Assembly: GCA_000092065.1 (NCBI GenBank)
Contig: CP000585.1
Direction: 5' to 3' (one strand)
DNA length: 64,000 bases
Origin: Ostreococcus lucimarinus
Taxonomy: Eukaryota
Notes under the pieces: model-generated
Told to the model about the DNA's origin: nothing
Database searches by the model: none
Seen by the model: the letters and a program-made list of their open reading frames with translations, nothing else
Program-made: the position numbers and the translations under genes
In this document: positions 1 through 64,000 of the stretch, in pieces
Position numbering within the stretch: the first letter of the stretch is position 1
How the letters are laid out: each line of letters starts with the position of its first letter

Positions 1-450
1 GTCCCCTCGCGCGTCGCTTCGCGCCCAGCGTTCTCCCGCGCGCCTCCGCGCGTCGCCTCGCGCGCGCTGACGCGGCGTCGTCGTCCCATCCATCGTCGCC
101 CGCTTCCCATCGCGTGTATCGTCCATCGGTCCGAGCGTTCGCCGTCGATCGATGGACGCGCGACGTCGCGAGTCACCGCGCCTCCGTCGCGTCGTCGGCG
201 GGTCGCGTCGCGTCGCGCGTCGCGCGATGGCGATTCGCGGCGATGCGCGCGCGACCGGCCGTCGCCCGACGCGTCTGTTTCCGTACTGTTTGCGCATACG
301 AGTGTAAAGCGGTCGGTCGCCGCGACCTCGTGGTCCGTGTGTCGACGTTCCGAAAGGCGATCCGACGCCGACGCGCGCGCGCGCGACGACGCGACGCGAC
401 GCGCGCGCGCGCGCGACGACGACGCGAGCTCGATCGCGGATCGCGTCGCG

Positions 451-2511
451 ATGTGCGGGATCTTCGCGTACAGTAATTGGAACTGCCCGAAGAGCCAGAA
501 GGAGATCGTCGAGAAGCTGCTCACGGGACTGAAGCGATTGGAGTACCGCGGATACGACAGCGCGGGACTGGCGCTCGAGGACGGGGAGGACGTGTCGCGG
601 ACGACGGCGAAGGTGTTTCGCGAGACGGGGAAGATCGCGAACCTGGAGGGGTTGCTGGAGGCGAGTGAGAAGGATCTGCACGGGGATTTGGTGTTCGAGT
701 CGCACTGCGGCATCGCGCACACGAGATGGGCGACGCACGGACCGCCGGCGCCGAAGAATTCGCACCCGCACACGAGCGATGAGGAGAATGATTTTTTGGT
801 GGTGCATAACGGGATCATAACGAATCATCAGGCGCTCAGGGAGACGTTGCAGCGGAAGGGGTACATGTTTGAGAGCGATACGGATACCGAGGTCATTCCA
901 AAGTTGACAAAGTATTTATTCGATAAATTTCACGATAAGTGCTCGTTCAGACAGCTGGTGATGGAGGTGTTGAGACAGTTGCACGGGGCGTACGCGCTGG
1001 CGTTTAAATCGAGGCATTACCCGGGGGAGTTGGTGGCGGCGAAGCGCGGGTCGCCGTTGCTCTTGGGCATCGCCGAGGGACCGCATCCGGGAGAGCAGCA
1101 CGCGTTGGTGACGAGCGAAGGCTTCGTGCCGACGTCTAAGCGCGCGAAGCGGACGTCGATGGAATTTTACTTCGCTTCCGACGCATCGGCCATGGTAGAG
1201 CACACTAAGCGCGTGTTGCACCTGGAGGACGACGACGTGGCGCACATTCACAACGGAGGGTACGGCATCTATCGCATGGAGAAGATTCACACCGAGGGCG
1301 AAGATTCGCCGAGTTTGGCGTATGCTCCGACGGTGAAATCCGCTGAAGTCGAGCGTACGATTGAGACGCTGACTATGGAGGTTGAGCAAATCATGAAGGG
1401 AAACTTTGATCACTTTATGAAGAAGGAAATTCACGAACAACCGGACGCGATTCAGCAGACGATGCGCGGTCGCGTCGTCTTCGACGCCGACGGAAACGTG
1501 CAACGCGTGTTCCTCGGTGGCATGGTTGATTACTTGTCCACCATTCGACGGTCACGTAGAATAATCTTGTGTGGATGCGGGACGAGTTATAACAGCGCCA
1601 TCGCTGTTCGTCAGCTCATGGAAGAACTGACCGAGTTGCCGGTGACGCTCGAGCTCGCCTCGGACGTCCTAGATCGTCAGTGCCCGTTCTTCCGCGATGA
1701 TTCCATTATTTTCATCTCGCAATCCGGTGAAACCGCGGATACTTTGCGCGCTCTCGAGTACGCGAAGTCCAAGGGGGCGTTGTGCATCGGGATCGTCAAC
1801 GTAGTCGGTTCGGCGATTTCCCGCGCCACCGATTGCGGTCTCCACATCAACGCCGGCGCCGAAATCGGCGTTGCCTCCACCAAGGCTTACACGTGCCAAA
1901 TCACCTCCATGGTGCTCCTCGCCTTGGCTCTCAGCGAAGATTCTCGCTCTCGCGCTGATCGCCGCATGGACATCATGCGCGGCGTCGTCACATTGCCAGA
2001 CACCATGCGCCGTGCGCTCGAGCTCGATCAGAAAATGCTCGCGCTCGCCCGCACTCTCGTGGACGAGAACTCTTTGCTGTTATTCGGTCGTGGTTACAAC
2101 TACGCCACCGCCCTCGAAGGCGCCCTGAAGGTGAAAGAAGTCGCCCTTCTTCACTCTGAAGGCATCTTGGCGGGTGAGATGAAACACGGTCCATTGGCGT
2201 TGGTCGACGAGACCCTTCCTTTGGTCGTCATCGCCACGCGCGATTCCTCCTACCTCAAGCAAAAGTCCGTCATCGAGCAGCTTCGCGCTCGCGACGCGCG
2301 CTGCATCTTGATCGTCAGCGAAGACGATGATTCTTTGGACAAATTCGCCTCGAACGAAGACATGATCATCAAGGTTCCCGAGGTGTGCGACTGCTTGCAA
2401 CCTTTGATCAACATCGTCCCCTTGCAGTTGCTCTCGTATCACCTCACCGTCTTGCGCGGGCACAACGTCGATCAACCGCGCAACCTCGCGAAATCGGTGA
2501 CGGTAGAATAG
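451..2511 (+). CDS. GFAT: glutamine--fructose-6-phosphate aminotransferase (GFAT/GlmS type)
   Basis: ORF 337..2511. The Ntn-hydrolase start MCGIFAY is an ATG at 451. Glutaminase domain followed by two SIS domains, 686 aa. The upstream 38 aa of the ORF are Arg/Asp-rich low complexity and rejected. Confidence 0.88.
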   Translation: MCGIFAYSNWNCPKSQKEIVEKLLTGLKRLEYRGYDSAGLALEDGEDVSRTTAKVFRETGKIANLEGLLEASEKDLHGDLVFESHCGIAHTRWATHGPPAPKNSHPHTSDEENDFLVVHNGIITNHQALRETLQRKGYMFESDTDTEVIPKLTKYLFDKFHDKCSFRQLVMEVLRQLHGAYALAFKSRHYPGELVAAKRGSPLLLGIAEGPHPGEQHALVTSEGFVPTSKRAKRTSMEFYFASDASAMVEHTKRVLHLEDDDVAHIHNGGYGIYRMEKIHTEGEDSPSLAYAPTVKSAEVERTIETLTMEVEQIMKGNFDHFMKKEIHEQPDAIQQTMRGRVVFDADGNVQRVFLGGMVDYLSTIRRSRRIILCGCGTSYNSAIAVRQLMEELTELPVTLELASDVLDRQCPFFRDDSIIFISQSGETADTLRALEYAKSKGALCIGIVNVVGSAISRATDCGLHINAGAEIGVASTKAYTCQITSMVLLALALSEDSRSRADRRMDIMRGVVTLPDTMRRALELDQKMLALARTLVDENSLLLFGRGYNYATALEGALKVKEVALLHSEGILAGEMKHGPLALVDETLPLVVIATRDSSYLKQKSVIEQLRARDARCILIVSEDDDSLDKFASNEDMIIKVPEVCDCLQPLINIVPLQLLSYHLTVLRGHNVDQPRNLAKSVTVE

Positions 2512-2672
2512 ACTGCACCAGGCATAGTCTTGATTAATAATACGTAGAGACGTAGACACGTAAAGACGAGAGAATGCGTCTCTCTGCCGCTCGCGCGCGC
2601 TCGACGCGTCCCGCTCGCCTCTTTCTTCTCCAGAGTTCGACGCCGCGCGTCCTCGCTCGGCGCAACCGCGCC

Positions 2673-4814
2673 ATGGCCGGGTTCTGGCGCCCAGGCGCGG
2701 ACGCTCCCTCGACGTCCGCGCCGTCGACTCTCTTAACTCTCGACGTCGACGCCGATGCCGACGCCACGGGGACGTTGATTCAATTCGAGAAAAATCCGAA
2801 AGCGTCGCTGAGCGCGCGTCGTCGCGCGCTCCCGATCGCGGCGCACGCGGACGAATTGATGTACTGCGTCGAGAAACATCAAACCACGGTCATCGTCGGG
2901 CACACGGGGTGCGGAAAGACGACGCAGATACCGCAGTACCTGCGAGACGGCGGCTGGTGCGGCGGCGGCGCGACTGTGGCGGTGACGCAGCCGAGACGAG
3001 TGGCGGCGCAGACGGTGGCGCAACGCGTCGCAGAGGAGGTAGGGTGTGTGATAGGGGATACAGTTGGGTACGCGATACGATTTGAGGACGTGTGCACGCC
3101 GGGGAAGACGGAGATTAAATTTTGCACGGATGGAGCGCTGTTGCGCGAGCTCGCGGAGGATCCGTTGTTGACAAAGTATTCGGTGGTGATAGTGGACGAG
3201 GCGCACGAGCGCACGTTAGCGACGGACGTGTTGTTAGGATTATTGAAGAAAGTGCAGCGCGCGAGAAGGGATTTGCGGTTGATCGTGTCGAGCGCGACGA
3301 TTCAGGCGGAATCATTCGCGGCGTTCTTTGACGCGAGCGGCGAGGACGACGACGGCGATGGACCTTCGAGAAAGCCCATCATCATGTCCGTCGAAGGTCG
3401 AGCGCACGGTGTGTTGATTCATTATCTGGATGAACCGACCGGAGATTACGTGTTGAGCGCGGTAGAGACGGCGTTGGAAGTGCATCGAAACGAAGGACCA
3501 GGTGATATATTAATCTTTCTCACAGGCGAGGGCGAGATCGACGACGCCGTCAACTTGCTCGAAGAGGAAGCGCGAGAGATGAAACGCGATCCGAGACGGT
3601 CACACGATGCGCTGGATTTAGTGGTTTGTCCACTGTATGCGGGATTAAATCCTGCGGCGCAGTTGGAGGCGTTTCGACCGCCGCGCAGAGGCGCGCGCAA
3701 AGTCGTCGTGGCGACAAACGTTGCCGAAACGTCTGTGACGATTGAAGGTGTCGTGTACGTCATAGATTCATGCTTTGCGAAGCAAAAGGCGTTCGACCCA
3801 GAGCGCGGCATGGAGAGTTTGTTCGTCGCACCCGCGAGCAAGGCGAGTACGAACCAACGCGCCGGTCGCGCCGGTCGCGTGCGTCCGGGTAAATGCTTTC
3901 GCTTGTGCACCGAGATTGACTATCGCTCGTTGGCCGACGTCACGGCTCCGGAGATCGTTCGAAGTGACCTCGCGAGTACGGTTTTGCAGATCAAGGCGAT
4001 GGGTATTGATAATATCATGAACTTTGAGTGGGTGTCGCCGCCGCCCGCGGCGAACATGATCAAGGCGCTCGAGCTTTTATACGCGCTCAGGGCTTTGGAC
4101 GACGACGCCAAGCTCACGAGTCCGCTCGGCGTGCACTTAGCCGAAATCCCACTCGAGCCGCAGCTAGGGAAGATGCTCCTCGTGAGTGGAGAGATGGGAT
4201 GCGTAAGGGAAGCGTTGACTGTCGCGGCGTACATGCAAGTGCAGTCGTTGTGGGTCACGCATCGCGGGCAAAAGAAACGCTTAGATGAGATGCGCGACCG
4301 CTTTGCCGTGGAAGAAGGAGACGCAGTGATGATGTTGAACATCCACGACGCGTACTGTGACGCGAGAAACCAGGCAAAGTTTGCGAGCAACAACATGCTC
4401 AATCATCGAGCGCTGCTTCGGGCTGGAGATGTACGCAGTCAATTGAAAAAGCATCTCGCTAGACTGGGAGTCGTCACGAATTCGTCTTGCGGCGATGATA
4501 CGGTACCAATTCGACGTGCGATTGCTGCTGGGTTCTTTGCTAACGCTGCAACGCTCGCGCCCTACGGTGGCGGCCCCGATGGTTCCGTCTTTCATTCTCT
4601 CCGCGCGATGAGTGCGCGCGCGCGTGCTCGAGAGCTCCGAATACATCCAAGCTCCGCGCTGTTCCGCTCGCGACCGCAATGCGTGGCGTATTGCTCCGCC
4701 GTTCGCACAGATCGCGAGTACATGCGCGACGTCACCGTCGTCGAAGCCGATTGGTTGCGCGAGCTCGCGCCGCACTTCTATCGCGCGGTGAGCGCCAATC
4801 CGACGACGCAATAG
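2673..4814 (+). CDS. DHX35: DEAH-box ATP-dependent RNA helicase, DHX35-like
   Basis: ORF 2574..4814. N-terminus MAGFWRPG (ATG 2673) matches DHX35 MAAPVGPVKFWRPG. Motifs GHTGCGKTTQIPQYL, VVIVDEAHERT, SAT, FLTGEGEID, QRAGRAGR. Helicase-associated HA2/OB-type C-terminal region. Confidence 0.85.
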   Translation: MAGFWRPGADAPSTSAPSTLLTLDVDADADATGTLIQFEKNPKASLSARRRALPIAAHADELMYCVEKHQTTVIVGHTGCGKTTQIPQYLRDGGWCGGGATVAVTQPRRVAAQTVAQRVAEEVGCVIGDTVGYAIRFEDVCTPGKTEIKFCTDGALLRELAEDPLLTKYSVVIVDEAHERTLATDVLLGLLKKVQRARRDLRLIVSSATIQAESFAAFFDASGEDDDGDGPSRKPIIMSVEGRAHGVLIHYLDEPTGDYVLSAVETALEVHRNEGPGDILIFLTGEGEIDDAVNLLEEEAREMKRDPRRSHDALDLVVCPLYAGLNPAAQLEAFRPPRRGARKVVVATNVAETSVTIEGVVYVIDSCFAKQKAFDPERGMESLFVAPASKASTNQRAGRAGRVRPGKCFRLCTEIDYRSLADVTAPEIVRSDLASTVLQIKAMGIDNIMNFEWVSPPPAANMIKALELLYALRALDDDAKLTSPLGVHLAEIPLEPQLGKMLLVSGEMGCVREALTVAAYMQVQSLWVTHRGQKKRLDEMRDRFAVEEGDAVMMLNIHDAYCDARNQAKFASNNMLNHRALLRAGDVRSQLKKHLARLGVVTNSSCGDDTVPIRRAIAAGFFANAATLAPYGGGPDGSVFHSLRAMSARARARELRIHPSSALFRSRPQCVAYCSAVRTDREYMRDVTVVEADWLRELAPHFYRAVSANPTTQ

Positions 4815-4843
4815 ATAGCCGTTTTAGCGATTAAAATTACAAA

Positions 4844-5992
4844 CTAGGAGTTTCGTCGATTCACGACTGATATATCACCATCCTTTAGAACAGAAACCTC
4901 GAGAACACCACTCGATCTCGTCGCAACTTTGCCGACAACCTCGACATGAACATCCGTGTCGGGGTAGGGGTTGTCCGAGAGACTCACCGTGATGTCGCCC
5001 CTGGGTTTCGACATTTGACAACCGCGCTTTTTACCGACGACCTCGGGCAACTTGTCATCAAGAAATCTAGCATAGCCGCTCGCCGCGCTACCCGTCACGG
5101 GATCTTCGTCGATACCGACATCCGGCCCAAACCATCGCGTGTAGAAATCGTACGAATGATTCGGCCGATTTTTCACCGTCAAGAGCACGCACAAACCACG
5201 AAAACCTTGAACCATTTCAAAGTCGTACTTCATTTCCTCGATGAAGCACCTCCCCACTTCCGATATCGCCTTCAGATCGGGCGCGTGATTCATGAAGCGG
5301 TCGAAACACGCCTCAAACACCTCGTCGGGTGCATCATCCGTGTCGATTATGAAAAACAAGTCGCCGATGAAGTTGTACCGAAGCTCGTACTTCGCCTTGG
5401 AAGTCGCAGAGCTCTGCGAGTTCGAGCGCTCGTGGTCGTCGCCAAAGCAGCCTCGAATCATGTTCACGATTTCTTGAGGGTGTAAGAACCCATCCTCACC
5501 AAGCGCGTCCGGAAAGGATCTCGCGCGTTCCTCCGGAAGTGCCATCGCGTAGGACGACTCTACACCGCCGTCCAAATCTTTCCACACGAACAACGACTCG
5601 TAAGCGGCTTTCACTTGTGTTCCATCGCACACATCACGCGGCTTGCCGTATAAAAATCCAATCTTAGTGACGTGCTCGTTCCCCGGCGCTCGAAAAATCT
5701 CGTGCGCCGTCGCCATCGACGCGTGCCCGCACAGATTGATCTCGCACTTTGGCGTAAACCACCGTATGTCGTACATCCGATGCACCATCGCGCCGACGAC
5801 CTCCACGTCTGCCCGCTTCGCGAACGCCGTCTCGCTCAAGCCTAATTCGCTCGCCGCCGCCTGCATCACCGCGTCCGGCGGCCACGGTCCATCGTCCGGC
5901 AAAAGCACCACGGCCGCGGGATTCCCACTGTCGTCGCCTTTCGTCGCCGACGGGAACGCGTTCGCGATCGCGTACGCGTGCCTCGTCGTCAT
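4844..5992 (-). CDS. PhzF-family (phenazine biosynthesis-like / PBLD-type) isomerase-fold protein
   Basis: ORF 4844..6208 minus. Start taken at MTTRHAYAIANAF (ATG 5992..5990). Hallmarks GNPAAVVLLP, RWFTP..E..LCGHA and EDPVTGSA. The upstream 72 aa of the ORF read through a (GATT)n microsatellite and are rejected. Confidence 0.75.
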   Translation of the reverse strand: MTTRHAYAIANAFPSATKGDDSGNPAAVVLLPDDGPWPPDAVMQAAASELGLSETAFAKRADVEVVGAMVHRMYDIRWFTPKCEINLCGHASMATAHEIFRAPGNEHVTKIGFLYGKPRDVCDGTQVKAAYESLFVWKDLDGGVESSYAMALPEERARSFPDALGEDGFLHPQEIVNMIRGCFGDDHERSNSQSSATSKAKYELRYNFIGDLFFIIDTDDAPDEVFEACFDRFMNHAPDLKAISEVGRCFIEEMKYDFEMVQGFRGLCVLLTVKNRPNHSYDFYTRWFGPDVGIDEDPVTGSAASGYARFLDDKLPEVVGKKRGCQMSKPRGDITVSLSDNPYPDTDVHVEVVGKVATRSSGVLEVSVLKDGDISVVNRRNS

Positions 5993-5995
5993 GTC

Positions 5996-6023
5996 TGATT
6001 GATTGATTGATTGATTGATTGAT
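5996..6023. repeat. (TGAT)7 microsatellite, 3 nt upstream of the PhzF-like ATG
   Basis: tgattgattgattgattgattgattgat read directly from the sequence. Confidence 0.9.
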
Positions 6024-6674
6024 CGACGCAACCGTTTCGCTTCGCAACCGTCGACGCGCGCCGCCGGTCGCAAAAGAAACAGCGCGCGCTTCGCGCCGGC
6101 GACGCGCCGACCGCGCCGCGGCCCGCTCTCGCGCGCTCCCCGCTCGCCGCTCGCGGCGGCCGGTGACGCAGTTCGGTTCCCCGCCTCGCGCGGTGTCCGG
6201 CGCTCCAACCGCGCCGCGGCGCCCCGTCAGGGACGCCGCGACGCGGACCGCGAGCTCGAAGGCGGACGCGCGATCCGCGCGGATGGATTCCGCGGCCGTC
6301 GACGCGTCGCGGACGCGGCACGCGCGCTCGCCCTCCGCGCGGAGTTACAAGCCACCGCGACGTGACCCGGCGAAACGTTCATGGCGCCGTTCGGCGCGCA
6401 CTACGACGATCGAGCGCTAAAAAATCTAGACGGACGCGTCGGACGCCGCGCGGGATGGAAATTACGGGTTTTTCGTGAAGAAGGGAATCTTAAATCGCAT
6501 CGTCGTCGGCGATCAATCTCGCGCGCGCGGACGCGCGAGACGCGCGTCGCGCGCGCGGATCGATCGTGGATCGATCGCTTGGGTCGATCGGGGGTCAAGA
6601 CGCGCGCGATCGGGCGAGACGGGCGCGCGGACGCGAGAGACGCGGCGGTGCGACGGTGATTATCGACGCGACAG

Positions 6675-9600
6675 TTGTGGGACGCGCGCGCGCGCGACGA
6701 CGACGACGCGCGCGCGGGGGGGGCGACGGGATCGATGACGACGTCGGGATCGACGTGGCGCGCGATACGACGGGGAGGATCGATGCACGCGCCGGCGACG
6801 GGGACGCGGCACGGGTCGATGTCGTCCAACGGCGGGTCGTTCAACGGGACGAGCGGCGCGGCGGCGAACGACGGCGGCGGAGGGTTTCGAGCGGCGGTGA
6901 TCGATGCGAACGAGATCGACGCGCCGCACGTGGAAGCGTTGGTGGCGTCGAAACGCGCGCGGTGGTTGGCGCTGGAGATGGGAGCGAACGATGGGTGGGC
7001 GCGAGGGGCGGAGACGAGCGAACGCGCGAGGGAGCGATACGACGAGGAGGAGGACGAGACGAGACAGACGACGTCCGCGTCGACGTCGACGTCGGGTGAG
7101 GGTGAGAGTGATGCCGGTGCGAACGATGATGTCAGCGAAGATGGGTCGCTGATGCGTTTGTACGACACGGGCATTCGAGGGACGCACCCGCTGCCCGGTT
7201 CGCTCGCGCTTCCGAAGACGCCGGCGAGCGCGTTGGGGAAAATGCCCGCTGTTTCCTTGAGCGCGGCGACGCGCGAAAGGCAAACCGTGAGATTCACGTT
7301 GGAAATCGCGGAGATTTACTTTGAAGTCGGGGCGCTGGAGACCATCGAAGGGACGATGGCGCTTTACGACGTACAAACGCGCACAAAGGTGAGCGAAAAT
7401 TTCCACTTCTCTTGGCCGAATGCAAAACAGAGCACGATCGCGGCGTTCACCGTACCCGCCGAGTCGCTCACGCTCAACATTCGTCTTCTCGTACATTTCA
7501 CTCATCTCGCCGCGGATGAGGGTGGGATCGAGGACAAGGTGTACACGTACAAGGATTTGCGCAAGGCCAAGGTGCATGCCGAGAAGGAGCGGCAACGCGT
7601 GCTCGGTATGGAAGCGCTTCGTCAGCATGAAGCGCAAGCGAGTCAAAAGTCAGCTGCATCAGTGCACTCATCCGACGGCAGCACTCAGTTAGCCGCGAAT
7701 GAGGTCGAGAACCCGAACATTTCCAAGAGGCGGAACACGCTCGCGTGGGCCGTGCTGCCGATTTTCGACGCGCGCGCGGGCGCCGCGCCGGACAGAGCCA
7801 CACTACTCAGCGAAACGAAGTGTAGCGAGATGTACCGTGTGAAAGAGGCTTACACCGAATTCTCACTCATGGAGGCGGCGATCTCGAGCGGGACGAGCCA
7901 CTCTTTGAAGTCTCACAAACCGATTAGATGCAAGCTGGTTTGTCTGTTGAATCCGCTCGACGTGCCCGCGCCGGGCGCGGAGACGAACGCGTTTAAATTC
8001 CCTCCTGGTTTAGTGCACGTCAAAGAATTGCTTTCGTTTTGTCCTCGCACGCAAAATGGTGAGCTCGATTGGGAAACCGCATGGGGTGGCGCCGTAGACG
8101 ACGGTTTGTCGAGAGATTTGTACGTGTACGTCAAGACGATTGACATCGGCAAACGACAAGATCTTCGTGTGCGCATGCAGCTCAGAGACGATGATTTAGA
8201 CATAGACGGTAGAGGATTGCTCGCATTTCCATCACCTTGCGGGCGCGGACTTTGTCGCGAAAGTTGGACGGCGATGAGTCGCTTGCGATCAAAGGGGGGT
8301 GTTTTTTACCACGAGGCGCGAGTGCGTTTGCCGGTGCGATTGAATCCGTCACATCACCTAGTGTTGAGTATTTTTGGAGCACAGAGTGCCTCGACCGGCC
8401 TTTTTAGCGCTGGCGCTGGAGAAGAAGAATTGCTCGGACACTCGGTCATCAATCTCTGCTCGCAACCAGAGACGTTAGCGTCGAAGATTGCAAGTGCGAC
8501 GACGCCCACGGGTGGCGATTTAAGTCTCGTCGCCGTGCGCGAGCTCTTGCCGAAATACTTGCAGTCGAACGTCCGAACGCACATGCCGTACTGGGAAGAA
8601 CGAAAAGAGTGTGTGCATGTGAGACTTCGACTCGCATCTACCATGCACACGGGGGACGTTCACATAGGCGCTCTCTTTGCCGCCTCTGCGGCGTGGTGCA
8701 ACGCGCAAACGCCCGAAACGGAGGATAAGCTACGAATCGCTGTGAGCGAACTCTCTCTCGCGAGTGATCGCGCATTGATTCAACACTTGCCCGCGATATT
8801 GAACTTGTTGGTGAGTTTGACGCTGCGAATCGCCGATCCAGAAGTAGAGATGGACCAAACAGAGGAACAACTTAGCTCACGTTTGAGCAAGGATTCGCGA
8901 AGAGATGATGATGACGACGCAATTTCCCTCGCCTCAGCCGCACTGAGCGACGATTTGGCGGGCAGCATCGATACTATCGCGAACAAACAGCAATCACTCA
9001 TTTCGTCGCTTTCGAAGAACGAACGCGTTGATGAAACTCAAGACATCGGAACCTTGGCGTTCCACACCCTTGTGCGTGTCGTGGCCGCGGTTCAACGCGT
9101 CGACCCTGGCCCGAAGCCTGCCGTCGCCGGTGTCGTGAGTCATAGTCCTCCTCTTGAAGCTTATATTACACTCGCCTTCGGTTCTCTCGAACGGTCGTCA
9201 AGCAAACAGTTGACAAAGTTACAAACGCTCGGGACGTCGCGAAGCAACGTCCCAGTGCACGCTGTCCTTGCCAAGCGATATTCAGCCGTGTTGGGAGCAA
9301 TACGAGAGTCTTACATTCCTTACGAAGAGGCGTTGTCTATGTCGTGGTTCTTTCTCGGTATGATATACCGTGCCATTGCGCTCGACCGCGCTCAGTCTCC
9401 GAGCGATACGATTTCTATGGAACACGACGACGCGGCGCTAAGACAAGTTGTCGACATCCTGTCGAATGAAGTGAAGACTCGCGGCGAGCGCACGTCGCCC
9501 TCGAACGCCGATCTCGAGCAGGCGAGAAATCTGAACTGTGGGGTCGCCATGTTCTTAACAGCGTTATTCACTGTTCCCGGGATCAAGAAGCAAATGGACG

Positions 9601-12600
9601 GTGCGAAAGACGTCAAAACTCTGGGACGCGCTGGTCCGCTTGCGCCGTTGGCGACGACTCTCGCGGCGTTGCACGTCAAGAGTCTCGGCGAAGGCAACGC
9701 TGTGCACACAGCGTTGTTGCGCGAGTTCTTCGATACTCTGTGCGCATCACCGGTGATACTGGACATCATCACAGCATCTGCCGTCTATGAAGGTAAGAAT
9801 GGTTGGACTCAAGAGACGGCAAAGTTTAGCGCCGGTGACGTCCTCGTCAACGCCTTTACTGATGCAATGGAGTCAAATTTGCTGACAATCGATCCCATGC
9901 GACCGCACGGCGTCAAAAGAGCCGAATGCGCGACTCGGATTATTGCGTCAGCACTCACGAGGCATGCATGGGATCGCGCGTGGCAGTCCACGGGCGCACG
10001 TCGATCCATCGCCGCCGCGTACGCGCCGCTCCTGCGCTTACTCATCGCGCAATGTCAAACCATTGAAACCCTACCCCTAGTGGCACGCAGAGACGCTTTG
10101 GTGAGCATTCTCTCATTAGCTCGCGATTCCGACGCGAATAAACTTTGGACTTGGCTCAGTGACGACGCCTCACGAATGAAACACTTCGTGAGCATCCTTT
10201 CGATGGCGGCTAAAGACTTTGCCTACGAGCGCGACGAAAAGGGAGCGTGGTCGCCCGCCGGCCCGGTGTCCGTAGACGTCTTGGATTCTCAAATCGTTTC
10301 GGACAGACGCATGGGCGCAGGTCATCTAAACACATGCGTGTACATGATCGTTTTGCGTCTGATACGCGAATGGCACGCGCGTGGTAGCTCGAAGTCGAAC
10401 TGGGGCGTCATACGCGTCGCGGCTCGAGCGATGGGCTATCGCAGCAAAGTTCCAGATCCAAATGAGACGGTGCAGATCACGAGGTCTGTGTCATTATCTC
10501 CATCGGAGTCGTTATCGTTCGACGATTTTGCCAGAGAAGGTACGCAGGGCGACGAGGAGTGTGAAGTTGAATCGTTCAACGCGTTGGAGGGCGTCTTGGG
10601 CGTGATGCTCGCTATTTTATCGAGGCCGCAGAGCGCTGCCGCTTGGAAATTGTCGGCGCCAATTTTGAATTCACTCTTAAGAGAACACAGAAAGGTGCTC
10701 ATGGCGTCGTTGCACCAACGTAAGGATAATGTTCCGATAGAAGATTATCCACCGAAGCCCGCGAAGGCACCAGGAGTAAGTCCGTACGCATTTTTACAAG
10801 GTGCCGCCATCGCGGTGTTCAAAGCCGCGGCGCGTCCACCGCCCACGCGTGATCTCGCAGTGGCAAGTTTACGAACGATGCTCGAGGCCGCTGTGGATAT
10901 CTTTGGTACGAGTGAACAACTGTGTCCGACGCTGATTTACGCCATGCATGCCGCGTTCTTTCCGTTGAGACCCATTTCATGCGCAGATGGTGTGGCAATT
11001 TCCTTGGAGGCTCTCAAATCCGGCAACGAGGTGAGCCCGGCGGGTTGGAACAACTCGGTCAAGGAAACGCTGCAAACGCTTCAGTATGCGGAGATCTGCA
11101 TTCGAAAATTAGCAAACGCGACGATGAATCCAAGTTCGATGTTCGATGTATCGTGTGCGGTTGAGCTCGAGTCATCGCTTGCGCTCGCTCTCAAGTCTTC
11201 TCCCGCGGCGCACGTCAAGGTGTTGCATTCGTTGTCAAATAGACTCGCCGCGAACGAGCACTGGGTGGAAGCCGCGGAAGCATCGACGGCTGCTGGCATC
11301 ATCGCTATGCAAGCTTTCTCAATTGCCGCTCCTACGTTGTGTGTGTGGTTCGATCACGATGTGCAGTCATTGCGAGACTCATTCTTTGCTTTACCCGACG
11401 GCGCATCGCCAGTTCCTGCTGTCGCCGGCATCCGCTGTGGCACGGAAGAAATCAGCGAGGCACAAATATTAACTCATCTATCTCGAGCGGTGGACTTGTT
11501 TACCAAGGGTGGTCACCTCGAAGCTGCAATCCGCGTCAACGAAACCGCGCAAATCGCATGGGAGACGCACAGACAGTTTGATTCGCTGAGCGAATCACAC
11601 GCCATGATGGCTGAACTTTTCCGCCGTCTCGACGCGACATCTGGCGTTGGCGATCCCAAGCGCTACGAATGGGACATCACGAGTAAACCACCACCTGAGT
11701 CGGCGACATTTTGGCGTATACGTCTACTCGGTGATGTGTGGGATAAAATGCAAGGTTTGGAGTGGGTCTATCGCGAGAGCCAAGATCGAACGCTCGGCGA
11801 CATGAATAAAAAGATCATCTCGCAACTTTCGCCGTATCTTCCTTCAGGTACACGCGTCACGGCAATGTCAACGAATGCAGAAAGTGTGATCGAAGAAGGA
11901 TGTGCCGGTGTGCAAATAACAGCGGTGCAGAGAGACTTAGAGTCGATTAATCAAGCCGCCATTGGTGGCGGCGTTGGCGGCACTGGTTTCACACGGTGTG
12001 GGCGGTTCATGTTTGACACTCCAGTTTTGTTCACCGAAGACGGTGAGGTCAGTCAAGGGCAAGGTGCAGTCGTCGCATCCCTTCGTTATCAAGGACGACG
12101 CCGTACGATTATCACGGTCGATGGGCAGTTCCCAAGTCTTCTCCCCCGTGCGCCCATTATTGACACCACTGTCGAAGAAATGAACCCGTGTCAGAGCGCG
12201 ATTCAAATGCTCGAGGAGCAAACCATCGCGTTATTAGCAGCGGCGCACGCTCGTAGACCTCACGCTGAGCTCTTACAAAGGTTACTACAAGGATCTCTTG
12301 CGGCTGGCGTGAACGGCGGCGTACCGTCGTTGATACATTCATTTTTTCGAACCGAATTGCCGAGCGCGGTAGCGTATCATGGTGAAGCGATGCGTGAGGC
12401 TGAATTTTTGACGCCTGCGCGCGCTGTCGAAGTTTCGCCAGAAACACCGACTCCATCATCGCGCCATTCGACGCCGAGGTTACCGATGATTCACCACAAG
12501 CGAGGCTTGAGTGAAAATGCCGTCCCCATGGGTGCCGGCATTCCGCTCGACACGCCGACGAGCGCATCGTATCCGACGCCATCACCGAGCGCAAAAGCAC

Positions 12601-12902
12601 CACCACCGTCTCCAGCCTCGGTCGCAAAATCAGTGCTAATAACGCCCATCTCTACAACAACGCTATCACCGAGCACGCCGGCGCCACCACTATCGAGATC
12701 AGATAGCCTGGGGTTAGTGCAAGCGCTTTGGAAACTTTACCGAGCGTGCGTGAAAGTTTTTGAGACACACCAAAAGCTGGAGCAAGCGGAACATTTGGAG
12801 CGGTTGTTCGAGAGCGCGATTCAAGATTTGCGCGTAAGCATCGAATCAGTGGAAAATGACTTGGAGTTCGAAGAAGCTACGGACGAGATCGCGTCGCCGT
12901 AG
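6675..12902 (+). CDS. DOCK-family Rho/Rac guanine nucleotide exchange factor (SPIKE1-like), single exon
   Basis: 2075-aa ORF. N-terminal DHR-1/C2-like region with MALYDVQTRTKVSENFHFSW, matching DOCK180 ALYDVKEKKKISENFYFD. C-terminal DHR-2-like region DPKRYEWDITSKPPPESATFWRIRLLGDVWDKMQGLEWVYRE. True start codon uncertain. Confidence 0.72.
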   Translation: MWDARARDDDDARAGGATGSMTTSGSTWRAIRRGGSMHAPATGTRHGSMSSNGGSFNGTSGAAANDGGGGFRAAVIDANEIDAPHVEALVASKRARWLALEMGANDGWARGAETSERARERYDEEEDETRQTTSASTSTSGEGESDAGANDDVSEDGSLMRLYDTGIRGTHPLPGSLALPKTPASALGKMPAVSLSAATRERQTVRFTLEIAEIYFEVGALETIEGTMALYDVQTRTKVSENFHFSWPNAKQSTIAAFTVPAESLTLNIRLLVHFTHLAADEGGIEDKVYTYKDLRKAKVHAEKERQRVLGMEALRQHEAQASQKSAASVHSSDGSTQLAANEVENPNISKRRNTLAWAVLPIFDARAGAAPDRATLLSETKCSEMYRVKEAYTEFSLMEAAISSGTSHSLKSHKPIRCKLVCLLNPLDVPAPGAETNAFKFPPGLVHVKELLSFCPRTQNGELDWETAWGGAVDDGLSRDLYVYVKTIDIGKRQDLRVRMQLRDDDLDIDGRGLLAFPSPCGRGLCRESWTAMSRLRSKGGVFYHEARVRLPVRLNPSHHLVLSIFGAQSASTGLFSAGAGEEELLGHSVINLCSQPETLASKIASATTPTGGDLSLVAVRELLPKYLQSNVRTHMPYWEERKECVHVRLRLASTMHTGDVHIGALFAASAAWCNAQTPETEDKLRIAVSELSLASDRALIQHLPAILNLLVSLTLRIADPEVEMDQTEEQLSSRLSKDSRRDDDDDAISLASAALSDDLAGSIDTIANKQQSLISSLSKNERVDETQDIGTLAFHTLVRVVAAVQRVDPGPKPAVAGVVSHSPPLEAYITLAFGSLERSSSKQLTKLQTLGTSRSNVPVHAVLAKRYSAVLGAIRESYIPYEEALSMSWFFLGMIYRAIALDRAQSPSDTISMEHDDAALRQVVDILSNEVKTRGERTSPSNADLEQARNLNCGVAMFLTALFTVPGIKKQMDGAKDVKTLGRAGPLAPLATTLAALHVKSLGEGNAVHTALLREFFDTLCASPVILDIITASAVYEGKNGWTQETAKFSAGDVLVNAFTDAMESNLLTIDPMRPHGVKRAECATRIIASALTRHAWDRAWQSTGARRSIAAAYAPLLRLLIAQCQTIETLPLVARRDALVSILSLARDSDANKLWTWLSDDASRMKHFVSILSMAAKDFAYERDEKGAWSPAGPVSVDVLDSQIVSDRRMGAGHLNTCVYMIVLRLIREWHARGSSKSNWGVIRVAARAMGYRSKVPDPNETVQITRSVSLSPSESLSFDDFAREGTQGDEECEVESFNALEGVLGVMLAILSRPQSAAAWKLSAPILNSLLREHRKVLMASLHQRKDNVPIEDYPPKPAKAPGVSPYAFLQGAAIAVFKAAARPPPTRDLAVASLRTMLEAAVDIFGTSEQLCPTLIYAMHAAFFPLRPISCADGVAISLEALKSGNEVSPAGWNNSVKETLQTLQYAEICIRKLANATMNPSSMFDVSCAVELESSLALALKSSPAAHVKVLHSLSNRLAANEHWVEAAEASTAAGIIAMQAFSIAAPTLCVWFDHDVQSLRDSFFALPDGASPVPAVAGIRCGTEEISEAQILTHLSRAVDLFTKGGHLEAAIRVNETAQIAWETHRQFDSLSESHAMMAELFRRLDATSGVGDPKRYEWDITSKPPPESATFWRIRLLGDVWDKMQGLEWVYRESQDRTLGDMNKKIISQLSPYLPSGTRVTAMSTNAESVIEEGCAGVQITAVQRDLESINQAAIGGGVGGTGFTRCGRFMFDTPVLFTEDGEVSQGQGAVVASLRYQGRRRTIITVDGQFPSLLPRAPIIDTTVEEMNPCQSAIQMLEEQTIALLAAAHARRPHAELLQRLLQGSLAAGVNGGVPSLIHSFFRTELPSAVAYHGEAMREAEFLTPARAVEVSPETPTPSSRHSTPRLPMIHHKRGLSENAVPMGAGIPLDTPTSASYPTPSPSAKAPPPSPASVAKSVLITPISTTTLSPSTPAPPLSRSDSLGLVQALWKLYRACVKVFETHQKLEQAEHLERLFESAIQDLRVSIESVENDLEFEEATDEIASP

Positions 12903-12983
12903 TGTATACTCTGTTCAGTGTAAAAAAATAGAATGTCTTTCATTACCAGTAATCGTTTCTTCATTCATGTTCCATCAAGCGTT

Positions 12984-15900
12984 TCAACCAAAGACGAACT
13001 CCCAGTTTTCTTCCTTGTCCGAATCGGATGCGTCGTTCACCGTCGTTGTCGTGTCGTCAAGCGAAGCAAAGACGTCGGCCACGCTTGGACAATCTCGAGC
13101 CCGATGGCCGTGCTGCTGACAAATTTTGCATGTGTCCTCGTCGAACGAACAATCGCGAGCGAAGTGCCCAAGCTCACCGCATCTACGACATTTGTCCGTC
13201 GGTTTCGGCCCTGGTCGCAGCTCTTCGGGTCGATTGTCGGGATATAAGCAGTCCTTTGCCCAATGGCCTTTGACACCGCACCTATTGCAAACATCTTCTG
13301 AACGCGACGTAGCTTTGCGTTCACGCGGACTCGAGTTCGGCGACGATTCGTTAGACAGCTTAAAGTCTTCGAATGCCACCTTCCGGCGAACTTCGTCGTC
13401 CGAATTCATCAGTCTGAATTTTTTGGTGTGCGCGTCAGCGATAATCTTTGTTTGTTTCATCGTTGACGCGGGCGTCGTCGACGTGGGCGACTTCGCGGGA
13501 GAAACACCTGATTTGTCCGGAGTTCGCGGACTCGCGCCGCCGCGATTGACAACGTGGTATTCGACGACGTCGCGACCGATGCAACGTTCGAAAATCACAC
13601 GCGCCACGAAACAAAGCGGGACGTTTCCGCTCGACACGTTCGTACACGTGAACCGGCCGTGGAAGACGATGTTCGCGGATGCGTCCATGTTAGCATCCAA
13701 ATCAAACTCTCGCGTCGGCAAACGCTGAACGTACAACAACCGGTCGTCGTGCTCTGAGCCGATGAAGAGCATCCCCGGATATTTTGCCGGTAGATGATTC
13801 GTGCTCAAGCGGCTCTCAGAAGTATTCTTAAACGACAGCTTGACGTCGACGCTGTAGGACTCCTTCGACATGGCGTGATGCGTCATTTCAACCTTGAGCT
13901 CGGATGGAAAATCCTTTACGTCACCTTGAAGGGTGTTGCCAAACGGAAACGACTTGCCGAGCTTCATTTCGATGCGACGCGGATCTGCGTCTTCAACGTC
14001 TTCGAGCGTCATAATTCTAGCTTCAATGAGCTTTTCGATAACTTTTTTCATGCGCGAGTGCTTGAGCTGTCGAATTTGCACTTTCGTGTCCGGCCACATG
14101 TGCACGTCGAGACCTTTGGCGAGCGAAAAGGCGTTCGCTGCAGCGGTAAACGTCAACGTGGATTGATAGTACTCTGACGCCGCGCGCATGATGCGAGTTC
14201 CGAGCTGAAGAACTTTATCACCTTCCATTCGCATCGACGGATGCGAGAGCGTGATGCTCGGTTCGACCACGTCAGTTAAAATATACTGCGCCAAAAGATA
14301 CAGCTTTTCGCCCGGCGTACGAATTACCTTCGCTAAGGACAACTTTTGCGACTTTCCAGTAGTCTCTTGCACGGGAAAGCGAATAATCTTTTGATCTGTG
14401 TTCAACTGCTTCAACAACTTCCTTTCATCTCGGCGAAGCTTGATGTCTTTGAACTCGTAACTCTCACACAACATTCTTAAAAGATCCGCGTACGACGGTG
14501 TCGCGACGTTTCGCATGATGTTCTTCATCGTTTTGAAGCGCAAATAACGAAGAGACATGATGTCTCCGGCTTTGAGCGGTTGAAGCGCGCTATTTCCTAC
14601 CACGGCGCACATTCCTGACGCAATAAGCTCATCCAAAGTCGCCTTGATTAACCGCTTCACGTGTTCTGTCACCGTATCATCGTTCTTAATTCCGTACTTT
14701 CTTGGTTCCGCGCAAACGCGAATATAGTAATACGTGCTTTGCACCCACTCCAGGACGTCGTCCACCGTGTTCACAGTTCGACAGCTTATTTCAGCGTTTA
14801 AGTACTCAGGCAGCGATGAACCGAGACTTGACTCGAGCGGATACTTGCCATGAACTAATCCCTCGTAGCGCGATCGCAAAGAGTTCTTCGTCATCACCAC
14901 CGCCACGCCCTCGGTGTCGAATTGAGGTCGCCCCGCGCGGCCGATCATCTGAAGTAGGGTGTCCATGGATATTTCCTTGTACGCGCCACCACCGTCGTAA
15001 ATATCCGTACCAGCGACGACGCACAAGTACGCTGGAAGATTAACGCCCACAGCTAAAGTGCTCGTACTGCACAAAACCATAATAGCGCGAGAGCAAAACA
15101 ATCCCTCGACCAACTCGCGATCGCCTCGTTCCAGCCCGGCGTGATGAAACGCTACGCCGGCGGTGATACACTCAGCAAGATGTTTGTTCTGCGCTTGCAT
15201 GGACGCTTCGAGCAAGAATTGGGAGAGTTGTGGGTTTACGAACTGTCTACGAGAGTCCACCACGAGCTGCTTCGCCGTCTGCTGCGCGTCATTGCGACTG
15301 CCCAAAAACACGAGCGTCTGCTTGCCGCGATAGAATTCCCGAATCACCGCAAACACTTTTTGCTTGAGATACTTGTTGAATAAAAAATCGCTCGTTGTGT
15401 CCGGAAAACTGCGCACGTACGTCTGTAACTTGACAGGTCGAAACTCTTCACCGAACACAAACGTGCCATCGCGATTGGCGCCGAGCCAATTCGCGAGGTT
15501 TTCAATGTTCGGAATCGTCGCACTCACGGCGCCAAAGCGAACGTTTCGCAAGTGCGATTGCAATAGAGCCGACGACTTGCTCAGCAACTTTAAACGACTA
15601 ACAATGGCTTCCAAACACCCTCCACGAATGTCACCGATGAGATGCACTTCATCAATCAACACCGCGGCGACGTCGCTGAAGAACGACATCCCGCCGCGGT
15701 TCGCGTCCAGACGAGTCACGCGGTCGAATTTTTCCGGCGTGGCCAAAATCGCATCGACATTCTCAATCTCCCCCCACACGTCCCCACCAAAATCGTTATC
15801 TCCCGTCAACTCCGCAAACGTGATTCCGATCCGGCCTAATCGTTCTCGCCATTCGCGCGCCTTTTCGCTCACCAAAGCCCGACTCGGCGCGAGATAAATC

Positions 15901-16015
15901 ACCTTTCTCCGCCCTCGCGCCGCGCTCAATCCCCCCTCCGTCGCGTTCGGTCCTCGCAACGCCGCCAACATCGCCAACTCAAACACCGTCGTTTTCCCGC
16001 TCCCCGTCGGCGCGC
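12984..16015 (-). CDS. MER3: MER3/HFM1-type Ski2-like DNA helicase, exon 2 (motif I onward, Sec63 domain, three C-terminal CCHC zinc knuckles)
   Basis: The ORF frame continues upstream of its listed GTG start and reads AGAPTGSGKTTVFELAM. Motifs LIDEVHLIGD and ATPEKFD..TR are Brr2/Mer3/ASCC3-type. C-terminus has CNRCGVKGHWAKDC, CRRCGELGHFARDC and CKICQQHGHRARDC. The exon begins after the acceptor cag at 16016..16018. Confidence 0.8.
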
Positions 16016-16113
16016 CTGCGTTCGCGTTCGACGCGCGATCACGCGTTCATTCGTCAGTCCTTTCCAAAACGAGGCACTCGCCGCGCGTCTCGCGTTCGCG
16101 TCGCGTCACGCAC
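16016..16113 (-). other. spliceosomal intron (98 nt) of the MER3-like gene, donor GTGCGT, acceptor CAG
   Basis: Joining exon 1 ...FNSIQSEMLEFLVNTRRSFVM-S to exon 2 APTGSGKT restores the conserved Ski2-like FNxIQS...FVxAPTGSGKT block in frame. The unspliced frame hits TGA. Confidence 0.7.
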
Positions 16114-16483
16114 TCATCACGAAGCTCCGTCGCGTGTTCACCAAAAACTCGAGCATCTCGCTCTGAATGCTGTTGAAATACCTACGACGCGCGCGTCGTC
16201 GCGACGCCTTCGCGTCAGTCCGTCGCGTCGCGCGCGACACCGTCGTTCCCGCGCGACCGTTGCGAACGCACTTGAAATCAAACGCTCTGGCCGTGTCTAA
16301 AGGTTCTATGTCCGTCGTCGCGCGCAGCGCGTCCCGACGCGGACGCGCGTACATGACGCGTCGCGATGATTTCTTTCGTTCGCGCGCGCGCGCGCGTCGT
16401 CGCGCGACGCGCGTCGTCGTGTGCGGACCGCTCTTTCCCCTCGCGCGAAGTGCCGAGTCTCTCGGAACTGGAGACGAGTCCAT
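16114..16483 (-). CDS. MER3: MER3-like helicase, exon 1 (N-terminal region ending with the FNSIQS Q-like motif)
   Basis: Lies in the frame of ORF 16106..17119. Putative ATG at 16483..16481 (MDSSPVPRD...). The rest of that 337-aa ORF is Arg-rich and probably non-coding. Start is tentative. Confidence 0.45.
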
Positions 16484-16570
16484 CTCGCTGAGTCGTGACT
16501 CGTCAAAATCAAATCGACGTGAGGAATTCGCGCGTCGAGTCGACACACGGCGACGCGCGCGCTCGACTCG
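16484..16570. promoter_or_regulatory. putative bidirectional promoter between MER3-like (-) and patatin-like (+) start codons (about 87 bp)
   Basis: Start codons diverge at 16483 and 16571. Inferred only. Confidence 0.25.
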
Positions 16571-16764
16571 ATGCGCGCGCGACGCGAGACGACGACGGAC
16601 GACGCGAGTCGCGCGTCGGACGCGCGCGACGACGCGTCGACGCCGGAGACGTCGGCGAAACGCGACGCGCGATACGAATATGAGATCGCGTTGGGGAGCA
16701 GTGGATGGTTGTTCGTGTATTACGTCGGCGTCGTCAAGGCGATGCGCGAACGAGGGATGGCGAG
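16571..16764 (+). CDS. patatin-like phospholipase, exon 1
   Basis: ORF 16571..16843 contains IALGSSGWLFVYYVGVVKAMRERGMA, matching the PNPLA glycine-rich ISFAGCGFLGVYHIGV. Donor GTGCGC at 16765. Confidence 0.5.
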
Positions 16765-16926
16765 GTGCGCGTTGAAGATGTTTGCGCGGTGCGCGCGCGG
16801 TTCGGAACGCGACGGCGCGCGAGAGGGTGGTTCGGTGGCGTAAGATGGGGACGCCGACGCCGGACGACGCGTCTCGCGCGACGACGGATGACTGACGAAA
16901 CGGCGGCGATTTTACGATGCGCGCAG

Positions 16927-18313
16927 TAAAACGAAGGTGTACGGGACCTCTGGTGGGGCACTTTCGGGGGCGTTGTTGTTCATGGACTGCGATTTGGACG
17001 CGTTGGCGCAGTATGTGTACATTTGCGCGGCGCGAGCGCGGCGGTCGGTGTTGGGGGCGTTTCAACTGCGCGCGTACTGTCGAGGCGCGATGACGGAGTT
17101 TTGTGATCCCAAGGCGCATGAGTTACTGTCCGGGAGGTTTGAAGTGTCGATCACGAGAATACTGCCGTCGTGGAAGAATCTACGAATCAGTTCGTTTCCG
17201 ACGTATGACTTTTTGATTCAGGCGTTGTTGTGCTCGGCGTGCATCGTGCCGCTGAGCGGGTTGCCGATGTGGTTGCGAGGTTTCGGTTTGTGCCTGGACG
17301 GTGCTGTGACGGACATGCAGGTTTGGAAAGGGTTTAAGAAAGATGGCACCTTCAGCAAGTTGCATTGCAAGGAGGCGAACCCGAACATCGTCATCGTCAA
17401 TCCATTTTATTCGTCGCGGGCGGACATCAAGCCGAGCAAGTACATCCCGGTTTGGTGGTGCTTTTACCCGCCAGAGCCGTACAAATTGAAGCAGCTCTTC
17501 GAGATGGGATACGCAGACGCGCACGATTGGTACGAGCGCACGCACGGCTTAGCGAAAACATTGAAGTCGTCGCCCAAAACGCGAGCGGTGGGCAGCGACG
17601 ACGGCGCTTCCGCGGAAGACGAAGAACCGCCGCGAAGCTGGGCGACAGACTGTCAAGAGTGGGCGAGCCAGAGCGCAGAGACGGCGGCTCGCCGCGCGGC
17701 CGCTGCGGCTGAATCCGCGCGTCGTGCGGCGGCAAAACACGCCGACGAGTTTGGATCTTTCATGAAGCACGAAGCCGAGCTCGTGACGCGCATGAGTTTC
17801 AAAGCAGCCGAGGTTGCGTCCGCGGCGGCGCGAAGCGTGAGCGAGATGAAGGACGACAGAAATTTCGCAGAGCGCGCCGACGCCGCGGCGCACGCCACCT
17901 TAGACGCGTTTGTCGTCGTCGGCAAGGGTACCATCATACCCTTCAGATTGGTTCTCAAAATTGCCGCCTGTTTGCTCGTTTACATGGAGCTCGTAGTTCA
18001 AGCGTTCGTCGCCTTTGTCGGCGCCACGGTGGCGTGCATCTTTCCGGGTAAAGTCGGTCGACAGGGCACTGAGTTGTGGCACAGGTGCCGGGCATTTTCC
18101 CAACCGTTGCCGCGTGTGTTGCTCCAAGCCGTACCAGGAATCAAAATTGAGGCGAAAATCAACGAACGTACCGCTAAACAGCTCGGAGAGCTGTCCGCGT
18201 TGTACCGTTTGCTGTGTTATCTCGTGCACATGGAGGAGCGCGAGTTCGAGATTCTTCGAAAACGACTTTCGCAAGGCAATCTAAGCGCGCTCGTAGACGA
18301 CGTTAAAACGTAG
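16927..18313 (+). CDS. patatin-like phospholipase, exon 2 (GTSGG lipase motif onward)
   Basis: Acceptor cag 16924..16926. Frame reads S-KTKVYGTSGGALSGALL (GxSxG nucleophile elbow). The 162-nt intron carries an in-frame TGA. Continues to the stop at 18313. Confidence 0.55.
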
Positions 18314-18445
18314 AAACGTAGCCCATCATGTATCAAAAATTAGAACGTCTCGTGTTGTTTATTAAAAACTGATTTGTCATCGCGTGTCGCGCTCTTCGAA
18401 AGAGTCCAGAGGCGTCGACGGAAAAAACGCCGCGGGAAGAATCGT

Positions 18446-19318
18446 CTACCACCACGCCTTTTCGCCGTCGGTACCCGCCACGCGGATACCGTCGCTTCCG
18501 GCGACGATGACTTGGTACGCCATGCCAACGAACAAACCGTGATCGACAACGCCGACGGTGTTCTTCAACTGGTTCGCCGCAGCCACCGGGTCCGCGAGCG
18601 GCGTCTTGAAGTGCAAATCCACGATGTAGTTGCCGTTATCCGTCACCGCGATGTTATCGCCGTCGTTCTTATTGTTCGACGACGACCCCATGCGCAAGAT
18701 CGGTTCGCACCCAGCCAACGCCGGAAGCTTACCGATCGTTCGCAGCGTGTGCATGTGGCAAAACGGCGTGATTTCCACCGGCAAAGGGAAACCCGGTCCG
18801 AGACCCTTGCAAAGCTTGGACTCGTCCACGATGACGACAAACTTCTTCGCCATGACCTCAACCATCTTTTCTCGCAGCAGCGCACCACCGCCGCCCTTCA
18901 CGAGCGCCAACGCCGGATCAACCTCATCCGCACCATCGATCGCGACGTCCAATTCGCTCTTTTCATTCAGCGTGCACAACGGAATGTTCAGCGACTCGGC
19001 TTGCTCGCGCGTGCGCTCGCTCGTCGGGATGCAAATCACATCCTTGAGCTCCCCGCTCGCCAGCTTTTGTCCGACGCGTTCGACCGCGTAGTACGCCGTG
19101 GATCCCGTACCGAGGCCGACGACCATACCGCTCGTCACGTGGTCGTCCACGGACTTGTATCCGACGAGTTTCTTCAGTTCGTCTTGGCTCAGCGCCATGG
19201 TTTTCGTCGTCGAAGATCGCGCCTTGGCGAAGCGTCGCGCGGGCGCGAGCTTGGAGCGGTCGAGCGCTTTGGAGACGACGGTCGTTCGCGCGGTCGCGGT
19301 GAGGCCTTGGGCGAGCAT
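18446..19318 (-). CDS. RPI: ribose-5-phosphate isomerase A with N-terminal plastid-type transit peptide
   Basis: C-terminal 250 aa of ORF 18446..20971 is canonical RpiA (GLGTGST, DGADEVD, KGGGGAL). Start taken at MLAQGLTATARTTVV (ATG 19318..19316). Mature-like M is at 19198. The remaining roughly 550 aa of the ORF is antisense to the SLC4-like gene and rejected. Confidence 0.88.
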   Translation of the reverse strand: MLAQGLTATARTTVVSKALDRSKLAPARRFAKARSSTTKTMALSQDELKKLVGYKSVDDHVTSGMVVGLGTGSTAYYAVERVGQKLASGELKDVICIPTSERTREQAESLNIPLCTLNEKSELDVAIDGADEVDPALALVKGGGGALLREKMVEVMAKKFVVIVDESKLCKGLGPGFPLPVEITPFCHMHTLRTIGKLPALAGCEPILRMGSSSNNKNDGDNIAVTDNGNYIVDLHFKTPLADPVAAANQLKNTVGVVDHGLFVGMAYQVIVAGSDGIRVAGTDGEKAWW

Positions 19319-19400
19319 CGACGGGCAGACGGCGCGCGCGTCACGGTATGAGGCGCGGCCGCGTGTTATCCATCGGCACTCACGCGCGCCCGCGAGCGCG
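19319..19400. promoter_or_regulatory. putative bidirectional promoter, RpiA (-) / SLC4-like (+), 82 bp between start codons
   Basis: Inferred from the divergent start codons at 19318 and 19401. Confidence 0.25.
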
Positions 19401-21860
19401 ATGCGCGCCTCCGACGACGCGGGCGTCGATCGCGATGTCGTCGATCGCGCGGACGACGCGGGGCGCGACGACGCGTCGACGGCGCGCGCGAAAGGCGTGG
19501 ATGAGGAAACGGCGTTGCCGCTCTGGACGCGCTTTCTGTGCGAACTGCGCGGCGAATTGAGCGCGGAATCCATCGCGGTGCGCTCGCACACGTGGCGGGA
19601 GATCGACATCGTGTCCTCGCTCGTGCGCAAGGTGGCGGGACGGACGACGGGGACGGTGAAGATCGGAAGGGTGTTCACGGCGGCGAACGAGCGCGGCTGC
19701 GCGGCGCTCGTGGGCGAGGAGATGGAAGATTTCGGCGGTGAAGACGAGATATCGAGGGATGGGGACGTGATGGCGAAGAGATTACGAGCGAGGACGTGCC
19801 GAGTGGCGGTGAGCACGCTGGAGCGGGACGTGAACCTGGGTGCGGTGGACGGGAGAAATACGAAGGTGGTGCTCTTCGTGACGGTGCCGCAGTCGTTGCA
19901 CCCGCGAGGGGCGCTGGAGGATCTGAGCCGGTTGGAGGCGCTGAAGACGATGAAAATGGGATTTAGAAAATTGATCGCTGAGACAGATTTCGTGCGGGAC
20001 TGCAGAGGGGCGAAGATGGCTTCGGAAGTTGTGAGCGCGTACGAGGAGGCGTGTTCGGTGCTCACCGGACAACATTTTCGCCGAGCCGAGGCGGAGGCGC
20101 AGATGGCGTCCAAGCGAGGCGCCGATTTCACAGGAAAATTTGCTGGGGGTATTGTGAGCGATTTCAAGCGACGATGGGCGGTGTATAAGAGTGATTGGGT
20201 CGATGGATTCAAGGCGCCGACGAAGTGCTTGAGCGCGACGCTCTTCATGTACTTTGCTTGTCTCGGACCTGCAATCGCGTTCGGGGGGTTGGCGTATAAA
20301 GAAACGGACGGGCACGTCGGGGCGATGGAATATTTGTGCAGCCAAGCGCTCAGTGGGATAATATGGGCCGTGTTCTCGGGACAGCCCGAGATCGTGCTAC
20401 GCCCGGCGGGTCCGCAGACGGTGTTCCTCATAGAACTGTTCAAACGATGCAAGGCGTGGAGGATCGACTTCCTCGTCACGTCTGCGTGGGTCGGGGTTTG
20501 GACTGGGATTTTCATGCTATGTATTGCCTCATTCGACGCGTGCGCTTGGGTCGCGAACAAGTGCACAAAGTTTACGCAAGATATATTCAGTCTCTTTGTG
20601 TGCGCGATTTTCATCTTTGAAGGATTCAAAAACTTGTTCACGTACTTTTCAGACGACAAATACTCAACCGCAGCCGCTTTGTTTAGCTTGATGTTAGGTG
20701 TCATGACGTTACAACTTGGTCTGTGGGCGGTGCATCTTCGCAGTTCGCCGTATATGAACGCGACTATTCGTGAACTCACCGCGGATTTTGGTCTGGCCTC
20801 CGCCGTCATCATCGCGAGCGTCACGGCGAAGCTGTCGAAGATTTCGGGGCTGGAGCACTTACAAATTTCAAACAACTTTGAACCTTCTATGCAGCGCGAT
20901 TGGTGGATTGATTTGGGTTCAGGCGATAAGTTCATCCCCTTGATTGCAATCTTCCCAGCTCTCATGCTCACGGCGTTGTACTACGTCGACATGAACGTGG
21001 CGACATTGCTTTGCAACACGCCGCGCCTGAAGATGCGTAAGGGCGCGGCTTATCATTACAACTTTGCCGTGCTCGCAATATTGGTCTTCATCACCTCGAT
21101 GCTCGGACTGCCACCTCCCACGGGATCGCTGCCGCACTCGCCGCAGTACGTGTTGGCGCTCAGCGACGTAGAAGAGTACACCGTGGACGGCGAGACGCGC
21201 ACGAAAGTCATCAAGGTGCATGAACAGCGACTCAGTCCGCTGCTTGTCAACGTTCTCGTAGCTCTGAGCTTCGTCGTGATACCCGCGCTAAAATCAATCC
21301 CCATGAGTGTGCTCTTCGGATTGTTCATCTACACCGGCATCATGGGATTGTACGACAACCATTTCTGGGAGCGGATCACCATCGCGTTCATGGAACCGCG
21401 CTTGCATCCGCCGACGTCGTACGTCAGGCACGTACCGCTCAGTCGCGTGCACGCATTTACGTGCGTACAAATCGCGTGTGTCGGTGTGCTATGGGGTATT
21501 CGAAGCTCGCCGATCGCCTTGACGTTTCCCATCTTTATTTTAGCGTTGATGCCGCTTCGCATTTTACTGTTCAAGAAGTTCAACATGTTTTCGCCGGAAT
21601 GGCTCGAACTCTTGGACGCAAAGGGCGCAAAACCGTACGAGGTGGACGAAGACAACCAAATCATGGAAGATGGTCGGGAGAACAAATGGTTGTCCAACAC
21701 CGGCACGGCGAGCGCTTCGAATTTCATGGAATTCGCCGGCTTGCACGAATCCGGTCCCGCATTCGGCAACGCGGCGTCCTTACACGCGCACACGCGTTCC
21801 GACGCGGATGCCATGATAACAGCGCGAAATCGGATACCACTTACACCGCTTACGAAATAA
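19401..21860 (+). CDS. SLC4/bicarbonate-transporter family anion exchanger (BOR/AE-like)
   Basis: ORF 19098..21860. Start chosen at MRASDDAGVD (ATG 19401), downstream of the RpiA start. Transmembrane core FACLGPAIAFGGLAYKETDGHVGAMEYLCSQALSGIIWAVFSGQPEIVL matches the AE1 FGGLLGE...QPLLVV block. Confidence 0.78.
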   Translation: MRASDDAGVDRDVVDRADDAGRDDASTARAKGVDEETALPLWTRFLCELRGELSAESIAVRSHTWREIDIVSSLVRKVAGRTTGTVKIGRVFTAANERGCAALVGEEMEDFGGEDEISRDGDVMAKRLRARTCRVAVSTLERDVNLGAVDGRNTKVVLFVTVPQSLHPRGALEDLSRLEALKTMKMGFRKLIAETDFVRDCRGAKMASEVVSAYEEACSVLTGQHFRRAEAEAQMASKRGADFTGKFAGGIVSDFKRRWAVYKSDWVDGFKAPTKCLSATLFMYFACLGPAIAFGGLAYKETDGHVGAMEYLCSQALSGIIWAVFSGQPEIVLRPAGPQTVFLIELFKRCKAWRIDFLVTSAWVGVWTGIFMLCIASFDACAWVANKCTKFTQDIFSLFVCAIFIFEGFKNLFTYFSDDKYSTAAALFSLMLGVMTLQLGLWAVHLRSSPYMNATIRELTADFGLASAVIIASVTAKLSKISGLEHLQISNNFEPSMQRDWWIDLGSGDKFIPLIAIFPALMLTALYYVDMNVATLLCNTPRLKMRKGAAYHYNFAVLAILVFITSMLGLPPPTGSLPHSPQYVLALSDVEEYTVDGETRTKVIKVHEQRLSPLLVNVLVALSFVVIPALKSIPMSVLFGLFIYTGIMGLYDNHFWERITIAFMEPRLHPPTSYVRHVPLSRVHAFTCVQIACVGVLWGIRSSPIALTFPIFILALMPLRILLFKKFNMFSPEWLELLDAKGAKPYEVDEDNQIMEDGRENKWLSNTGTASASNFMEFAGLHESGPAFGNAASLHAHTRSDADAMITARNRIPLTPLTK

Positions 21861-21981
21861 TACCAGTGAGCTTCGGTGCGAGGGGGTTTGGACCGCAATT
21901 GGTAGACGTTTTTAATATTTAGTGAATTTTTGTGCGTTGCACTCATGAATCTTGAATTTCGATGGGTCGACTAACGATTGA

Positions 21982-22722
21982 CTAACGATCGGGCGAAAGA
22001 GGTCTAAGTTCGACGGATTTGCTTCGCACGTGGCGCGGCACGCTTCGCGAGCGCCGACCGAACGCGAATCGATACAACACTCCCAGCGTGCGATGCACGC
22101 AGAGCGCCAAGATGAGCGTGTACGTCGCCTGAAACAAAGTGTTTATGTGTCGATCCGTCGCGTAAGGCTTCAGAAGATCGATTTGTTTCATCTTTGCCTT
22201 CATCTTTCGACGCACAGGCGCTAGATTGCTTTGTACGTTTCTGATTTGCCGCGCGTACCCGCGCTTGGCGCGCTCGCCCGCGTTCTTCAGCGCCGGCGCC
22301 GCCTTACGCATCCCGTCTTCAATCAACGGTTTCGCATCGCGAACGAGCGTCTTCGCGCGTTTCACACCCTCATTCGCCGCATCCTTCGCCATTCGCACCA
22401 CTTCCGCCGCACCCGCGCCTCGGCGCGCTTCCTCCAGAGCCTCCTCCAGTTTCGCCACCTCCGCCCGCGCCTTCTTCTTCTCCGCCGCCTCGAAATTCGC
22501 CCGCGCTCGCTCCCGCATCGCCTCGCCTCGAAACTTCGCCGCCTCCGATTTCGCCGCGCCGACGTCCCGCCGCATCGCGCTCAGGTGCCTCTGGCACTCC
22601 GCGACGCCCTCGTTCGCCTCCGCGCGTCCCGCCGCGAGCGCGCACGCGCACGCGCACGCGCACGCCGCGACCAACCTCACCGTCGTCCGACGCCGTCCGC
22701 GCGCGCGTCCCGACGCCCGCAT
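21982..22722 (-). CDS. hypothetical protein: long charged helical region plus C-terminal hydrophobic segment. Possibly the last exon of a multi-exon gene.
   Basis: ORF of 246 aa with Ala/Glu/Lys/Arg-rich helix and a TM-like NTLFQATYTLILALCV. The upstream in-frame sequence ends ...ASTATK then TGA within a GTGAGC donor-like context. A further upstream exon-like block PWHDPMNPSNWKEEH ends at a GTGCGT donor near 23235. Confidence 0.3.
   Translation of the reverse strand: MRASGRARGRRRTTVRLVAACACACACALAAGRAEANEGVAECQRHLSAMRRDVGAAKSEAAKFRGEAMRERARANFEAAEKKKARAEVAKLEEALEEARRGAGAAEVVRMAKDAANEGVKRAKTLVRDAKPLIEDGMRKAAPALKNAGERAKRGYARQIRNVQSNLAPVRRKMKAKMKQIDLLKPYATDRHINTLFQATYTLILALCVHRTLGVLYRFAFGRRSRSVPRHVRSKSVELRPLSPDR
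22643..22668. repeat. (GCGCAC)4 hexanucleotide repeat
   Basis: gcgcacgcgcacgcgcacgcgcac read directly. It encodes the ACACACA stretch of the hypothetical ORF. Confidence 0.8.
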
Positions 22723-23770
22723 GTCCGCCGCTCACTTCGTCGCCGTCGACGCGCGCAGCGCGAACCCGTGCGCGAACACGAGCACCGCCAGCGCCGCGCC
22801 CACCGGCGCCCCGATCTTAATCCTCGAATCGCTCGACCGCCTGACCGCGATCCCGAGCGCCGGTATCGCCGGCGCGAGCGCGATCGGCCAGAGGTTTCCG
22901 TATTCCACCGCGCGCGTTCGTCTCGCGTCGCGCGCGTCGCTCGCGTCGCGCATGCGCGCGCCGCGATCTGTCGCGCGGGCCGTCGGTCTTCTTCTTCGCG
23001 TTACAATCGATCGTCGCGCGCGCTACGAGCTACGACAGCGCGCTTCTCGCGCCCGCGATCACCACCGCCCATCCACCGAGCACGGCGAACACCACCTGCG
23101 TCGCGTCGCGCGCGTCAGTCGTGGAATTCGCGTCGCATCGGCGTCGAGGGCGTCTCGGATCGATCGATCGATCGCGCGCGTCGCGGCGTCGCGCGATCGA
23201 TCGCGCGTCGCGGTCGCGCGCGACGCGTCGCGAGACGCACGTGCTCCTCCTTCCAATTGCTCGGGTTCATGGGGTCGTGCCACGGGTAGGGCACCTTGGG
23301 CGGCGCGTTCGGGTCGCTCGCGTACGACCGGCGCGCGATCGTCGACGGCGCGCGCGCGGGCGCGTTCGCGAGCGCGCGATGCGCGACGCGACGGAGGGCG
23401 GCGTGCATGACGTCGAGCGACGGCGCGCGAGGGCGACGGTCGAGCGCGGGCGTCGACGAGCGTCGACGAGTGCGGGGGGGGGCGCGAGAGGGCGACGCGC
23501 GGGCGACGACGCGGCGCGGGAGAGGGTTCGAGGAAGGCGCGCGAGCGACGGGCGCGAACATCGATTGGGTGCGCGCGGTGTTTTTCTTCGCCGGGCTGGG
23601 GATCGGGTTGCGCGCGTTCGGCGAGCGGGGGGTGCGGGGACGCGCGAAGACGCGCGCGCGCGACGAAGGCGGGCGACGCGGCGGCGAGCCTTTGTAATAA
23701 TTTGTTGTAATCATCACATCACTAGGCGGCTAGCTATGGTCAAACGCTCGAACGTTCTTTACCGCTTTTT

Positions 23771-24475
23771 TTATTGCGGCGGCGGCGGCGGGACGTTCAT
23801 CATCCCGGGCGGCGGTGGCACGTTCATCATCCCGGGCGGCGGCGGCGCGTTCATCGTCCCGGGCGGCGGCGCGACGCCGGGCGGCGGCATCGCGAACCCA
23901 CCGACGGGGGCGAAACCGCCCATCATGGGTGGTGGTGGTATTCCACCCATCATTCCCGGCGGCGGCGGCGGCATGCCGACCATTCCGGGCGGAGGCGGCG
24001 GCAAACCCATCATGCCGCCCATCGCCGCGGGCGTGCTCGAGGGGCCGGCGCTGAACAACGTGTGCGGGCGAACCATCGTCGGTCGTTCGATCGATTGCGC
24101 GAGCAAACGCTCGGCTTGTGACCCATGACGCTCGCCTTTGCTATCCTTCTTGTACGCGTACTGAACGTTGATTTGCTTGTTGCACAAGAACTGTCCGTTC
24201 ATCGCCTCGATGGCGGCGTCCGAGGCCTCAAACGAATCGTACGCCACGAATCCGAATCCCTTGCTCGCCCCGTTATCCGGGTCGCGCATGATTTTAGGAG
24301 TGTTAATCACCACCCCGAACGCGCTGAAGGTGTCGTACAACAGCTTTTCGTCGATGTCTGGATCGAGGTTACCGATGAACAAGTTGGCGCCGACTTCGTC
24401 GCGTCTGTCGCCCACCGACTTGTTCACCTTGATCGGTTTCCCGAACAGTTTCACCATGTTCAAAATTTTAATACC
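23771..24475 (-). CDS. SF3B4: splicing factor 3B subunit 4 (SF3B4/SAP49), exon 2: rest of RRM1, RRM2, Pro/Gly/Met-rich tail
   Basis: [19 protein letters not shown]...[88 protein letters not shown] is close to human SF3B4. Acceptor tag sits just upstream. Coordinates in this stretch may be off by 1. Confidence 0.8.
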
Positions 24476-24699
24476 CTACACGCGCACATCGCCATCGCAC
24501 CGTCTCGTCAGTCTCCACGTCGAGCTTCGATCGCGTCGCGTCTCCCATCGCGCGGTGACTCAGCCGAAGAAATTCAACCATAATATCGTCTAACCTCACG
24601 AGCGTGAACTCATCAGAAGCGCGGATATTTTTATCATCATCGTCACCGATCTCGCATCCCATCGCGTCGCGTCGCGTCGCGTCGCGTCGCTCGACGCAC
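24476..24699 (-). other. spliceosomal intron (about 223 nt) of SF3B4, donor GTGCGT after ...EEDAEY, acceptor TAG before GGTATTAAA
   Basis: Phase-0 junction gives [20 protein letters not shown], matching human [20 protein letters not shown]. Confidence 0.65.
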
Positions 24700-24954
24700 G
24701 TATTCCGCGTCTTCCTCGTTTCTGAACTCCACGAACCCGTACCCCTGGTGCGTGCTCGTCACCCTATCCTTCGGCACGTACACGTTCGTCACCGGTCCCG
24801 CCTGCAGGAACAGCTCCCACAGCACCTCCTCCGTGACTTGCGGGTCGAGATTCCCGACGTACACCGTCGCCTCGGCGTTCCTATCCGCGCCGTGCTGCCC
24901 GAGCAAGTTCACGCCCGCGCCCGCGGTGATTCGCCCGCCTGCGATCGGCGCCAT
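24700..24954 (-). CDS. SF3B4: SF3B4 exon 1 (N-terminus and first half of RRM1)
   Basis: ATG at 24954..24952 (MAPIAGGRI...). [57 protein letters not shown] matches human [57 protein letters not shown]. Confidence 0.8.
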
Positions 24955-25437
24955 TCGTCCGTCAGTCGCCGCATCGCGCGCGCATCGCGCCGCGCGCGTC
25001 GCTCGTCGCGCGATTCGCGTTCGTCGTCGTCGCGCGTCGCCGTCGAATCGCGCGCGAACGCACCCGCGCTCCCACCGACGCTCGCCATCGTCGTCGACGC
25101 CTCGCGCGGTGTCGCGCCTTCTCGTTCGCGCCGTCGCGCGTCGCGCCCTCGCGCGCGCGCGCGCGCGCGAGACGGTCGACGCGCTTCTTTCGCGCGTTCG
25201 CGCGCGCTCGGAGCGCTTTTTCGAGCGTCGCGCGGCGCTGTGCGGCGACCGGGACGCGAATCGCGCCGCGTCCCGGTCGCGCCGCCGCCGCTCGGCGCCG
25301 CATTTCGCGCCTCGCCGCGCGCGCGTCGACGCCCCGTCGCCGAGCCGCGCGCGTCGAGCGCGCGAAACGCCGCGTCGCGGTCGCCTCGCGCGCGCCTCGC
25401 GTCGGTTCGCGCGCTCGACGCGCCGCGCGCGCGCGCC

Positions 25438-25995
25438 ATGCGCCCGCTCGAGGAGTCCGAGCTCGAGCAGGTGCTCGCGAAGCTGTTCCAGTTCGTCGGG
25501 AAGAACATCGAGCGGGTGCTGCGGCGCGCGGACGCGCCGCACTCGCTGCGATTGCACAAGAAGCGGGTGTACTACGTGCGGGACGAGGTGATGCGGCGGG
25601 CGACGAGCGTCGGACGGGAGCAGTTGGTGGCGCTGGGGACGTGCCTGGGGAAGTTTACGCACAGCGATAAGTTTCGGTTGACGATCGGGGCGCTGGACGT
25701 GCTGGCGGCGCACGCCAAGTATAAGATGTGGGTGAAACCGACGAGCGAGATGGGGTTCATGTACGGGAATCACCTGCTGAAGAGCGGGTTGGGGAGGATA
25801 TCGGAGAACACGCCGGCGAACGCGGGGGTGGTGATTTACTCGATGGCGGACGTGCCGGTGGGATTCGGCGTCGCGGCGAAGAGCACGCAGGATTGTCGTA
25901 AATTAGACCCGAGCGCGATCGTGGCGTATCATCTCGCGGACGTGGGGGAGTACTTGCGCGCGGAAGACACGTTCGTGAGCGGGAAGAAGGATTGA
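25438..25995 (+). CDS. NIP7: 60S ribosome subunit biogenesis protein NIP7
   Basis: ATG 25438. [23 protein letters not shown]...[10 protein letters not shown]...LGTCLGKFT...[17 protein letters not shown]...[15 protein letters not shown] is collinear with human NIP7 (PUA domain). 185 aa. Confidence 0.9.
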
Positions 25996-26099
25996 CGAGT
26001 TTGGTTCGTCGAGCGTCGTTCGATGCGTGAAAAATATTCCTAGTAGTCTAATCGTCGTTTCGTTCGTCGTCATCGTTCGTTCGTCGTCTCGCGTTCGTC

Positions 26100-27050
26100 T
26101 CACTCGATGCCATCGGCCGCGTCCACGACCGGGATGCGCACCATGAATCCGACGCTGTCGCCCTCGCGTTCCGTCTGCGCGCCGTACCGAAACACGAGCT
26201 CGAAGAAATTCGCGTTGTGCGAAATCCCCAACAACAGCGTGCTCGGATGGCTCGCGCACCCCAAAAACCCGCGCTGAAGATGTTTCACGCTCAGCGTCAC
26301 GCTCGTCCCGATCGCCGCGCTCTTAATCTCCGCTAATCTCGCCGCCACCCCCCCCGCCTCGGGCGCGCCCTCGTCGTACTCGTCCGCCTCCTCCGGCAGC
26401 ACGCGCAGACCGCGATACTCCATCCCGAGCGCTCGCACGCTCCCCCCGCTCGCATTCATGTACAGCCCCCCCTGCCGCGTCGTCGTCACCTCCACCACAT
26501 CGCTCACCCGCGCGAACCGCTCCACGCACTCCCGCAGCGATTCCAACGCGAACCGGTCGCACTCCAACCAATACCCCACGTCCCGCACGCTCGCCTCCAC
26601 CGCCGCCTCGCACGCCCTGACCTCCTCCCCCCTCAGCGGTCCCACCACCGGCACGTCCCGCTCCACCTCCACGCTCGCCTCCGTCGTCTTAAAGTTTACG
26701 CACGGCGCGCTCGCGCTCGCCGCGCTTCGTCGCCGTTTGATCAGCCTGCACTCCGCCCGCGTCGCCTCCAGCGCGATCATCCCTCGCACCGTCCCCGCCA
26801 GCGCGCTCGGCTCGAGCTTCACCGCGATCTTATCGTCGCACGCGGACGAGATCCTGCACCGCTCGAACACCTCGTCGACGCGAAAGTCGGCGTGCGCGGC
26901 GACGCCGTCGGCGACGCGCGAGCTTTGGACGACGCGAACCGTCGTCGGCGTCAGCAGCAGCGTCGCCTCGCCGCCGAGCCGGTCGAACACGGGGGCGAAG
27001 CGATCGAGCCAGCGCGCGCCGACGTCGCCGAGCGTCGCGCGGAACTTCAT
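26100..27050 (-). CDS. HUS1: HUS1-like checkpoint clamp (9-1-1) subunit
   Basis: ORF 26100..27197. Start at MKFRATLGD (ATG 27050..27048) mirrors the human HUS1 start MKFRAKIVD. About 316 aa, typical of HUS1. Overall similarity is weak. Confidence 0.55.
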   Translation of the reverse strand: MKFRATLGDVGARWLDRFAPVFDRLGGEATLLLTPTTVRVVQSSRVADGVAAHADFRVDEVFERCRISSACDDKIAVKLEPSALAGTVRGMIALEATRAECRLIKRRRSAASASAPCVNFKTTEASVEVERDVPVVGPLRGEEVRACEAAVEASVRDVGYWLECDRFALESLRECVERFARVSDVVEVTTTRQGGLYMNASGGSVRALGMEYRGLRVLPEEADEYDEGAPEAGGVAARLAEIKSAAIGTSVTLSVKHLQRGFLGCASHPSTLLLGISHNANFFELVFRYGAQTEREGDSVGFMVRIPVVDAADGIE

Positions 27051-27128
27051 CGCGCGCGGCGTCGCGATGTGTCGCGACGAATTCAAATTTAAATCCGAGC
27101 TGTCGGCGACACATCTCGACGCACCGCG
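27051..27128. promoter_or_regulatory. putative bidirectional promoter, HUS1-like (-) / RECQL4-like (+), 78 bp between start codons
   Basis: Inferred from the divergent start codons. Confidence 0.25.
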
Positions 27129-30100
27129 ATGTCGCGGCGCGTCGACGCGATGCGCGACGCGTGCGAGACGTGGCGGGAGACGTTCTCGACGACGCACGGG
27201 CGAAGCGCGACGCGCGCGGACGTCGAGCGCGACGCGAACGCGCGATTAATGTTTCGAGCGTATAAAAATGCGAGAGACGGACGAGGGGGGGGCGACGACG
27301 ACGGCGCGAGGGACGCGGCGCGCGCGACGCCGAGGAAGAGGACGACGCGAACGTACGGCGAGATGCGCGAGATGCTGCGCGAGGGGGGGGAGAGCGATGG
27401 GGAGAGCGATGGGGAGGCGATCGAGGCGACGCCGATCAAGACGCGCGGCGACGGCGACGGCGACGGGACGACGCGAGCGAGCGACGCGCGAAGGTCGCCG
27501 AGATTGCTCGAAAAGCGCGCGAAAGGCGCGAACTGGGACGGGCGGGACGCGCTGCGGGAGATGGGGGGGAACGCGACGGCGGAGGGGGGGGGGGCGAGCG
27601 GGGCGAGGGCGAAACCGGCGTGCGCGCGGCCGCTGACGTGGACGGACGCGGAGCCGAGCGCGGGGGGGTTTAAATCGAGGCTCGCGAGGAGAGCGGGCGC
27701 GGGTGGAGAGGGCGGGTTCGCGGCGGTGAAACGGGCGCGAGACGAGGCGATCGAACGCGGCGGTGGGGTGGAAGATTTGCTGTGCGAGGCGACGGTGGCG
27801 GCGATGCGTAACGAGGCGGCGGCGCCGAAGAAGGCGACGATGGAGTTGAGCGTGAGCGCGATGTTGAAGCAGGACGGTTCGAAACGGCGTAAGAAACCTG
27901 CAGAACGATTCGTGGGCGCGGCGACGAGCGCCGGCGTCGCTCGTCGCGCGGTGACGTCGACGAGCGGCGCCGCGAGCGAGGACGCGGCGCCGAAACCGTC
28001 AAAGACGGCGGCGGAGATCCGCGCCGAGTTCGAGGCGGAGAAGGCCAGGGTGAAGGCGATGTCTGGTAAAGGTAACTACGTCAAGACGAACCTCAAACGC
28101 ACGTGGAAGTCCAAGGTGAAAAATGGCGCGCGCAAAAAGGCGGCGCAGCACTATCGATTCGGCGGCGGACGACGTTCAAAGAACAAGGCGGAGGATTACG
28201 AGGCGAAGGATAGAGATCCCAACGCACCGCCACCCGAGGCGCCTTCCGTGTGGGCTTCGGGAGAGTATCCACTCGAGCCTCCCCCTGAATGCGCGAACGC
28301 GACGGAAGACGAGAAATTGACGCCGGCGAAGAAGGCTTTGCGAGCGCGAGAAGTCGCAGACGGCATCGCGCGAGAGTACATCACGGCGGCGGCGGCGGAG
28401 AGCGCCAGAGCCGAAGCCGAGCGGCGAGCAAAGTTAGAAGTAGGACCAGAGATGCAAGCCGCGGTTTTGCGAGCGAAGAGCGATCCTAGCGAAGCGAATC
28501 TCACGGAAGTTCTCAATCGAGGATTCGGTCACGAACAGTTTCGTCCTGGACAACTCGAAATCGTTCAACGCGTGTTGCGCGGAGAAAACACGTTGGCGCT
28601 TTTGCCTACGGGTGCGGGGAAGAGTCTTACGTACCAGCTTCCCGCGTTACTGTTGCCCGGGCTCACCATCGTCATCTCGCCTTTGCTCGCGCTCATGGCG
28701 GATCAAATGGATTCTTTACCTCCGTCGCTTCCCGGCGGAGCTTTGCGAAGCGACATGGATCGGAGGGACATGTGGGAGACGCTCACTCGCTTGCGCGCGG
28801 GAGAACTTAAAGTGCTATTCGTATCTCCCGAAAGACTGCTGAATGAACACTTCGTGAATGATTTGCAGAACGTACCCGGCGGCGTTTCACTGGCGTGTAT
28901 CGATGAAGCGCATTGCGTGAGCGAATGGTCGCACAACTTTCGACCGGCATATCATCGATTGGGCCGCATCTTGAACGATCGAGTTCAAGCGCAGACCACG
29001 CTCGCGCTCACCGCGACGGCGACGAAGAAAACCGAAGTGTCATTGATCAAGCAGTTGGGTATCCCCAGCGAAGGCGTCATGCGAAATGTTCGAGTGAGAG
29101 ACAATTTAATTTTGTCCGTCATGCGCGTGCCCGACGTGGCGCGCGAAAGGACTCTGTGTCACATGTTGAAGCACGATGAATTGTTGCAAGAGGGGAGCAT
29201 CATCGTTTACACCGCGACACAGCGGGACTCCGAGCGCGTGGCGAGTTATCTATACAACGAAGGCATCAAGGCGAAAGCGTACCACGCAGGTCAAGAGCCT
29301 GCGCAGCGGAGACAGACGCAAGCTGAATTCATGATGAGCAGAGTACGCGTCGTCGTCGCCACAATCGCGTTCGGCATGGGTTTAGACAAATCCGACGTAC
29401 GCGCGGTGATAAATTTCTCCCTGCCGCGATCTCCCGAGGCATACATCCAACAAGCGGGGCGCGCGGGACGCGACGGAGCTCCCGCGGCGTGCGTCACTTT
29501 TCTCGATCCAAAGGATTATTTACGCTCGAGATCGCTGACATTTAGCGACGGAGTGGACCGACCTTCCATCACGAGACTTTTGCAATCTGTCTTCGAATCC
29601 GGCCCCGTGATGAAAAAAGCTAAAGACGAAGCGGAGTGGACACCGTGCGTGGGTGCGTTATCCGCGAGTGAGATGGAAATCAAGCTCGACATGCGCATAG
29701 AAGCTATCGAGACTGTGCTTTCGTGTTTGGATCTATGGGGTGAAGGTCTCATTGATATTCGTTCAAAAGACCCTTCGTCGGTGAACGAACTCGACGCCGC
29801 ACACGCCAAAGGTCTTATTCGGATCTTGCCGGATATTCGTTCGACGTGCGAGGCACAATTTTACGGGCGTTCGCCGGCAGAAATCGGCAAAGACTGCCCT
29901 CTCGCTGCAGCCATAGTGAAGCTCGTGCCAAAGCCGAAAGCGTCGATGTACAAATTCAAGATTGTTGACGCGTGCATGCACATGCAAACCGGTTTCGAAG
30001 ATGTCGCATCGCAGCTGAAGGCCATGTCGAAGAATGATAACGTGACGTACACGCTCTCCGATCGAGCAGTTGGTTTTGAAATCGTCCGCGCGCCACCAAA

Positions 30101-30575
30101 GGATATCATTCCTCTCGCGAAGGCACTCGCAGACCATTGCTCGGAGATTGAAGCGTGCTCGGTCGGGAAATTAGACGCACTGTACAACGCCATGGATGAA
30201 GCCGCTAACGCGGAGGACGAAGAAGCCCAAGGCGAGCACCTGCGCCAGTGTTTAGCAGAGTACCTGAACGAAGATTCCGACATGCTCCCGTCGCCGCCCG
30301 AGTGCGTCAAGCAAGAGTCGCAGCTCTTGGCGCCCGACATTAAAACTCTCCTCGCGCACAGAAGCGGTGGCAAGGTTGGCGGAGCGGGGATGATGACCGC
30401 GCGCGCCATTGCGCGTGTTCTGCACAAGCTCCATTCTCCGGCTTACCCGAGCAAGGAGTGGTCGCGACATCACACCTGGGGCCGACACGCTGAGGTTGAC
30501 TTTAAAGTCATCCTCTCTCGCGCTGAGGAGGCAATCGCGAAGGCGCGCGGGATCGATACAGGCGCTCTCAAGTAA
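27129..30575 (+). CDS. RECQL4: RecQ-family DNA helicase with RECQL4-like architecture
   Basis: ATG 27129. Long low-complexity basic N-terminus of about 470 aa. Helicase core ALLPTGAGKSLTYQLPALLLPGLTIVISPLLALMADQMDSLPP is near-identical to human RECQL4 motif I. Also DEAHCVSEWSHNFRP, LTATAT, YHAGQ, QQAGRAGRDG. No obvious RQC/HRDC domain. Confidence 0.82.
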   Translation: MSRRVDAMRDACETWRETFSTTHGRSATRADVERDANARLMFRAYKNARDGRGGGDDDGARDAARATPRKRTTRTYGEMREMLREGGESDGESDGEAIEATPIKTRGDGDGDGTTRASDARRSPRLLEKRAKGANWDGRDALREMGGNATAEGGGASGARAKPACARPLTWTDAEPSAGGFKSRLARRAGAGGEGGFAAVKRARDEAIERGGGVEDLLCEATVAAMRNEAAAPKKATMELSVSAMLKQDGSKRRKKPAERFVGAATSAGVARRAVTSTSGAASEDAAPKPSKTAAEIRAEFEAEKARVKAMSGKGNYVKTNLKRTWKSKVKNGARKKAAQHYRFGGGRRSKNKAEDYEAKDRDPNAPPPEAPSVWASGEYPLEPPPECANATEDEKLTPAKKALRAREVADGIAREYITAAAAESARAEAERRAKLEVGPEMQAAVLRAKSDPSEANLTEVLNRGFGHEQFRPGQLEIVQRVLRGENTLALLPTGAGKSLTYQLPALLLPGLTIVISPLLALMADQMDSLPPSLPGGALRSDMDRRDMWETLTRLRAGELKVLFVSPERLLNEHFVNDLQNVPGGVSLACIDEAHCVSEWSHNFRPAYHRLGRILNDRVQAQTTLALTATATKKTEVSLIKQLGIPSEGVMRNVRVRDNLILSVMRVPDVARERTLCHMLKHDELLQEGSIIVYTATQRDSERVASYLYNEGIKAKAYHAGQEPAQRRQTQAEFMMSRVRVVVATIAFGMGLDKSDVRAVINFSLPRSPEAYIQQAGRAGRDGAPAACVTFLDPKDYLRSRSLTFSDGVDRPSITRLLQSVFESGPVMKKAKDEAEWTPCVGALSASEMEIKLDMRIEAIETVLSCLDLWGEGLIDIRSKDPSSVNELDAAHAKGLIRILPDIRSTCEAQFYGRSPAEIGKDCPLAAAIVKLVPKPKASMYKFKIVDACMHMQTGFEDVASQLKAMSKNDNVTYTLSDRAVGFEIVRAPPKDIIPLAKALADHCSEIEACSVGKLDALYNAMDEAANAEDEEAQGEHLRQCLAEYLNEDSDMLPSPPECVKQESQLLAPDIKTLLAHRSGGKVGGAGMMTARAIARVLHKLHSPAYPSKEWSRHHTWGRHAEVDFKVILSRAEEAIAKARGIDTGALK

Positions 30576-30630
30576 TCACAATCGCGTAGCGAATGTTCTA
30601 GCAATATTATATTACACATAGGTAGACCGT

Positions 30631-31953
30631 TTATTTCAACAAGTCGCGAACTTGCCCAATGGACGCGATGCCGTCGCTGACGCCGCCCACGAGCGTCGAC
30701 CCGACGTTCGTCACGCCCGAAGCCACACCGCCTACGATCGTCGTACCAGCACCGAGAATGGTCGACGTTACGTTCCCGACGCCATCCGTCACTCCGCTAA
30801 AAATTTTTCTGTGAAAATCGTTGAGAATTTCCGTGACCAACCCGATGCCGACGTCTTTACCCAGTTGACCGGGTCGACCGATGAAATCGTTCATTTCAAA
30901 CTGCGTGAATTGGAAAGGCGTCGAAGCGACGGAATGAATCGTCAACGACCAGTCGTAGAACGTGAGATTGTTCACCTTCAACACCGTCGGCGCTCGCCGT
31001 AAAGAAAACGAGTTCAAATGCTTTTCTTCCTCGTCATCGATAGGGGAGGCTCTCTTCAGCTTGTCTAAAATTTCCGCCAAAGCGTATAGGCGTTTAGTGA
31101 CGTCCGATCCCGCATTTTGCAACGTTCCCAGCGCGGCACCAGGAAGTTTCATCGCCTCTTTCAGTTGCGCGTCAATGGCCTTTTGCGTCGCCTCGAGCGA
31201 ATTTGAGATACCCGCGAAAAACCCATCCGCCGCCGGCGCCGCTGCCTCTGCCTCAGATTTTTCCTCACCCTTCACCTCCACCACTTTCTCGTCTTCGCGC
31301 GCGCGCATGATTTTATAATTTTTCGCCCGTCCACGCTCCTCGAGCACGATCGACCCGCCGCTGACGAATATTTCGTCGACTTTCGTCGTGACAAATCCGA
31401 ACACAAAGTTCCCCACTTGCATCCGTCCCAGCGCGCTAAAAAAATCAATCGCAATTTTAATCTCGTCAAACTTCGCCAAATGCGGCGACGTGAACTCGGC
31501 AGCATCCGAGTTTCCGATCGTCAAACGTCGCAGTGTCACCTCGTTCATCCGCACGCGGCACGCGTCCAACGCGCACGTCGCCGTCGTTCGCTTCCGAAGC
31601 TCCATCAAACACCGGTTCCGCGCCCACTCATCGAAACGGTTGACGAAACGATCACGATTCGCGTACGCGAACGCCGCGAACCCGCACGCGACGACGATGA
31701 CGAGCGCGAAAACTTTCACGACCAAGCGAAACATCAAACCGACCAACGACGCGCCACCGAAAGTCATCGAGGACACGAATTTGATCTTTTGCGACTTCGC
31801 GAGGTCGAAGTTTCCACTGAGCACGTCTTCGCTCATCGCCACCGCGAGCGTCTTGAGGACGTCGGGCGCGAGGTCCTCCATCCTGAGGCGGCGAGGGGCG
31901 AGGCGACGAGTGCGGACTCGGTCGAACCACGAGAACGACTGAAAGCACTGCAA
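30631..31953 (-). CDS. hypothetical protein with N-terminal TM segment and C-terminal Gly/Val/Thr-rich repeat tail
   Basis: ORF of 440 aa. TM-like SLVGLMFRLVVKVFALVIVVACGFAAFAY. Tail GVTDGVGNVTSTILGAGTTIVGGVASGVTNVGSTLVGGVSDGIASIG. Plausible start at MEDLAPDV near 31881. No family recognised. Confidence 0.4.
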   Translation of the reverse strand: MQCFQSFSWFDRVRTRRLAPRRLRMEDLAPDVLKTLAVAMSEDVLSGNFDLAKSQKIKFVSSMTFGGASLVGLMFRLVVKVFALVIVVACGFAAFAYANRDRFVNRFDEWARNRCLMELRKRTTATCALDACRVRMNEVTLRRLTIGNSDAAEFTSPHLAKFDEIKIAIDFFSALGRMQVGNFVFGFVTTKVDEIFVSGGSIVLEERGRAKNYKIMRAREDEKVVEVKGEEKSEAEAAAPAADGFFAGISNSLEATQKAIDAQLKEAMKLPGAALGTLQNAGSDVTKRLYALAEILDKLKRASPIDDEEEKHLNSFSLRRAPTVLKVNNLTFYDWSLTIHSVASTPFQFTQFEMNDFIGRPGQLGKDVGIGLVTEILNDFHRKIFSGVTDGVGNVTSTILGAGTTIVGGVASGVTNVGSTLVGGVSDGIASIGQVRDLLK

Positions 31954-32020
31954 TTACAAGCTAAGCGCGCGCGACGCGGAAACGAACGAAACGCACGAAA
32001 TGTGTTCGCGTCGTCGCGGT

Positions 32021-32653
32021 TCACCGTCGCTCATCACGACGCTCGGAATCGTCGCGGTGGAAATCCCGACTTCGACTTCTACTACGGCTTCGACGCCGCT
32101 CGCGACGCTTCTCCTTCTTCCTTCGCCGCCGTCGACGCTCCGACGCCGAATCTGACGATTCCGAACTCGAATCACTATCATCGCTCGAATCACGTCCTCG
32201 TCGTTTCTTCTTTCTCGACGACTTTTTCCGTCCTCGCCTTCGTTCGTCGTCTTCGTCTTCGTCGCTCCGCGCGTCTCGTCTCCGCCTCGACCCTTTACCC
32301 TTCCTTCCCTCCCCGCTCGTCGACGTCAGCGGCGGTAACCCCAACGCCGCGCGCATCGCCGCCTCCTCCGCCGCTTTCACGCGCGCGAACTCGCTCGCGG
32401 TCGATTTTTCATCCTCCGTCTCCTTGTCCCTGTTGTACCAGTACACGTCTTTGCCTTTGCACCACCTCCCCGTCGTCGCCTTGACGCTGTGCCCCAGGTA
32501 GAACTCGCGATCGGCGCTTTCCTTGACGTCGTTCCACGAGAACTGATCGCGGCCGCCGCGCGTGCCGCCGCGCGCCGGCCCTTCGGCCATTCGCGTCGCG
32601 TTTTGAGGTTTGTCCCAAAACAGCGCGCGCTTTTCGGCTCTTCGGGACGCCAC
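32021..32653 (-). CDS. MMTAG2: MMTAG2-like protein (multiple myeloma tumour-associated protein 2 homologue)
   Basis: GGTRGGRDQFSWNDVKESADREFYLGHSVKATTGRWCKGKDVYWY matches human [45 protein letters not shown]. Arg/Ser/Asp/Lys-rich tail. Confidence 0.7.
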   Translation of the reverse strand: MASRRAEKRALFWDKPQNATRMAEGPARGGTRGGRDQFSWNDVKESADREFYLGHSVKATTGRWCKGKDVYWYNRDKETEDEKSTASEFARVKAAEEAAMRAALGLPPLTSTSGEGRKGKGSRRRRDARSDEDEDDERRRGRKKSSRKKKRRGRDSSDDSDSSSESSDSASERRRRRRKKEKRRERRRSRSRSRSRDFHRDDSERRDERR

Positions 32654-32755
32654 ATCGCGCGTCGTCGCCGGTCGATGTCGCGCGCGCTCGCGGTCTCGAT
32701 CGCGCCGAGCGACAGCGCGCGTCGCGCGCGATCGCGGACGCGAGAGAGAGGCGCG

Positions 32756-33997
32756 ATGACGCGCGCGGCGGCGGCGGTGGCGCCGTTTGAGTTTCAGACG
32801 GCGACGAGGATGGTTTTCGGGAGGGACGCGCTCGAGCGCGTCCCGGCGCTCGTGCGCGAGCTCGCGACGTTAGAGGGCGTGGACGTGGAAAAGAATCCGG
32901 TGTTCATCGTCGCCGGGGAGTCGACGCGGTTTTCAGAGCGACTGGAGCGATTGTTGAGGGAGGGCGGCGTCGGCGGGACGACGCGGACGTTTCACTGCCC
33001 TCGCGGCGAACCGACGGTGGCGAGCGCGCTCAGCGCGACGGAAGCGGCGGTGGAAAGCGATTGTGGAATCGTCATCGCGATCGGTGGTGGGACTCCGGTG
33101 GACACGGCGAAGTGCGTGGCGGCGATGATTACGAACCGGCGACCCGGCGAAAATCCGGATTTGTACGAGTATCTCGAAGTCGTCGGACGCGCGCAGCCGC
33201 TGACGAAGCGCACGGCACCGTTCATCGCGATTCCCACCACAGCTGGACCGGGGGCAGAGGTGGCGAAAAACTCCGTTCTCGAGGCGGGTGATCGTAAGGT
33301 GTCGATGCGGCATCCATTCATGCTGCCGTCGGTGGCGGTGATAGATCCGATGTTGACGCTGAGTCTGCCGCGCGCGGTGACGGTGGACACTGGACTGGAC
33401 GCGCTCACGCAGTGCATCGAGCCGTACGTGTGTTGCGTGCCGAATCCGATGATTGATGCGATTTCCATGGCTGGCATCGTCGCCGGCGCTGGCGCGCTTC
33501 GCCGCGTCGTGGACGACGGCTCAGACATCGACGCGCGCGAGCAAATGTGCCTGTGCTCGTACTACGGCGGCTTGTCCTTGGCGAACGCCAAGCTCGGCGC
33601 CGTACACGGGTTCAGCGGAACGCTAGGTGGTTTACTACACGCGCCGCACGGCGCGATCTGCGCATCGCTGCTGCCGCACTCGTGGACGATTAACATCGCC
33701 GCGTTGGAGGGGCGCGTCGCCGCCGAAGATCCGGCGCTCGCCGCGCGCGCGCTCGAGCGATACGCGCAAGTCGCGCGCGCGATCACGGGGAACGCAGACG
33801 CCACGGTGCAAGACGGTATCGCGTGGATCGTCGATCTGTGCGAATACTGCGGCGTACCGGGATTGGGAAGCCTCGGATTGAAGGAATCCGATTTCGCCTC
33901 CGTCGTGGAGAAGTCAAAACAGAGTTCGTCCATGAAGGGCAACTGCGTGGCGCTGAACGACGCCGAGCTCACGGCGATGCTCAAACTCGCGATGTGA
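32756..33997 (+). CDS. iron-containing (group III) alcohol dehydrogenase family protein
   Basis: ORF 32489..33997. Conservative start MTRAAAAVAPFEF (ATG 32756). Alternative ATG at 32675 would add a presequence-like MSRALAVSIAPSD. Motifs GGGTPVDTAKCVAAM and HGFSGTLGGLLHAPHG. Confidence 0.75.
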   Translation: MTRAAAAVAPFEFQTATRMVFGRDALERVPALVRELATLEGVDVEKNPVFIVAGESTRFSERLERLLREGGVGGTTRTFHCPRGEPTVASALSATEAAVESDCGIVIAIGGGTPVDTAKCVAAMITNRRPGENPDLYEYLEVVGRAQPLTKRTAPFIAIPTTAGPGAEVAKNSVLEAGDRKVSMRHPFMLPSVAVIDPMLTLSLPRAVTVDTGLDALTQCIEPYVCCVPNPMIDAISMAGIVAGAGALRRVVDDGSDIDAREQMCLCSYYGGLSLANAKLGAVHGFSGTLGGLLHAPHGAICASLLPHSWTINIAALEGRVAAEDPALAARALERYAQVARAITGNADATVQDGIAWIVDLCEYCGVPGLGSLGLKESDFASVVEKSKQSSSMKGNCVALNDAELTAMLKLAM

Positions 33998-34043
33998 TCT
34001 CGACGCGCGACGACCATCTATTGTTTTTGATCACTACTGTACA

Positions 34044-34149
34044 CGCGCTACAATTTAGCTACCCACGCGTCGACGGCGGCGCTTCGACCGCGCCTACGCG
34101 CGCTACAATTTAGCTACCCACGCGTCGACGGCGGCGCTTCGACCGCGCC
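34044..34149. repeat. tandem duplication (2 x 51 bp, 4-bp spacer) covering the 3' end and stop of the 34103..34777 ORF
   Basis: cgcgctacaatttagctacccacgcgtcgacggcggcgcttcgaccgcgcc occurs at 34044..34094 and again at 34099..34149. Confidence 0.85.
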
Positions 34150-34777
34150 GCCACGCGTCGTCGTCCTCCTTCGACTTGTCCACGCGCAAACTCTCCGCCG
34201 CGCGCGTCCATCCAAACCGTCTCAAAGCCGCGTCCACGGCCAACCCCACGGCGTTACAATCCTCGACCACGCTTTGATTACTCCGATACGCCGCGCGATC
34301 GCCGATGATGTCGCAATCCCCGACCATCGCCGTCGCGTACCTCCGCCCGCGCGCGTCGCCCGCGCCGTCGCCGTTTCGCGCCTTCGCCTCCCTCAAAATC
34401 ATCTTCACCGCGTCCCGCGCCTCCGCCGCCGGTTCGTCGCCCTCCGCCGTCTCCACCACGAACACCACCGTCGCCTCTTCCTCCGTCGCCGCGTCCATCG
34501 CGCGTCTCGTCGCCGTCACCGCGCACGACGCCACCTCCGCGCGTCGTCCCGCGCCCTTCCTCGTCCACGCCGTCGCCACCATCGCGCTCATCTCCCGTCC
34601 CAGCGCGCCGCCGAGGCACACCACGCGCATCGCGTCTTCGCCGTCGCCGTCGCGCGTCGTCGCGCGTCGCGCGCGTCGTCGCGCGCGTCGCGCGATCGCG
34701 TCGAGCACCGCGTCGACGCACGCGCGCAGCGACCGCGCGACGTCCCAGAGCGCGTGCGCGCGCGTCGCGCGCGGCAT
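34103..34777 (-). CDS. hypothetical protein (no family recognised)
   Basis: 224-aa ORF. Its last 15 codons plus the stop are tandemly duplicated just downstream. Confidence 0.3.
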   Translation of the reverse strand: MPRATRAHALWDVARSLRACVDAVLDAIARRARRRARRATTRDGDGEDAMRVVCLGGALGREMSAMVATAWTRKGAGRRAEVASCAVTATRRAMDAATEEEATVVFVVETAEGDEPAAEARDAVKMILREAKARNGDGAGDARGRRYATAMVGDCDIIGDRAAYRSNQSVVEDCNAVGLAVDAALRRFGWTRAAESLRVDKSKEDDDAWRRGRSAAVDAWVAKL

Positions 34778-34792
34778 GCGCGCGCGGATGGC

Positions 34793-34908
34793 GATCGATC
34801 CGCGTCAGCGCGCCGTCGACGCGCGCGTATGCGCAAACAGTCACGGGTCGATCGATCCGCGTCAGCACGCGGCGTCGACGTGTGCGCAAACAGTCACGGG
34901 TCGATCGA
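34793..34908. repeat. tandem direct repeat, 2 x about 58 bp
   Basis: Unit gatcgatccgcgtcagcgcgccgtcgacg...gcgcaaacagtcacgggtc. Two adjacent near-identical copies. Confidence 0.8.
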
Positions 34909-34939
34909 CATCTCGAAATCGCCGCGGCGCTACAGTGGA

Positions 34940-35137
34940 CCCGCTTTGAAGGGTGACGAATCGCCATGTAGCGCCGCGCGATTGCACGCTAAAATCGATA
35001 TAGTGTTGGACCGACCGCGACCGACCGACGGGGCGCGACGGCGCGCGCGCGCGCGAGAACCCGCTTTGAAGGGTGACGAATCGCCATGTAGCGCCGCGCG
35101 ATTGAGCTAAAATCGATATAGTGTTGGACCGATCGCG
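34940..35137. repeat. direct repeat, 2 x about 85 bp with 120-bp period, containing an AT-richer core taaaatcgatatagtgttggacc
   Basis: cccgctttgaagggtgacgaatcgccatgtagcgccgcgcgattg..c.taaaatcgatatagtgttggaccga.cgcgac at 34940.. and 35060.. Confidence 0.85.
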
Positions 35138-35189
35138 ACGGCGCGACGGCGCGCGCGCGCGCGCGAGACGCGCGCGCGCGAGCGATCGC

Positions 35190-35300
35190 GACGCGAGACG
35201 CGGGAGACGATGCGGGAGACGTCGCGACGCGAGACGCGGGAGACGACGCGGGCGACGACGCGGGAGACGACGCGACGCGAGACGCGCGACGCGAGGCGCG
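35190..35300. repeat. degenerate 12-mer tandem array (GACGCGGGAGAC-like) in the 5' leader of the giant gene
   Basis: cgcgagacgcgggagacgatgcgggagacgtcgcgacgcgagacgcgggagacgacgcgggcgacgacgcgggagacgacgcgacgcgagacg. The ORF track reads it as a fake RETSRRETRETTRATTRETTRRE N-terminus. Confidence 0.75.
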
Positions 35301-35323
35301 AACGTCGAGGAGGGCACGGGACG

Positions 35324-38300
35324 ATGCGGCGATGGCGATGCGTCGACGCCGTGGTCGTCGGCGCGGCGTTGATGTTGATGGCGACGGTGACGTCGGCGTT
35401 GTCGGCGCGCGGCGCGGGCGCGCACCGCGATGCGGAGGGCGAAGGCGATGTCGGCGGCGTCGTCGACGACGCGGCGGACGCGAGCCGCGGCGCGAACGAG
35501 ACGGCGGGGAACGACGCGACGGCCGCGCTCGGCTGGGGATGCGACGAGACGCTCCGAGGGTGGAGAGACGAAGGGTATCGAGGGTGCCAGACGAGGACGA
35601 GGAACGGTCGCACGTGTCAGCAGTGGGATTCGCAGTCGCCCCACGGGCACTCGAGACGAAACTGCGCCAAGGGCTCGTGCGGGCGCGGGAACAACTACTG
35701 CAGAAATCCTGACGGCGAACCCACGATCTGGTGCTACACGACGAACAGAAACGTACGCTGGGAGTATTGCGATCCGTTACCTCAACCGGTGCATTGTGCG
35801 GGACGTTGGGGTTCGTACACGTCGTGCGACGCCTTGTGCGGGAGCGGACGCAAATACAAGACATACACGGTGACCAGAAACGCACAGCACGGCGGCCGCT
35901 CGTGCAGTTATAGCAACGGGGCCAAACACTATGCAGATTGTACCACCTCGTGCGCCGCTCCGACGGTTTCCATCGGTAATCCGTTGACGCGCGTGGCGTC
36001 AAACACTGTTGATTTCGGTCTCTCGGTGAAACACTCCGTGGCGTGCGGCGGCGATTGTCTAACGTCAGCTTGGTCGAGGCGATGGATGGTTAAAATCTTC
36101 GCGACGGTCAGAAAAGACGGCGTTTCGTGTTCATCCTACGGCGCATATCTCCCTTGCAAGCGCTGGGACGATTTTCGAGACGACACGACGCACCCATCCC
36201 AGTTACTGGGATTGACCACGGACACGGGCGCGCTCGATCCGGGAACGTACGTGATCGAGTACGTGGCCGTCTTGAATCACTACATCACGAAGCAAGAGCT
36301 GTCGCGCACGACAGGGACGCACACTTTCTCCATCGAGCGCGGTTGCGAATCGATTTTACCTTCGGCGTCGTCGGACAGCGGCGTGGAAAACTCTGAACTC
36401 ACCAAGTACGTCCTGTTGTCGGCGGATGATTTCGTCCGCGCGCCGTGCGACAAACTTCACGACGTGCGGGAATCGATCTTTCGCAAGTACGACACCAATC
36501 CAACCGACGGCGTACTCGATTACGACGAGCTCGACCGCGCGATTCGCGAACAAGGTGGAGACGGGTACATCTTGAAAGTGTGGAACCAGATTCGCCCGCT
36601 TCGTCTGTCGCTCGGCCACTTCATGGAGGCGATCGTCGCGCCGCACACGTGCGCGTCGTCTGAAAGCGTGCAGTCCGTATCTTTTAAGAGCGTCGTGTAT
36701 CCGTCGACCGAGGCTGGTCGAGAGACGACGCGTAAGGATTGCGCGAAAAACGCCGGAGCGATGGCTGTGGACTGGGGGTACGGACCTAAAAATCCACCTA
36801 AGTCGGGAGACACTGTGTGCGTCTTTGTGGACGGCGTCTTGTTTCAAGTCAACGAGCCGAAAAACACAGCGCCGCCGCACAGTAAGGATCATCACTCCGA
36901 GGTGGCTGGACTGTGGACCCTGACAAAAATTACCGATAAGCGACCCGTCGTGGGTGCGATCGGGGACGTGCAACCGTCTCTCGTCGCGCAGTTCACCTTT
37001 GACACCGAGCGCGAGATTGGAGACACCGTCAGAAGCGATCGCATTTTCTCCGCGGCGCCGCTCGCCTCGGGAGAAAAGGCTAGACCGTACATTTCGTATT
37101 CAGGTCAGCATATATCCGCGTGCTCGGGAGCGTCCGGTGGTCAGTGCATCGTAGCACGCGGAGACGGTTTTAACTACGTCGGCGATTCACTCGGCGGCGC
37201 CGTCGCGTTTTCAGCTTGGGTCAGGGTCGCGGAGAGCTCGGCGACGACGTTGATTGAATTCAGCGGTACGGATGGACAACTGAGGAATTCTTTCACGTTG
37301 GTCATGGACTGTTCTTCATCCGCGTGTACGCTGCGCGCGTCGTACGATTCTGTCGGAACTGGTGGCAATCTCGCAAAGAAAGAAATTTCGGCGCCAATGC
37401 GTCAGTGGGTGCTCGTGGGTTTCACGCTCAGCCATAACGCCGGCTTGAAACTGTTCGCATTGCCGGACGATTCGACGTCGACGACGACTGCGAGTCACCC
37501 CTCGTGGCCGAAAGACACGCTTCCAAAACTTCCAAACATCAAGCTCTTCTCAGCGTCGAGGGGCGGTGGTCAGCAGCACATCGACGACGTTCGATTGTAC
37601 GCCGGCGTCATGGACATGGAAATGTTTTTCATCGCGCGCGACTGCGGACGAGGCACGTTGTGCGCAATGCGCGCGCACGCGACTCCTTCGCATCGCCGCG
37701 TCGTCTGCGTGTTCACGCAAGTCAAGGGCGCGAAGACGGGACAGCCTGCGTGCGCCGGCGCGTTGTACTACGACGGAACGGCGATCGACGTACGCGCATC
37801 GATGGATCTCGCTGGAGTCTTTTTTGAGTTTCGAGACACCGCCTGGGAAGAAAAGTCGTTTGAAATCGAGCGTAGAGCGCCGGCGGTCAACGGTAACTTT
37901 GACTCCAAATTTGATACCGTCGTTCTGATTGAAGGCGGGTTGAAGGGCTGCGCCGCAAAGTTCAGCTCCATCACATACATAGATAGGGATGCCTCGTACA
38001 CGCCCTACTCCGAATGGCTGTATCGCATCACGACGAAGAATCCGGATTCAGACGACGCAAATGAGATAACGTACTTGTTGTCTCCCCAGCTCACTTTCCG
38101 CACGCCTTGGATGTCGCAGATCGAGGGACGCGTGCTGGCCGGCGCGTCCACTGAGGGAGTTCGAAACGTGCGAATGTGTGCAGAATTCGACACATTCGTG
38201 ACGCGCACGCCGGCGACTGAAGATTTTCAAGCTGACGTTGAGTATGAGAATCTCGCCGCTTTCAAAAGTGTGACGCATTCAAACAGAGCTCAAACGTCTA

Positions 38301-41300
38301 CGTCATACGTCGTCACGGATGGCGATGATGCGGGCAAAAGCAGCAACGTCGACGCTAACGAGCACATACGAATCAATCTCGGCAGTTGGGCATCCGTGTC
38401 GACTGTGGAGGTGTGCCATAAACGTCTGGAATCATCGGCGACGTCGATGTTCAGCGCGCACGTCCAAGATTACGACCCGGGTAAAAGTACTTACTTTGGA
38501 CACGATTGTTTGATGGACTCGGTGAGGGACGTGTGCGACGAGACGCTCCGAGGCCAGGGAGGCATAGGGTATCGAGGGTGCCAGACGAAGACGAGGAGCG
38601 GCCGCACGTGTCAGCAGTGGGATTCGCAGTCGCCCCACGGGCACTCGAACCGAAATTGCGCCAAGGGCTCGTGCGGGAACAACTACTGCAGAAATCCTGA
38701 CGGCGCACCCACGATCTGGTGCTACACGACGGACAGATACAAACGCTGGGAGTATTGCGATCCGGATCCGTTACCACACGCGTGTTTGACGTACACGTGT
38801 AAAGGCACCGACGTGAATTCGTTTCACGGACAGTACGTCACCGTGAAAGCCCTGACGAAGGCTCAAGTGACGGAAATCAAGGTCAACGGTCGCAAGACGA
38901 AATGCAAGTACACCGCGGTCACCGACGATGACGGCGAATACGCGATGGATCTCAAAGACACCTCAGGCAAGCTTCCGGTGAAAGCGACGCTGCACATCGG
39001 GGCTTACAAGGAGGAAATTTTCCCTGAAACTACGGAAGTCTTGATTGACTCAAAGAGGAACGCTCAAGGACAGTACCCGGTCCCGAAGAGTCAGGCGCAC
39101 AACGTGTTGCTCATTCTTCGAGAGAATTTCGAAACCTCCGAGCTTGGAATGCTTCGAAACGACAGGCGAACCGAAACCACGTCTTCGCCGCACGCGTCGG
39201 CGAATGGAGTTTACGTGGACGAATTTGCAGCTATGCAAGAGCTCGGATACGACGAGTTTGAAAACGCTGATGAATTTGAAAACGGTTTGCAAAACGACCA
39301 AACAGAGTACGATGTCCATCACGATGGCGGAAATGAGACGGCGGGGAACAACACGACGGCCGCGCTCGGCTGGGGATGCGACGAGACGCTCCGAGGGTGG
39401 AGACACGAAGGGTATCGAGGGTGCCAGACGAGGACGAGGAGCGGTCGCACGTGTCAGCAGTGGGATTCGCAGTCGCCCCACAGGCACTCGAGACGAAACT
39501 GCGCCAAGGGCTCGTGCGGGAACAACTACTGCAGAAATCCTGACGGCGAACCCACGATCTGGTGCTACACGACGGACAGACGCAAACGCTGGGAGTATTG
39601 CAATCCGTTACCTCAACCAGTAAACTGCTACGGTTATTGGGGACAGTGGTCGAATGAGTGTACTCCAACTTGCACGAGCGGCCGACGTTACAGATGGAGG
39701 TACTACAGAATCTCGAGATATCCTAGGCATGGCGGTCTGAGTTGCTCGTACAAAAACGGGCAAAAGGGCTGGGGGTACTGTCCGCCGAAACCGTGTCCAG
39801 TGAATTGTGATGGCAGGTTTGGATCGTGGTCGACGTGTAGTGCGAAGTGTGGTTGGGGCAAGAGACAAAAGACGTTCACAATACACACAGCAGCGGCACA
39901 CGGCGGCCAATCGTGTAGTCACAAGAACGGGTACACGGTAACCGAAAACTGTTATTCCCAACACTGTCCGCCACCCCCGCCGCCACCCCCGCCACCAGGC
40001 GCCGCCGAGGTGGAGGAATTCATCGAGTGGGTGCTTTTGAAGGGCGTCGAATCAAATCGAAAAGGGCATGTCGAAAGGACGCTAACAGGGTCAGGATGGA
40101 CGGCGGGTGCTGTGAGTAAACGCGCCATTCGTGGAGCATCCGATACCGTTCGAGGCGTCTCCGCCGTGTGCAAAGAGTCGACGAGCCAACACAGGATGAT
40201 TGCGATGAATTCACAGTCGACTGCGGATTCCACCTCTTACCAAAGTCTTGATTTCGCAATTTACTGTTTTCCTTGGAACTCGGTGAGTTATGTACGAGTC
40301 TATGAGAGAGGCAAAGCTTTTGGGAATGCTGCAAAGGCGTATAGTGAGAGCGCCGTCGTTCAGATCGCGCTCAACGATGCCGGCAAGGTGGAGTATTTCG
40401 TGGACGGTTTGAAGCTCATGACGAGCGATCAGACGGTGACGTATCCACTTCACGTTGATGTGAGCCTACACGAACAAGGCGCGTCGCTGGAGGATGTGCG
40501 CTGGACTAGGAGAGTCTCGTCACCTCCGCCCTCACCTCCACCTTCGCCGCCTCCGTCCCCTCCGCCTTCGCCGCCTCCGCCCCCTCCGCCTTCCCCGCCT
40601 CCGCCGAATCACGAACTCGAGGACGTTGATTTCGACGGATCGGGTAATGTGATGCGGAGCGAGTTGGTCGACTACATTGAAGCTATCACAATATCGTCCG
40701 AAGGTGGCCACGTCATCATTACGGACGATGTATGGGCGAAGCTCGATCGGGATGAAGACGGCGTGCTCGACGCGACTGAATTTAAGGACGTTGTGAACCG
40801 TATCGAGGCGCAACAGTTGGTCGTGGAGCCAATCATCGTGTTCCCACTTCAAGATGCCCAGTACATGTACGATTTCAGCATGTTTCAGACGTCTGACGAC
40901 GCTGCAAATAGCGGCCCGCGCACGGGCCACGTGCTAGAAGGCGGCGAATCGTGTGAAAATTTGATGATTGTGAGAAGTCGCTCCGCCACTCTGCCGTTCG
41001 GAAACGCTCAATGGACAAAATTTTACGAGACATTGCGAGACGAGCAACACCGTTTCGAGTGCAGAAATCTGAGTAAAATCGAGGTTCCAGCAATCGACGT
41101 CGGCGCGGTGGACAGCACGTACGTCATACCCGTGCTCGCGCACAAGAACGGCACGAATTACCTCATACTCGACACCACGTCCGTCGCGGTGCATACGTCG
41201 AACGAGACGAAAGCGTTGGATATGATGCATCGAATGACTCGAGATAACTTTCGTCTGCGCGTTCAAGCCCAAAAGCGGCTTCCGGATATCTTGCACAGCT

Positions 41301-44300
41301 TTAACAAGCCTCCCGTGCCGCGGGGTGCGTTGCCCGAGGCGCCGAGTGACGAGGAAATCGTCGAACAGGTATTTTCAGATCAAGTGGCGTTGGATAGGGT
41401 CACTTTATCAGTCAAGCATAAACGCGTCGAAGAGAAAGACTTTACGGATGACACGACAGTTATCGTAAACGGTGCCGTACTGTTCCCCAGGGATCTCGTC
41501 GAACAATCCAACGACTGCGGACTCTTCAAGGCGACTATTGAAGTATTCGAACCCGAAGGAGAAGTTGAGGAATACCATACGGATGAGCGAGGCTTCTTCA
41601 AGTTTGCTCTCACTCGTGGGAAAACGTTCAACATACGCCCAAAATACAAGAATCACACGATATGCTACGCTGGCAAAACCATAGAGAACGCTGTCGAAGA
41701 CGTGCACACATGCAAAGGACGCAGCGTGGTCAAGACGCTTCCAAACGTTCAAGATGGCAACTTTGTATTTTTCACCGACGTCACGCGAGGTGTCATCGAC
41801 CTTGGACTATACCACGGAGAGTGTGAACGGCGATACAGCGGTGCTGTGTTTAAGATCACGCCGATCAATGGATGCCACGCTCCAAAGTTTGTGAAGAGCG
41901 AAGAAGTTGAAGGGTGGAATGTCGCAAACACCGGGATGAGTGAGGACGCTAAATTTTGGCCGTTCGCCGCCATGGATTACTCGATCAAGCTCGTGTCGGG
42001 GCCTGACGTGAATGGCATCCAACCGTTGATTGAGAATGAGCCGTGGGCGGACGGATGTGGTACGGAGCCTGGCTCGATGGTGGCTTTCTTTCGATCACGA
42101 AACGCCCATGAACGAATGGCGGCCATGCGCGACGACTACGATTTGGTGACAATTCGGTACAAGTATCACGGCTACATTTGCGTTGAGATCGTGGACATTC
42201 CCAAAATACGAGATCCATTGGAAGTCTGTTACGATCCAAACGAAGCGGACGGTAATCTCACGATTCAACATTTCCTCGGAACTACGACTTCCGAAGATTT
42301 GGGCAGCGTGAGCGGTCAGATTCTTCTCCAAGCGAAAGTGTTCGAATTGCATCTTGATCAAGTCGACGGCGAGCCTGTGCTTTCAAAATGCTTTGAAGCG
42401 TTACCTAACAAGGAAGCTCAGACGGGCAGCACTCTGCTCAGTTTCAGACAGTCGGTCACCGATGAAGACGACAATGAGTGCCATCCAAACCGAGGCGGCG
42501 GACCACTGTGTGATTTTGACACGACGATCGAGCCTGCGTCCGAACTCGTCATTTGGAATACAGACGGTGATACCAGCGTGGAGGTCGTCGCTGGTACGCC
42601 TAATCTCGCCGGTAATCATCGACGAACTGTGGAATTCACCATCAAGCGCTTCGATACGTACAAACTCGTCACCGCGTACGCAAAGCGTGAGCTCATACCT
42701 CTGGGCTCGAAACCTCGAGGAGAAGGGCTCTTCGGACCGGACAGTGACGATGTCTACTGGGCGACTGTGCCTTTGGAGGGTTTGGTCTACACCGTCGTGC
42801 ACGATCCACCCGGTGGTCTCTCGTACGCGGAATTATCGACGGGCTCTCAAATTGGACTTCAGTTTGACTTGGTTGGGAAACGTATGGCGAGCGAGGGCAA
42901 AGGTGGGGCGTCGAAGAAACAACTTCCCGAAATCGATAAGTCCGTCGATGTTGGTTTCAACGCCGGATGGATCGCCGAAGGTTCTTTGTCGACGGACCTG
43001 CATTTGATCTCGTCAAAAGGCGAGTTCAAAACTAAAACGGATGGTCCAACGATGCGTATAACGAGCAAAGAAGACAAGGGGTGGAGTCTCGAAACCACGA
43101 CAGAACGAACGATTCGTTCGAGCAAGGACGCAGGTACTCCTGGGAGAGCAGGCGATGTCATTCTCGGCGGTGGTATCGAGCTCGTGTACAAAATATCGGA
43201 CATCTTGGATGTCGTAAACGATGTTCGAACACTCAAAAAGCCTTGCTTGTACGTGTATGGCGAAATCACGTGGTTACCGCGAAAGCCGACGTCGTACATC
43301 ATGAGCGTCGCGTCGATCGAGACACAAGTCATGCCTAATCTGTACTACTTGCGAACGTTGGTGCAGGAAGGTGGCATCGAAGCAGACGGGTCGGAAATGT
43401 TTTATGACTGCGCTTCCGGCGCGACGAGTAAAGAAATGACCAAGTGCACGAAAGAGGATCAAATCGAAGCTTGGATGCAATATCTCGACAACAAGATTGA
43501 CCTTTGGCGTCGAACACTTGAATGGTCTTCTCCGAAAGTGTTCACCATCGATGAGGGTGGTGTGAAGACGAAGTTTTACGAAGCCATCGAGAGAATCACA
43601 AAACCGGCGTCTGATGGTGGTTTTATGCACACGAACTACAAAGTCCAGGTGGAACAATTCAAGAAGGCGTACGCCAGACCGATTAAGGATATTATCGAAG
43701 AGGTCGGCAGTGCTTGGGATTCAAGTTTCTTCATGATGCCTTTCAACGGTATCGGCCCACCACCGTTTTTTGACGACCCGAGAGTAATTGGTGGCGTGGA
43801 TTGGATGCTTGATTCGCGGTACTGGGAGTATGGTAAAGGCGACACAGCTACGTACAGTAGAATCCGTGGGATTACACCTCGGACGGATTCTGACGCGAGA
43901 ATCGCCGCTTTTGCCTCCTTGGATGCCATTGTCAATACCGGAGGCATCATCGACACGGTGACGAAGAATTTAGACGCGCCGAAGAAACTCGCCGCCCGTC
44001 GCAAGGCGGCTGCCGCCGCTGCTGCTAAGATAAGTAAATCGTATGCTGCTAAGCAAAGGCTATTAAAGGCGGCCTCTAAATGGAAAAGTCTTGCAAAGAA
44101 ACCACCGCCGGGATTCATCACGAGATCCGCCCAAAAGCTCACGGCGGCCAAGAACATGGCCACAAAGGCGGCCAAGACCACAGCCGGACAAGTTGCGGGC
44201 GCCATCTTGCTCAGCGCGGCGGTAGCGGGCGCAGTCGCAGCTGGCCCGGCGATGGATCAGATGGGCTACAAGTATGCCGCCTATCCACGCAAGTATTACG

Positions 44301-46834
44301 AGGATGGCATACCGGCATTTGAAGAAAACTTCTTCGACGATGATTCTGGAGTGCTCACAAAAGAAGACCAAGCCAAAGATGAAGACGGGATGCGAGGAGC
44401 CTATACGTGGGGGATGTTCAGTTCGGCGACGAACGATTTGTTGCGACAATTTAAAAGTTGTGCCGGGAGAGAGTGCAATCGCGATGATATCAGAGTCGAA
44501 ACGCTGTCGATGAGCAACACATCTTTCGGCGAAGACTACTTACTTTGGAACACAAATGACGCACCTGATGTGTCGCGGAGGGTCGTGGCGTCCTTCACGG
44601 GTGGACAAGCTGCTACGGGTATGAATGTGACGACGAACGTGAACGCTACAGACGGTGTACCCGACAAGGGGACGTTATTATTGACGTTCGGCGGCGGTGG
44701 TCACACCGCAGATTATTCATTTTCTTCGAATGAAAAGATTGCAGATCTTCACACCAGCCTCGGTGTTCAACTGTCAGCAAAGCAGTCCAACAAATACAAA
44801 CTCAAACTCGGAGGCTTGCTCGGCTCGACCGTTCAACTTGCCATGGCGCTCGGCGGGGTGGACGATGAGGCTGTCTATACCTTCAAAAAGTCATTCGCTG
44901 AAGATCGAACGTTCGCTTGGAACAGACACGCCTCTCTGAAAACGTTGTACAGTCTAGGTGACGCTCAACTCGGAGATAAGTTTGTCGTGCAGGTTGGAGA
45001 AGACGTGCGCTTTGGTACGCCGGTGTTCATCACAAAGGGTGGCAGAAGCTCGTGTCCCGGTGAACCTTTGACGATGTTTCGACAGGCGGGCTTTTCCTTA
45101 TCCAAAGAAACTTCGTTTAACGAAAATCTGAATCCTGATGAAAGTGCTTTGTTACACTTGAAATTGACCAACGAGTCGCCGTACAAGGAAACGTTTCCGC
45201 TCGGAATGCGCATTGTTGACGGTCTCGTGATGTCGGTCCACAAAGTGATTCAGGACATGTACGAAACGCTGGCCAAGGAAGACGTGACAGGGTTGGACGT
45301 TTTGAAAGCCGTCGATAATTCGATCGCGTCGCTCGCTATCGGGAAAGATGCCGACGTCATCAAAACAATGAAAGAAAACGCGCGAGTGGCCGTGGAAGAA
45401 CACTCGGCGACAGCAGTGGACGTCGCAGCGGTGGTTGTACAAGCCTCGCGGAGAGCTCCACCAACGTTTGAAGACTTGCAGAACATCGAGTTCAGTATGG
45501 GTGGAGAGGAAGTATACTTTGGCGACGTATTACCTCTAAAATTTGTGGACGGTGAAGATTTGAAAGTTCAGAAGAAGGTACTTGAGACGTCTTTCGCGCT
45601 TACCGTGACGGCTGCGAGCCCGTCGAGTCTTCGACTGGAGCACGTCGCCGTCGTCGTCATGAGTTTATGCGAACACGAAATCAGCCTAATGTCAAAGTTC
45701 GGTCGAGAACCGATCAGCACGAACACTCTTCCGCTAGGATTGATGACGTGGAATCAAAAGTGTCCGAAAGTCGCCTTCGACGGTTCCACAGTGGCGGATT
45801 ACTTGTTCTCGAGCGTCTCATCTGCCACGCCCAAGCCACTCAAGTTGACCGTCTTCAATCCGGACGGAGCTTTGTTATGGCCTGGCTCTTCGGATGACGT
45901 CCGAGCTATCAACCCGAATCTTCGATTCGTTCGGTTGCAATATCGTCCCGCGAGCGGCGGCGAATGGATCACGGCAAAGTCTGAAGACAGCGATCCAAAG
46001 TTCAGTTACAAGAAAAACCTGTTATGCGACGGGTCACGTCTCGGTGGTTGCACTTTTGACTGGGACGTCAATAACCAGTACGAAAAGCTTCTCAGTGGCT
46101 TTAAGGATAACATTTACGAGTTGAGATTGAAGAACTTTTGCTTTGGCACGGAAAGTCGTCCGATCAGCGCCTTGGCGGACAGCACCGTTCACGAGTACGT
46201 CTCTGATCAAATCCTCACGCTCAGAGTGGACACCAAGACGCCGATTCCCGGCAGGTCGTATCCTTCGTTCAAGCGATTTTACACTGTCGAGTTCCCCGAA
46301 GCGATCGACTGCTCGGATCAAAAAGTTGCCATCACGAAGAAACGCGCATCCTGCGGAGACGACGGGCAAAGCGTCAATCAAGCCGTGAGCGAAGACGCAA
46401 TCAAGTCAGGCTTTGACTTCCAATGCTCCAATAACGAGGTTGGCTTCAAGTGGATGGTTGGATTTCCTAACACTGAAGTGGGTCAGTACGCCGTCGAAGT
46501 GAGCGGTGTTCGTGACGAAGCCGGGAACGCCGCCGCGCCGTTTACCTTCGTCATGGACGCGAACTGCGCGTCTTCTCAAAAGCTGTCCCTCGCGCGCTTC
46601 GGTCTAGGCGCGAAGAAACGGTCGACTGAGGAAACGGGCGATGTGCCAACGAGTGCATTTGACGTTCCAATCACATCGATGCCCGGCACGTGGGTTCTCG
46701 CGGGGTGCTGCCTCGTCGCCGTCTTCGCCGTCGTCGTCGGCGTTTTCCGTCGCGCGCCGCGCGTCGAGGACAAGGAAAAATCTCCACTCTCCTTTGTCGC
46801 CCGTCGACACCCGCCGTACGGCGCGGTGGTGTAA
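35324..46834 (+). CDS. giant secreted/TM-anchored mosaic protein: signal peptide, 3 kringle domains, TSP1 repeats, polyproline (SPPP)n spacers, EF-hand pair, C-terminal TM anchor. Single exon, 3,836 aa.
   Basis: ATG 35324 followed by MRRWRCVDAVVVGAALMLMATVTSALSA. Kringles with CRNPDGEPTIWCYTT..RWEYCDP at three places. TSP1-like WGQWSNECTPTCTSGRRYR and CSAKCGWGKRQKT. PPPPPPPPPPGAAE and SPPPSPPPSPPPSPPPSPPPPPPPSPPPPN. EF-hand-like DFDGSGNVMRSELVDYIE and DRDEDGVLDATEFKDVV. TM near the C-terminus WVLAGCCLVAVFAVVVGVF followed by RRAPR. Confidence 0.8.
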   Translation: MRRWRCVDAVVVGAALMLMATVTSALSARGAGAHRDAEGEGDVGGVVDDAADASRGANETAGNDATAALGWGCDETLRGWRDEGYRGCQTRTRNGRTCQQWDSQSPHGHSRRNCAKGSCGRGNNYCRNPDGEPTIWCYTTNRNVRWEYCDPLPQPVHCAGRWGSYTSCDALCGSGRKYKTYTVTRNAQHGGRSCSYSNGAKHYADCTTSCAAPTVSIGNPLTRVASNTVDFGLSVKHSVACGGDCLTSAWSRRWMVKIFATVRKDGVSCSSYGAYLPCKRWDDFRDDTTHPSQLLGLTTDTGALDPGTYVIEYVAVLNHYITKQELSRTTGTHTFSIERGCESILPSASSDSGVENSELTKYVLLSADDFVRAPCDKLHDVRESIFRKYDTNPTDGVLDYDELDRAIREQGGDGYILKVWNQIRPLRLSLGHFMEAIVAPHTCASSESVQSVSFKSVVYPSTEAGRETTRKDCAKNAGAMAVDWGYGPKNPPKSGDTVCVFVDGVLFQVNEPKNTAPPHSKDHHSEVAGLWTLTKITDKRPVVGAIGDVQPSLVAQFTFDTEREIGDTVRSDRIFSAAPLASGEKARPYISYSGQHISACSGASGGQCIVARGDGFNYVGDSLGGAVAFSAWVRVAESSATTLIEFSGTDGQLRNSFTLVMDCSSSACTLRASYDSVGTGGNLAKKEISAPMRQWVLVGFTLSHNAGLKLFALPDDSTSTTTASHPSWPKDTLPKLPNIKLFSASRGGGQQHIDDVRLYAGVMDMEMFFIARDCGRGTLCAMRAHATPSHRRVVCVFTQVKGAKTGQPACAGALYYDGTAIDVRASMDLAGVFFEFRDTAWEEKSFEIERRAPAVNGNFDSKFDTVVLIEGGLKGCAAKFSSITYIDRDASYTPYSEWLYRITTKNPDSDDANEITYLLSPQLTFRTPWMSQIEGRVLAGASTEGVRNVRMCAEFDTFVTRTPATEDFQADVEYENLAAFKSVTHSNRAQTSTSYVVTDGDDAGKSSNVDANEHIRINLGSWASVSTVEVCHKRLESSATSMFSAHVQDYDPGKSTYFGHDCLMDSVRDVCDETLRGQGGIGYRGCQTKTRSGRTCQQWDSQSPHGHSNRNCAKGSCGNNYCRNPDGAPTIWCYTTDRYKRWEYCDPDPLPHACLTYTCKGTDVNSFHGQYVTVKALTKAQVTEIKVNGRKTKCKYTAVTDDDGEYAMDLKDTSGKLPVKATLHIGAYKEEIFPETTEVLIDSKRNAQGQYPVPKSQAHNVLLILRENFETSELGMLRNDRRTETTSSPHASANGVYVDEFAAMQELGYDEFENADEFENGLQNDQTEYDVHHDGGNETAGNNTTAALGWGCDETLRGWRHEGYRGCQTRTRSGRTCQQWDSQSPHRHSRRNCAKGSCGNNYCRNPDGEPTIWCYTTDRRKRWEYCNPLPQPVNCYGYWGQWSNECTPTCTSGRRYRWRYYRISRYPRHGGLSCSYKNGQKGWGYCPPKPCPVNCDGRFGSWSTCSAKCGWGKRQKTFTIHTAAAHGGQSCSHKNGYTVTENCYSQHCPPPPPPPPPPGAAEVEEFIEWVLLKGVESNRKGHVERTLTGSGWTAGAVSKRAIRGASDTVRGVSAVCKESTSQHRMIAMNSQSTADSTSYQSLDFAIYCFPWNSVSYVRVYERGKAFGNAAKAYSESAVVQIALNDAGKVEYFVDGLKLMTSDQTVTYPLHVDVSLHEQGASLEDVRWTRRVSSPPPSPPPSPPPSPPPSPPPPPPPSPPPPNHELEDVDFDGSGNVMRSELVDYIEAITISSEGGHVIITDDVWAKLDRDEDGVLDATEFKDVVNRIEAQQLVVEPIIVFPLQDAQYMYDFSMFQTSDDAANSGPRTGHVLEGGESCENLMIVRSRSATLPFGNAQWTKFYETLRDEQHRFECRNLSKIEVPAIDVGAVDSTYVIPVLAHKNGTNYLILDTTSVAVHTSNETKALDMMHRMTRDNFRLRVQAQKRLPDILHSFNKPPVPRGALPEAPSDEEIVEQVFSDQVALDRVTLSVKHKRVEEKDFTDDTTVIVNGAVLFPRDLVEQSNDCGLFKATIEVFEPEGEVEEYHTDERGFFKFALTRGKTFNIRPKYKNHTICYAGKTIENAVEDVHTCKGRSVVKTLPNVQDGNFVFFTDVTRGVIDLGLYHGECERRYSGAVFKITPINGCHAPKFVKSEEVEGWNVANTGMSEDAKFWPFAAMDYSIKLVSGPDVNGIQPLIENEPWADGCGTEPGSMVAFFRSRNAHERMAAMRDDYDLVTIRYKYHGYICVEIVDIPKIRDPLEVCYDPNEADGNLTIQHFLGTTTSEDLGSVSGQILLQAKVFELHLDQVDGEPVLSKCFEALPNKEAQTGSTLLSFRQSVTDEDDNECHPNRGGGPLCDFDTTIEPASELVIWNTDGDTSVEVVAGTPNLAGNHRRTVEFTIKRFDTYKLVTAYAKRELIPLGSKPRGEGLFGPDSDDVYWATVPLEGLVYTVVHDPPGGLSYAELSTGSQIGLQFDLVGKRMASEGKGGASKKQLPEIDKSVDVGFNAGWIAEGSLSTDLHLISSKGEFKTKTDGPTMRITSKEDKGWSLETTTERTIRSSKDAGTPGRAGDVILGGGIELVYKISDILDVVNDVRTLKKPCLYVYGEITWLPRKPTSYIMSVASIETQVMPNLYYLRTLVQEGGIEADGSEMFYDCASGATSKEMTKCTKEDQIEAWMQYLDNKIDLWRRTLEWSSPKVFTIDEGGVKTKFYEAIERITKPASDGGFMHTNYKVQVEQFKKAYARPIKDIIEEVGSAWDSSFFMMPFNGIGPPPFFDDPRVIGGVDWMLDSRYWEYGKGDTATYSRIRGITPRTDSDARIAAFASLDAIVNTGGIIDTVTKNLDAPKKLAARRKAAAAAAAKISKSYAAKQRLLKAASKWKSLAKKPPPGFITRSAQKLTAAKNMATKAAKTTAGQVAGAILLSAAVAGAVAAGPAMDQMGYKYAAYPRKYYEDGIPAFEENFFDDDSGVLTKEDQAKDEDGMRGAYTWGMFSSATNDLLRQFKSCAGRECNRDDIRVETLSMSNTSFGEDYLLWNTNDAPDVSRRVVASFTGGQAATGMNVTTNVNATDGVPDKGTLLLTFGGGGHTADYSFSSNEKIADLHTSLGVQLSAKQSNKYKLKLGGLLGSTVQLAMALGGVDDEAVYTFKKSFAEDRTFAWNRHASLKTLYSLGDAQLGDKFVVQVGEDVRFGTPVFITKGGRSSCPGEPLTMFRQAGFSLSKETSFNENLNPDESALLHLKLTNESPYKETFPLGMRIVDGLVMSVHKVIQDMYETLAKEDVTGLDVLKAVDNSIASLAIGKDADVIKTMKENARVAVEEHSATAVDVAAVVVQASRRAPPTFEDLQNIEFSMGGEEVYFGDVLPLKFVDGEDLKVQKKVLETSFALTVTAASPSSLRLEHVAVVVMSLCEHEISLMSKFGREPISTNTLPLGLMTWNQKCPKVAFDGSTVADYLFSSVSSATPKPLKLTVFNPDGALLWPGSSDDVRAINPNLRFVRLQYRPASGGEWITAKSEDSDPKFSYKKNLLCDGSRLGGCTFDWDVNNQYEKLLSGFKDNIYELRLKNFCFGTESRPISALADSTVHEYVSDQILTLRVDTKTPIPGRSYPSFKRFYTVEFPEAIDCSDQKVAITKKRASCGDDGQSVNQAVSEDAIKSGFDFQCSNNEVGFKWMVGFPNTEVGQYAVEVSGVRDEAGNAAAPFTFVMDANCASSQKLSLARFGLGAKKRSTEETGDVPTSAFDVPITSMPGTWVLAGCCLVAVFAVVVGVFRRAPRVEDKEKSPLSFVARRHPPYGAVV
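35507..35776 (+). repeat. kringle-encoding repeat copy 1 (near-identical at nucleotide level to copies 2 and 3)
   Basis: gctcggctggggatgcgacgagacgctccgagggtggagagacgaagggtatcgagggtgccagacgaggacgagg...aacaactactgcagaaatcctgacggcgaacccacgatctggtgctacacgacg. Confidence 0.8.
38536..38766 (+). repeat. kringle-encoding repeat copy 2
   Basis: Same block with a few substitutions (gccaggga..., gacggcgcaccc). Antisense ORF 38432..38644 repeats the MPVGRLRIPLLTRA antisense ORF artefact. Confidence 0.8.
39343..39606 (+). repeat. kringle-encoding repeat copy 3, followed by TSP1 repeats
   Basis: Near-identical to copy 1, including the preceding gacggcgggaac...cgacggccgcgctcggctgggga. Confidence 0.8.
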
Positions 46835-46944
46835 ACGACGGCACAACACCACCGAAGCGGTCGTTCCCGAGATCATCACGAACGACGAATTTTGATTATA
46901 ATTTCCATGAAAACAAATTTTTACGACTTCACTCCGCGGGCGCG

Positions 46945-47946
46945 ATGATTCGAATCGTCACTCGCGCGCGCGACGCGGCGGCGTCGATGGGCGACGGCGC
47001 GACGACGACGACGACGCACCGGTTCGAGCGACGCGGTCTCGTCTTCGACGCGCGCGTGCGGCACGACGCCGAGGCGCGCGCGCTCGACGTCGCGCTGCGT
47101 CGCACCGACCGCGCGCGCGCGACGACGACGCGGTACGCGGGCGCGTTCGACGGCGCGTGGATCGAGCGCGTCGCGAACCGCGCGCGCGCGGCGACTTTCG
47201 ATCGACTTCGAATCGTCGACGGCGAGCGTCGCGCGCGGTCGGAGGCGGAGGCGGAGGCGGTGGGGCGGTTGGCGCGGGCGCTGCGACGAGGGATGGACGG
47301 CGGCGACGACGCGAGCGCGGCGGACGCGATGAGCGAAAAGACGCTGCGGCGGTTGCGGGACGGGCAAGACGCGGACGACGACGATGGCGTCGAGACGCGG
47401 TACGTGTTGATCGCGACGGAGATCGCGGAGGATGGGACGCGGACGCGCGTGCCGTTGCCGCTGGACCGCGTCGACGCGCGAATCGCGGCGGCGGCGGCGC
47501 GGTCGGGGAGGGACGAGACGAAAGCGAACGAGGACGCGGCGGCGCGGCTGAGGGATGCGTTGAGGGCCACGACGCGGGAGCGCGATGAGATGCGGCGCGC
47601 GTTGGAGCGACGAGCGAAGGCGCAGACCAGGGCGGCGTTGAAGGCGCAGGCGGCGGAGGCGAAGACGAAGGCGAAAATCGTCGAGCTCGAGGCGGAAAAC
47701 GAAGCGTTGCGCGAGAACGAAACGAAATTGAAGGTTAAAGTGCGCGATCTCGGGGCGACGTTGAAGTCGATACAGCGCACGCGAGGTGGCGCGGCGATCG
47801 CGGCGGCGCCGGTCGTCGGCCGCCGCGTCGTCGCGTCGCCGCCGCGACGCTCCTTCGTCGACGCCGGGGACGAAATGCTCGATGAAATCGACGCGAGATT
47901 GCACTCGCTGCAGACATTTCTGGCGCGCGCGAAGGACACGAAATGA
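46945..47946 (+). CDS. hypothetical coiled-coil protein (globular N-terminal about 110 aa, then long charged helix)
   Basis: ORF 46690..47946. Start at MIRIVTRARD (ATG 46945), downstream of the giant gene's stop. C-terminal heptad-like KAQAAEAKTKAKIVELEAENEALRENETKLKVKV. Confidence 0.45.
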   Translation: MIRIVTRARDAAASMGDGATTTTTHRFERRGLVFDARVRHDAEARALDVALRRTDRARATTTRYAGAFDGAWIERVANRARAATFDRLRIVDGERRARSEAEAEAVGRLARALRRGMDGGDDASAADAMSEKTLRRLRDGQDADDDDGVETRYVLIATEIAEDGTRTRVPLPLDRVDARIAAAAARSGRDETKANEDAAARLRDALRATTRERDEMRRALERRAKAQTRAALKAQAAEAKTKAKIVELEAENEALRENETKLKVKVRDLGATLKSIQRTRGGAAIAAAPVVGRRVVASPPRRSFVDAGDEMLDEIDARLHSLQTFLARAKDTK

Positions 47947-48022
47947 TTAGATTAGACTACTAGTGTGAATTAGAGACGGCGACAAAATGATGCTAAGCTA
48001 AACGCTACTGTACGTGCTACGT

Positions 48023-50149
48023 TTACGCGAGTCGTTCGCGGCGCTCGCGCTTCGGTCTCTCCGCCGCCTGTCGCTTCGGGAGCTCGCGATCGAAAACGTC
48101 GTCCCACGACTCTCCACGATGCCGTCCACAAAGAATTTTCACCACGGCGTCGATGTTGAGGACGGTGTGCGTTTGCTCGGGCCTGTGTTCGCGAATGGGT
48201 AATCGCGCGCATCGAAACGAACTCGCGTTCGCTCGCGTCAGGCTCGTCCGCATCCCTCGCGTCGCTAAATCGACGATGCCTCCGACCACGTACACCTTAC
48301 TCGCGTCCACTTCATCCAAAACCTCGGAAGCGTCCGGCGACATGTACACGACGTCGCGCGCGTCGAACGCCTCCTCAACGCTTCGCGGGTCCATCTTCAC
48401 CGAAGACCATCGATCGCTGAAGAAAAACTCTCGCGACTCTTCCGCGATGGGACCGCTGAAGTCACAATACGTCATCGCGAGTGCGTCTTCGCGGTGCGCG
48501 ATGCCGACGCACTCGCAGAGCTGCTTCGCCACGCTGCGTCTCGCTCGCGTGGAATCTTGCTCGTACGAGACGTCCACGGCCACGCGCAAGGCGTCCGGGT
48601 TACTAAACCGTTCCGATAGTTCGACGTTGGACTTCTTCTTCGACTTCTTTTCCCATTGCTTCTCGCTCTTGCCCGCGGCGTTCGCGAGCGCGTCTTCGAC
48701 GGTGAACGCGACGCTCGGCTCGAGCGGCGCCGTCGCCGTCGATCCGAGCGCCGTCGTCATGAACGATTTACCGAATCTGCACAAGCTCACCTCGGTGACG
48801 TTCTCGTACCCCAAAGCGCGCATTTCGTGCGCGATGGGAACACCGCTGATGAAGACGTGCCTCTCGGCGACGTCGCGAAACTTTTCAAGCGCGGGCGCGT
48901 ACTCGGACGCGCTCGCGCCCGGCGCGCTTCTCCCGTCGCCGTCGCCGCCGCCGAGCGCGACGCGGCGACCGAACGGTAAATTCGCGACGAGCGCGCGCAC
49001 GCGCTTACCTTTGCACCCGTACGCATCGTCAAAAGCACCAGGAACCAAAGCGTCGCGCTCGATCACGTTCGGCATCGCCGATGACTCGGGCGCGCGCGCG
49101 ACAAAGTGGCTGAGATTTTGCTTGGCCATGACGACGGCGCCCGGCGACACGTCGCCGCCCGCCGCGGCGAACCCACGCGTCCACGCCGCGTGGAGCATCG
49201 TTCCCGACCCACAACACGGATCGACGATGACGCTGTCACCGCTTCGAGCGTCGAACGCGCGCGGGTCGTGCGCTGAGGCGACGTTGACGCACGCGAGCGC
49301 GATTTCCGCGCGCGTCCCCGCGCTGAAATGCCGCGGCTTTCTCGCCCAATCCACCGCGCGCGCGCTCGGGCTCGACGGCGACGGCGCGTACGTCACCAAA
49401 CCGAACACGTACCCCCCCAAACCCTCCACCACCGCGAATCGCATCGCGTTCGACCGCTCGTCTCGCGAATCGTCGAGCCCGCGCGCGCTCCATCGCGCCA
49501 CGACGCCGCGAAATCGCCTCGACACCTCGTCGCTCGACATCCTCCTCGCGTTCCTCGCCACGCAGTCGTGATAAAACGCCACCGCGCGCGTCTCCACGCG
49601 CACTCTCATTCCCTCGACCGTCTCCAGCAGCTCCTCCGCGCTCGCCGCGCACGCCAACGGCATGATCTCCGCCCGCGTCCCCGCGCACGCCCGCGTCGTC
49701 CCGTCGCCGCCGTTCGCCGCCGCGAACATCCCCGCCTCCATCGCCCGCGCCGCCGGCCTCGTCACCGCCGCCACTTCGCACGCGTACGCGTTGTACAGAT
49801 TCTCGTTCTTGTGCGTCAGCACGATCCTCGGCGTCGTCGTCGTCGTCGTCTCGCGCTTCGTCGTCGTCCCGCCCGCGTCGTCCCTCGCCCACAGCCTCGC
49901 GCACGCCGCCGCGCCCTCGCGCGACGACAGCGCCCAGATCGCTAACACGTCGTCGTCGCACGCGCGTTCGCGGTCGTTCATTCGCACGCGGTCGCGCGCG
50001 CGCGCGAACTCGTCGTGGCGCGCGTCGACGATCGCCGTCGGTGGAAACCGCCCACCCTTCGAGCTCTTCGACGCGCGCGCGCGCACGCGACGACGCGCCG
50101 CGCGGGGCATCGACGCGCGTACGTACGATCGCGCCATCGATCGCGCCAT
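48023..50149 (-). CDS. bifunctional-looking tRNA methyltransferase: N-terminal class-I amino-MTase domain (Trm11/THUMPD/RlmL-like) fused to a C-terminal TRM10-type SPOUT m1G9 MTase domain
   Basis: ORF 48023..51043. N-terminal about 300 aa are Arg-rich and rejected. Start tentative at one of the Mets at 50149, 50137 or 50110. SAM motif I VIVDPCCGSGT and motif IV ALVANLPFG (NPPY-type). C-terminal AVDVSYEQD..VAKQLCEC, DVVYMSPDASEVLDEVDASKVYVVGGIVD, CARLPI and VLNIDAVVKIL collinear with TRMT10A. Confidence 0.62.
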   Translation of the reverse strand: MARSMARSYVRASMPRAARRRVRARASKSSKGGRFPPTAIVDARHDEFARARDRVRMNDRERACDDDVLAIWALSSREGAAACARLWARDDAGGTTTKRETTTTTTPRIVLTHKNENLYNAYACEVAAVTRPAARAMEAGMFAAANGGDGTTRACAGTRAEIMPLACAASAEELLETVEGMRVRVETRAVAFYHDCVARNARRMSSDEVSRRFRGVVARWSARGLDDSRDERSNAMRFAVVEGLGGYVFGLVTYAPSPSSPSARAVDWARKPRHFSAGTRAEIALACVNVASAHDPRAFDARSGDSVIVDPCCGSGTMLHAAWTRGFAAAGGDVSPGAVVMAKQNLSHFVARAPESSAMPNVIERDALVPGAFDDAYGCKGKRVRALVANLPFGRRVALGGGDGDGRSAPGASASEYAPALEKFRDVAERHVFISGVPIAHEMRALGYENVTEVSLCRFGKSFMTTALGSTATAPLEPSVAFTVEDALANAAGKSEKQWEKKSKKKSNVELSERFSNPDALRVAVDVSYEQDSTRARRSVAKQLCECVGIAHREDALAMTYCDFSGPIAEESREFFFSDRWSSVKMDPRSVEEAFDARDVVYMSPDASEVLDEVDASKVYVVGGIVDLATRGMRTSLTRANASSFRCARLPIREHRPEQTHTVLNIDAVVKILCGRHRGESWDDVFDRELPKRQAAERPKRERRERLA

Positions 50150-50218
50150 CGCGCGCGTCGCGCTGTCGCGTCGTCGCGCGCGGACGCGCGAATGAATCAT
50201 CGACCGCACTGCGCGCCG

Positions 50219-50536
50219 ATGTCGACGCGCAAACGCGAGCGAACCATCGCCGAGCTCGTCGCGCGGTACGAACGACAAGGGACGATCGTTCGCGACGCGC
50301 TCGACGCCGCGGCGCGCGTCGTGAGCGACGACGCGGGCGCGGAGGCGGTGGTGGAGGCGACGCGCGAGGCGACGCGCGAGGCGACGAAGCGACGGCGCGA
50401 GGACGCGCGCGAGGCGCGGGAGCGCGAGGGGGGGCACGCGACGGTGACGGTGACGTGCCCGAAGTGCGGACGGGGGGTCGGCGCGCGAAGGTTCGCGTGG
50501 CACCTCGAGCGGTGTCTCAGGGCGAACGCGGCGTGA
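50219..50536 (+). CDS. SGF11: SAGA-associated factor 11 (SGF11/ATXN7L3-type zinc finger) small protein
   Basis: Inside ORF 50015..50536. ATG 50219 (alternative 50192). C-terminal CPKCGRGVGARRFAWHLERCL matches the Sgf11 finger CPNCxRxIAASRFAPHLEKC. About 105 aa. Confidence 0.6.
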   Translation: MSTRKRERTIAELVARYERQGTIVRDALDAAARVVSDDAGAEAVVEATREATREATKRRREDAREAREREGGHATVTVTCPKCGRGVGARRFAWHLERCLRANAA

Positions 50537-51079
50537 GCGACGGCGAGCGACGGCGACGGCGAACGCGAGGACGAACGACGGGATGAAGGCGAAGGCGCCG
50601 CAGGCGCAGGGGATGCGATGGATGAAACGGTGTAAGCGCCGGGCGAAGGAACGGGCGCGGGCGCGCGCGGAGTGGGGAGAGGCGAACGGGGCGGACGCGC
50701 GAGCGGAGACGACGACGACGGAGACGACGGAGACGACGGAGACGGAGACGACGACGACGACGACGACGAGCGCGTTGGATCGAGCGTTGCAGAGCGGGAA
50801 GAAGAAGAATAAGGGTAAGGCGAAGAAGAAGGAGTCGTACGCGGTGCGCGCGGCGTCGACGGTGCGCGCGGGGGTGTCGAAGAAGCGCGACGGCGCGAAG
50901 ACGAGCGAGGCGACGGCGCCGAAGTACGCGAGCGGGAATCCGTTCGCGGCGCTCGCGATGGCTCGGAAGCGATGACGCGCGCGATTCGGATGGTTCGAAA
51001 GGTGCGATCGTCGCTGGGTGTAATTTATGGTACAACAATACAAACAAAACTGCGAGAATTTCGCGCCTTTTCGGCGTTT

Positions 51080-51961
51080 CTACGAGGTTCTGTCGACGCT
51101 GGTTCGAGGCGAGCGCGACTCGGAACTTATCGATCTCGCCGACGCGTTCGACGTTCGACGCGCTTCGACGCCTCGACGCGACGGACTCATGGAACGATCG
51201 CTCTCGAAAGGCGACGTCGGCACGGACGACCCCGCGGGGCGCGTCTTACGATTCGCGAACGCGTCTCTCGCCGACCCGAAGGCGAATTGCCCGGACGCGC
51301 GTTTGGGCGACATCACGGGATCGTCGCTGACGTAATCGCTATCGCTCACCATCCCCCCCAGCGCTCTCACCTGTCTCTCCAGCGCCCTGTTCCTCTTCAG
51401 CAGCAGCGATATCTGTCCTTGCAGCAAGTTCACGATGTGTTCCTCCTCGCTCTCCAACGCGTTTTCCATTCGCACCTTCTCCTCCCTCAATCGCGCCGTC
51501 TCAAAGCTCAACCGATCCCGTTCTTTGCTCACGCTTTGATTCTCCCGTCCCAAATTTTCCAACACCGACGTCAGGCGGTGCATCATGCACTCTTGTTCGC
51601 GTTCCAACGCGTTTTCCATCTGCACCTTTTCCTCTTGCAGCGTTCGCAGGCGCCGTTCCAGCGCGTCGTCCACGCGTTGCGTCCGCATCGCGTGCGTCAG
51701 CGTCGCGTTCTCGTGCGTGAGAGCGTCGAGCTTTTTATTCAGCGTGCGCACGAGGAACTCCTCCTCCGCTTCGACCGTCTGCGCGAGTTTTTCCGCGCTC
51801 GAGCGCACGCGTCGTAATTCTTCCTCGAGCGTCGTCGTTTTCGCGCGCTCGAGCGCGAGCGCGCGCTCGAGCGACGCGCTCGCGTCGGCGTTGACGCCAT
51901 CGGGCGCGGCGTCGGCGTCCGAGCCGCTCGCGACGCGCGCGGTGCGGATGGGGTCGGGCAT
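51080..51961 (-). CDS. CCDC6: coiled-coil domain-containing protein 6 (CCDC6)-like
   Basis: Repeated EEEFLVRTLNKKLDAL, EQECMMHRLTSVLENL and EEEHIVNLLQGQISLL blocks match the CCDC6 EEEFISNTLFKKIQAL, EQEFQVNKLMKKIKKL and EQEALVNRLWKRMDKL pattern. Confidence 0.68.
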   Translation of the reverse strand: MPDPIRTARVASGSDADAAPDGVNADASASLERALALERAKTTTLEEELRRVRSSAEKLAQTVEAEEEFLVRTLNKKLDALTHENATLTHAMRTQRVDDALERRLRTLQEEKVQMENALEREQECMMHRLTSVLENLGRENQSVSKERDRLSFETARLREEKVRMENALESEEEHIVNLLQGQISLLLKRNRALERQVRALGGMVSDSDYVSDDPVMSPKRASGQFAFGSARDAFANRKTRPAGSSVPTSPFESDRSMSPSRRGVEARRTSNASARSISSESRSPRTSVDRTS

Positions 51962-52031
51962 GCGTTCAGGGCGAATTGTGACGCCGGGCGGTTGGCGCCG
52001 TCGGCGGTGGGTCGGTCGATGGGATTAAAAG

Positions 52032-55000
52032 CTAATGAGACGTGTCGTAATCGGCGTATCGTGGATTGGCGCGACGCTCGCGGGCGTCGATGGCGTGCCA
52101 ATCGAATTTGAGCTTCGGCGCGATTTTCTTCAAAGCGTCCGGAAACGAGAGATGCGGTCCGACGCCGCCGTGGCGGACGACGGCCCAAAACACGCGAGGG
52201 GAGGCGACGGCCATGGAGGGAGGAGAGAGATTGGCGCGCGCGGCGGCGTTGGTGTCGGCGTCGGCGGCGACGAGGGCGAGAACGATGGGGAGCATGGCGG
52301 CCGGGATGTCCTGAACGCAGTCAGTTTTCTTCTGGCGACGTCCGGTGGAGATGTCGACGGCTTCGTATTTTACCACCAATCGACCGTCGGCGAGCGTCGA
52401 GTATTCGACGGCACCGGAACGCGCGGCACCACATTTCATGTTACCTTCGGACTCCTTAGCGCGTTCCTCCACCATGGCTTGGAAAGCTGTCTGAAGCGAA
52501 CGAATCGAAGCGTCGTTCACGGCGCGCTTACCGCCCTCGGCGGCGCGAAGGAGATCGATGGACATCGCGCCGGCGGCGCCACCACCGGCGCCAGCGCCTC
52601 GAGGATCCTCGTCTGGATCTTGTAACATCATCTCCGTACTCGTCTCGGATTGCTTGAGTACGGTTTTGAGCCGTCTCTGCACCTTGGCATCCAAAACAGA
52701 CGTATCCAACGCCTTCGCGCGAGCTGCTTTCGTCAACTTTGGTTTCGCCCTGGTCGTCACGATCGTCGCGTCGGCTTGATGCATATCCGGAGCGTTCTCC
52801 GCCTGAAGATTGATCAAATCATTCGCTTGAATCCCAAGCAGCGCGATTGGCGTGCAGAGATCACGGTCGGTGAGCGCGCGCGGCGGGAAACCGCACCGAA
52901 CGACGAAGGCATCAATACTCGCGCCAATCCTTGAAGAAATGCGCGCGCGCATCGCGCTCACCGTCGTCTTGCCCGCATTCGGCAATGTAAAGTCTTTCAC
53001 AGCGCCTCCATCGTTAGGGTCGCGAACGCGCATGGTCCACGCCTCGGATTCATCGTCTTCAGCGATTTCTTCCCGATTGGGGACTCCCGATTGGGGACTC
53101 CCGATGCCGAGAACGCCCCCGTCACTAGCGCGCGCTTCCAATTCTCGCGCGCTCGCCTCAAGTGCCTCGCGCATCCAGCGCGCCTCTTCTTCTTCGCCTT
53201 TCTTCTTTCCATTTCCAAGCACGCGCCCGTCGCCGCCGTTTCGAATGCGCTCGAAGTGATCAGTCACCGCCTTGGCTTTTCTCGCCGCAGCTTCGTCCGA
53301 GCTCTTCGACGGGACGAGCTCGAGACGTTCGAGAATGCGTCGACGCGAAAGCGATTCTGCCACCACTGTTGGCGCCACGTCAGCTTCAGAATCTTCTGTG
53401 ACGTCGTGTCTCGTCGTCGCGTCGAGCGAATCTAGAGACATCTTTGTGCCATTGCGCGCGAGCTCCGATTGTACGTCCAACATGATTTCCTCCGCGGTGT
53501 TCGCCATGGCGAAAACTTTCACGCGGACGGTGTCTTTTTGGCCCATGCGGTGCGCTCGCGAAATGACCTGCTGTTCGAGCGACATATTCGAAAGCGGCTC
53601 CATGAGGAATACGTACGAAACAAACGATAGATCCAAGCCTTCAGCGGCGGCGCGGTTTAGAAGCAAAACGGCGCAGTCGGGATCGTTTTTGAAATTCTTG
53701 AGCGCTTGCTCGCGATCGTATCGACTTTGCCCGATTCTCGTTATGCTTTCGTGAGGAACGCGCGCACCATAAAGTGCTAGATCAATCGTGTCCAAATGTG
53801 GACGAAAATCGCTATAGATGATGCACTTTTTCGGTGGCGGCGCGGTTGGGGTGAAGTCTCGCAGCCTGAGCGGCGTCGCTGCGTCCAGCATACGTTTGCG
53901 GCGTCTACCTTGTTGCGTCGTTCCTTCGCGCGCCTGTGCGTTTGCGTTTAATCGACCACTCCAACCCGGCGTGTTTTCCGACATCCCGTTCGCTTCACGA
54001 GCGAAGAACGCGTCACGATCGTCTTGTTGCTTGACGATTTCCGCGCTCACGGCGGCGCCTATCTTTCGCAGTTCGGCGAGCAAATGATCCACTTTAGAAC
54101 TTTCACCCTGCGCGTACACACCGTCACCGCCCCGACTCTCGTCGACTTTCCACGAGTGTTGTTCGAGCTTTGGCTGAAGCTCGATCAAATCCTTCGGAAC
54201 TTCTTGCACTGGATTCAAGTTGTTGTCATGGTCCTCCTCCATGAAGTAGGCCGATCCACACACAGGACATCCTCGCGGCGCACGGTGCACCCCCGGTGGG
54301 AGCTCTGGTTCGTTCACTCTCTCATCTTCGACGTCCTTGCCATTCAACGTTTTGCCTTTCGGAGGACCGCGCATGACGCAACCGCAGCACAAGATGTGCG
54401 CGCAAGGAGTGACGAGCGGCATCAAGACTTTGTGCAAGCACAAATCGCATGTCCCTTTGCACTGCATCAACATGGGCGAGACGCGTCTCACGCGTGCCTT
54501 GCGTTCTTCATCGCCAAAACCTCGCTCTTTTAGAAGTTGCATCAAAGCGAGAATCGTCTCATCGAATTCATCAGAAGAGCACGTGATCGGCATCTGGCCG
54601 ACGACACACGCGGCTTCGCGGAGGTTGGTCACCGTCGCTGCCGCTTCTCGAACGTTTTTGGGATTCAGCAAAGACTCTGTGTGGTTGGGGTCGCCCCAAT
54701 CTGCCAAAAGTAAATTACGTTTGACGAACGCGACGAGATCATTGTATGAATCGGCGTGTACATCGCTGAATTGCAGCATTGACGTCGTGCGCTTGAGCGG
54801 CGGCAGCTCGATGTGCGACTTGCACGTTCTCACCATGCATCGCCGCAGAACGTCACCGAGACGCACAACGGCATCCGCCTGAGCGAAACGGTCTCTACCT
54901 TCAAGTGGACGCTGCACCGCAGTAGTCCAAAGCCCCGCACTCGTCCCGTAAGGAGGCTGACGTAGAAATCCGAGCAGCGGTTGCAAATGTGCCGTCCCCG

Positions 55001-57347
55001 CGCCTTTGAGCGTCGTCGGCGTCGGTGTTCCTGTCATGAGCCAACGTGCATGTGCCTTCAGTGCACACGCCACAGAAAGCTTGGCCGTGACAGCTAAAGA
55101 CGCCCCGAGCTGATGGCCTTCATCCAAAATCACTCGCTGCCAAAGAATGCGTAAAATCGGCGTATCAACTTTTGAAAACTCTGTGGAAAGTCGATTGATG
55201 GGCATGATGACAATGTCAAAGTCGTTTGCTAAATCTTTCGCATCGACATGCGCCAGATCATTCAAGTGCACGGGTTCCAAGCTACCTTCGGTCTTGTAAA
55301 CTGAGCTGAAGCCGTCCACTTTCGGTGGTTTGTCCAGCACCGCGACGCGCGGGACACCCTCACCGGTGATGTTCCAAGTGCAAAACGATATTTGCTGCAA
55401 CCAATGCTCGATGAGGACACTCGGAATGATGATTAACGTCGCGCTCGATAACCAGACACGCATCGGCTCGCTGCTACTCCCTCTGTTATCGACGACGCGT
55501 ATGGCGTCGTGAAGTGCTTGCTTGTCTAAGATGAGGTCCTCCGTCGCCGACCCGGGCGGCGCGTACGGAATCGCGTTTTCCAACTTGCCGACTCCAGTGT
55601 ACGGTTCCAACCCGAGTGCGCGAAAAATCGGAGGCTGGTCCGAATTTCTGCGAAAGAGTGGCATCGAAAGCGGCATCGCGTGCGACACTTCCTCGGTGTT
55701 TTCTAAAATGTAATCGACGACGTCGCACGTCGCGGCGCGTCCAACGTACACGACGCAGTTTCGAAGAATGCTTTCAAAGTAAGACGTGTTTCGCGCCAAA
55801 CGCGCTGAATCTTCCTTCAACCCCGTGCGCGCGATGAAACCAATGGGGGCGCTGTGTGCCGAGCACTCCAAACGTGTCTGCCAATCTGGAACTTCCACCG
55901 TCGTCGCAGCGGCTAACGCCTCGTACGCTTGTTTCTCTTCTAATTTCGAACGCTTTGCGCTCCTACTCATCGTGCCATCCAACCCATTCTTGCACACCGA
56001 AGCAAAATACCCCACTGGCGTGTTACCGGCTGAGCGTTTGCTTCGCCTCAGGCCGGAAGAGTTACCTCTCGAAGAACTTCCCGCGAACGCGGCAGATGTC
56101 TTCATCGGAGTAATTGCGGGCGTTTCGGCGTCGAGTGTCGGTACGGCAGCCATCACCGCAGGTGAACCGTATCCGCCCGCACCACCGGAGTTTGTGTCTT
56201 CGTAGTACCAACATGATTCCATCTTACGCGCCGTGTAACCGATCGGTGGTGAAGGTCGCCAACCTCGTCGCGCCAGCACGAGCGCGAGCGCAGTCACCGT
56301 CTTCCCCAATCCGGGCTCGTCGCACAGCATTCCTCCTTGCGAGTCTTCGTATACGTCGGGATGGTGATCGCTTAACTCCCCCTTTAAAGTGTGAAGCCAC
56401 AGCACACGACCGTCCTCGCAATCGATTGGCTTCCAAAGTGGATCGAGAATCGGCGGTAGACGAGCGCGTTCGCGCCGTCGCATCCATCCGAGCGCCGCGC
56501 GTTGGTGCGGATGTAAAGTCAACGCCAATCCCGGTGACGTCTCTTCCACGCGCGAACGAAATCCTCTGCACGTACACGCGAGCGTGCTCGCGCACTTCGG
56601 GTCTAAAAATCCTAAAATTCGCTCCACGACGTCCTCTGGCAAATCGCCCGCGCACAAATATCCCGGCGTCGCCGCCTTAATCGTCGCGTGCTCCCGCCGC
56701 ATCTCCGGCCGCAACTCCTCCAACACCGCGCTCAACGTCGCTCGACGATCGCCCACGTGCGTCTGGCATCCTAAAACTCCACAAAACGGTCGCTCATCAC
56801 TCGCCGCCGCCTCCATCGCCTCCGCGTCGAGCGTCGCCGCGTCCCTCGTCGACAAATGTCCAAACGTCGTGATTCGCGCCGCCCGGCTCATCCCTCGCAC
56901 CACCGCTCTCGAGACACCCTCAACCATCATCTCGCATCGACACACGAGCGTCTTCGTCGTCGAAACGTCCGCGCTCGACCCGTCGTCGCGCGTCCGCGCC
57001 GCGCCGTCGTCCAGCGCGCCGACGCACATCACCCGTCCGAGCGCGCCGAACGCCACGAACGCCCGCGCGAACGTTCCCGACGCGCGCACTTCGAACGTCC
57101 TCGCGCTCGCGTCGCTCGCGTCGCTCGCGTCGCGCTCGACGACGCATTCGAACGCGTCCGAGACGAAATCTTGATTCGTCTCGACCGACCTCGGCGCGAC
57201 GCGCAGGACGTCGCCCGCGCCGACGCGCGCGTCGGACGCGCACGTCAGCGCGATGTGCGCGCGCGCGCCATCGCGCGGCGCCATCGCGCGTCGCGGTCGC
57301 GCGGCGAGGCGCGCTCTGACGCGACCGGGACGGCGCCATCGCGGCAC
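52032..57347 (-). CDS. SNF2-family helicase with N-terminal F-box-like motif, RING finger and C-terminal ubiquitin-like region (Arabidopsis At3g54460 / RAD5-SHPRH-like)
   Basis: F-box-like LPEDVVERILGFLDPKCASTLACTCRGFR. SNF2 N-domain LCDEPGLGKT, DEGH box VILDEGHQLG. RING CDLCLHKVLMPLVTPCAHILCCGCV. Helicase C motifs LLNRAAAEGLDLSFVSYVFLMEP and QVISRAHRMGQ. Start could be 57347 or MAPRDG at 57284. Confidence 0.82.
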   Translation of the reverse strand: MPRWRRPGRVRARLAARPRRAMAPRDGARAHIALTCASDARVGAGDVLRVAPRSVETNQDFVSDAFECVVERDASDASDASARTFEVRASGTFARAFVAFGALGRVMCVGALDDGAARTRDDGSSADVSTTKTLVCRCEMMVEGVSRAVVRGMSRAARITTFGHLSTRDAATLDAEAMEAAASDERPFCGVLGCQTHVGDRRATLSAVLEELRPEMRREHATIKAATPGYLCAGDLPEDVVERILGFLDPKCASTLACTCRGFRSRVEETSPGLALTLHPHQRAALGWMRRRERARLPPILDPLWKPIDCEDGRVLWLHTLKGELSDHHPDVYEDSQGGMLCDEPGLGKTVTALALVLARRGWRPSPPIGYTARKMESCWYYEDTNSGGAGGYGSPAVMAAVPTLDAETPAITPMKTSAAFAGSSSRGNSSGLRRSKRSAGNTPVGYFASVCKNGLDGTMSRSAKRSKLEEKQAYEALAAATTVEVPDWQTRLECSAHSAPIGFIARTGLKEDSARLARNTSYFESILRNCVVYVGRAATCDVVDYILENTEEVSHAMPLSMPLFRRNSDQPPIFRALGLEPYTGVGKLENAIPYAPPGSATEDLILDKQALHDAIRVVDNRGSSSEPMRVWLSSATLIIIPSVLIEHWLQQISFCTWNITGEGVPRVAVLDKPPKVDGFSSVYKTEGSLEPVHLNDLAHVDAKDLANDFDIVIMPINRLSTEFSKVDTPILRILWQRVILDEGHQLGASLAVTAKLSVACALKAHARWLMTGTPTPTTLKGAGTAHLQPLLGFLRQPPYGTSAGLWTTAVQRPLEGRDRFAQADAVVRLGDVLRRCMVRTCKSHIELPPLKRTTSMLQFSDVHADSYNDLVAFVKRNLLLADWGDPNHTESLLNPKNVREAAATVTNLREAACVVGQMPITCSSDEFDETILALMQLLKERGFGDEERKARVRRVSPMLMQCKGTCDLCLHKVLMPLVTPCAHILCCGCVMRGPPKGKTLNGKDVEDERVNEPELPPGVHRAPRGCPVCGSAYFMEEDHDNNLNPVQEVPKDLIELQPKLEQHSWKVDESRGGDGVYAQGESSKVDHLLAELRKIGAAVSAEIVKQQDDRDAFFAREANGMSENTPGWSGRLNANAQAREGTTQQGRRRKRMLDAATPLRLRDFTPTAPPPKKCIIYSDFRPHLDTIDLALYGARVPHESITRIGQSRYDREQALKNFKNDPDCAVLLLNRAAAEGLDLSFVSYVFLMEPLSNMSLEQQVISRAHRMGQKDTVRVKVFAMANTAEEIMLDVQSELARNGTKMSLDSLDATTRHDVTEDSEADVAPTVVAESLSRRRILERLELVPSKSSDEAAARKAKAVTDHFERIRNGGDGRVLGNGKKKGEEEEARWMREALEASARELEARASDGGVLGIGSPQSGVPNREEIAEDDESEAWTMRVRDPNDGGAVKDFTLPNAGKTTVSAMRARISSRIGASIDAFVVRCGFPPRALTDRDLCTPIALLGIQANDLINLQAENAPDMHQADATIVTTRAKPKLTKAARAKALDTSVLDAKVQRRLKTVLKQSETSTEMMLQDPDEDPRGAGAGGGAAGAMSIDLLRAAEGGKRAVNDASIRSLQTAFQAMVEERAKESEGNMKCGAARSGAVEYSTLADGRLVVKYEAVDISTGRRQKKTDCVQDIPAAMLPIVLALVAADADTNAAARANLSPPSMAVASPRVFWAVVRHGGVGPHLSFPDALKKIAPKLKFDWHAIDARERRANPRYADYDTSH

Positions 57348-57435
57348 ACGGCGTCGCGCCGCGCCCGACGCCGCGCCGCGCGCGTTGAACGCTCGACGCG
57401 CGCGCCCGCGCGCTCGCGCTCGCGCGCGCCGCGCG
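57348..57435. promoter_or_regulatory. putative bidirectional promoter, SNF2/RING (-) / membrane protein (+), about 88 bp
   Basis: Inferred from the divergent start codons. Confidence 0.2.
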
Positions 57436-57654
57436 ATGGCGTCGAGCGCGCCCGCGGCGCGACGGCGTGGCGTCGCGAAACCACCGCTGATGCCGCGCGC
57501 GAACGAACGCGACGACGACGACGCGCCGGCGCGCGCCGCGCGGGACGGGGCGACGGCGACGGGGACGATGCGACGGACGCCGAGCTTTTCTGACGAGCTC
57601 GGACACTATTTCAAGGGGTTCGGCAGGCACGACGCGTACGCGGGAGGAGAGCAG
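57436..57654 (+). CDS. predicted multipass membrane protein, exon 1
   Basis: ATG 57436. MASSAPAARRR...SFSDELGHYFKGFGRHDAYAGGEQ ends at phase 0 before a GTGCGC donor at 57655. Confidence 0.4.
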
Positions 57655-57799
57655 GTGCGCGCGCGCGTCCCGCTCGCGCGCGAAGACTCGACTCGACGCG
57701 AAGGCGAACGACGACGCGCGGTGGGCGAGGGGCGAGACGGACGGGAAAACGAGGACTGACGATGGCGCGCGATGATTCGCGGGCGAACGATCGGCGCAG

Positions 57800-58438
57800 A
57801 TACGACCTTTGATGCGAGGATGGGTGCACTTCGCGTGCGTCGTGGCGGCGCTGACTGGACGAGGGCTGGGATACTTTAAGAACATGCCGGAACGCGCGTC
57901 GCTGTTCGTGCAGTGCACGATGTTGACGTATTTGGGGTCGACGTGCTTGCACATGGTGCCGTGGAAGACCGCGCTCGGGTACGATGTGGCGTTGGCGATG
58001 GATTTTATCGGGATATCGTGGGGCTTCACCTCGCACTCTATTTTGTGGACGGGCGGCGTGCACAGTTTTAGTCAATTCGGCGCGGTGGCGGTGTTCGCGT
58101 GCATGTGCTTGATGCAGGTGGCGGCGTTTAAACAAAAAAATAAACGCGTGTTGATGTTTATGCGTCGTCGGCGGCTGACGCTGATCCTTTTGAATATGAT
58201 TTTCCTGGGCGTCGTCGAGGCGAGAGCCATCGAGGATTTCAAGACGATGGTGGCGATTCAGGTCCTCTCCAAGATTGTCTCTCCGTGGTATTTCATGGCG
58301 TGCACGCGCTTCGACGCGAAGCACAAGTCATTCTTTGAGATTCAAGGCGTGTGGGGGCCGCATGAAAATTGGCACGTCATCATTCTCGTCGTGCACTTGC
58401 TGCAGCTCAAGGCGCTGCTGTCGCAAGACTCGTTTTGA
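57800..58438 (+). CDS. predicted multipass membrane protein, exon 2 (5-6 hydrophobic segments; HxxxH-like GPHENWHVIILVVHLL near the C-terminus)
   Basis: Acceptor cag 57797..57799. Frame IRPLMRGWVHFACVVAALTG joins ORF 57809..58438. 145-nt intron. Family not recognised; possibly PAQR/ceramidase-like. Confidence 0.4.
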   Translation: MRPLMRGWVHFACVVAALTGRGLGYFKNMPERASLFVQCTMLTYLGSTCLHMVPWKTALGYDVALAMDFIGISWGFTSHSILWTGGVHSFSQFGAVAVFACMCLMQVAAFKQKNKRVLMFMRRRRLTLILLNMIFLGVVEARAIEDFKTMVAIQVLSKIVSPWYFMACTRFDAKHKSFFEIQGVWGPHENWHVIILVVHLLQLKALLSQDSF

Positions 58439-58676
58439 CGCGTCGCGACGGAGATTGACGCGCCCGCGAGCGGACGAGATGCTCGCGAGGTGACGCGTAA
58501 TGGGGAGGCGTCAATAATATTGTACTTGAACGACGTATTGTTCGTGACGCGCGCGACGATGCTCGCTTGTAATTGGAAGAAGTGACGCGTTGTGACGCTC
58601 GCCTTCGCGCTCGGCCCGGCGCTCGCCGCACACTCCCGCGCGCTCGAGCTCGTCGTGCGTCGAGAGCGCGCGCGAC

Positions 58677-58740
58677 ATGTCGTTGAAGAAACTCTACGAG
58701 ACCCACCGCGCGGGTCAAGAGCAAGTCAAGCGCGAAGTCG
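58677..58740 (+). CDS. BLOC1S1: BLOC-1 subunit 1 (BLOS1/GCN5L1), exon 1
   Basis: ATG 58677. MSLKKLYETHRAGQEQVKREV matches human MLSRLLKEHQAKQNERKELQEK. Exon ends in phase 1 before GTGCGT at 58741. Confidence 0.65.
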
Positions 58741-58852
58741 GTGCGTCGTCGTCGTTCATTCGTTCGCTCGTTCGCGCTCGCGCGTAACACCAAACGCGCG
58801 CTCGCGCCGTGACTGACGCGCACCGCGCCGCGCGCGCGCCGTCTCGCTCCAG

Positions 58853-59172
58853 ATGCGCTGCGCAAAGAGACCGTCGCGCAGGTGTCCGCGCTCGCGGACG
58901 CGATGACGGATTCGGTGAACCACGGCGTGGTTGAGGTGTTTGAGAATCAAAAGCAAGTCGAGTCGTCGGCGCGCGCGCTGAACGAGACGGCGACGGCGTT
59001 TCGAGAGCGGTCGAGCGAGTGGGCGACGTCGCTGGAGGCGTTCGATAAAGAGCTTAGAGATATCGGGGATTTTGAAAATTGGGTCAAGGCGATGGAGCAC
59101 GATTTGGCGACGTTAGCGGCGGCGTTGGAAGCGAAGGTGAACGCGAAGGCGGCGAATGCGGCGGAAAAGTAG
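58853..59172 (+). CDS. BLOC1S1: BLOS1 exon 2
   Basis: Acceptor ccag at 58849..58852. Joined frame gives D-ALRKETVAQVSALADAMTDSVNHGVVEVFENQKQV...IGDFENWVKAMEHDLATLAAALE, matching human IGDVENWARSIELDMRTIATALE. Total 127 aa. Confidence 0.7.
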
Positions 59173-59250
59173 CGAGCGAGTATTGTACAGTAAACAACGA
59201 AGATCTAGCATGAATCGTAGCGTCATCATCGAATCAAATCGTTTCATGAC

Positions 59251-60184
59251 TCACGCGTCGGCGGCTTGCATTTCGACGTCGTCGTTCTTCTCTTTGTGCG
59301 CCGAGACGGCGTCGAACAGGGCGCATTTGACGGCGTACGACGCGAACATTTTCGATTGCTCTATCGCGAGCGATATCGCGTCTTGCGTCACCGTGCCGAG
59401 CGCGGAAACATCGCCTGCTTTCTCTAAATTCGATCCCGACGTCGGGGACATCGACATCGAGGCGAGCGACGCCGAAGACGTCGTCGTCGGACCGCCTCGC
59501 TTGATTTCCTTTTCGGCTTTGGCAATCTTCCCCTCCATGTCCGAGACTTGACTCGCGATGAGTTTTCGATTCGCCAGCAGCGTCGACGAACTGAGTGTGT
59601 TGACCCAATACTTCTTCGTCAACGAATCCAAGTTACGCGCGTCGAGCGAGCTCTTGAAAAAGCTCACATCCAACGAGTAATACTTGTTCGCGTGTACGCC
59701 AAAGTCTTCTATCTTGCTCTTTGGGATTCCTAGATTACTCGACGTCGACGGCTCCTCGGGCGCGGTGTATCCATCCGGATACGTCCGAAACGCTCCAATC
59801 TCCACCTTTTCCGCGCGACTCGTCCGGATCGGATCGATGACGATGGCTAAAAACGGTTCCCCGTACCTCTGATTCATGCTCTGCGTGTTCACGTCGATGC
59901 CCGACAACCAGCAGCCGTATCCTGGATGCGAGTGATACCACCCGACGACGTTTTCGTGTCTCCCGACCGCCTTACACGTGTGCGTATACTCCACCATGTA
60001 TTCATACGCCTCCGCCTGCGCGTTGACGCGCGTTTCCGTGCCTTCGACCGGGAGTTCGAACACGTCCAGCACGATGAAGGCGTCGTCCTTCGCGTACCCT
60101 TGCAGCATGCCCATGACTTCGATATCCCCACCGCGTTTGCAGTGCGCCGTCATCTTCATCAGCGCCAGCGCGGACACCTTTACC
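59251..60184 (-). CDS. CSN5: COP9 signalosome subunit 5 (CSN5/JAB1), exon 2 (MPN/JAMM domain onward)
   Basis: [19 protein letters not shown]...[17 protein letters not shown]...[18 protein letters not shown] (JAMM motif) ...AFRTYP...KIEDFGVH...[10 protein letters not shown] is highly similar to human CSN5. Confidence 0.88.
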
Positions 60185-60302
60185 CTAGAACATAAACGCG
60201 CGAGCGTTTCGCGCCGTCGTCAGTCGCCCGGACGCGTCGCGCGCGGCGTGCGACTCGAGAAAAGTGCGATTGCGAGCGCAATCTGCCGGGGACAACCGTT
60301 AC
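60185..60302 (-). other. spliceosomal intron (118 nt) of CSN5, donor GTAACG, acceptor TAG
   Basis: Joining exon 1 ...KPWARDPHYFK-R (phase 2) to exon 2 [11 protein letters not shown] reproduces human [23 protein letters not shown]. Confidence 0.7.
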
Positions 60303-60430
60303 CTCTTAAAGTAGTGAGGATCGCGCGCCCAAGGCTTTTGAGCGACGAGGAGCTTGTGCGCGACTTCATCGTATGCGTAGAGTTCGTCCGAGGTCGTGAT
60401 GGGAGGCGGGAGTGGTGGGTCTTCGTCCAT
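60303..60430 (-). CDS. CSN5: CSN5 exon 1
   Basis: ATG 60430..60428. MDEDPPLPPPITTSDELYAYDEVAHKLLVAQKPWARDPHYFK lies in the frame of ORF 60299..60535. Confidence 0.75.
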
Positions 60431-60656
60431 GTCGACGAGGGCGCGAGTGCGGCGCAGTCCGCGTTCGTTTGGTTTGGCTTGGTCCGTTCGATTAAATTTG
60501 ATATTACAGATGAATTTGATGATACACGAGTACAACAGTGAATGGTTTTAATGTCTCGAGGATTTAAATCGTTTCAGTTCGTCGCGTGCGGCGCCTTGCG
60601 CGCCGCCGCGGTGGATGTTTGTAGCACTGATGCTTTCTTGGTTTTCGCCTCTTTCT

Positions 60657-62465
60657 TCAATCTTGAGGGAATCCGTATTGTTCGAGTAATCGAAGTGTCA
60701 CGCCGTTGGTCCAGCCGAAACCACGTTGAGGGATGTATTCGCCGCCTTTACCCACGCCGTCCTCGGTCGAGCGCACGTCGTACTTTTCGTGCATGTAGCC
60801 CGTTGACTTCCACGCTTGATGCGCGGTGCGGAGCCACGAGTGCGCGAGCGTCTTCGCGTACTCTTCCTCGCGAGGGGCGAAAATTTGTATCGCTTCGACA
60901 ATCATGTGAGTCTCCGGCGCCCAAGCGTTAGGCCAATCCCATTGCTGACCGCTCTCGACGAGTGAGGTCGCGATGCCTTTGTCGGTGACCAACTTGGACT
61001 TTTTCAACGACTCGACGACTTCGTACGCTTGATCGCTGTCGGGATCGCAAGCGCCGCACCAAAGCGGAGTAAAATCGCTCGTAAACGGGCTCTCAGATGC
61101 CGCCGTGAGATCATCGCGATCGCGCACGATTCCTCGGGTGTCTTCGCCCATGAGCGGTTCGAACGCCATGTCTCGCCACCGCTTGACGTCGTCGTCCCAA
61201 AGCACGGCGTCAATCGCGCGCCGCCGCACCTCGCTCGCACGGGAGAACTTCTCGAGCAAATGGTTCAAGTACACGCGCTCGGCGAAGAGCTCGTCTTCGT
61301 TTTCCAACGACACTAATGCCTCGCGGGCGAGCAAAGCGATTTGCGTCTCCACTCGTAGCATAAATCCGTTCAAGTCGGATGGAATGATGTTGCACGTGCG
61401 AATCGTCTCCAAGTTATCGCCGTCTAGGAACCATCTCGAGCTGAAGTCGAAGCCGCTCTCCGCCGCGCTAGCAAGATGTCGATATATCTTACGCTTAGCT
61501 TCGAGCTTGGCCACGGCGTCCTCCACCTTTCTGGTCGCTCGGCGCGCCACCTCGACGTCTTCGCGATAGCTCTCTGGCCTCGGACGCGTGGTGTTGGCAA
61601 AATATCGCGACAGCTCGTGCGTCTCTCCGGTTTCCGTGTCACGAATCGTCACCGTGCGTTCACTTCGAGTGAGATAGGCGTATTCTTGCACCAGCAACGG
61701 CAACGCCTGTCGCAACCACTCGACGTCTCGCGTCGCTTGAAACACCTCGGCGACGCACGACGACAACAACGGCGGCTGAGATCGATTCAAATAGTACACG
61801 CGCGCGCCGTTGGGCACGAATCCGTACGTGGTGACCATGTACAACAAATTATTCGTCACTCCCAGCGCCGTGGCCGGCATCTCGCTCGTTAACAACCCCA
61901 AAACGATCCAATACGTATCCCAGTAGTAGGTTTCCCTAAAACGTTCCCCCGGCACCACCGCCGGGTACGGCAATCGAATCCTCGAGCTCGTCGTCCGTCG
62001 CGCCTCGCCCTCCGCGCCGACTTCTTCCTCAGCGTAGTCATCCGCGTCCAACCGCGCGAGCACGCGCCACAGCTCGTGCACGTGCGTCGCAAACTCCCTC
62101 GACTTTTCGCACCTCGCCCCTCTCGCCACCGCCGGCTCGCTTCGCCAGTCCGCCAGTTCCGGCATCTTAGACCTCTCCCTCGGTCCGCTCTCGAAGTGTT
62201 CGTTCAAGAATTCCCGCGCCGCCACGCTACACGTCGCCGCTCGCGACTGCGCCAGCGCCTCGAACACCTTCGCCGGCGGTGATCTCGACCGCGTGTCCAC
62301 GAAATCCTTCGAGTCGCGCCAAATCGCCGCTCGGTGCACCGCCGCCAGTATCGCCGCCGTGCAAAACGCCGCGTACGGCGCCTGCGCGCCGTCCGTCGCC
62401 GCGCCGCCGTCTTCCTCGACGTCGTCTTCGCTCGTCATCGCGCTGTGCGCCGCGTCCGCGAGCAT
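60657..62465 (-). CDS. TRE: trehalase (glycoside hydrolase family 37)
   Basis: 602-aa ORF. DSKDFVD, PGERFRETYYWDTYW and QWDWPNAWAP signatures. Confidence 0.85.
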   Translation of the reverse strand: MLADAAHSAMTSEDDVEEDGGAATDGAQAPYAAFCTAAILAAVHRAAIWRDSKDFVDTRSRSPPAKVFEALAQSRAATCSVAAREFLNEHFESGPRERSKMPELADWRSEPAVARGARCEKSREFATHVHELWRVLARLDADDYAEEEVGAEGEARRTTSSRIRLPYPAVVPGERFRETYYWDTYWIVLGLLTSEMPATALGVTNNLLYMVTTYGFVPNGARVYYLNRSQPPLLSSCVAEVFQATRDVEWLRQALPLLVQEYAYLTRSERTVTIRDTETGETHELSRYFANTTRPRPESYREDVEVARRATRKVEDAVAKLEAKRKIYRHLASAAESGFDFSSRWFLDGDNLETIRTCNIIPSDLNGFMLRVETQIALLAREALVSLENEDELFAERVYLNHLLEKFSRASEVRRRAIDAVLWDDDVKRWRDMAFEPLMGEDTRGIVRDRDDLTAASESPFTSDFTPLWCGACDPDSDQAYEVVESLKKSKLVTDKGIATSLVESGQQWDWPNAWAPETHMIVEAIQIFAPREEEYAKTLAHSWLRTAHQAWKSTGYMHEKYDVRSTEDGVGKGGEYIPQRGFGWTNGVTLRLLEQYGFPQD

Positions 62466-62847
62466 CTCGCGTCGTTCGACGACGATCTCGACCCGCTCGC
62501 GAATCGGCGCGCGCGCGCGCGTGCCCTCGGGGCGCGGCGACGCGCGCGCGACGCGCGACGCGCGCGGGCGCGCGCGCGACGCGCCGAGCGCGCGACGTAT
62601 CGAGACCGTTCGCGCCGTCCTGGCGGTGCGCGCGCGCGCGAGACGCGCTCACGCGCGGGGGAGTGACGGCCGGGTCGACCGCGCGACGCCTCGGGCCCCG
62701 ACCTTTGAGACACCGAAAGACGCGAAGGCGAGACGAGCACGCGAGAAACCGGCGCGGAGGCGGAGACGCGAACGCGCGAGCGCGCGAAAAAACGAACGAA
62801 CGAACGAACGAACGAAATCGGGTTAAATCTTCATCTACTTTTTACTT

Positions 62848-63555
62848 TTAATCTCCATCTACGTACGAGACGCACTTTTGCACGAGGTAGCGCCGCGCGT
62901 CGGCGCCGAACGCCTTCGCGTACGCGTCGCGGAGCGCGAGACGGCCCATGTAACGCGCCAGCGCGGGATACGGCGCGAAGCTGACGTCGGGAAAGAACTG
63001 CGGCACGTAGAGCAGATACGCGCCGACGGCGACGTCCGCGACCGAGAAATCGCCCAACAGATAATCTCGAGACGCCAAGACGTCGTCGAGCCGTCGGAGT
63101 CGCTTATTATTCGGGTCGCGCGCCTTGGTGTCCACCACGCCACCGCGCTCGTTCTCGACGAACAGCACGGGATCCAGCGACGCGTTCGCCCACGACACCC
63201 ACGCCGCCGCCGCGGCGCGCGTCTTCGGCGTGTCCAAACCGCCGTACGCGTCGGCGAGGTACATTAAAATCGCCCCGGACTCGAACAGTTCGAGCTCGCC
63301 GCCGTCCGCGTCGGCGTCGTCGCGCAGCGCGGGCACCTGTCCGAACGGGTGCGGGTTCGTCTCGTCCCTCGGCGCGCGCATCGCGAGCTCGAGGCCGATC
63401 TCGTGCGCGTACCAGTTCACCAGCGGCGACCGCGAGCCCTGCGACCCGTACAGCGTCGTCGCGCGCGTCGTCGCGCGGCGTCCCGACGTCGCGCGCGACG
63501 ACGCGCGTCGTCGCGCCGGCGTCGCCGCGCGCGCGCGCGTCGGCGCCGCGCGCAT
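62848..63555 (-). CDS. glutathione S-transferase family protein with Arg/Ala/Thr-rich presequence
   Basis: ORF 62848..63648. Start tentative at M32 (63555). Thioredoxin-like N-domain LYGSQGSRSPLVNWYAHEIGLEL...FGQVPAL...ELFESGAILMYLADAYG. Helical C-domain. Confidence 0.68.
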   Translation of the reverse strand: MRAAPTRARAATPARRRASSRATSGRRATTRATTLYGSQGSRSPLVNWYAHEIGLELAMRAPRDETNPHPFGQVPALRDDADADGGELELFESGAILMYLADAYGGLDTPKTRAAAAAWVSWANASLDPVLFVENERGGVVDTKARDPNNKRLRRLDDVLASRDYLLGDFSVADVAVGAYLLYVPQFFPDVSFAPYPALARYMGRLALRDAYAKAFGADARRYLVQKCVSYVDGD

Positions 63556-63782
63556 CGGCGTCGTTCGCGCCGCGCGCGTCGCGATGCGGTCGCGACGCCG
63601 CGCCGCGCTGACGTCACGACGACGAGACGCGCGGCGCGCCCCGCACACGACGACGCGCGCGACGCTCGAAGCGCGGCGAACGGCGCGCGATGCTCGCGGC
63701 GACGCTCTCGACGCGCGTCGCGGCGCGCGCGCGCGGCGACGCGACGACGCGCGGCGACGCGCGCGCGCGCGTGGTCGCGCGC

Positions 63783-64000
63783 GCGAAAAAGGGCGGCGCG
63801 TTCCTTCGCGAATTCGGCCCGGAACCGACGGAGAGCGAGAAGGCGGCGATCGAGGCCAAGGCGCAGGACGCCGCGGGAGGGTTCCCGGCGCTGGAGAAGC
63901 AGGAAGGGCAGGACCCGTTCAGCGTGAACCTGATGGTGAAGAAGTTTGGGCCGCTCAACTTGGTGTGGAACGGCGTCGGGACGCTGCAAGTGCCGGACGC
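63783..64000 (+). CDS. 5' part of an unidentified gene running off the window end (partial)
   Basis: Open frame KGGAFLREFGPEPTESEKAAIEAKAQDAAGGFPALEKQEGQDPFSVNLMVKKFGPLNLVWNGVGTLQVPD has non-repetitive, protein-like composition. No start identified. Confidence 0.25.

Follow-up and report, generated by a model that had tools for sequence, protein, structure and literature searches.

The open reading frames of six genes on this stretch of DNA appear as fragments, which raises the question of whether the gaps between the fragments are introns and, if so, introns of what class. The window (the whole stretch analysed, 64 kb) comes from an 847,696-bp chromosome of Ostreococcus lucimarinus CCE9901, a tiny green alga. 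Its gene order matches that of O. tauri CAID01000005.2, which, going by the accession number, we take to be O. tauri chromosome 5; by this synteny, the window does not belong to the atypical portion of chromosome 2. We conclude that the six gaps are almost certainly genuine short spliceosomal introns of the U2 type (GT-AG), belonging to the constrained class that is found in O. lucimarinus everywhere in the intron-poor genome except in part of chromosome 2. The introns were called on their signals, on restoration of the reading frame and on identity to existing gene models, together with contigs lacking the intron for CSN5 and a membrane protein. For the introns of MER3, patatin, SF3B4, BLOS1 and a 77-aa gene, support comes from gene models, which are predictions, from homology and from comparison with relatives.

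Splice signals in the window

We established that each of the six intervals put forward in a preliminary description has GT at its 5' end and AG at its 3' end on the coding strand, at exactly the coordinates proposed, including the SF3B4 interval (24476..24699), which had been given as approximate; the same holds for three introns that we added (3/3). Removal of each of the six joins two open reading frames in one frame, and reading through gives stops or a change of frame. Acceptors are YAG in all nine introns, as had been noted for the six (CAG in MER3, patatin, the membrane protein and BLOS1; TAG in SF3B4 and CSN5). The range of 98-223 nt given for the six is right at its lower end, while the upper end is 224 nt, in SF3B4. 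Altogether, the window holds nine GT-AG introns across seven genes, counting a candidate 5' intron of SF3B4. They are 90 to 224 nt long, their interiors are 58-74% G+C with no polypyrimidine tract (n=9 for both), and eight of them interrupt their genes within roughly the first 90 codons.

Six donors are GTGCGT, two GTGCGC and one GTAACG; 8/9 are thus GTGCGY, with GTGCGTG as the consensus. This hexamer accounts for 2.2% of GT-started hexamers in the window, and the strong bias that had been claimed for the donors is borne out, the probability of 5/6 by chance being P ~3e-8 against the GT hexamers of the window and that of 8/9 being P = 4e-13 (binomial, same background). As a bare hexamer, GTGCGY is not enriched in the window (170 observed vs 186 expected); hence, the bias lies solely in its use as a donor. 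With GTAACG in CSN5, the rule has an exception.

The branch box GACTGACG is present in 9/9 introns, its branch A lying 19-40 nt before the 3' end, and all nine GACTGACG octamers of the window sit inside introns, 19-40 nt before the AG. The box is therefore a much better intron finder than the donor, since 9/9 GACTGACG octamers mark introns vs 8/170 GTGCGY hexamers that serve as donors. GTGCGY followed by GACTGACG and then by AG, the composite signal, is found eight times in the window vs 0.9 +/- 1.0 times in 300 dinucleotide-preserving shuffles, which served as the null model and none of which (0/300) reached eight. Searching for both signals yielded the three additional introns, at 16182..16271, 23096..23240 and 24939..25063. 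The preliminary description had overlooked the branch motif, the stronger diagnostic of the two.

Introns of the U12 type, removed by the minor spliceosome, have a donor [AG]TATCCTT and a branch box TCCTTAAC. We rejected this identity, since no donor or branch region of the nine introns looks like the U12 consensus.

Junctions in the individual genes

That the removals restore conserved protein blocks was confirmed by single Pfam matches across the junctions of MER3, patatin, BLOS1 and CSN5, and by ungapped alignments for SF3B4 and CSN5. In the MER3/HFM1 helicase gene, removal of intron 2 (16016..16113, minus strand, 98 nt, phase 1, GTGCGTG...GACTGACG...CAG) joins ...RRSFVM|SAPTGSGKT... inside one Pfam DEAD match. 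It was the one intron noted in this gene, which has two: intron 1 (16182..16271, minus strand, 90 nt, phase 2, GTGCGTT...GGACTGACG...TAG) reads through in frame and was located via the branch motif. The 1060-aa product lacking both introns is identical to RefSeq XP_001418083.1 and is the only one that matches, no record of a one-intron product being found among the protein look-ups. A relative, L004, has introns at both sites, with GTGCGC...TGACTGACG at that of intron 1 and with GTGCGT and TGACTGACG at that of intron 2. The intron of the patatin-like phospholipase gene (16765..16926, plus strand, 162 nt, phase 2, GTGCGCG...GACTGACG...CAG) leaves, once spliced, a junction spanned by a single Pfam patatin match and a product identical to XP_001417843.1. 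The relative L004/L005 is intronless at this site, and its uninterrupted ...RERGMASKTKVYGTSGG... is the exact spliced junction.

The intron of the multi-pass membrane protein gene (57655..57799, plus strand, 145 nt, phase 0, GTGCGCG...GACTGACG...CAG) gives on splicing a product, starting MRRTPSF, that is identical to XP_001417852.1. Two contigs (L010 and L011) miss exactly this interval and carry the junction GGAGAGCAG|ATACGACC. The intron is absent from O. tauri, where uninterrupted coding sequence corresponds to the predicted spliced junction, and is about 60 nt long in the relative L007. For CSN5 (JAB1), the intron (60185..60302, minus strand, 118 nt, phase 2, GTAACGG...CGACTGACG...TAG) is likewise missing, exactly, from three contigs (L001-L003). 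The spliced product (353 aa) is identical to the ORF of an MMETSP transcript, a single Pfam JAB match spans the junction and the alignment to CSN5b runs across ...DPHYFK|RVKVSALAL... ungapped; an identical RefSeq protein was not found among the cluster members listed. At the CSN5 site, introns with a GTACGT donor occur in O. tauri and L007. From the missing introns, we infer that L001-L003 and L010/L011 are cDNA-like contigs.

In BLOS1/GCN5L1 (58741..58852, plus strand, 112 nt, phase 1, GTGCGTC...GACTGACG...CAG), one Pfam GCN5L1 match (residues 8-115) spans the junction, at residue 21, and the annotated 130-aa O. tauri protein aligns over it ungapped; the O. tauri gene is likewise interrupted there, by GTGCGTG...GACTAACG...CAG. 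The RefSeq protein, XP_001417853.1, is a partial one of 90 aa that lacks exon 1. Most introns of the window are already in public gene models, including those of MER3, patatin, SF3B4 and the membrane protein (4/6, in XP_001418083.1, XP_001417843.1, XP_001418087.1 and XP_001417852.1), and two RefSeq models look improvable, namely BLOS1 (without exon 1) and SF3B4 (with a probable 5' intron).

An additional unresolved multi-exon gene had been suspected near 23 kb from two possible donors. One of them, GTGCGT at 23235-23240, is indeed the donor of an intron (23096..23240, minus strand, 145 nt, phase 0, GTGCGTC...CGACTGACG...CAG) in a two-exon gene (CDS 23408..23030), whose spliced 77-aa product is identical to XP_001418086.1 and thus already annotated. 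Same-site introns are found in L004 (GTACGT...TGACTGACG) and in L006, the closest relative, a metagenome contig (GTGCGT...CGACTGACG). We rejected the other, GTGAGC at about 22730: it lacks a branch motif, a relative does not share it, and its overlap is with the stop codon, itself conserved, of a 73-aa ORF.

SF3B4: a hosted snoRNA and a candidate 5' intron

Intron 2 of SF3B4 (24476..24699, minus strand, 224 nt, phase 0, GTGCGTC...GACTGACG...TAG) has its junction in XP_001418087.1; the alignment to solved human SF3B4 spans ...EEDAEY|GIKILNM... ungapped, and both L004 and L006 carry an intron there. It hosts a box C/D snoRNA (24556..24645, minus strand), predicted by a match to Rfam snoU36a (RF01302) that reaches 68.9 bits, above the gathering score of 45, with E = 1.2e-12 and all 90 positions of the model covered. 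In L004 and L006, the snoRNA block is kept while the remainder of the intron has diverged. The predicted snoRNA is similar to the intronic U36/U36a box C/D snoRNAs of plants and animals in its C and D boxes, terminal stem, both guide regions and location in an intron of a housekeeping gene; it differs from them in its host gene, here SF3B4.

A candidate 5' intron, which the RefSeq model does not include, is located at 24939..25063 (minus strand, 125 nt, phase 1, GTGCGTT...CGACTGACG...CAG). Candidate exon 1 is 25064..25088, with an ATG at 25088, and the start codon of the RefSeq model (24954) precedes the 3' end of the candidate intron by 13 nt. Judging from the sequence, the RefSeq model probably starts inside this unrecognised intron. 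It is unlikely that the model is right as it stands, with translation from the ATG at 24954 and 24939..25063 as 5' UTR or promoter. XP_001418087.1 does begin at 24954, and no protein with the alternative N-terminus turned up in the protein look-ups; a scan of the metagenome collection for the spliced 5' junction found none, but is uninformative, since it likewise missed the well-supported junction of intron 2. In L006, the corresponding exon 1 measures 26 nt instead of 25 nt, which would break the frame and puts the upstream ATG out of frame with the same splice sites; either L006 truly differs here, or its contig contains an indel error. Against the RefSeq start, however, L006 has no ATG at its position, and the interval 24939..25063 displays the full set of signals and keeps the frame from the upstream ATG after splicing. 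Unspliced, that ATG opens a 59-codon out-of-frame ORF across the RefSeq start. In addition, the eight upstream residues, MASVGGSA, match N-termini that at least five related lineages encode uninterrupted (MTSVSGSA..., MATVGAAG..., MAALSGAAG...).

Published counterparts, rival origins and turnover

The donor had been put forward as a species-specific signal for re-annotation; it is neither new in this role nor specific to the species. Irimia & Roy (2008, PLoS Genet 4:e1000148, PMC2483917) already described GTGCGTG together with the branch GACTGACG in O. lucimarinus, and the donor preference is lineage-wide, being common to the Mamiellales (printed as 'GYGCGY' in a 2022 preprint, 10.1101/2022.06.08.495308), in which U1 keeps its standard ACUUAC pairing region. 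Based on general splicing biology and these papers, U1 and U6 of the spliceosome would pair with the donor and U2 with the CTGAC box, after which the lariat would be removed and the exons joined. The intron finding is thus correct but ordinary and adds little, as signals published in 2008 have already been used in the debate on signal hardening in intron-poor genomes.

Of the O. lucimarinus introns outside chromosome 2 that ESTs confirm, 87% contain ACTGAC and 66.5% GACTGACG, and the donor consensus is GTGCGTG (PMC2483917). The introns of the window share with them the organism, the donor, the ACTGAC/GACTGACG branch box, similarly short lengths and the compartment outside chromosome 2, and differ in nothing essential: GACTGACG is in 9/9 here vs 66.5% genome-wide, and one donor is GTAACG. 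In contrast, introns in the low-GC half of chromosome 2, although in the same genome and presumably served by the same spliceosome, are small and dense, with a weak GTRNGT donor (1.9 bits) and about 5% ACTGAC (PMC2483917), while the nine of the window have strong signals. Yeast-type introns (GTATGT...TACTAAC) are comparable in being few and near 5' ends, in their near-invariant donor and branch box, in the restricted distance of that box from the 3' splice site and in that some host snoRNAs; the introns here have GTGCGT instead of GTATGT and GACTGACG instead of TACTAAC, are G+C-rich and belong to an unrelated lineage.

There is next to no chance, in our view, that the intervals stay in the RNA, the genes being pseudogenes or broken by errors of assembly or by frameshifts, with coincidental GT..AG ends. 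The RefSeq models were for the most part predicted computationally, and direct transcript evidence leaves out at least 5/9 introns; yet the same three-part signal occurs in correct order and spacing in 9/9 intervals vs 0.9 expected by chance, the exons flanking the introns are strongly conserved, CSN5 and the membrane gene each have contigs from which exactly the interval is missing, and relatives have either introns at the same sites or the exact spliced junction uninterrupted. Very improbable, too, is an origin of the introns as recently spread copies of a mobile family like the introners of Micromonas, in which common descent would explain the uniform signals. The signals of the nine are unusually uniform, several introns are lineage-specific (those of patatin and the SF3B4 5' end are absent from L004, that of the membrane gene from O. 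tauri), and introner elements are known in this sister genus (PMC3879977 and PMC4540971). However, introners form repeated families, whereas an all-against-all comparison of the nine introns, within the window only, returned just 15-22-nt CG-rich low-complexity matches and no common body sequence. Their lengths vary from 90 to 224 nt, and most positions are also occupied in distant relatives, with unrelated interiors. Irimia & Roy ascribe the uniformity to splicing signals being constrained in a genome with few introns (PMC2483917).

We compared about a dozen intron positions between lineages. Where related lineages have an intron at the same site, its donor and branch signals are retained and its interior has diverged. 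In L004 for patatin and in O. tauri for the membrane gene, the intronless coding sequence equals the spliced junction predicted from the window, and a NIP7 intron was confined to the L004 lineage. Of the lineages compared, O. lucimarinus and L006 alone show the candidate 5' intron of SF3B4; five or more others encode the same N-terminus uninterrupted, which by parsimony suggests a gain inside a splicing-factor gene. It is possible, though doubtful, that the intron content of Ostreococcus turns over on short time scales, gained introns arriving with the full GTGCGY / GACTGACG set. The lineage differences and the intron-hosted snoRNA provide small, concrete data points for studies of intron gain and loss. 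Finally, a contig of 15.9 kb, 99.4% identical to the window, lacks precisely the membrane-gene intron and keeps the two neighbouring ones; if this contig is genomic DNA, the intron would be a presence/absence polymorphism.

Intron boundaries and gene models

We examined six intervals of the window that a preliminary description had proposed as introns splitting genes into ORF fragments, in MER3 (16016..16113), patatin (16765..16926), SF3B4 (24476..24699), a membrane protein gene (57655..57799), BLOS1 (58741..58852) and CSN5 (60185..60302). Each interval starts with GT and ends with AG on the coding strand, exactly at these coordinates, and the donors are those claimed, GTGCGY in five introns and GTAACG in the sixth. 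The introns are indeed short (98, 162, 224, 145, 112 and 118 nt, respectively), the longest being 224 rather than 223 nt. Left unspliced, the intervals introduce stop codons or a change of frame; splicing joins two ORFs in all six cases. In addition, conserved blocks run continuously over the junctions, as judged by Pfam for MER3, patatin, BLOS1 and CSN5 and by alignments for SF3B4 and CSN5. The junction of MER3 (RRSFVM/SAPTGSGKT) falls within a single DEAD match (residues 62-253), that of patatin (RERGMA/SKTKVYGTSGG) within a single patatin match (residues 40-195), that of BLOS1 (QVKREV/DALRKE) within a single GCN5L1 match (residues 8-115) and that of CSN5 (DPHYFK/RVKVSALAL) within a single JAB match (40-152), the last also being ungapped against CSN5b; the SF3B4 junction (EEDAEY/GIKILNM) is crossed without a gap in the alignment to solved human SF3B4. 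The observation is thereby confirmed, and the core of its interpretation is correct.

An exact look-up identified the spliced products of SF3B4 and patatin as XP_001418087.1 and XP_001417843.1. For the membrane protein, which had no match in a Pfam search, the junction (AGGEQ/IRPLMRGW) is based on RefSeq identity, the spliced product starting with MRRTPSF being XP_001417852.1, and on two cDNA-like contigs that, aligned to the window, skip exactly 57655..57799. The 353-aa spliced product of CSN5 is identical to the ORF of an MMETSP transcript and forms an uninterrupted ORF in three contigs, in which exactly 60185..60302 is skipped relative to the window. The RefSeq model of BLOS1 (XP_001417853.1) is an incomplete protein of 90 aa that lacks exon 1, and an annotated 130-aa O. 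tauri protein aligns over our junction without a gap. The exact protein look-up returned no record of BLOS1 (127 aa) or the membrane protein with longer N-termini, nor of a one-intron MER3 or an SF3B4 with an alternative N-terminus. Most of the introns are already annotated, and the finding is ordinary; its residual value is small, and lies in corrections to the BLOS1 and SF3B4 models, a snoRNA, differences in intron presence and a possible bicistron. In one of the two contigs of the membrane gene (L010), positions 1..1627 encode an oppositely oriented ORF of 503 aa and have no match in the window upstream of that gene, which could reflect a chimeric contig or a rearrangement in the strain.

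Branch box and splice signals

The octamer GACTGACG occurs in all six introns, its branch A lying 31-40 nt from the 3' end. There are nine copies in the whole window, and the three lying outside the six introns led to three more, all on the (-) strand. MER3 intron 1 (16182..16271, 90 nt) is invisible in the ORF map because it contains no in-frame stop; only when it too is removed does the spliced MER3 product equal XP_001418083.1. The second (23096..23240) interrupts a 77-aa gene whose spliced product is XP_001418086.1. The GTGCGT at about 23235, which had been taken as a hint of an additional multi-exon gene, is the donor of this intron. The third copy pointed to a candidate 5' intron of SF3B4 (24939..25063). 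Counting this candidate, GACTGACG is present in 9/9 introns, 19-40 nt from the 3' end; the donor is GTGCGY in eight of the nine, and the acceptors are CAG (7/9) or TAG (2/9). The intron signals are not due to chance. The composite pattern occurs 8 times in the window versus 0.9 +/- 1.0 in 300 dinucleotide-preserving shuffles, and GTGCGY represents 2.2% of GT-started hexamers, so that its use at eight donors out of nine has P = 4e-13. The bare GTGCGY hexamer is not enriched (170 observed versus 186 expected); by itself, the motif that had been put forward as an aid to re-annotation is therefore a poor intron finder, and the specific intron signal is the branch box.

No further broken genes came to light when ten other long ORFs were scanned with Pfam, and relaxed ACTGAC matches elsewhere in the window fall within long ORFs or on the wrong strand, with no nearby donors; introns without the consensus signals could escape this search. 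Outside the signals, no sequence is common to the bodies of the nine introns, and we rejected the idea that they are introner copies. No polypyrimidine tract was seen in any of them, and their G+C content is 58-74%. In eight of the nine cases the intron falls before about codon 90 of its gene; a 5' bias in intron position is typical of intron-poor genomes.

The central inference of the preliminary description is correct, but was published in 2008 for the same species: among 319 EST-confirmed O. lucimarinus introns, chromosome 2 excluded, "the atypical consensus GTGCGTG" forms a very strong donor (4.8 bits), and ACTGAC is found in 87% and GACTGACG in 66.5%, while chromosome 2 introns have weak GTRNGT donors (Irimia & Roy 2008, PMC2483917). 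The donor signal is not species-specific, as had been supposed, since the preference, printed "GYGCGY", is common to Mamiellales. These algae have a single U1 snRNA candidate in which the standard pairing region is kept, and therefore no compensating change in U1 (2022 preprint, 10.1101/2022.06.08.495308). An Rfam search found no snRNA in the window.

As for the origin of the window, its spliced translations are O. lucimarinus CCE9901 proteins by exact-sequence look-up, encoded on an 847,696-bp record, and its gene order SNF2 helicase-membrane protein-BLOS1-CSN5-trehalase-GST is that of the O. tauri record CAID01000005.2. These protein identities and this gene order lead us to assign it to the nuclear genome of a picoeukaryotic green alga, on a gene-dense chromosome other than the atypical chromosome 2. 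Along the window the G+C content varies between 52% and 71%, and a 3874-codon ORF (35210..46834, (+)) starts with a repetitive RETSRRETRETTRATTRETTRRET stretch.

The SF3B4 locus

The interval 24939..25063 (-) reads GTGCGTT...CGACTGACG...CAG, and splicing it brings an upstream ATG (25088) in frame with the SF3B4 ORF (MASVGGSAG/GRITAGAG). Unspliced, this ATG opens an out-of-frame 59-codon ORF running across the RefSeq start. In at least five related lineages the SF3B4 N-terminus is uninterrupted (for example MAALSGAAGGRITAAAG) and matches the spliced O. lucimarinus N-terminus, which makes the eight codons preceding the interval homologous coding sequence. RefSeq instead uses an ATG (24954) that falls within the interval, 13 nt before the 3' end of the latter. 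From these sequence comparisons, 24939..25063 is very probably an unannotated 5' intron, and the start of XP_001418087.1 appears to lie within it. A point against this candidate comes from L006, a relative's syntenic locus, where the equivalent exon measures 26 nt versus 25 nt and would break the frame; this is a single metagenome contig, for which an indel error is conceivable. Scans of metagenomes for the spliced junctions gave no match for intron 1 and none for intron 2 either, so the collection holds no transcript spliced at these sites and the negative says nothing on intron 1. We also set aside as uninformative the TARA scaffold L009, which seemed to have an intronless start "MAPIAGG", because its upstream part is unrelated sequence and the scaffold may be chimeric. 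Since O. lucimarinus and L006 were the only ones seen to carry it, the 5' intron may represent a gain specific to their lineage.

At 224 nt and 58% G+C, SF3B4 intron 2 is both longer and poorer in G+C than the other eight introns, because it hosts a box C/D snoRNA, identified with Rfam as snoU36a (24556..24645, (-); 68.9 bits, E = 1.2e-12, gathering score 45, full-length model). The snoRNA block is nearly unchanged in L006 and in a second syntenic locus, L004, while the remaining sequence of intron 2 differs.

Introns in relatives and a tandem ORF pair

We compared syntenic loci from marine metagenomes (L004/L005, about 75% nucleotide identity to the window; L006, about 92%; L007, another relative) and from O. 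tauri (L008). At shared sites the signals are kept and the interiors have diverged. MER3 introns 1 and 2 have GTGCGC and GTGCGT with TGACTGACG in L004; in L004 and L006, respectively, the intron of the 77-aa gene has GTACGT and GTGCGT with GACTGACG, and SF3B4 intron 2 has GTACGT and GTGCGT with GACTGACA and GACTGACG. In O. tauri, the BLOS1 intron occupies the corresponding position (GTGCGTG...GACTAACG), and the CSN5 intron reads GTACGT...GCTGACG. Other sites differ in occupancy. The patatin intron is absent in L004/L005, the uninterrupted L004 sequence encoding exactly the predicted junction. Conversely, NIP7 (+) has an intron (GTGAGA...GACTGACT...CAG) in L004/L005 (L004 about 9016..9268) and is intronless in the window (about 25724..25728) and in L006. 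The membrane-gene intron is absent in O. tauri (L008 5140..5180) and present, at about 60 nt, in L007. It is also precisely missing around position 5219 of L012 (JGI sample 3300035228), a 15.9-kb contig with 99.4% identity to the window that keeps the BLOS1 and CSN5 introns. This contig represents a genomic allele that lacks the intron, or else it derives from RNA; unless the latter holds, a presence/absence polymorphism of the membrane-gene intron is possible. A 4-nt repeat, GCAG, is found at both ends of the interval deleted in L012 (window 57655..57799).

The GTGAGC at about 22730-22735, the other supposed donor of the additional multi-exon gene, overlaps the stop codon (TGA) of a conserved ORF of 73 aa (22953..22732, (-)), which lies 9 nt upstream of a 246-aa ORF (22722..21982) on the same strand and in the same frame. 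Splicing from it could link the two in frame across a 60-nt intron. We rejected this reading, since the GTGAGC lacks a downstream branch box, the 246-aa ORF begins at an ATG of its own with a signal-peptide-like sequence, and in L004 there is no GT donor, the 73-aa ORF stopping at the same TK* and overlapping the next ATG by 4 nt (AAATGATGG). The first ORF encodes a small membrane protein and the second a signal-peptide/coiled-coil protein. This tight, conserved tandem arrangement (21982..22953, (-)) is a possible bicistronic locus, a type documented in green algae (PMC7896298, PMC11291117). The 246-aa protein has, within its signal-peptide-like start, an alternating ACACACACA stretch encoded by a (GTGCGC)4 microsatellite (22640..22663, (-)), which accounts for a cluster of non-donor GTGCGY matches.

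Follow-up and report, generated by a model that had tools for sequence, protein, structure and literature searches.

Short spacers between head-to-head genes in a 64-kb window of Ostreococcus lucimarinus and the question of an 80-bp promoter module

Do genes that face each other across about 80 bp in Ostreococcus lucimarinus share a dedicated promoter unit, or is this spacing simply what a compact genome looks like? The question arises from a 64,000-bp stretch of contig CP000585.1 (hereafter, the window), in which an initial annotation had noted five divergent gene pairs of seemingly uniform geometry, with close to 80 bp between start codons, and had proposed a repeated, compact bidirectional promoter module.

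Gene pairs and start codons

To place the gene models, GenBank annotation was inferred by exact-sequence protein look-ups, and proteins of the window matched ABO96381, ABO96383, ABO96136, ABO96382 and ABO96390 exactly (O. lucimarinus CCE9901, nuclear). Relatives were compared by targeted alignments instead of tblastx of the whole window, which returned noise in this GC-rich DNA with all six frames scoring. Strain variation was informative for delimiting coding sequences only at TRM10/SGF11 and SNF2/membrane protein, the strains being near-identical at MER3/patatin and RpiA/SLC4. The five listed pairs all lie on opposite strands with their 5' ends facing, less than 1 kb apart and with ATG-to-ATG distances of 42-151 bp. 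These head-to-head pairs are genuine, and the partners necessarily have a very small promoter region in common. ATG codons are indeed present at 16483(-), 16571(+), 19318(-), 19401(+), 27050(-), 27129(+) and 57436(+).

Table 1 Coordinates of the divergent spacers and associated features in the window (spacers run between start codons; strands of paired genes in brackets).
Feature	Position	Strand	Length	Basis or remark
PhzF-like(-)/DOCK(+) spacer	5993..6734		742 bp	upstream DOCK exons possible
MER3/HFM1 favoured start codon	16352..16354	-		GenBank annotation and orthologue
MER3(-)/patatin(+) gap	16484..16570		87 bp	upstream in-frame MER3 ATG 16483 to patatin ATG 16571
RpiA(-)/SLC4(+) spacer	19319..19400		82 bp	orthologue start alignment and strains
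RRM protein(-)/NIP7(+) spacer	24955..25437		483 bp	
Hus1(-)/RECQL4(+) spacer	27051..27128		78 bp	the sole fully robust case
MMtag(-)/Fe-ADH(+) spacer	32591..32674		84 bp	first-ATG rule; missed by the initial annotation
224-aa gene(-)/3874-aa gene(+) spacer	34778..35209		432 bp	holds tandem duplications
TRM10-like methyltransferase(-)/SGF11(+) start region	50138..50218		42-81 bp	ATG 50137 or 50149 with ATG 50192 or 50219
SNF2-family helicase(-)/membrane protein(+) spacer	57285..57435		151 bp	85% GC
Membrane-protein gene intron	57655..57799	+	145 nt	GT..AG
GST(-)/188-aa protein(+) spacer	63556..63689		134 bp	unique ATG in both genes; off the 80-bp pattern

Two of the five distances were confirmed. 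At Hus1/RECQL4 each start codon is the first ATG after an in-frame stop, and the Hus1 initiator methionine aligns with position 1 of the Pfam Hus1 profile and agrees with GenBank ABO96381. At RpiA/SLC4 the RpiA ATG aligns with the sole ATG of the orthologue in the sister species (L002), the SLC4 ATG lies three codons from the L002 start, and the identical distance was called in eight strain contigs.

For MER3/patatin the arithmetic of the initial annotation is right and the patatin start is secure (the spliced 526-aa model equals ABO96136), but the MER3 codon used is merely an upstream in-frame ATG. GenBank MER3 (ABO96376) begins MYARPRR at 16354, and in the sister species an in-frame stop precedes the corresponding ATG. 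From there the spacer spans 16355-16570, i.e., 216 bp. The TRM10/SGF11 gap, given initially as about 45-81 bp, is short as claimed, but ATG 50110, one of the TRM10 starts considered, is missing from four other strains. The strain alignment also showed a 5-bp indel just upstream of TRM10 ATG 50137 and a 12-bp in-frame indel after SGF11 50219. The 88 bp assigned to SNF2/membrane protein was refuted, as the codon at 57347 is GTG and the sole in-frame ATG of the SNF2 gene is at 57284. The membrane-protein ATG is contained in the spliced RNA contigs L038 and L039; the intron of this gene was predicted from non-triplet indels among strains, and both the GenBank junction GGEQ|IRPL and these two contigs confirmed it. 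A tRNA-Arg(GCG) predicted by ARAGORN at 57369-57463, in the same spacer, is likely a false positive (95 nt, 85% GC, without an Rfam tRNA match at gathering score).

Further divergent pairs were absent from the first list. At MMtag/Fe-ADH the MMtag ATG 32590 is unique (protein ABO96383), and GenBank Fe-ADH (ABO96140) uses ATG 32756, which would lengthen the spacer to 165 bp; in L007, which has a 66-bp spacer, the first Fe-ADH ATG is conserved together with the 27-aa extension that results from it. The GST protein near the window end is ABO96390; its pair (134 bp) and one pair beyond the window edge, separated by 33 bp (first ATG) or 90 bp, served as out-of-sample cases. Among the long spacers, that of RRM protein/NIP7 is likewise long in the sister species (438 bp by gene-caller coordinates).

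ATG-to-ATG distances in O. lucimarinus thus hinge heavily on start-codon choice, and the pattern could be mainly an artefact of that choice and of small numbers, the ATG nearest the neighbour having been picked among several in frame. Two of the five initial start choices (SNF2 57347 and MER3 16483) fit the pattern by selection, the first being a GTG and the second differing from the start supported by GenBank and the orthologue, and TRM10/SGF11 had been entered as a range. Nevertheless, we consider this reading very unlikely, as Hus1/RECQL4 and RpiA/SLC4 are robust and at MMtag/Fe-ADH the first ATG is conserved between clades, which supports the distance there. These three cases imply that the short spacers are real, even if their regularity is not. 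The practical yield is a set of gene-model corrections at the N-termini of Fe-ADH and the membrane protein and at the SNF2 and MER3 starts.

Gap lengths across neighbour orientations

From about 72 kb (the 64-kb window plus L023), only 11 divergent pairs entered the gap sample; the region at 22.7-23.8 kb, with several small conserved ORFs but no resolvable gene models, was left out of the statistics. Divergent gaps ranged from 33 to 742 bp with a median of 87 bp, tandem gaps from 46 to 497 bp, and the promoter-free convergent (tail-to-tail) gaps from 29 to 132 bp with a median of 94 bp. Divergent gaps did not differ in length from all other gaps (Mann-Whitney p=0.73).

If the first ATG is taken on each side, four divergent spacers fall inside 10 bp (78, 82, 84 and 87 bp), which is nominally unusual. 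They speak for an alternative in which about 80 bp is the minimum for a real bidirectional promoter unit, i.e., one nucleosome-free region or a shared pre-initiation site, onto which selection for compaction would have pushed many O. lucimarinus divergent pairs, with a genome-wide pile-up at 78-88 bp. The scan statistic for at least four of 11 divergent values in some 10-bp bin gave P=0.03-0.12, reaching 0.03 under one null, and alternative ATG choices, as the artefact reading would have it, left only three of the 11 in one bin. Non-divergent gaps cluster as tightly, with four within 104-110 bp. The clustering of divergent gaps near 80 bp is therefore not beyond chance. Of the five-pair geometry first described, the 78-bp and 82-bp cases are solid, the 87-bp case depends on a doubtful MER3 start, and the remaining two fall elsewhere or over a range.

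Several lengths also argue directly against such a unit. Shorter divergent gaps occur (42-81 bp at TRM10/SGF11, 33 bp by first ATG beyond the window edge, and 24 bp for the TRM10/SGF11 orthologue in L007), and the 87-bp value becomes 216 bp with the annotated, orthologue-backed MER3 start. A repeated module of about 80 bp is not supported, because tail-to-tail gaps, which hold no promoter, share the same length distribution and are as short and as clustered.

Spacer sequences, orthologous spacing and transcripts

The shared motif that the initial annotation expected was not found: 5- to 8-mers compared over six spacers against dinucleotide shuffles gave nothing above expectation. The commonest shared k-mers were CG-rich words at shuffle frequency, and AT-containing words occurred in at most two of the six. 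Two candidate common elements were rejected. GAATTC is present in two spacers, yet with 21 occurrences in the window it reflects AT patches only; CGACACA is not enriched (12 matches, 12.7 expected).

The Hus1/RECQL4 spacer has a near-palindromic sequence, with the AT-rich core GAATTCAAATTTAAAT at the centre of symmetry and a CAGCTG-like box after it. Its 71% complementarity was equalled in none of 1000 shuffles, as would be expected of a symmetric promoter, and the symmetric 78-bp spacer is an experimentally testable candidate. No significant palindromy was found in the other spacers, which, like the lack of a common motif, speaks against a general 80-bp unit.

Orthologous spacing was also compared. 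At 97-100% identity the Hus1/RECQL4 spacers measure 78, 79, 83 and 78 bp, and this constancy of 78-83 bp within O. lucimarinus-like strains is what a fixed unit would predict. Against it stands the length drift in more diverged orthologues, from 87 bp (~90% identity) to 113 bp (70%), 122 bp (67%) and 140 bp (63%), although the AT core and AGCTGTC/CAGCTG are kept across clades over the whole 78-140 bp range. In the sister species the RpiA/SLC4 spacer is 183-264 bp and the MER3/patatin spacer 132 bp. In sum, gene models and distances revealed spacers without a common motif, with variable orthologous spacing, and no shorter than promoter-free gaps, so that none of three features of a fixed-geometry module (a shared motif, conserved orthologous spacing, and a gap distribution distinct from that of promoter-free gaps) was found. 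We therefore regard a minimal 80-bp promoter unit as unlikely, and the proposal of a repeated module is not supported on these three counts.

The remark that such spacing leaves little room for 5'UTRs unless transcripts overlap was borne out. One spliced contig derived from RNA of a close strain (L038) continues without a break from one gene of a divergent pair into the other, through their 159-bp spacer, and overlapping UTRs are reported in O. tauri (PMC4378021). Out-of-frame upstream ATGs lie within spacers at 27067(+), 27114(-), 57339(-) and 63584(+), which under a scanning model argues for 5'UTRs shorter than about 60-105 nt. The 5'UTRs must be very short, or else the transcripts overlap. 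Transcripts that run into neighbouring genes are further implied by tandem neighbours 46-70 bp apart and convergent ones 29-55 bp apart.

Overall, the ~80-bp head-to-head gaps most probably reflect ordinary compaction, in which promoter elements are specific to each gene and transcripts overlap, and not a special promoter unit. Under such compaction, the spaces separating coding sequences would nearly all be compressed to roughly 30-150 bp, irrespective of gene orientation, and the ~80-bp divergent gaps would be the mode of the general gap-length distribution. Each short spacer may act as a shared nucleosome-free promoter region carrying its own gene-specific elements, of which the AT-rich core and CAGCTG-like box of Hus1/RECQL4 would be an example. 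Transcription start sites (TSSs) may lie within a few tens of bases of either ATG, or in the 5' end of the neighbour, so that divergent transcripts would abut or overlap. That divergent pairs throughout the O. lucimarinus genome should prefer one discrete ATG-to-ATG distance of about 78-88 bp seems quite improbable; streamlining would then have arrived at a minimal, single nucleosome-free bidirectional initiation unit, and promoter size would come in fixed steps instead of varying continuously. If the regularity were true genome-wide, it would define how small a functional bidirectional promoter can be in a free-living eukaryote, useful for picoalgal synthetic biology and for models of promoter architecture.

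Comparison with known systems

Compaction and pervasive head-to-head pairs are established features of O. tauri and O. lucimarinus. Both Ostreococcus genomes have intergenic regions of less than 200 bp (PMC2850359), 2288 bidirectional transcript pairs were described in O. tauri (PMC4035068), and overlapping UTRs cause concatenated transcripts in its RNA-seq assembly (PMC4378021). At the ATG, 5mCG has a minimum and 6mA a maximum (bioRxiv 10.64898/2026.07.10.737489). The window shows exactly this compaction and pairing with no substantive difference, and the finding restates what is already known of Ostreococcus. None of PMC2850359, PMC4035068 and PMC4378021 reports that divergent pairs peak specifically at 80 bp, and the window data do not establish such a mode. 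As summarized in PMC2850359, the footprinting of Piganeau et al. 2009 compared orthologous Ostreococcus intergenic regions by neighbour orientation and found bidirectional regulatory elements to be rarer than in yeast. The conserved footprints here are the AT core with the CAGCTG-like box, TTTGAGG and GCGCGCTTTTCG in the Hus1/RECQL4 and MMtag/Fe-ADH spacers.

The pairs resemble yeast and mammalian bidirectional promoters in their head-to-head arrangement around a short, GC/CpG-rich shared region, and in that some partners are functionally related, Hus1 and RECQL4 both being DNA-damage/replication genes. In promoters of that kind the two TSSs lie within 1 kb, typically 100-200 bp from each other, and share a CpG island or a region depleted of nucleosomes. 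The spacers here are far shorter, though measured from ATG to ATG rather than from TSS to TSS. In microsporidia and nucleomorphs, gaps are too short for separate promoters, UTRs and terminators, and transcripts enter neighbouring genes; the short tandem and convergent gaps of the window imply the same overlap. Unlike those genomes, Ostreococcus belongs to a free-living organism and retains introns and a normal gene content.

Start codons of the divergent pairs

The initial annotation took at least five head-to-head gene pairs with about 80-90 bp between start codons to suggest a compact shared bidirectional promoter module; part of what it observed holds, and the evidence does not support the module reading. 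The window DNA (~60% G+C, CG dinucleotides abundant) has long ORFs crowded on both strands and few introns, and belongs to an 847,696-bp chromosome of O. lucimarinus CCE9901. Exact-sequence matches were obtained for Hus1 (ABO96381), MMtag (ABO96383), NIP7 (ABO96138), CCDC6 (ABO96386), a 416-aa protein (ABO96382), GST (ABO96390), and our spliced patatin model (ABO96136). A JGI contig (L006) was 99.6% identical to the window across 20.6 kb.

Start codons, gaps (start codon to start codon), and other features of the window
Feature	Coordinates (strand)	Gap (bp)	Orthologous spacer (bp)
Hus1(-)/RECQL4(+)	27050/27129	78	
RpiA(-)/SLC4(+)	19318/19401	82, well supported	183-264 (L002)
MMtag(-)/Fe-ADH(+)		84	66 (L007)
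TRM10(-)/SGF11(+)	50137 or 50149/50192 or 50219	42-81	24 (L007)
SNF2(-)/membrane protein(+)	57284/57436	151	202 (L007)
MER3(-)/patatin(+)	16354 or 16483/16571	216 or 87	132 (L002)
GST/188-aa protein		134	
141-aa protein/bilin reductase	just beyond window (L023)	33 or 90	
MER3 intron	16016-16113		
MER3 second intron	16182-16271 (-)		
Patatin intron	16765-16926		
Patatin deletion (L017)	16576-16632		
Fe-ADH extension	32675-32755		
SGF11 insertions (L006, L012-L014)	~50222 and 50232		
Membrane-protein intron	57655-57799		
Segment omitted by ABO96145	57436-57567		
tRNA-Arg(GCG), rejected	57369-57463 (-)		
Out-of-frame spacer ATGs	27067 (+), 27114 (-), 57339 (-), 63584 (+)		
(GATT)7 microsatellite	5996-6023		
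Small ORFs	22732-23340 (-)		
snoRNA U36a	24556-24645 (-)		
2 x 55 bp repeat	34040-34157		
Tandem duplications	34792-35176		
3874-aa ORF	35210-46834 (+)		

The Hus1/RECQL4 gap stands with both start codons. The Hus1 ATG is the only one downstream of an in-frame stop and matches Pfam Hus1 position 1, the orthologue M1, and the GenBank protein start, and that of RECQL4 is the first in its ORF. The RpiA/SLC4 gap likewise appears sound, since eight strain contigs were called identically; the RpiA ATG aligns with the sole available ATG of the sister-species orthologue (L002), the SLC4 ATG is 3 codons from the orthologous start, and alternative in-frame ATGs fall within the coding sequence of the neighbour gene. 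For MMtag/Fe-ADH, the MMtag ATG is unique. GenBank starts Fe-ADH at the second ATG; another Ostreococcus clade keeps the first ATG together with a 27-residue extension, and the start of ABO96140 (413 aa) is probably too far downstream.

The TRM10-like methyltransferase has in-frame ATGs at 50200, 50149, 50137, and 50110. Strain alignments place 50110 in the window strain only, a strain contig (L012) has a stop ahead of the start region, and a 5-bp indel lies immediately upstream of 50137, which together point to 50137 or 50149. These starts give a gap of 42-81 bp; the initial annotation gave ~45-81 bp. SGF11 varies near its start codon among L006 and L012-L014: three strains carry a 12-bp in-frame insertion after ATG 50219, and L006 has a 1-bp insertion, perhaps an assembly error, that would put SGF11 out of frame.

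The proposed SNF2 start, 57347, is a GTG, and the sole in-frame ATG widens the supposed 88 bp to 151 bp. The 145-nt membrane-protein intron, predicted from non-triplet indels between strains, was confirmed by the GenBank junction and two spliced contigs, both including ATG 57436. These RNA contigs carry an upstream ATG giving 285 aa, and the start of GenBank ABO96145 (241 aa) is probably too far downstream. A 95-nt ARAGORN tRNA call spanning this spacer and ATG 57436 lies in DNA of 85% G+C and was not matched by any Rfam tRNA model, so it is probably a false positive. Next to the SNF2 and membrane-protein genes, some O. lucimarinus-like strains each carry other neighbours than the window does (L013 1-4870; L038 1-1627), reflecting structural variation at this junction or chimeric assembly.

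The patatin ATG is the first following stops and, with the intron, gives ABO96136 exactly. Because the main MER3 ORF opens with the Walker A motif, the gene requires a further exon upstream; it was located (…YFNSIQSEMLEFLVNTRRSFVM before the junction, SAPTGSGKT after it) and has two in-frame ATGs. GenBank ABO96376 starts at 16354, and L002 has an in-frame stop directly upstream of the equivalent ATG; the claimed 87 bp therefore requires the non-conserved upstream ATG 16483, and the distance is otherwise 216 bp. GenBank also splices out a 90-nt in-frame, stop-free segment of exon 1 (GTGCGT…GTAG), supported as a second intron because L002 shifts frame at the same place. In one strain (L017), patatin exon 1 lacks 57 bp near the start codon, and the reading frame is kept.

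Gap lengths and spacer conservation

Gaps were short in all orientations: 29, 55, 76, 81, 85, 104, 104, 105, 121, and 132 bp for convergent genes, and 46, 62, 70, 110, and 139 bp plus a few longer for tandem genes. Three divergent spacers are long (432, 483, and 742 bp), and GST/188-aa protein has one possible ATG per side. Divergent and remaining gaps did not differ in length (Mann-Whitney p=0.73). When 11 values are drawn from smooth curves fitted to the local gap lengths, the probability that at least 4 fall within one 10-bp bin is 0.03-0.12, and non-divergent gaps cluster as tightly (four at 104-110 bp). Since tail-to-tail gaps hold no promoter, the mode at ~80-100 bp indicates compaction of the genome at large rather than a promoter unit. 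Some divergent gaps are shorter still, so no strict lower limit exists near 78 bp. A discrete genome-wide peak near 80 bp seems improbable.

The spacers shared no k-mers beyond the level of dinucleotide-preserving shuffles. Those of MER3/patatin, Hus1/RECQL4, and MMtag/Fe-ADH have an AT-rich patch, and the other three are 74-85% G+C. Palindromy was confined to the spacer of Hus1/RECQL4 (71% complementarity, centred 1 nt off the midpoint; reached in 0/1000 shuffles). Among 14 metagenomic loci and L002, this pair was head-to-head wherever enough upstream sequence was available to see RECQL4. Its spacer was 78, 79, 83, and 78 bp at 97-100% Hus1 identity, 87 bp at ~90%, 113 bp at 70%, 122 bp at 67%, and 140 bp at 63% (L002), with an AT-rich core and AGCTGTC/CAGCTG box kept in all. 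Orthologous spacers conserve elements, not geometry.

Several neighbouring features were observed. The 432-bp spacer, upstream of the intron-less 3874-aa ORF, contains two tandem duplications, one of 53 bp and one of ~119 bp (two copies each, the latter at 90% identity), and another repeat runs into the 3' end of a 224-aa gene. Nothing equivalent to this ORF is present at the syntenic locus of another Ostreococcus clade (L007 14020-15917), and it may be lineage-specific; in L007, a CCDC61-like and a 248-aa gene are head-to-head (94 bp, gene-caller coordinates). The microsatellite borders the PhzF-like start codon on its upstream side and lies at the margin of the 742-bp spacer. A predicted C/D-box snoRNA (Rfam, 68.9 bits; gathering score 45) sits in the 185-bp gap separating two RRM-protein genes, adjoining the stop codon of the upstream gene. 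A 246-aa gene is preceded by several small ORFs (~72-101 aa) that are also conserved in L002, one of them 9 bp from the ATG of that gene; they may be exons of a single gene or separate tiny genes.

Transcription across short spacers and known compaction

A 78-bp spacer would leave two 5'UTRs each very short, or overlapping. Under the scanning model, the out-of-frame spacer ATGs would be deleterious within a 5'UTR, which would probably place transcription start sites within ~60-105 nt of each ATG. A close-strain contig (L038), RNA-derived because it lacks the intron, runs unbroken from one divergent gene through a 159-bp spacer into its partner. Together with UTR overlap in O. tauri (PMC4378021), this upholds the earlier remark that almost no 5'UTR room exists unless transcripts overlap.

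The O. tauri literature supports very short or overlapping 5'UTRs: RNA-seq assemblies fuse neighbours, with overlapping UTRs as the cause (PMC4378021), and 2288 bidirectional transcript pairs are reported (PMC4035068). Right at the ATG, 5mCG is at its minimum and 6mA at its maximum (bioRxiv 10.64898/2026.07.10.737489). Intergenic regions average <200 bp (PMC2850359, PMC3236181), and the pattern seen here is the compaction already known from Ostreococcus genomes.

Follow-up and report, generated by a model that had tools for sequence, protein, structure and literature searches.

A candidate giant cell-surface protein of Ostreococcus carrying kringle and TSP1-like modules in a conserved backbone

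The window, which is the whole 64,000-nucleotide stretch of DNA analysed here, contains an 11.5-kb open reading frame that is probably a real single-exon nuclear gene of a lucimarinus-like Ostreococcus, encoding a giant type-I cell-surface membrane glycoprotein. The predicted product places kringle and TSP1-like modules, an EF-hand pair and short proline-rich spacers in a long backbone that is conserved among many relatives, and a role as an adhesin or receptor is plausible. The features are listed below, with residues numbered from the preferred start codon.

35161..35304, no strand assigned: 12-nt tandem repeat, GACGCGGGAGAC-like, ~12 units, from a repeat search; just upstream of the likely start codon
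35324..46834, + strand: complete ORF, 3,836 codons plus stop codon
35324..35407, + strand: signal-peptide-like N-terminus, residues 1-28; hydropathy peak at residues 9-27
35540..35797, + strand: kringle 1, residues 73-158; Pfam PF00051, aligned to plasminogen K1-K5
35795..35953, + strand: TSP1-like module a, residues 158-210; TSP1_spondin E=3.9e-7, TSP_1 21.1 bits vs 21.6
35951..38521, + strand: backbone block A, residues 210-1066; no Pfam family, shared at 30-41% identity by at least 10 long relatives
38534..38785, + strand: kringle 2, residues 1071-1154, between blocks A and B; Pfam; missing in every relative that spans the junction
38777..39133, + strand: backbone block B, residues 1152-1270; 40-52% identity in relatives, weak Pfam BIg21 match (E=0.0024)
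39134..39373, + strand: acidic linker before kringle 3, residues 1271-1350, from the translation; no counterpart in relatives, not conserved
39377..39628, + strand: kringle 3, residues 1352-1435; Pfam; 92% nucleotide identity to kringle 2
39626..39967, + strand: TSP1-like modules b and c, residues 1435-1491 and 1495-1548; TSP1_spondin E=1.3e-9, 38.6 bits vs 41
39968..39997, + strand: Pro10 spacer, residues 1549-1558, from the translation
40016..40519, + strand: unassigned domain of ~170 aa, residues 1565-1732; aligns only in P0129 among the full-length relatives examined, no Pfam match
40517..40606, + strand: (SPPP)n extensin-like spacer, residues 1732-1761, from the translation
40616..40813, + strand: EF-hand pair with its loops at 40628-40663 and 40745-40780; sub-threshold in Pfam (E=5e-5 to 1e-4)
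40826..43603, + strand: backbone block C, residues 1835-2760; tandem transthyretin/CnaB-like sandwiches (e.g. 41459-41647) and the first half of the DPPG core
43604..44548, + strand: variable Ala/Lys-rich linker splitting the DPPG core, residues 2761-3075; includes a weak hydrophobic segment (44192-44248)
44549..46690, + strand: backbone block D, residues 3076-3789; second half of the DPPG core, then Ig-like sandwiches and a helical insert
46691..46747, + strand: single transmembrane helix, residues 3790-3808; hydropathy 2.7, position conserved in relatives
46748..46831, + strand: basic cytoplasmic tail of 28 residues ending YGAVV-COOH; YG motif shared with relatives

The initial annotation described a single uninterrupted intronless ORF of 3,836 aa, and this description holds: translation of 35324-46834 gives zero internal stops over 11.5 kb and contains every peptide that the annotation quoted, and the ORF is collinear with an independent 653-kb metagenome contig (L008). 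The ORF list begins at the first ATG (35210..46834, + strand, 3,874 aa), but the Met at 35324 is the better choice, because the hydrophobic signal-like segment starts at this Met and the 38 codons upstream of it, which read MRETSRRETRETT..., belong to the 12-nt tandem repeat (35161-35304). The RETx extension from the ATG at 35210 thus reflects translation of the repeat, whose copy number differs by one unit between the window and L008.

A hydropathy scan supplied the signal peptide, transmembrane helix and topology calls, and places a signal-like segment at residues 9-27 and one C-terminal helix at residues 3790-3808 followed by the basic 28-aa tail, the arrangement that the annotation had proposed. 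The ectodomain between these ends is ~3,760 aa in length, and the N-terminus of the relative P0302 is similar to the signal-like N-terminus of the giant protein. A second hydrophobic segment, at residues 2957-2975 (44192-44248), was rejected as a transmembrane helix, being weak (1.87) and non-conserved. The tail (RRAPRVEDKEKSPLSFVARRHPPYGAVV) is basic and Trp-free. All 38 relatives with a transmembrane helix have YG within the last 10 residues, and 33 of them have the exact ending YGxxX-COOH. This conservation suggests a dedicated cytosolic partner, to which the motif would couple the giant protein for sorting or anchoring.

The three kringles are confirmed by Pfam, with PF00051 matching three stretches at E=1.2e-51 and 173.4 bits against a cut-off of 34.3 (65.7 bits for one copy alone), and with matches in the PDB to plasminogen, HGF and apo(a). 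The six conserved cysteines and the NYCRNPD / WC[YF]T / RWEYC signature are present, with three additional cysteines per copy, and alignment shows D55, E57, W62, Y64, R71 and W72 kept at the lysine-binding positions of plasminogen K1/K4, in the established plasminogen numbering. The signature is shared with metazoan kringle proteins (plasminogen, apolipoprotein(a), HGF, ROR/MuSK), and printed alignments give ~45-50% identity to the plasminogen kringles. Unlike their metazoan counterparts, the algal copies have the extra cysteines and a shortened middle loop, and they are single inserts in an unrelated giant backbone, in a protein that has no protease, PAN/apple or kinase domain. L008 has three kringles at the same places as the window ORF. 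The view of the kringle as alien to green algae is contradicted by the best external match (80% identity), a Micromonas commoda 'predicted protein' in NCBI that contains PF00051; kringles also occur in hundreds of mosaic proteins from marine metagenomes, MMETSP and EukProt, one of them from a diatom. The literature search found no paper on kringles in Mamiellales, and kringle paired with Ostreococcus, Micromonas or Mamiellophyceae returned incidental co-mentions only.

The remaining modules are recognisable by their motifs but score below the Pfam cut-offs. Two TSP1 repeats had been annotated; there are three copies, all of them canonical by inspection (WxxW(S)xC, CSxxCGxG, a basic ladder and ~6 Cys per 50-60 aa): WGQWSNECTPTCTSGRRYRWRYYR; FGSWSTCSAKCGWGKRQKT; WGSYTSCDALCGSGRKYKTYT. 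Their best E-values are 1.3e-9 and 3.9e-7, although the profile scores (PF00090 / PF19028 / PF19030) lie under the curated cut-offs, at 38.6 vs 41, 30.7 vs 41, 21.1 vs 21.6 and 19.4 vs 23.8 bits. The region of modules b and c is also matched by TSP1_ADAMTS and TSP_1 in Pfam, a phmmer search of the TSP1-like modules against the PDB gave no match, and module a is common to the relatives P0302 (phmmer match) and P0129. For the EF-hand pair the annotated loops stand, both being canonical over 12 residues (D1, D/N3, D/S5, G6, hydrophobic 8, E12; DFDGSGNVMRSE and DRDEDGVLDATE), but the scores are again below the cut-offs of 25-30 bits (PF13499, 23.1 vs 30 bits, E=9.5e-5; EF-hand_1, 22.9 vs 25.4). 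The pair is part of the conserved backbone, being kept in more than 60 relatives and recognised by a Pfam EF-hand model in 4 of 11 long members. SPARC/BM-40, with its extracellular calcium-binding (EC) domain, is likewise an extracellular protein with a canonical EF-hand pair; the giant protein differs from SPARC/BM-40 in having no follistatin-like or Kazal module, and a PDB search with the family profiles found no significant SPARC match, only weak generic EF-hand proteins (calmodulin, S100, calbindin; best E=0.0078).

The extensin-like spacers were located as annotated, P10 at residues 1549-1558 and a 30-residue (SPPP)n run at residues 1732-1761, and together account for ~1% of the protein. 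Chlamydomonas sexual agglutinins and green-algal hydroxyproline-rich glycoproteins (HRGPs) are also giant surface glycoproteins of the green lineage, 3,400-3,900 aa long and with Ser-Pro(n) motifs, which are typical Hyp-O-glycosylation sites; the spacers described here are probably Hyp-O-glycosylated too. There is no long Hyp-rich shaft of the HRGP/extensin type, however, the Pro-rich runs being of 10 and 30 residues rather than hundreds and the remainder consisting of globular modules.

A different comparison is with the micronemal adhesins of apicomplexans. TRAP/MIC2 proteins have the same type-I topology, TSP1-type modules and a short cytoplasmic tail in which an aromatic residue close to the C-terminus is conserved, and some Cryptosporidium TSP proteins combine TSP1 with kringle. 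The vWA/A-domain typical of TRAP/MIC2 found no Pfam match in the whole algal protein or in its segments, and the TRAP/MIC2 tail is acidic with a subterminal Trp, whereas the algal tail is basic and ends in YGxxX. The algal protein is also ~5x larger and consists mostly of a backbone absent from the apicomplexan adhesins, with which no homology was seen outside the shared modules.

This backbone includes the sequence that the initial annotation left unassigned. Scans of ten overlapping segments do leave residues with no Pfam match even at E<=1, although these amount to ~2,800 rather than the ~2,000 first estimated, and they constitute a conserved family backbone, with 37 relatives at 33-60% identity and dense invariant columns. 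The backbone order is blocks A and B, the EF-hand pair, block C, the variable linker and block D. Block A has a lone EF-hand-like loop at 36491-36532 (Pfam EF-hand_6, E=0.06) and otherwise no Pfam match; its stretch at 37169-37627 could be read as a LamG/ConA domain. The family comprises giant type-I membrane proteins on compact, picoeukaryote-type eukaryotic contigs from marine metagenomes.

Judged from sequence comparison, these ~2,800 residues are the evolutionarily primary part of the protein, into which the kringle/TSP1 cassettes were inserted. No kringle was found in the relatives that have the relevant regions (by phmmer, by Pfam on 10 long members and from gaps at the junctions), and for this reason the kringle cassettes are interpreted as lineage-specific insertions; the same interpretation extends to two of the three TSP1-like modules, which like the kringles are present in no relative examined. 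Kringle-bearing orthologues in other Ostreococcus species are possible, since the N-terminal half of the closest relative, P0002 (58% identity), is absent from the data, and since homologue-search matches were at most ~1.75x the query length, so that the absence of long kringle-bearing orthologues among them is uninformative.

Structure prediction renders the confidently predicted parts of the backbone as tandem beta-sandwiches of CnaB/transthyretin-like and Ig-like types, the fold of a fibrillar-adhesin-type stalk, and the predicted fold is also similar to that of the S-layer protein SbsC. Bacterial fibrillar adhesins and pilin shafts (SdrD, UafA, SpaA, SiiE, MpIBP) are likewise built of such tandem sandwiches, and Ca2+-binding elements, very large size and distal ligand-binding modules (these last being candidates in the alga) are further features in common with the fibrillar adhesins. 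The algal protein differs from them in being eukaryotic and in having a transmembrane anchor rather than a sortase, T1SS or T9SS anchor, and sequence identity is only 8-13%. We propose that the backbone would form a long stalk that is stiffened by Ca2+ via the EF-hand pair and projects from the wall-less cell, and that the kringles, with their plasminogen-type lysine-binding residues, would act together with the TSP1-like modules as distal ligand-binding heads. Such heads may give the lineage its own binding specificity in cell-cell, cell-particle or cell-virus contact.

Much of this evidence could also describe a protein that mainly builds the coat (glycocalyx or matrix) of the naked cell and is no specific adhesin; the backbone would form a protective layer and the kringle/TSP1 modules would cross-link the coat. 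The conservation of the family across many picoeukaryote contigs, the stalk-like sandwich folds with their SbsC (S-layer) similarity, and the Pro-rich spacers and EF-hand pair are all in keeping with such a role. Against it, the single transmembrane anchor and the conserved tail motif suggest regulated trafficking and no self-assembly or oligomerisation domain was detected, and we regard a mainly structural function as unlikely.

The differences between the window and L008 bear on a second alternative, that the protein works at a host-virus or host-grazer interface, for instance as a prasinovirus receptor or decoy, with its kringle/TSP1 heads under diversifying selection. These lineage-specific modules differ by 1.7-3.6% between the two sequences (36 nonsynonymous : 5 synonymous changes) while the backbone blocks differ by 0.2-0.4%. 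However, L008 was assembled from long metagenomic reads and shows clear indel errors, and the same divergence pattern could arise by gene conversion between the three near-identical kringle copies; kringles 2 and 3, at 92% nucleotide identity, have the same 6-nt indel. Pattern scans of IMG/VR with the backbone and the kringle cassette found no relatives in viral contigs, and the gene lies amid housekeeping genes in a region that is not obviously atypical. A dedicated interface role seems to us distinctly improbable, and the stalk with ligand-binding heads remains the preferred model.

Within the backbone, the most strongly conserved element is the DPPG core, whose halves lie in blocks C and D. 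Its motifs in block C are an invariant HDPPG (42800-42817), GRAGDVILGGGIELVYK (43142-43192) and TWLPRKPTSY (43268-43297), and those in block D are LLTFGGGG (44675-44701) and GDKFVV...GGRSSCPGE (44972-45064). HDPPG shows no variation across the 33-34 aligned relatives or the bacterial homologues, and a profile search recovers 221 representatives of the family at E<1e-3. The giant protein has HDPPG, GDxxxGGGxE and GDKFVV...GGRSxCPGE in collinear order, and HMM matches to relatives are collinear too. The C-terminal transmembrane helix and the tail ending YGAVV place the giant protein in the eukaryotic subfamily, which is marked by such a helix and a YGxxX ending.

The core motifs are common to uncharacterised Bacteroidota T9SS cargo proteins (~2,000 aa; for example P0422, P0420 and P0409) and one pelagophyte protein (the hypothetical protein KAJ1452456.1 of Pelagophyceae sp. 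CCMP2097). This is true core homology, with a CarboxypepD_reg-like sandwich, the HDPPG module and then a GDxFxV...G(G/T)(R/S)SxCP(G/H)E module following one another as in the alga. At the C-terminus, the bacterial proteins have a Por_Secre_tail sorting domain where the algal protein has a transmembrane helix and YG tail; their core halves are ~20-70 aa apart compared with the ~300-aa linker in the alga, and kringle, TSP1 and the EF-hand pair are all missing from them. Pfam and NCBIfam searches of the distant relatives matched flanking CarboxypepD_reg, Laminin_G_3, Big_5 and Por_Secre_tail domains only and never the core. A GTDB genome scan with the bacterial relative P0422 found nothing, and the bacterial relatives are therefore identified solely via the T9SS sorting domain. 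Housekeeping genes and one unknown 503-aa gene make up the bacterial gene neighbourhood.

An undescribed conserved module of ~500-700 aa (HDPPG...GGRSxCPGE) thus ties algal surface proteins to Bacteroidota T9SS cargo. In its most far-reaching form, this relationship would make the backbone a new ancient extracellular family common to T9SS proteins of marine Bacteroidota and distant picoalgae (green Mamiellales and a pelagophyte), possibly through bacterium-to-alga transfer, and the Ostreococcus protein the principal contact organ of the wall-less cell (gamete-recognition adhesin or prasinovirus receptor) with recently acquired, gene-converting kringle/TSP1 heads under diversifying selection; as a whole, we consider this scenario quite unlikely.

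The core also invites an enzymatic interpretation, since the many invariant His, Asp, Ser, Cys, Glu and Arg residues packed into it could point to catalysis or self-processing instead of a passive stalk. GDPH, SEA and GAIN-type domains are self-cleaving modules of surface proteins, and cleavage at the invariant Asp-Pro, for example, could shed or activate the ectodomain. HDPPG is accompanied by further invariant polar residues (S, D, E, R, C), and the module is matched by no Pfam family or solved structure. The argument is motif-based, however, with no likeness to a known self-cleaving domain or hydrolase in sequence or fold, and the structure model is of low confidence exactly in the core (pLDDT <50 at residues 677-757 of block C and 1-141 of block D, with no structural match). 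An autoprocessing module is accordingly very unlikely in our estimation.

The genomic context is that of a nuclear gene. The neighbours are eukaryotic housekeeping genes that read as long ORFs, and the neighbouring trehalase matches an NCBI sequence exactly and clusters with O. lucimarinus XP_001418096, bearing out the suggestion of a Mamiellales green alga as host. GC3 of the giant gene, at 0.55-0.75, is within or just below the 0.61-0.82 of neighbouring housekeeping genes. The possibility that the whole gene is foreign (viral or HGT) was considered and rejected, its GC3 being like that of other long genes in the window and the family being broad on picoeukaryote contigs. L008 is syntenic and 98.3% identical to the ORF, which speaks against the assembly chimera that the annotation had listed as a risk; the last 1,577 aa are encoded without interruption, at 99% identity, on a short-read contig; and a 3,395-aa homologue is a 'complete' MMETSP transcript. 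Neither the 3,836-aa nor the 3,874-aa product has an exact match in the protein collection or gene index searched. An artefact (assembly chimera, fusion of neighbouring genes or pseudogene) is almost certainly not the explanation, for although gene callers cut the L008 region into four genes owing to 1-2-nt indels, the window ORF is stop-free throughout, L008 is collinear over the whole length, the long relatives extend over blocks A to D with no change of order, and the short-read contig has the 3' 4.7 kb intact.

Modules of the kringle type are viewed as having spread mainly by exon shuffling in animals. Here the kringle cassettes were inserted into a pre-existing intronless gene and appear to undergo gene conversion, and the insertion bears on that view of how modules spread. 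The giant protein is a good lead but not yet a discovery. Ostreococcus, the smallest of the free-living eukaryotes, has neither wall nor scales, and to our knowledge almost nothing is known of how its surface recognises partners, particles or the abundant viruses. An 11.5-kb gene is very large for so compact a genome, and a conserved, membrane-anchored surface giant is an obvious candidate for such recognition roles.

The giant gene at 35324–46834 (+) in all likelihood encodes a type-I modular surface protein from a conserved family with inserted kringle and TSP1 modules, and its topology-defining elements, module inventory, conserved backbone and predicted stalk-type folds are shown here. With its C-terminal 1,944 residues as the query, 37 unnamed marine-metagenome proteins of 1,600–3,400 aa are retrieved at 33–60% identity, and when these relatives are mapped onto the query the conserved blocks fall in a fixed order.

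Features of the gene 35324–46834 (+) and its product; residues are numbered from the Met at 35324
35161–35304: tandem repeat (GACGCGGGAGAC-like 12-nt unit, ~12 units) just ahead of the probable start codon
Residues 210–1066: block A
Residues 1152–1270: block B
Residues 1765–1830: EF-hand pair
Residues 1835–2760: block C
Between C and D: variable Ala/Lys-rich linker
Residues 3076–3789: block D
Residues 3790–3836: TM helix and short tail
42800–43297 and 44675–45064: two halves of the DPPG core (HDPPG ... GDxxxGGGxE ... GGRSxCPGE), no Pfam family; relatives are the database proteins P0393 and P0344 and the Bacteroidota T9SS cargo proteins P0409, P0420 and P0422

The contigs of the relatives carry eukaryotic genes (mTERF, PIG-O, TBCC, MIF4G and HSF) in a likewise compact style, and the family is one of giant type-I membrane proteins from marine picoeukaryotes. 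Its alignments contain dozens of invariant residues; among the most striking motifs are the invariant HDPPG (residues 2493–2497), GRxGDVILGGGxELxY, TWLPRKPTSY, LLTFSGGG and GDKFVVxVxxDxRFGTPxFxTKGGRSxCPGE. Conservation extends to the C-terminus, with Tyr-Gly present within the last ten residues of all 38 relatives that have a C-terminal TM helix (among database proteins P0002–P0037 and P0302–P0307) and an exact YGxxX-COOH ending in 33 of them. The window protein ends in YGAVV (tail 46748–46831). That the very end of so short a cytoplasmic tail is this conserved implies a binding partner of its own in the cytosol, which would serve sorting, ER export or anchoring. YGxxX-COOH is an uncharacterized tail motif, and most members do not fit the canonical YxxPhi rule.

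The three kringles of the initial annotation stand, matching Pfam at E=1.2e-51, far over the curated cut-off, with kringle matches in PDB sequence searches to plasminogen, angiostatin, HGF, apolipoprotein(a), prothrombin and ROR2; on these scores we regard them as bona fide PF00051 members. The thrombospondin type-1 repeats number three rather than two (residues 158–210, 1435–1491 and 1495–1548). Their WxxWSxC and CSxxCGxG motifs and basic ladder are plainly visible, and three related Pfam TSP1 models match (E=1.3e-9 and 3.9e-7) with every score just under the gathering threshold; a direct PDB sequence search gives no match for these modules, which are probably TSP1-like. Similarly, the EF-hand pair has two canonical 12-residue Ca2+ loops, as first described, and is kept in more than 60 relatives, with a Pfam score just below threshold (E=5e-5 to 1e-4); both assignments thus agree with the motif definitions while scoring under the curated thresholds. 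A hydropathy scan finds one strong TM helix (residues 3790–3808) followed by a 28-residue basic tail, and the Pro10 and (SPPP)n spacers are present at the positions first assigned, the Pro-rich runs making up ~1% of the protein length. A Pfam scan of the protein in ten segments, with a limit as lax as E<=1, leaves ~2,800 residues unmatched.

A type-I modular surface protein with a binding role is the explanation we favor, with moderate confidence. In a cell without wall or scales, the protein would rise from the plasma membrane as a long multi-domain stalk, which seawater Ca2+ would stiffen or regulate through the EF-hand pair and the single EF-like loop of block A. Runs of the Pro10 and (SPPP)n type are typical green-lineage Hyp-O-glycosylation sites, and here would become Hyp-O-glycosylated rigid spacers. 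The kringles and TSP1-like modules would be the ligand-binding heads, with a specificity of their own for this lineage, and the YGxxX tail would link the protein to sorting or cortical machinery. In an alignment the kringles keep D55, E57, W62, Y64, R71 and W72 at the lysine-binding positions of plasminogen K1/K4, numbered as in established plasminogen work. Whether its main role is binding or adhesion is an evenly balanced call, and a mainly structural coat protein is unlikely. It differs from the TRAP/MIC2-type adhesins in its tail and in lacking a vWA domain, and from HRGP shaft proteins in its small content of Pro-rich runs; fibrillar adhesins resemble it by fold, with no common ancestry beyond generic sandwiches.

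The kringle-bearing cassettes are insertions into this backbone. No kringle is found in the retrieved relatives by phmmer, or by Pfam in ten long members, and the relatives that span the A/B junction have a kringle-sized gap precisely at the kringle 2 site. The relative P0129 (3,444 aa) aligns from the first TSP1-like module (a) onward, skips kringle 2, and omits the entire stretch comprising the acidic linker, kringle 3, TSP1-like modules b and c, and P10. Module a is the only TSP1-like module common to relatives (P0129 and P0302), and these alignments show the kringle and TSP1-like b/c insertions to be lineage-specific. Kringles 2 and 3 are 92% identical in DNA, and kringle 1 with module a and kringle 3 with module b, each preceded by a NETAGN..ALGWGC leader, look like copies of one cassette. 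Kringle-bearing orthologues may be present in other Ostreococcus species, given that the closest relative (P0002, 58%) is truncated where its contig stops, upstream of the EF-hand pair, and that the three homologue searches covered matches up to ~1.75 times the query length, with long orthologues out of reach for short queries.

Kringles are not foreign to this algal lineage: a PF00051-bearing 'predicted protein, partial' of Micromonas commoda at NCBI is, with 80% identity, the cassette's best external match. Kringles are paired with LamG_3, F5/8-C, PA14, SRCR, CUB, EGF, WSC, LDLa or Gal-lectin domains in hundreds of proteins from marine metagenomes, EukProt and MMETSP (among P0182–P0301 and P0468–P0576), and this wide presence in marine protists weakens the surprise of 'animal domains in an alga'. 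Many of the kringle mosaics in marine metagenomes and protist transcriptomes are short. The diatom Corethron hystrix has one of them, and several bear the automatic JGI name 'integrin beta 3', apparently by mis-annotation. In the literature searched we found no paper discussing kringles in the Mamiellales.

Strain variation is concentrated in the inserted modules. An independent 653-kb metagenome contig from a related strain (L008) is collinear with positions 25312–45850 of the window at 98–99% identity, with the same neighboring genes and three kringles at the same relative positions. The module segments (35540–35797, 38534–38785 and 39377–39967) differ by 1.7–3.6%, with 36 nonsynonymous and 5 synonymous changes, and the backbone blocks by 0.2–0.4%; the pattern suggests gene conversion among copies, diversifying selection or errors in the L008 assembly. 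This clustering is what would be expected of a virus or grazer interface protein under arms-race selection, but assembly errors or conversion among the three copies could produce it equally, and an identical 6-nt GCGGGC insertion in L008 makes both kringles 2 and 3 read 'GRG' like kringle 1. The interface reading is rather improbable.

AlphaFold2 models from the family alignments reach a pLDDT of 73 (block C) and 72 (block D). Confidence is low in block C residues 677–757, around and after HDPPG, and in block D residues 1–141, the stretches where the family is most strongly conserved. An exhaustive search of 1.84 billion representatives with the block C profile finds 221 proteins at E<1e-3, and outside the close family the matches cover the HDPPG region only. 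Many are ~2,000 aa long with a C-terminal Bacteroidota T9SS sorting domain (Por_Secre_tail/TIGR04183) and CarboxypepD_reg, Laminin_G_3, Big_5 or fn3 domains, no domain family covering the matched region; another is the hypothetical protein KAJ1452456.1 from Pelagophyceae sp. CCMP2097. Local HMMs show the same order of elements in these distant relatives: a CarboxypepD_reg-like sandwich, the HDPPG module and the first ~200 residues of block D (…GDxFxV…GGRSxCPGE, bacterial version 'GDYFSVDI…GTSSCPHE'). A stretch of block A is also common to some eukaryote-like relatives. The two halves are ~20–70 residues apart in the bacteria and separated by a variable ~300-residue linker in the alga, which probably explains the poor fold confidence of halves modeled separately.

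By this collinearity the core is an undescribed extracellular module, presumably older than the algae, that surface proteins secreted by marine Bacteroidota have in common with those of two or more unrelated algal lineages. Directly upstream of the T9SS cargo gene of the Bacteroidota relative, in both contigs examined, lies a 503-aa gene without a Pfam hit (590–2101 in contig L009 and 8375–9886 in L010), which may be its functional partner; the other neighbors are housekeeping genes and say nothing about the role of the core. An autoprocessing or enzymatic core centered on the invariant Asp-Pro, suggested by the motif, is improbable.

The open frame itself extends over 35210–46834 (+), with 3,874 aa counted from the first ATG in the ORF list, and its stop-free translation includes all of the peptides quoted initially. 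The ATG at 35210, if used, adds a spurious Arg/Glu/Thr-rich N-terminal extension made by the tandem repeat, whose copy number differs by one unit in L008. Because these first 38 codons (MRETSRRETRETT...) sit within the repeat and the sole N-terminal hydrophobic segment (residues 9–27) directly follows the Met at 35324, that Met is the sensible start, in agreement with the uninterrupted 3,836-aa ORF originally proposed. In L008 the gene is interrupted by several 1–2-nt indels, which may be errors since the assembly naming suggests long reads. The collinearity of L008, a short-read contig in which the C-terminal 1,577 residues are encoded without a break (99% identity), and a 3,395-aa homologue that is a 'complete' MMETSP transcript ORF make an assembly chimera or gene fusion very unlikely, and an artefactual ORF is scarcely credible.

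The neighboring ORFs, every one long and uninterrupted, encode ordinary eukaryotic nuclear functions (GFAT, DEAH helicase, DOCK-family GEF, Brr2-like helicase, SNF2/F-box protein, trehalase, Hus1, NIP7, Fe-ADH, bicarbonate transporter and ribose-5-phosphate isomerase). The trehalase has a verbatim match in NCBI data (841-kb contig) and appears in 596 blocks of a metagenome index, and it falls into one 90% cluster with Ostreococcus lucimarinus CCE9901 XP_001418096. These genes bear out the original guess of a green alga and point to an abundant, lucimarinus-like Ostreococcus. GC3 of the giant gene (0.55–0.75) lies inside the range of the neighboring genes (0.61–0.82) or slightly under it, giving no compositional sign of foreign origin. 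GC is strongly heterogeneous, 52–57% alternating with 65–71% in 2-kb windows (22000–28000, 32000–36000, 46000–52000 and 62000–64000); the giant gene body is among the lowest-GC parts of the window and its flanks among the highest. Two long ORFs, 18446–20971 (-), with a ribose-5-phosphate isomerase domain at residues 646–828 only, and 19098–21860 (+), with the bicarbonate-transporter domain, overlap on opposite strands by ~1.9 kb, and the overlapping extensions are probably GC-rich read-through, not real coding sequence. A 1,771-aa ORF at 52032–57347 (-) has an F-box and a SNF2-family helicase domain with a long insertion, the SNF2 profile covering residues 281–894.

The true family of the protein is the unnamed 'DPPG-core' family. 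What is new is an adhesin-like modular surface protein with an undescribed core and a module set unusual for a green alga. Its function is here predicted, and the protein is a good experimental lead into the surface biology, mating and virus receptor of Ostreococcus.

Follow-up and report, generated by a model that had tools for sequence, protein, structure and literature searches.

Three near-identical kringle domains within one giant gene of Ostreococcus lucimarinus point to recent duplication and gene conversion

A single Ostreococcus lucimarinus gene encodes three kringle domains (K1, K2, and K3, numbered along the coding strand) whose DNA is nearly identical, and the likeness very probably reflects recent intragenic duplication together with ongoing non-allelic gene conversion among the three copies. 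The window, as the term is used here, is the whole 64,000-nt stretch of contig CP000585.1 that was analysed. The original prediction had proposed either very recent duplication or ongoing conversion; Ks values of 0–0.066, the derived state of K2 and K3, and mosaic alleles support both.

Gene and domain organization

The three kringles lie in a single intronless ORF that is predicted to encode a giant secreted single-pass membrane protein of 3836 aa (Table 1). The protein comprises three kringles, three TSP1-like modules, proline-rich spacers, and a large conserved C-terminal ectodomain. The match of the K1-adjoining TSP1-like module to Pfam TSP1_spondin is under the cut-off. A second in-frame ATG for the CDS is present at 35210. 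No entry matched exactly when the giant protein, started at one ATG or the other, and a neighbouring helicase were looked up; public gene models probably differ from the 3836-aa ORF. Full-text literature searches that combined kringle with Ostreococcus or with further Mamiellales brought up no paper that discusses the gene.

Judged by their sequences, K1, K2, and K3 are true kringles. Pfam PF00051 matches the protein in three separate stretches (173.4 bits, cut-off 34.3), and plasminogen kringles of the PDB match each domain in phmmer at 1e-15 to 2e-14. All three copies carry the six-cysteine framework (C1, GRTC, NNYCRNPD, IWCYTT, WEYC, and the terminal Cys) and are predicted to adopt the triple-disulfide kringle fold. 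Additional cysteines, one after GYRG and the pair in NCAKGSC, are present in all three. K2 carries the change E58A in the NPDGE anionic centre.

Table 1 Features of the kringle-containing gene (positions within the window)
Feature	Position	Strand	Remark
CDS, single intronless ORF, 3836 aa	35324..46834	+	predicted giant secreted single-pass membrane protein
Signal peptide (predicted)	35324-35413	+	start of the 3836-aa protein
K1 leader NETAGNDATAALGWG	35495..35539	+	ancestral at its site, because also in the O. tauri and L003 (sister species) orthologues
K1, first to last Cys	35540..35797	+	core for comparison 35540-35770; 6-nt (Arg-Gly) insertion inside 35681-35689
K1/K3 high-identity block, ~295 nt	35497-35791; 39334-39622	+	includes the leader NETAGN(D/N)(A/T)TAALGWG
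Antisense reading VPVGRLRIPLLTRA	35612..35647; repeated 38606-38641, 39449-39484	-	repeat by-product
TSP1-like module adjoining K1	35795..35953	+	homologous to the module after K3
K2	38534..38785	+	core 38534-38758; without leader; sits in a Cys-bounded loop
K2 block	38534-38775	+	
Copy of the K1 leader, NETAGNNTTAALGWG, before K3	39332..39376	+	presumably carried along in a K1-to-K3 block copy
K3	39377..39628	+	core 39377-39601
Two TSP1-like modules after K3	39626..39967	+	also in O. tauri, hence ancestral
EF-hand pair (predicted)	40622-40792	+	within the 3836-aa protein
TM helix (predicted)	46691-46747	+	followed by a short tail with a YGAVV end

Nucleotide identity among the copies

The window holds exactly three copies: two exact probes, one of 22 nt and one of 28 nt, both match three sites, where shuffles expect 0. 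Codon-aligned over 225 nt, K1 and K3 are 96.4% identical, with eight differences and one 6-nt indel, and K2 is 92.0% identical to K1 and 92.4% identical to K3. The longest exact runs shared among the copies span 46–59 nt. Three near-identical blocks in one gene are therefore confirmed, and the predicted coordinates of the blocks fall within ~10 nt of the measured boundaries. Besides the kringle, K1 and K3 have in common a tail and a 43-nt leader, the latter as foreseen, and the sequence between the copies is indeed unrelated. K1/K3 identity is 93–100% across most of 35497-35791 and goes down to 83% near the 3′ end. Past the block edge, the homologous TSP1-like modules beside K1 and K3 are only 44–58% identical, so the high-identity block ends abruptly on its 3′ side.

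Mostly synonymous divergence had been named as the pattern that would speak against recent duplication or conversion. The opposite is found, with nonsynonymous-to-synonymous ratios of 8:0 for K1/K3 and 15:3 and 14:3 for the pairs with K2. Among the copies, pS is 0–0.063 and pN is 0.045–0.085. A Ks near 0 had been proposed as a sign of conversion, and Ks is 0 for K1/K3 and ~0.066 for K2 versus K1 or K3, far below dS to the sister species (0.35); dS to O. tauri is saturated. GC3 is 0.77–0.79 in the kringles versus 0.62 ± 0.065 in the remaining CDS, which fits GC-biased conversion.

Origin of K2 and K3

The orthologue in O. tauri (XP_022840001.1, ‘Kringle, conserved site’, 3762 aa) is, like the window protein, a giant surface protein of the same general layout, again with a C-terminal TM and a YG-x-x-V tail, but is only ~54% identical to it. 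Its single kringle is positioned at another site, in a LamG-like region; at the K1 site, the leader is present and is followed by a non-kringle Cys-rich segment. A kringle is absent at the K2 site in 8/8 homologues (the O. tauri orthologue and seven others). Nor is there a kringle at the K3 site in O. tauri, where an acidic linker runs directly to the TSP1 pair; K3 absence is read from O. tauri, and the sister-species contig (L003) ends before K2 and K3 can be seen. Because the orthologues are without a kringle at these sites, sequence comparison supports K2 and K3 as derived insertions. The protein homology search was run with a 1485-aa query from the giant protein. For the 188-aa linker between K2 and K3, a word-index search gave no match and an exhaustive HMMER search gave 24 homologues. 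Window K1 and sister-species K1 differ with a pN of 0.37 and a pS of 0.51; between window K1 and K3, pS is 0.

Mosaic alleles

Alleles of the gene could be compared in contigs from seven other assemblies, all of them metagenome assemblies. All seven loci have three copies, with spacings of 2988–2994 and 843–851 nt. The kringle cores differ by 2–6% between alleles versus 0.6–1.0% in the remaining CDS (odds ratios 2.7–7.3, p from 1.6e-3 down to 2e-16), and 104 of the 147 allelic differences (71%) match the state of another copy, compared with ~4% expected from mutation. By the four-gamete test, 44 pairs of sites are incompatible and Rm is at least 6, so that six or more exchanges are required within 231 nt. 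Which of K1, K2, and K3 carries the 6-nt indel varies with the haplotype; the indel lies in a GCGGG(C/A) mini-repeat, where slippage could recreate it.

Haplotype L005 shows no difference between K1 and K3 (0/225 sites), while its K1 departs from window K1 at 18 sites and by an indel, where the background difference is 1%. Paralogues of one genome are thus closer to each other than orthologous copies between genomes. The covered part of K1 in contig L008, which comes from another project, matches L005 exactly; this haplotype and the one represented by L001 and L009 were each found in two independent projects. The states Q28N and Y76F of L005/L008 are found in no other copy, so part of the difference must stem from new mutation or from an outside donor. 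These data support natural alleles as mosaics of the three kringles, as seen in assembled contigs, in which the long exact runs can lead short-read assemblers into chimeric paths through the repeats, polishing of long-read contigs can homogenise the copies, and evident indel errors occur within the kringles of some contigs (L006).

Recent duplication alone, in which the copies are young, all differences between copies and alleles are point mutations, and nothing is exchanged, is strongly disfavoured and very unlikely. The low Ks and the lack of K2 and K3 in orthologues would fit youth alone. However, the share of allelic differences in a paralogue state is far above the mutation expectation, the kringle cores diverge between alleles 3–7 times as much as the remaining gene, K1 equals K3 in L005/L008 yet both are unlike the window copies, and the Rm value argues against point mutation only.

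Constraint and assembly as sources of identity

Could the identity come from constraint rather than recency, be it strong purifying selection acting on the kringle fold, a preference for certain codons, or an overlapping function at nucleotide level such as an antisense ORF or an RNA structure? The protein sequence of the subfamily is well conserved, kringles of an unrelated gene being 84% identical, and each copy is overlapped by antisense ORFs. Those control kringles (L002), of the same subfamily and equally conserved, are nevertheless 72–75% identical to the window copies in nucleotide sequence and give a pS of 0.65–0.70 against them, indicating that codon bias and protein constraint fail to explain the window identity; both were ruled out as its cause. 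In addition, the copies differ mainly nonsynonymously (segregating variants, 32 nonsynonymous versus 4 synonymous), such differences would alter the antisense reading too, and long antisense ORFs occur throughout the GC-rich window. Constraint is accordingly a most improbable explanation.

It is scarcely credible that the near-identity or copy number is an artefact of repeat collapse, mis-joining, or consensus polishing: TARA scaffold P0244 does run from the K3 leader into the body of K1 and on into the sequence downstream of K1, contigs often stop or frameshift inside kringles, and L010 is chimeric, but three independent assemblies (the window, L001, and L009) have identical K1 and K2 and a K3 that differs solely by the 6-nt indel, the seven other loci agree in copy number and spacing, and each copy has unique flanks. 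The locus had been flagged as a likely site of assembly collapse or expansion. This worry does not apply to the window, because seven independent assemblies keep three copies at equal spacing; it does hold for public assemblies, in which other contigs mis-join, end, or frameshift at the kringles.

Proposed mechanism

Under duplication followed by conversion, kringle modules would have been gained through in-frame duplication of DNA blocks of ~230–295 nt in a giant surface-protein gene. A block of leader, kringle, and PLPQPV tail would have been copied from the N-terminal K1 site to the K3 site, just upstream of the existing TSP1 pair, and a leaderless kringle placed in a Cys-bounded loop would have become K2. 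Since insertion, non-allelic (ectopic) gene conversion would have exchanged short tracts among copies 0.8–3.8 kb apart on the same DNA molecule. Such exchange would hold synonymous divergence near zero, shuffle the few, mostly amino-acid-changing variants over three positions, and leave natural alleles mosaic.

A mobile-element origin was considered and rejected, as no target-site duplications or terminal repeats were seen by eye on the raw sequence at the K2 and K3 junctions. The sole feature noticed by eye at these junctions is a GATCCG tandem at the 3′ edge of K2.

Comparison with known systems

The mechanism is already well known, and the window gene is an unusually clean example of it. 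In human apolipoprotein(a), the kringle IV type-2 (KIV-2) units of LPA are tandem, ~5.5 kb in length, and intron-containing, and their copy number is highly variable. The window gene resembles LPA in having near-identical kringle DNA within one gene and in being hard to assemble. Unlike in LPA, the window kringles are pure coding units of 230–295 nt, dispersed 0.8–3 kb apart in an intronless ORF, and their number is three in 8/8 assemblies examined. They do not form an LPA-type tandem array, the copies being 2.8 kb and 0.6 kb apart with unrelated coding sequence between. Variants common to KIV-2 copies have been treated as paralogous sequence variants from duplication or gene conversion (PMC4378929).

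Short tracts, sharp identity edges, paralogue-state swapping, raised allelic difference inside the repeats, and higher GC3 are all shared with interlocus gene conversion of dispersed paralogues. In contrast to the usual concerted evolution of such paralogues, the window copies are domains in one CDS of a haploid picoalga, not separate genes. The gene offers, in a globally abundant marine alga, a compact and well-controlled case of two textbook processes under way: an intronless gene acquires domains as its DNA is duplicated in frame, and the added domains then evolve in concert.

Variation and its possible meaning

The variants cluster at kringle residues 7–12, 36–43, and 69–72. Positive selection was rejected as a claim: pN/pS is at least 1 (2.1 pooled), with counts too small for significance (hand binomial estimates, P ~0.15 for the 8:0 split and ~0.1 for 32:4). 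A broader reading, which we regard as unlikely, is that the gene contains a built-in cassette system, in which conversion shuffles loop-residue variants over three positions and yields combinatorial allele diversity under diversifying selection (e.g. in recognition by prasinoviruses, grazers, or mating partners). Were this reading true, the lineage-specific kringle gains at four different sites of the intronless gene would be domain insertions driven by that same recombination, with no exon shuffling involved. Should the shuffling be under selection, the gene would be a candidate surface-recognition locus in a host–virus model system.

In short-read population or metagenome data of Ostreococcus, the kringle locus will be mis-assembled and mis-called, and a variant called within a kringle ought to be taken for a swap between paralogues rather than a point mutation.

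The antisense peptide VPVGRLRIPLLTRA, which had been suspected to be a repeat artefact, recurs at each copy; it is no gene but simply the repeat in reverse translation, and has a leading M only when GTG is taken as the start.

Three near-identical kringles lie in one giant gene

The three kringle copies (K1, K2, and K3, from 5' to 3') lie in a single uninterrupted ORF encoding 3836 residues, with a further in-frame ATG upstream of its start. The protein comprises a signal peptide in its N-terminal part, three kringle domains (Pfam PF00051, 173 bits over three stretches; cut-off 34.3), three TSP1-like modules, an EF-hand pair, ~2000 residues without a Pfam match, and one transmembrane helix with a short tail at the C-terminus. 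The surrounding genes are ordinary eukaryotic housekeeping genes. The O. tauri orthologue (XP_022840001.1, 'Kringle, conserved site') is ~54% identical.

The original prediction of near-identical kringle blocks within one gene proves real. K1 and K3 are 96.4% identical, K1 and K2 92.0%, and K2 and K3 92.4%, each over 225 nt, with exact runs of up to 46–59 nt. Two exact probes from the repeat each match exactly three sites in the window, with zero expected by chance. K1 contains a 6-nt Arg-Gly insertion. K1 and K3 share a leader (NETAGNxxTAALGWG) and a tail (PLPQPV), giving a common block of ~295 nt, and the K2 block is the kringle alone. The repeat also accounts for the antisense ORFs reported before: their peptide, the reverse reading of CQQWDSQSPH, is found at all three sites.

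All three kringles have an extra cysteine pair, NCAKGSC, that is absent from the O. tauri kringle and from those of the control gene L002, and an additional Cys after GYRG. The NCAKGSC pair may make one more disulfide bond. In K2, Ala replaces the Glu of the NPDGE anionic centre.

Coordinates of features in the window
Feature	Position	Detail
Direct repeat 5' of the giant gene	34939-35047; 35059-35165	~120 bp, including a 46-nt exact copy
Periodic array	35173-35304	12-nt period, GACGCGGGAGAC-like
Alternative ATG	35210	in frame
Giant gene	35324-46834	+ strand
K1 core, codon-aligned	35540-35770	
K2 core, codon-aligned	38534-38758	
K3 core, codon-aligned	39377-39601	
K1/K3 common block	35497-35791; 39334-39622	
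K2 block	38534-38775	
NCAKGSC	35663-35680; 38657-38674; 39500-39517	K1; K2; K3
Proline-rich spacers	39968-40000; 40517-40609	PPPPPPPPPP / SPPP repeats
C-terminal tail	46748-46831	follows the transmembrane helix; ends YGAVV
Trehalase	60660-62465	100% identity to a protein in a 90% cluster with O. lucimarinus CCE9901 XP_001418096.1

The likeness of the copies exceeds domain conservation

Were the likeness that of ordinary conserved domains, identity would be unexceptional and the changes mostly synonymous. The differences are instead mostly nonsynonymous: there are 0 synonymous differences between K1 and K3 and 3 between K2 and either, with 8, 15, and 14 nonsynonymous differences across the three pairs (pS 0–0.063, pN 0.045–0.085). 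Same-subfamily kringles of L002, a metagenome gene, are 84% identical in protein, and their DNA is 72–75% identical with pS of 0.65–0.70. Within the giant gene itself, the TSP1 modules 3' of K1 and K3 are homologues by protein sequence, and their DNA is only 44–58% identical. Together with the low pS, the two controls clearly argue against domain conservation as the explanation. At 35791, identity falls from 90% to about 50–60% within ~30 nt.

K2 and K3 are derived insertions

In the O. tauri orthologue (P0255; DNA L004), a short loop bounded by Cys residues (...HECLMTHARASFDNPKEYACLSYSC...) lies at the K2 site, and at the K3 site an acidic linker directly joins the TSP1 pair. At the K1 site, the leader is retained (NETDGNATAELGG) in front of a Cys-rich stretch that is not a kringle, and the single O. 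tauri kringle occupies a fourth site, in a LamG-like region. An exhaustive HMMER search with the K2–K3 linker retrieved more distant homologues. None of the eight sequences covering the K2 site has a kringle there, and among them the CRNP motif occurs in O. tauri only. Both K2 and K3 are therefore derived: they were inserted in frame into a gene that has no introns. As the leader is ancestral at the K1 site, K1 is the most likely source of the K3 block that carries it.

At its K1 site, the sister species L003, which has a dS of 0.35 to the window, carries a kringle that has diverged strongly (pN 0.37; background 0.11). The Ks values between the window copies, 0 and about 0.066, are well under the sister-species dS, indicating that the copies last had a common sequence after the sister-species split.

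Mosaic alleles indicate continuing exchange

Seven other assemblies of the giant gene (L001, L005, and L006 from ENA; L007, L008, L009, and L011 from JGI) are 98–99.8% identical to the window. Each has three kringles, at spacings of 2988–2994 and 843–851 nt. The L005 and L006 contigs, 235 and 653 kb long, look like long-read assemblies from their Flye-style names and from frameshifts in their gene calls.

The variable sites define haplotype groups, among which the states that tell the paralogues apart are distributed differently. The K1-type 6-nt insertion sits in K3 of L001 and L009. K2 of L005, L006, L007, L008, and L011 has the insertion plus other K1/K3 states, and K2 of L007 and L011 has the K1/K3 WRDE segment. 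In L005, K1 and K3 are the same (0/225 differ), with 18 differences to window K1 and 12 to window K3. The L008 contig, which stems from another project, starts inside K1; the covered part is identical to L005 K1 and is joined to K1's own unique flank.

Alleles differ by 2–6% in the kringle cores and by 0.6–1.0% over the remainder of the CDS (odds ratios 2.7–7.3; p 1.6e-3 to 2e-16). Of the 147 allelic differences, 104 equal the state of another window copy, against ~4% expected from random mutation, and the four-gamete test puts the minimum at six exchange events in 231 nt. GC3 is 0.77–0.79 in the kringles versus 0.62 ± 0.065 elsewhere in the CDS, a difference expected under GC-biased conversion. 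The original reading of very recent duplication or ongoing gene conversion is thus correct, with support from low Ks, derived K2 and K3, and mosaic alleles: modules were recently duplicated within the gene, and non-allelic gene conversion has continued since.

The allele data come entirely from assemblies, which may contain chimeric paths or polishing artefacts, and clear indel errors are present in L006. Two mosaic haplotypes are each found in two unrelated projects, and K1 and K2 agree base for base among the window, L001, and L009, which argues that most of the mosaic signal is real. The kringles do trouble assemblers, as had been suspected. Several public contigs terminate or frameshift within them, and in a TARA scaffold (P0244, TARA_145_SRF) a mis-join takes the K3 leader straight into the body of K1 and on into K1 downstream sequence. 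Copy number and spacing, however, are steady in the seven assemblies. A further contig, L010 (JACLAB010009002.1), is mis-joined between window 35327-38053 and an inverted copy of 39565-43093.

Variation and comparison with a known system

Over 23 copies, 32 nonsynonymous and 4 synonymous variants segregate (ratio 2.1), numbers too low to tell neutral evolution from diversifying selection; the variable kringle positions of these copies show no sign of purifying selection. The variants cluster at kringle residues 7–12, 36–43, and 69–72.

The closest analogue is the human LPA KIV-2 array, in which near-identical kringles share paralogous sequence variants via duplication and gene conversion (PMC4378929). 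Both systems share this mechanism but differ in layout: the Ostreococcus units are short, lack introns, and lie scattered through unrelated coding sequence, with a stable copy number of three. A literature search found no paper discussing kringles in Ostreococcus or relatives. The mechanism is already known, and the Ostreococcus gene is a new case: a clean example of duplication plus gene conversion, a hazard for assembly and variant calling, and a possible surface-diversity locus.

Other features of the giant gene and the control gene

The direct repeat just 5' of the giant gene is followed by the periodic array, which overlaps the alternative ATG; these repeats are possibly a promoter or 5'-UTR structure. 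The length of the second proline-rich spacer differs between species: it is far greater in L004, an O. tauri-like metagenome contig. L004 also has in-frame stops in the orthologue (4053-5877), e.g., after CYKNT and in GVN*FHG. No stops interrupt the reference O. tauri protein there, so those of L004 reflect either sequencing errors or a pseudogenised allele.

Most orthologues and homologues whose C-terminus is complete (P0255, P0264, P0268, P0273, and P0276) end in Y-G-[AS]-[TV]-[VL] after the single transmembrane helix, a tail resembling a sorting signal or PDZ-type motif. The exceptions are P0272, which ends YGAVDVSV, and the frameshifted P0271, which has no such tail.

The L002 protein P0026 (500-4903; JGI metagenome) is encoded by a coiled-coil/kringle gene unrelated to the giant gene. 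Its two kringles are 92.3% identical in DNA (pS 0.10), and a near-identical variant protein, P0059, has one kringle only. These kringles provide a second instance of homogenisation, together with either copy-number change or assembly collapse.
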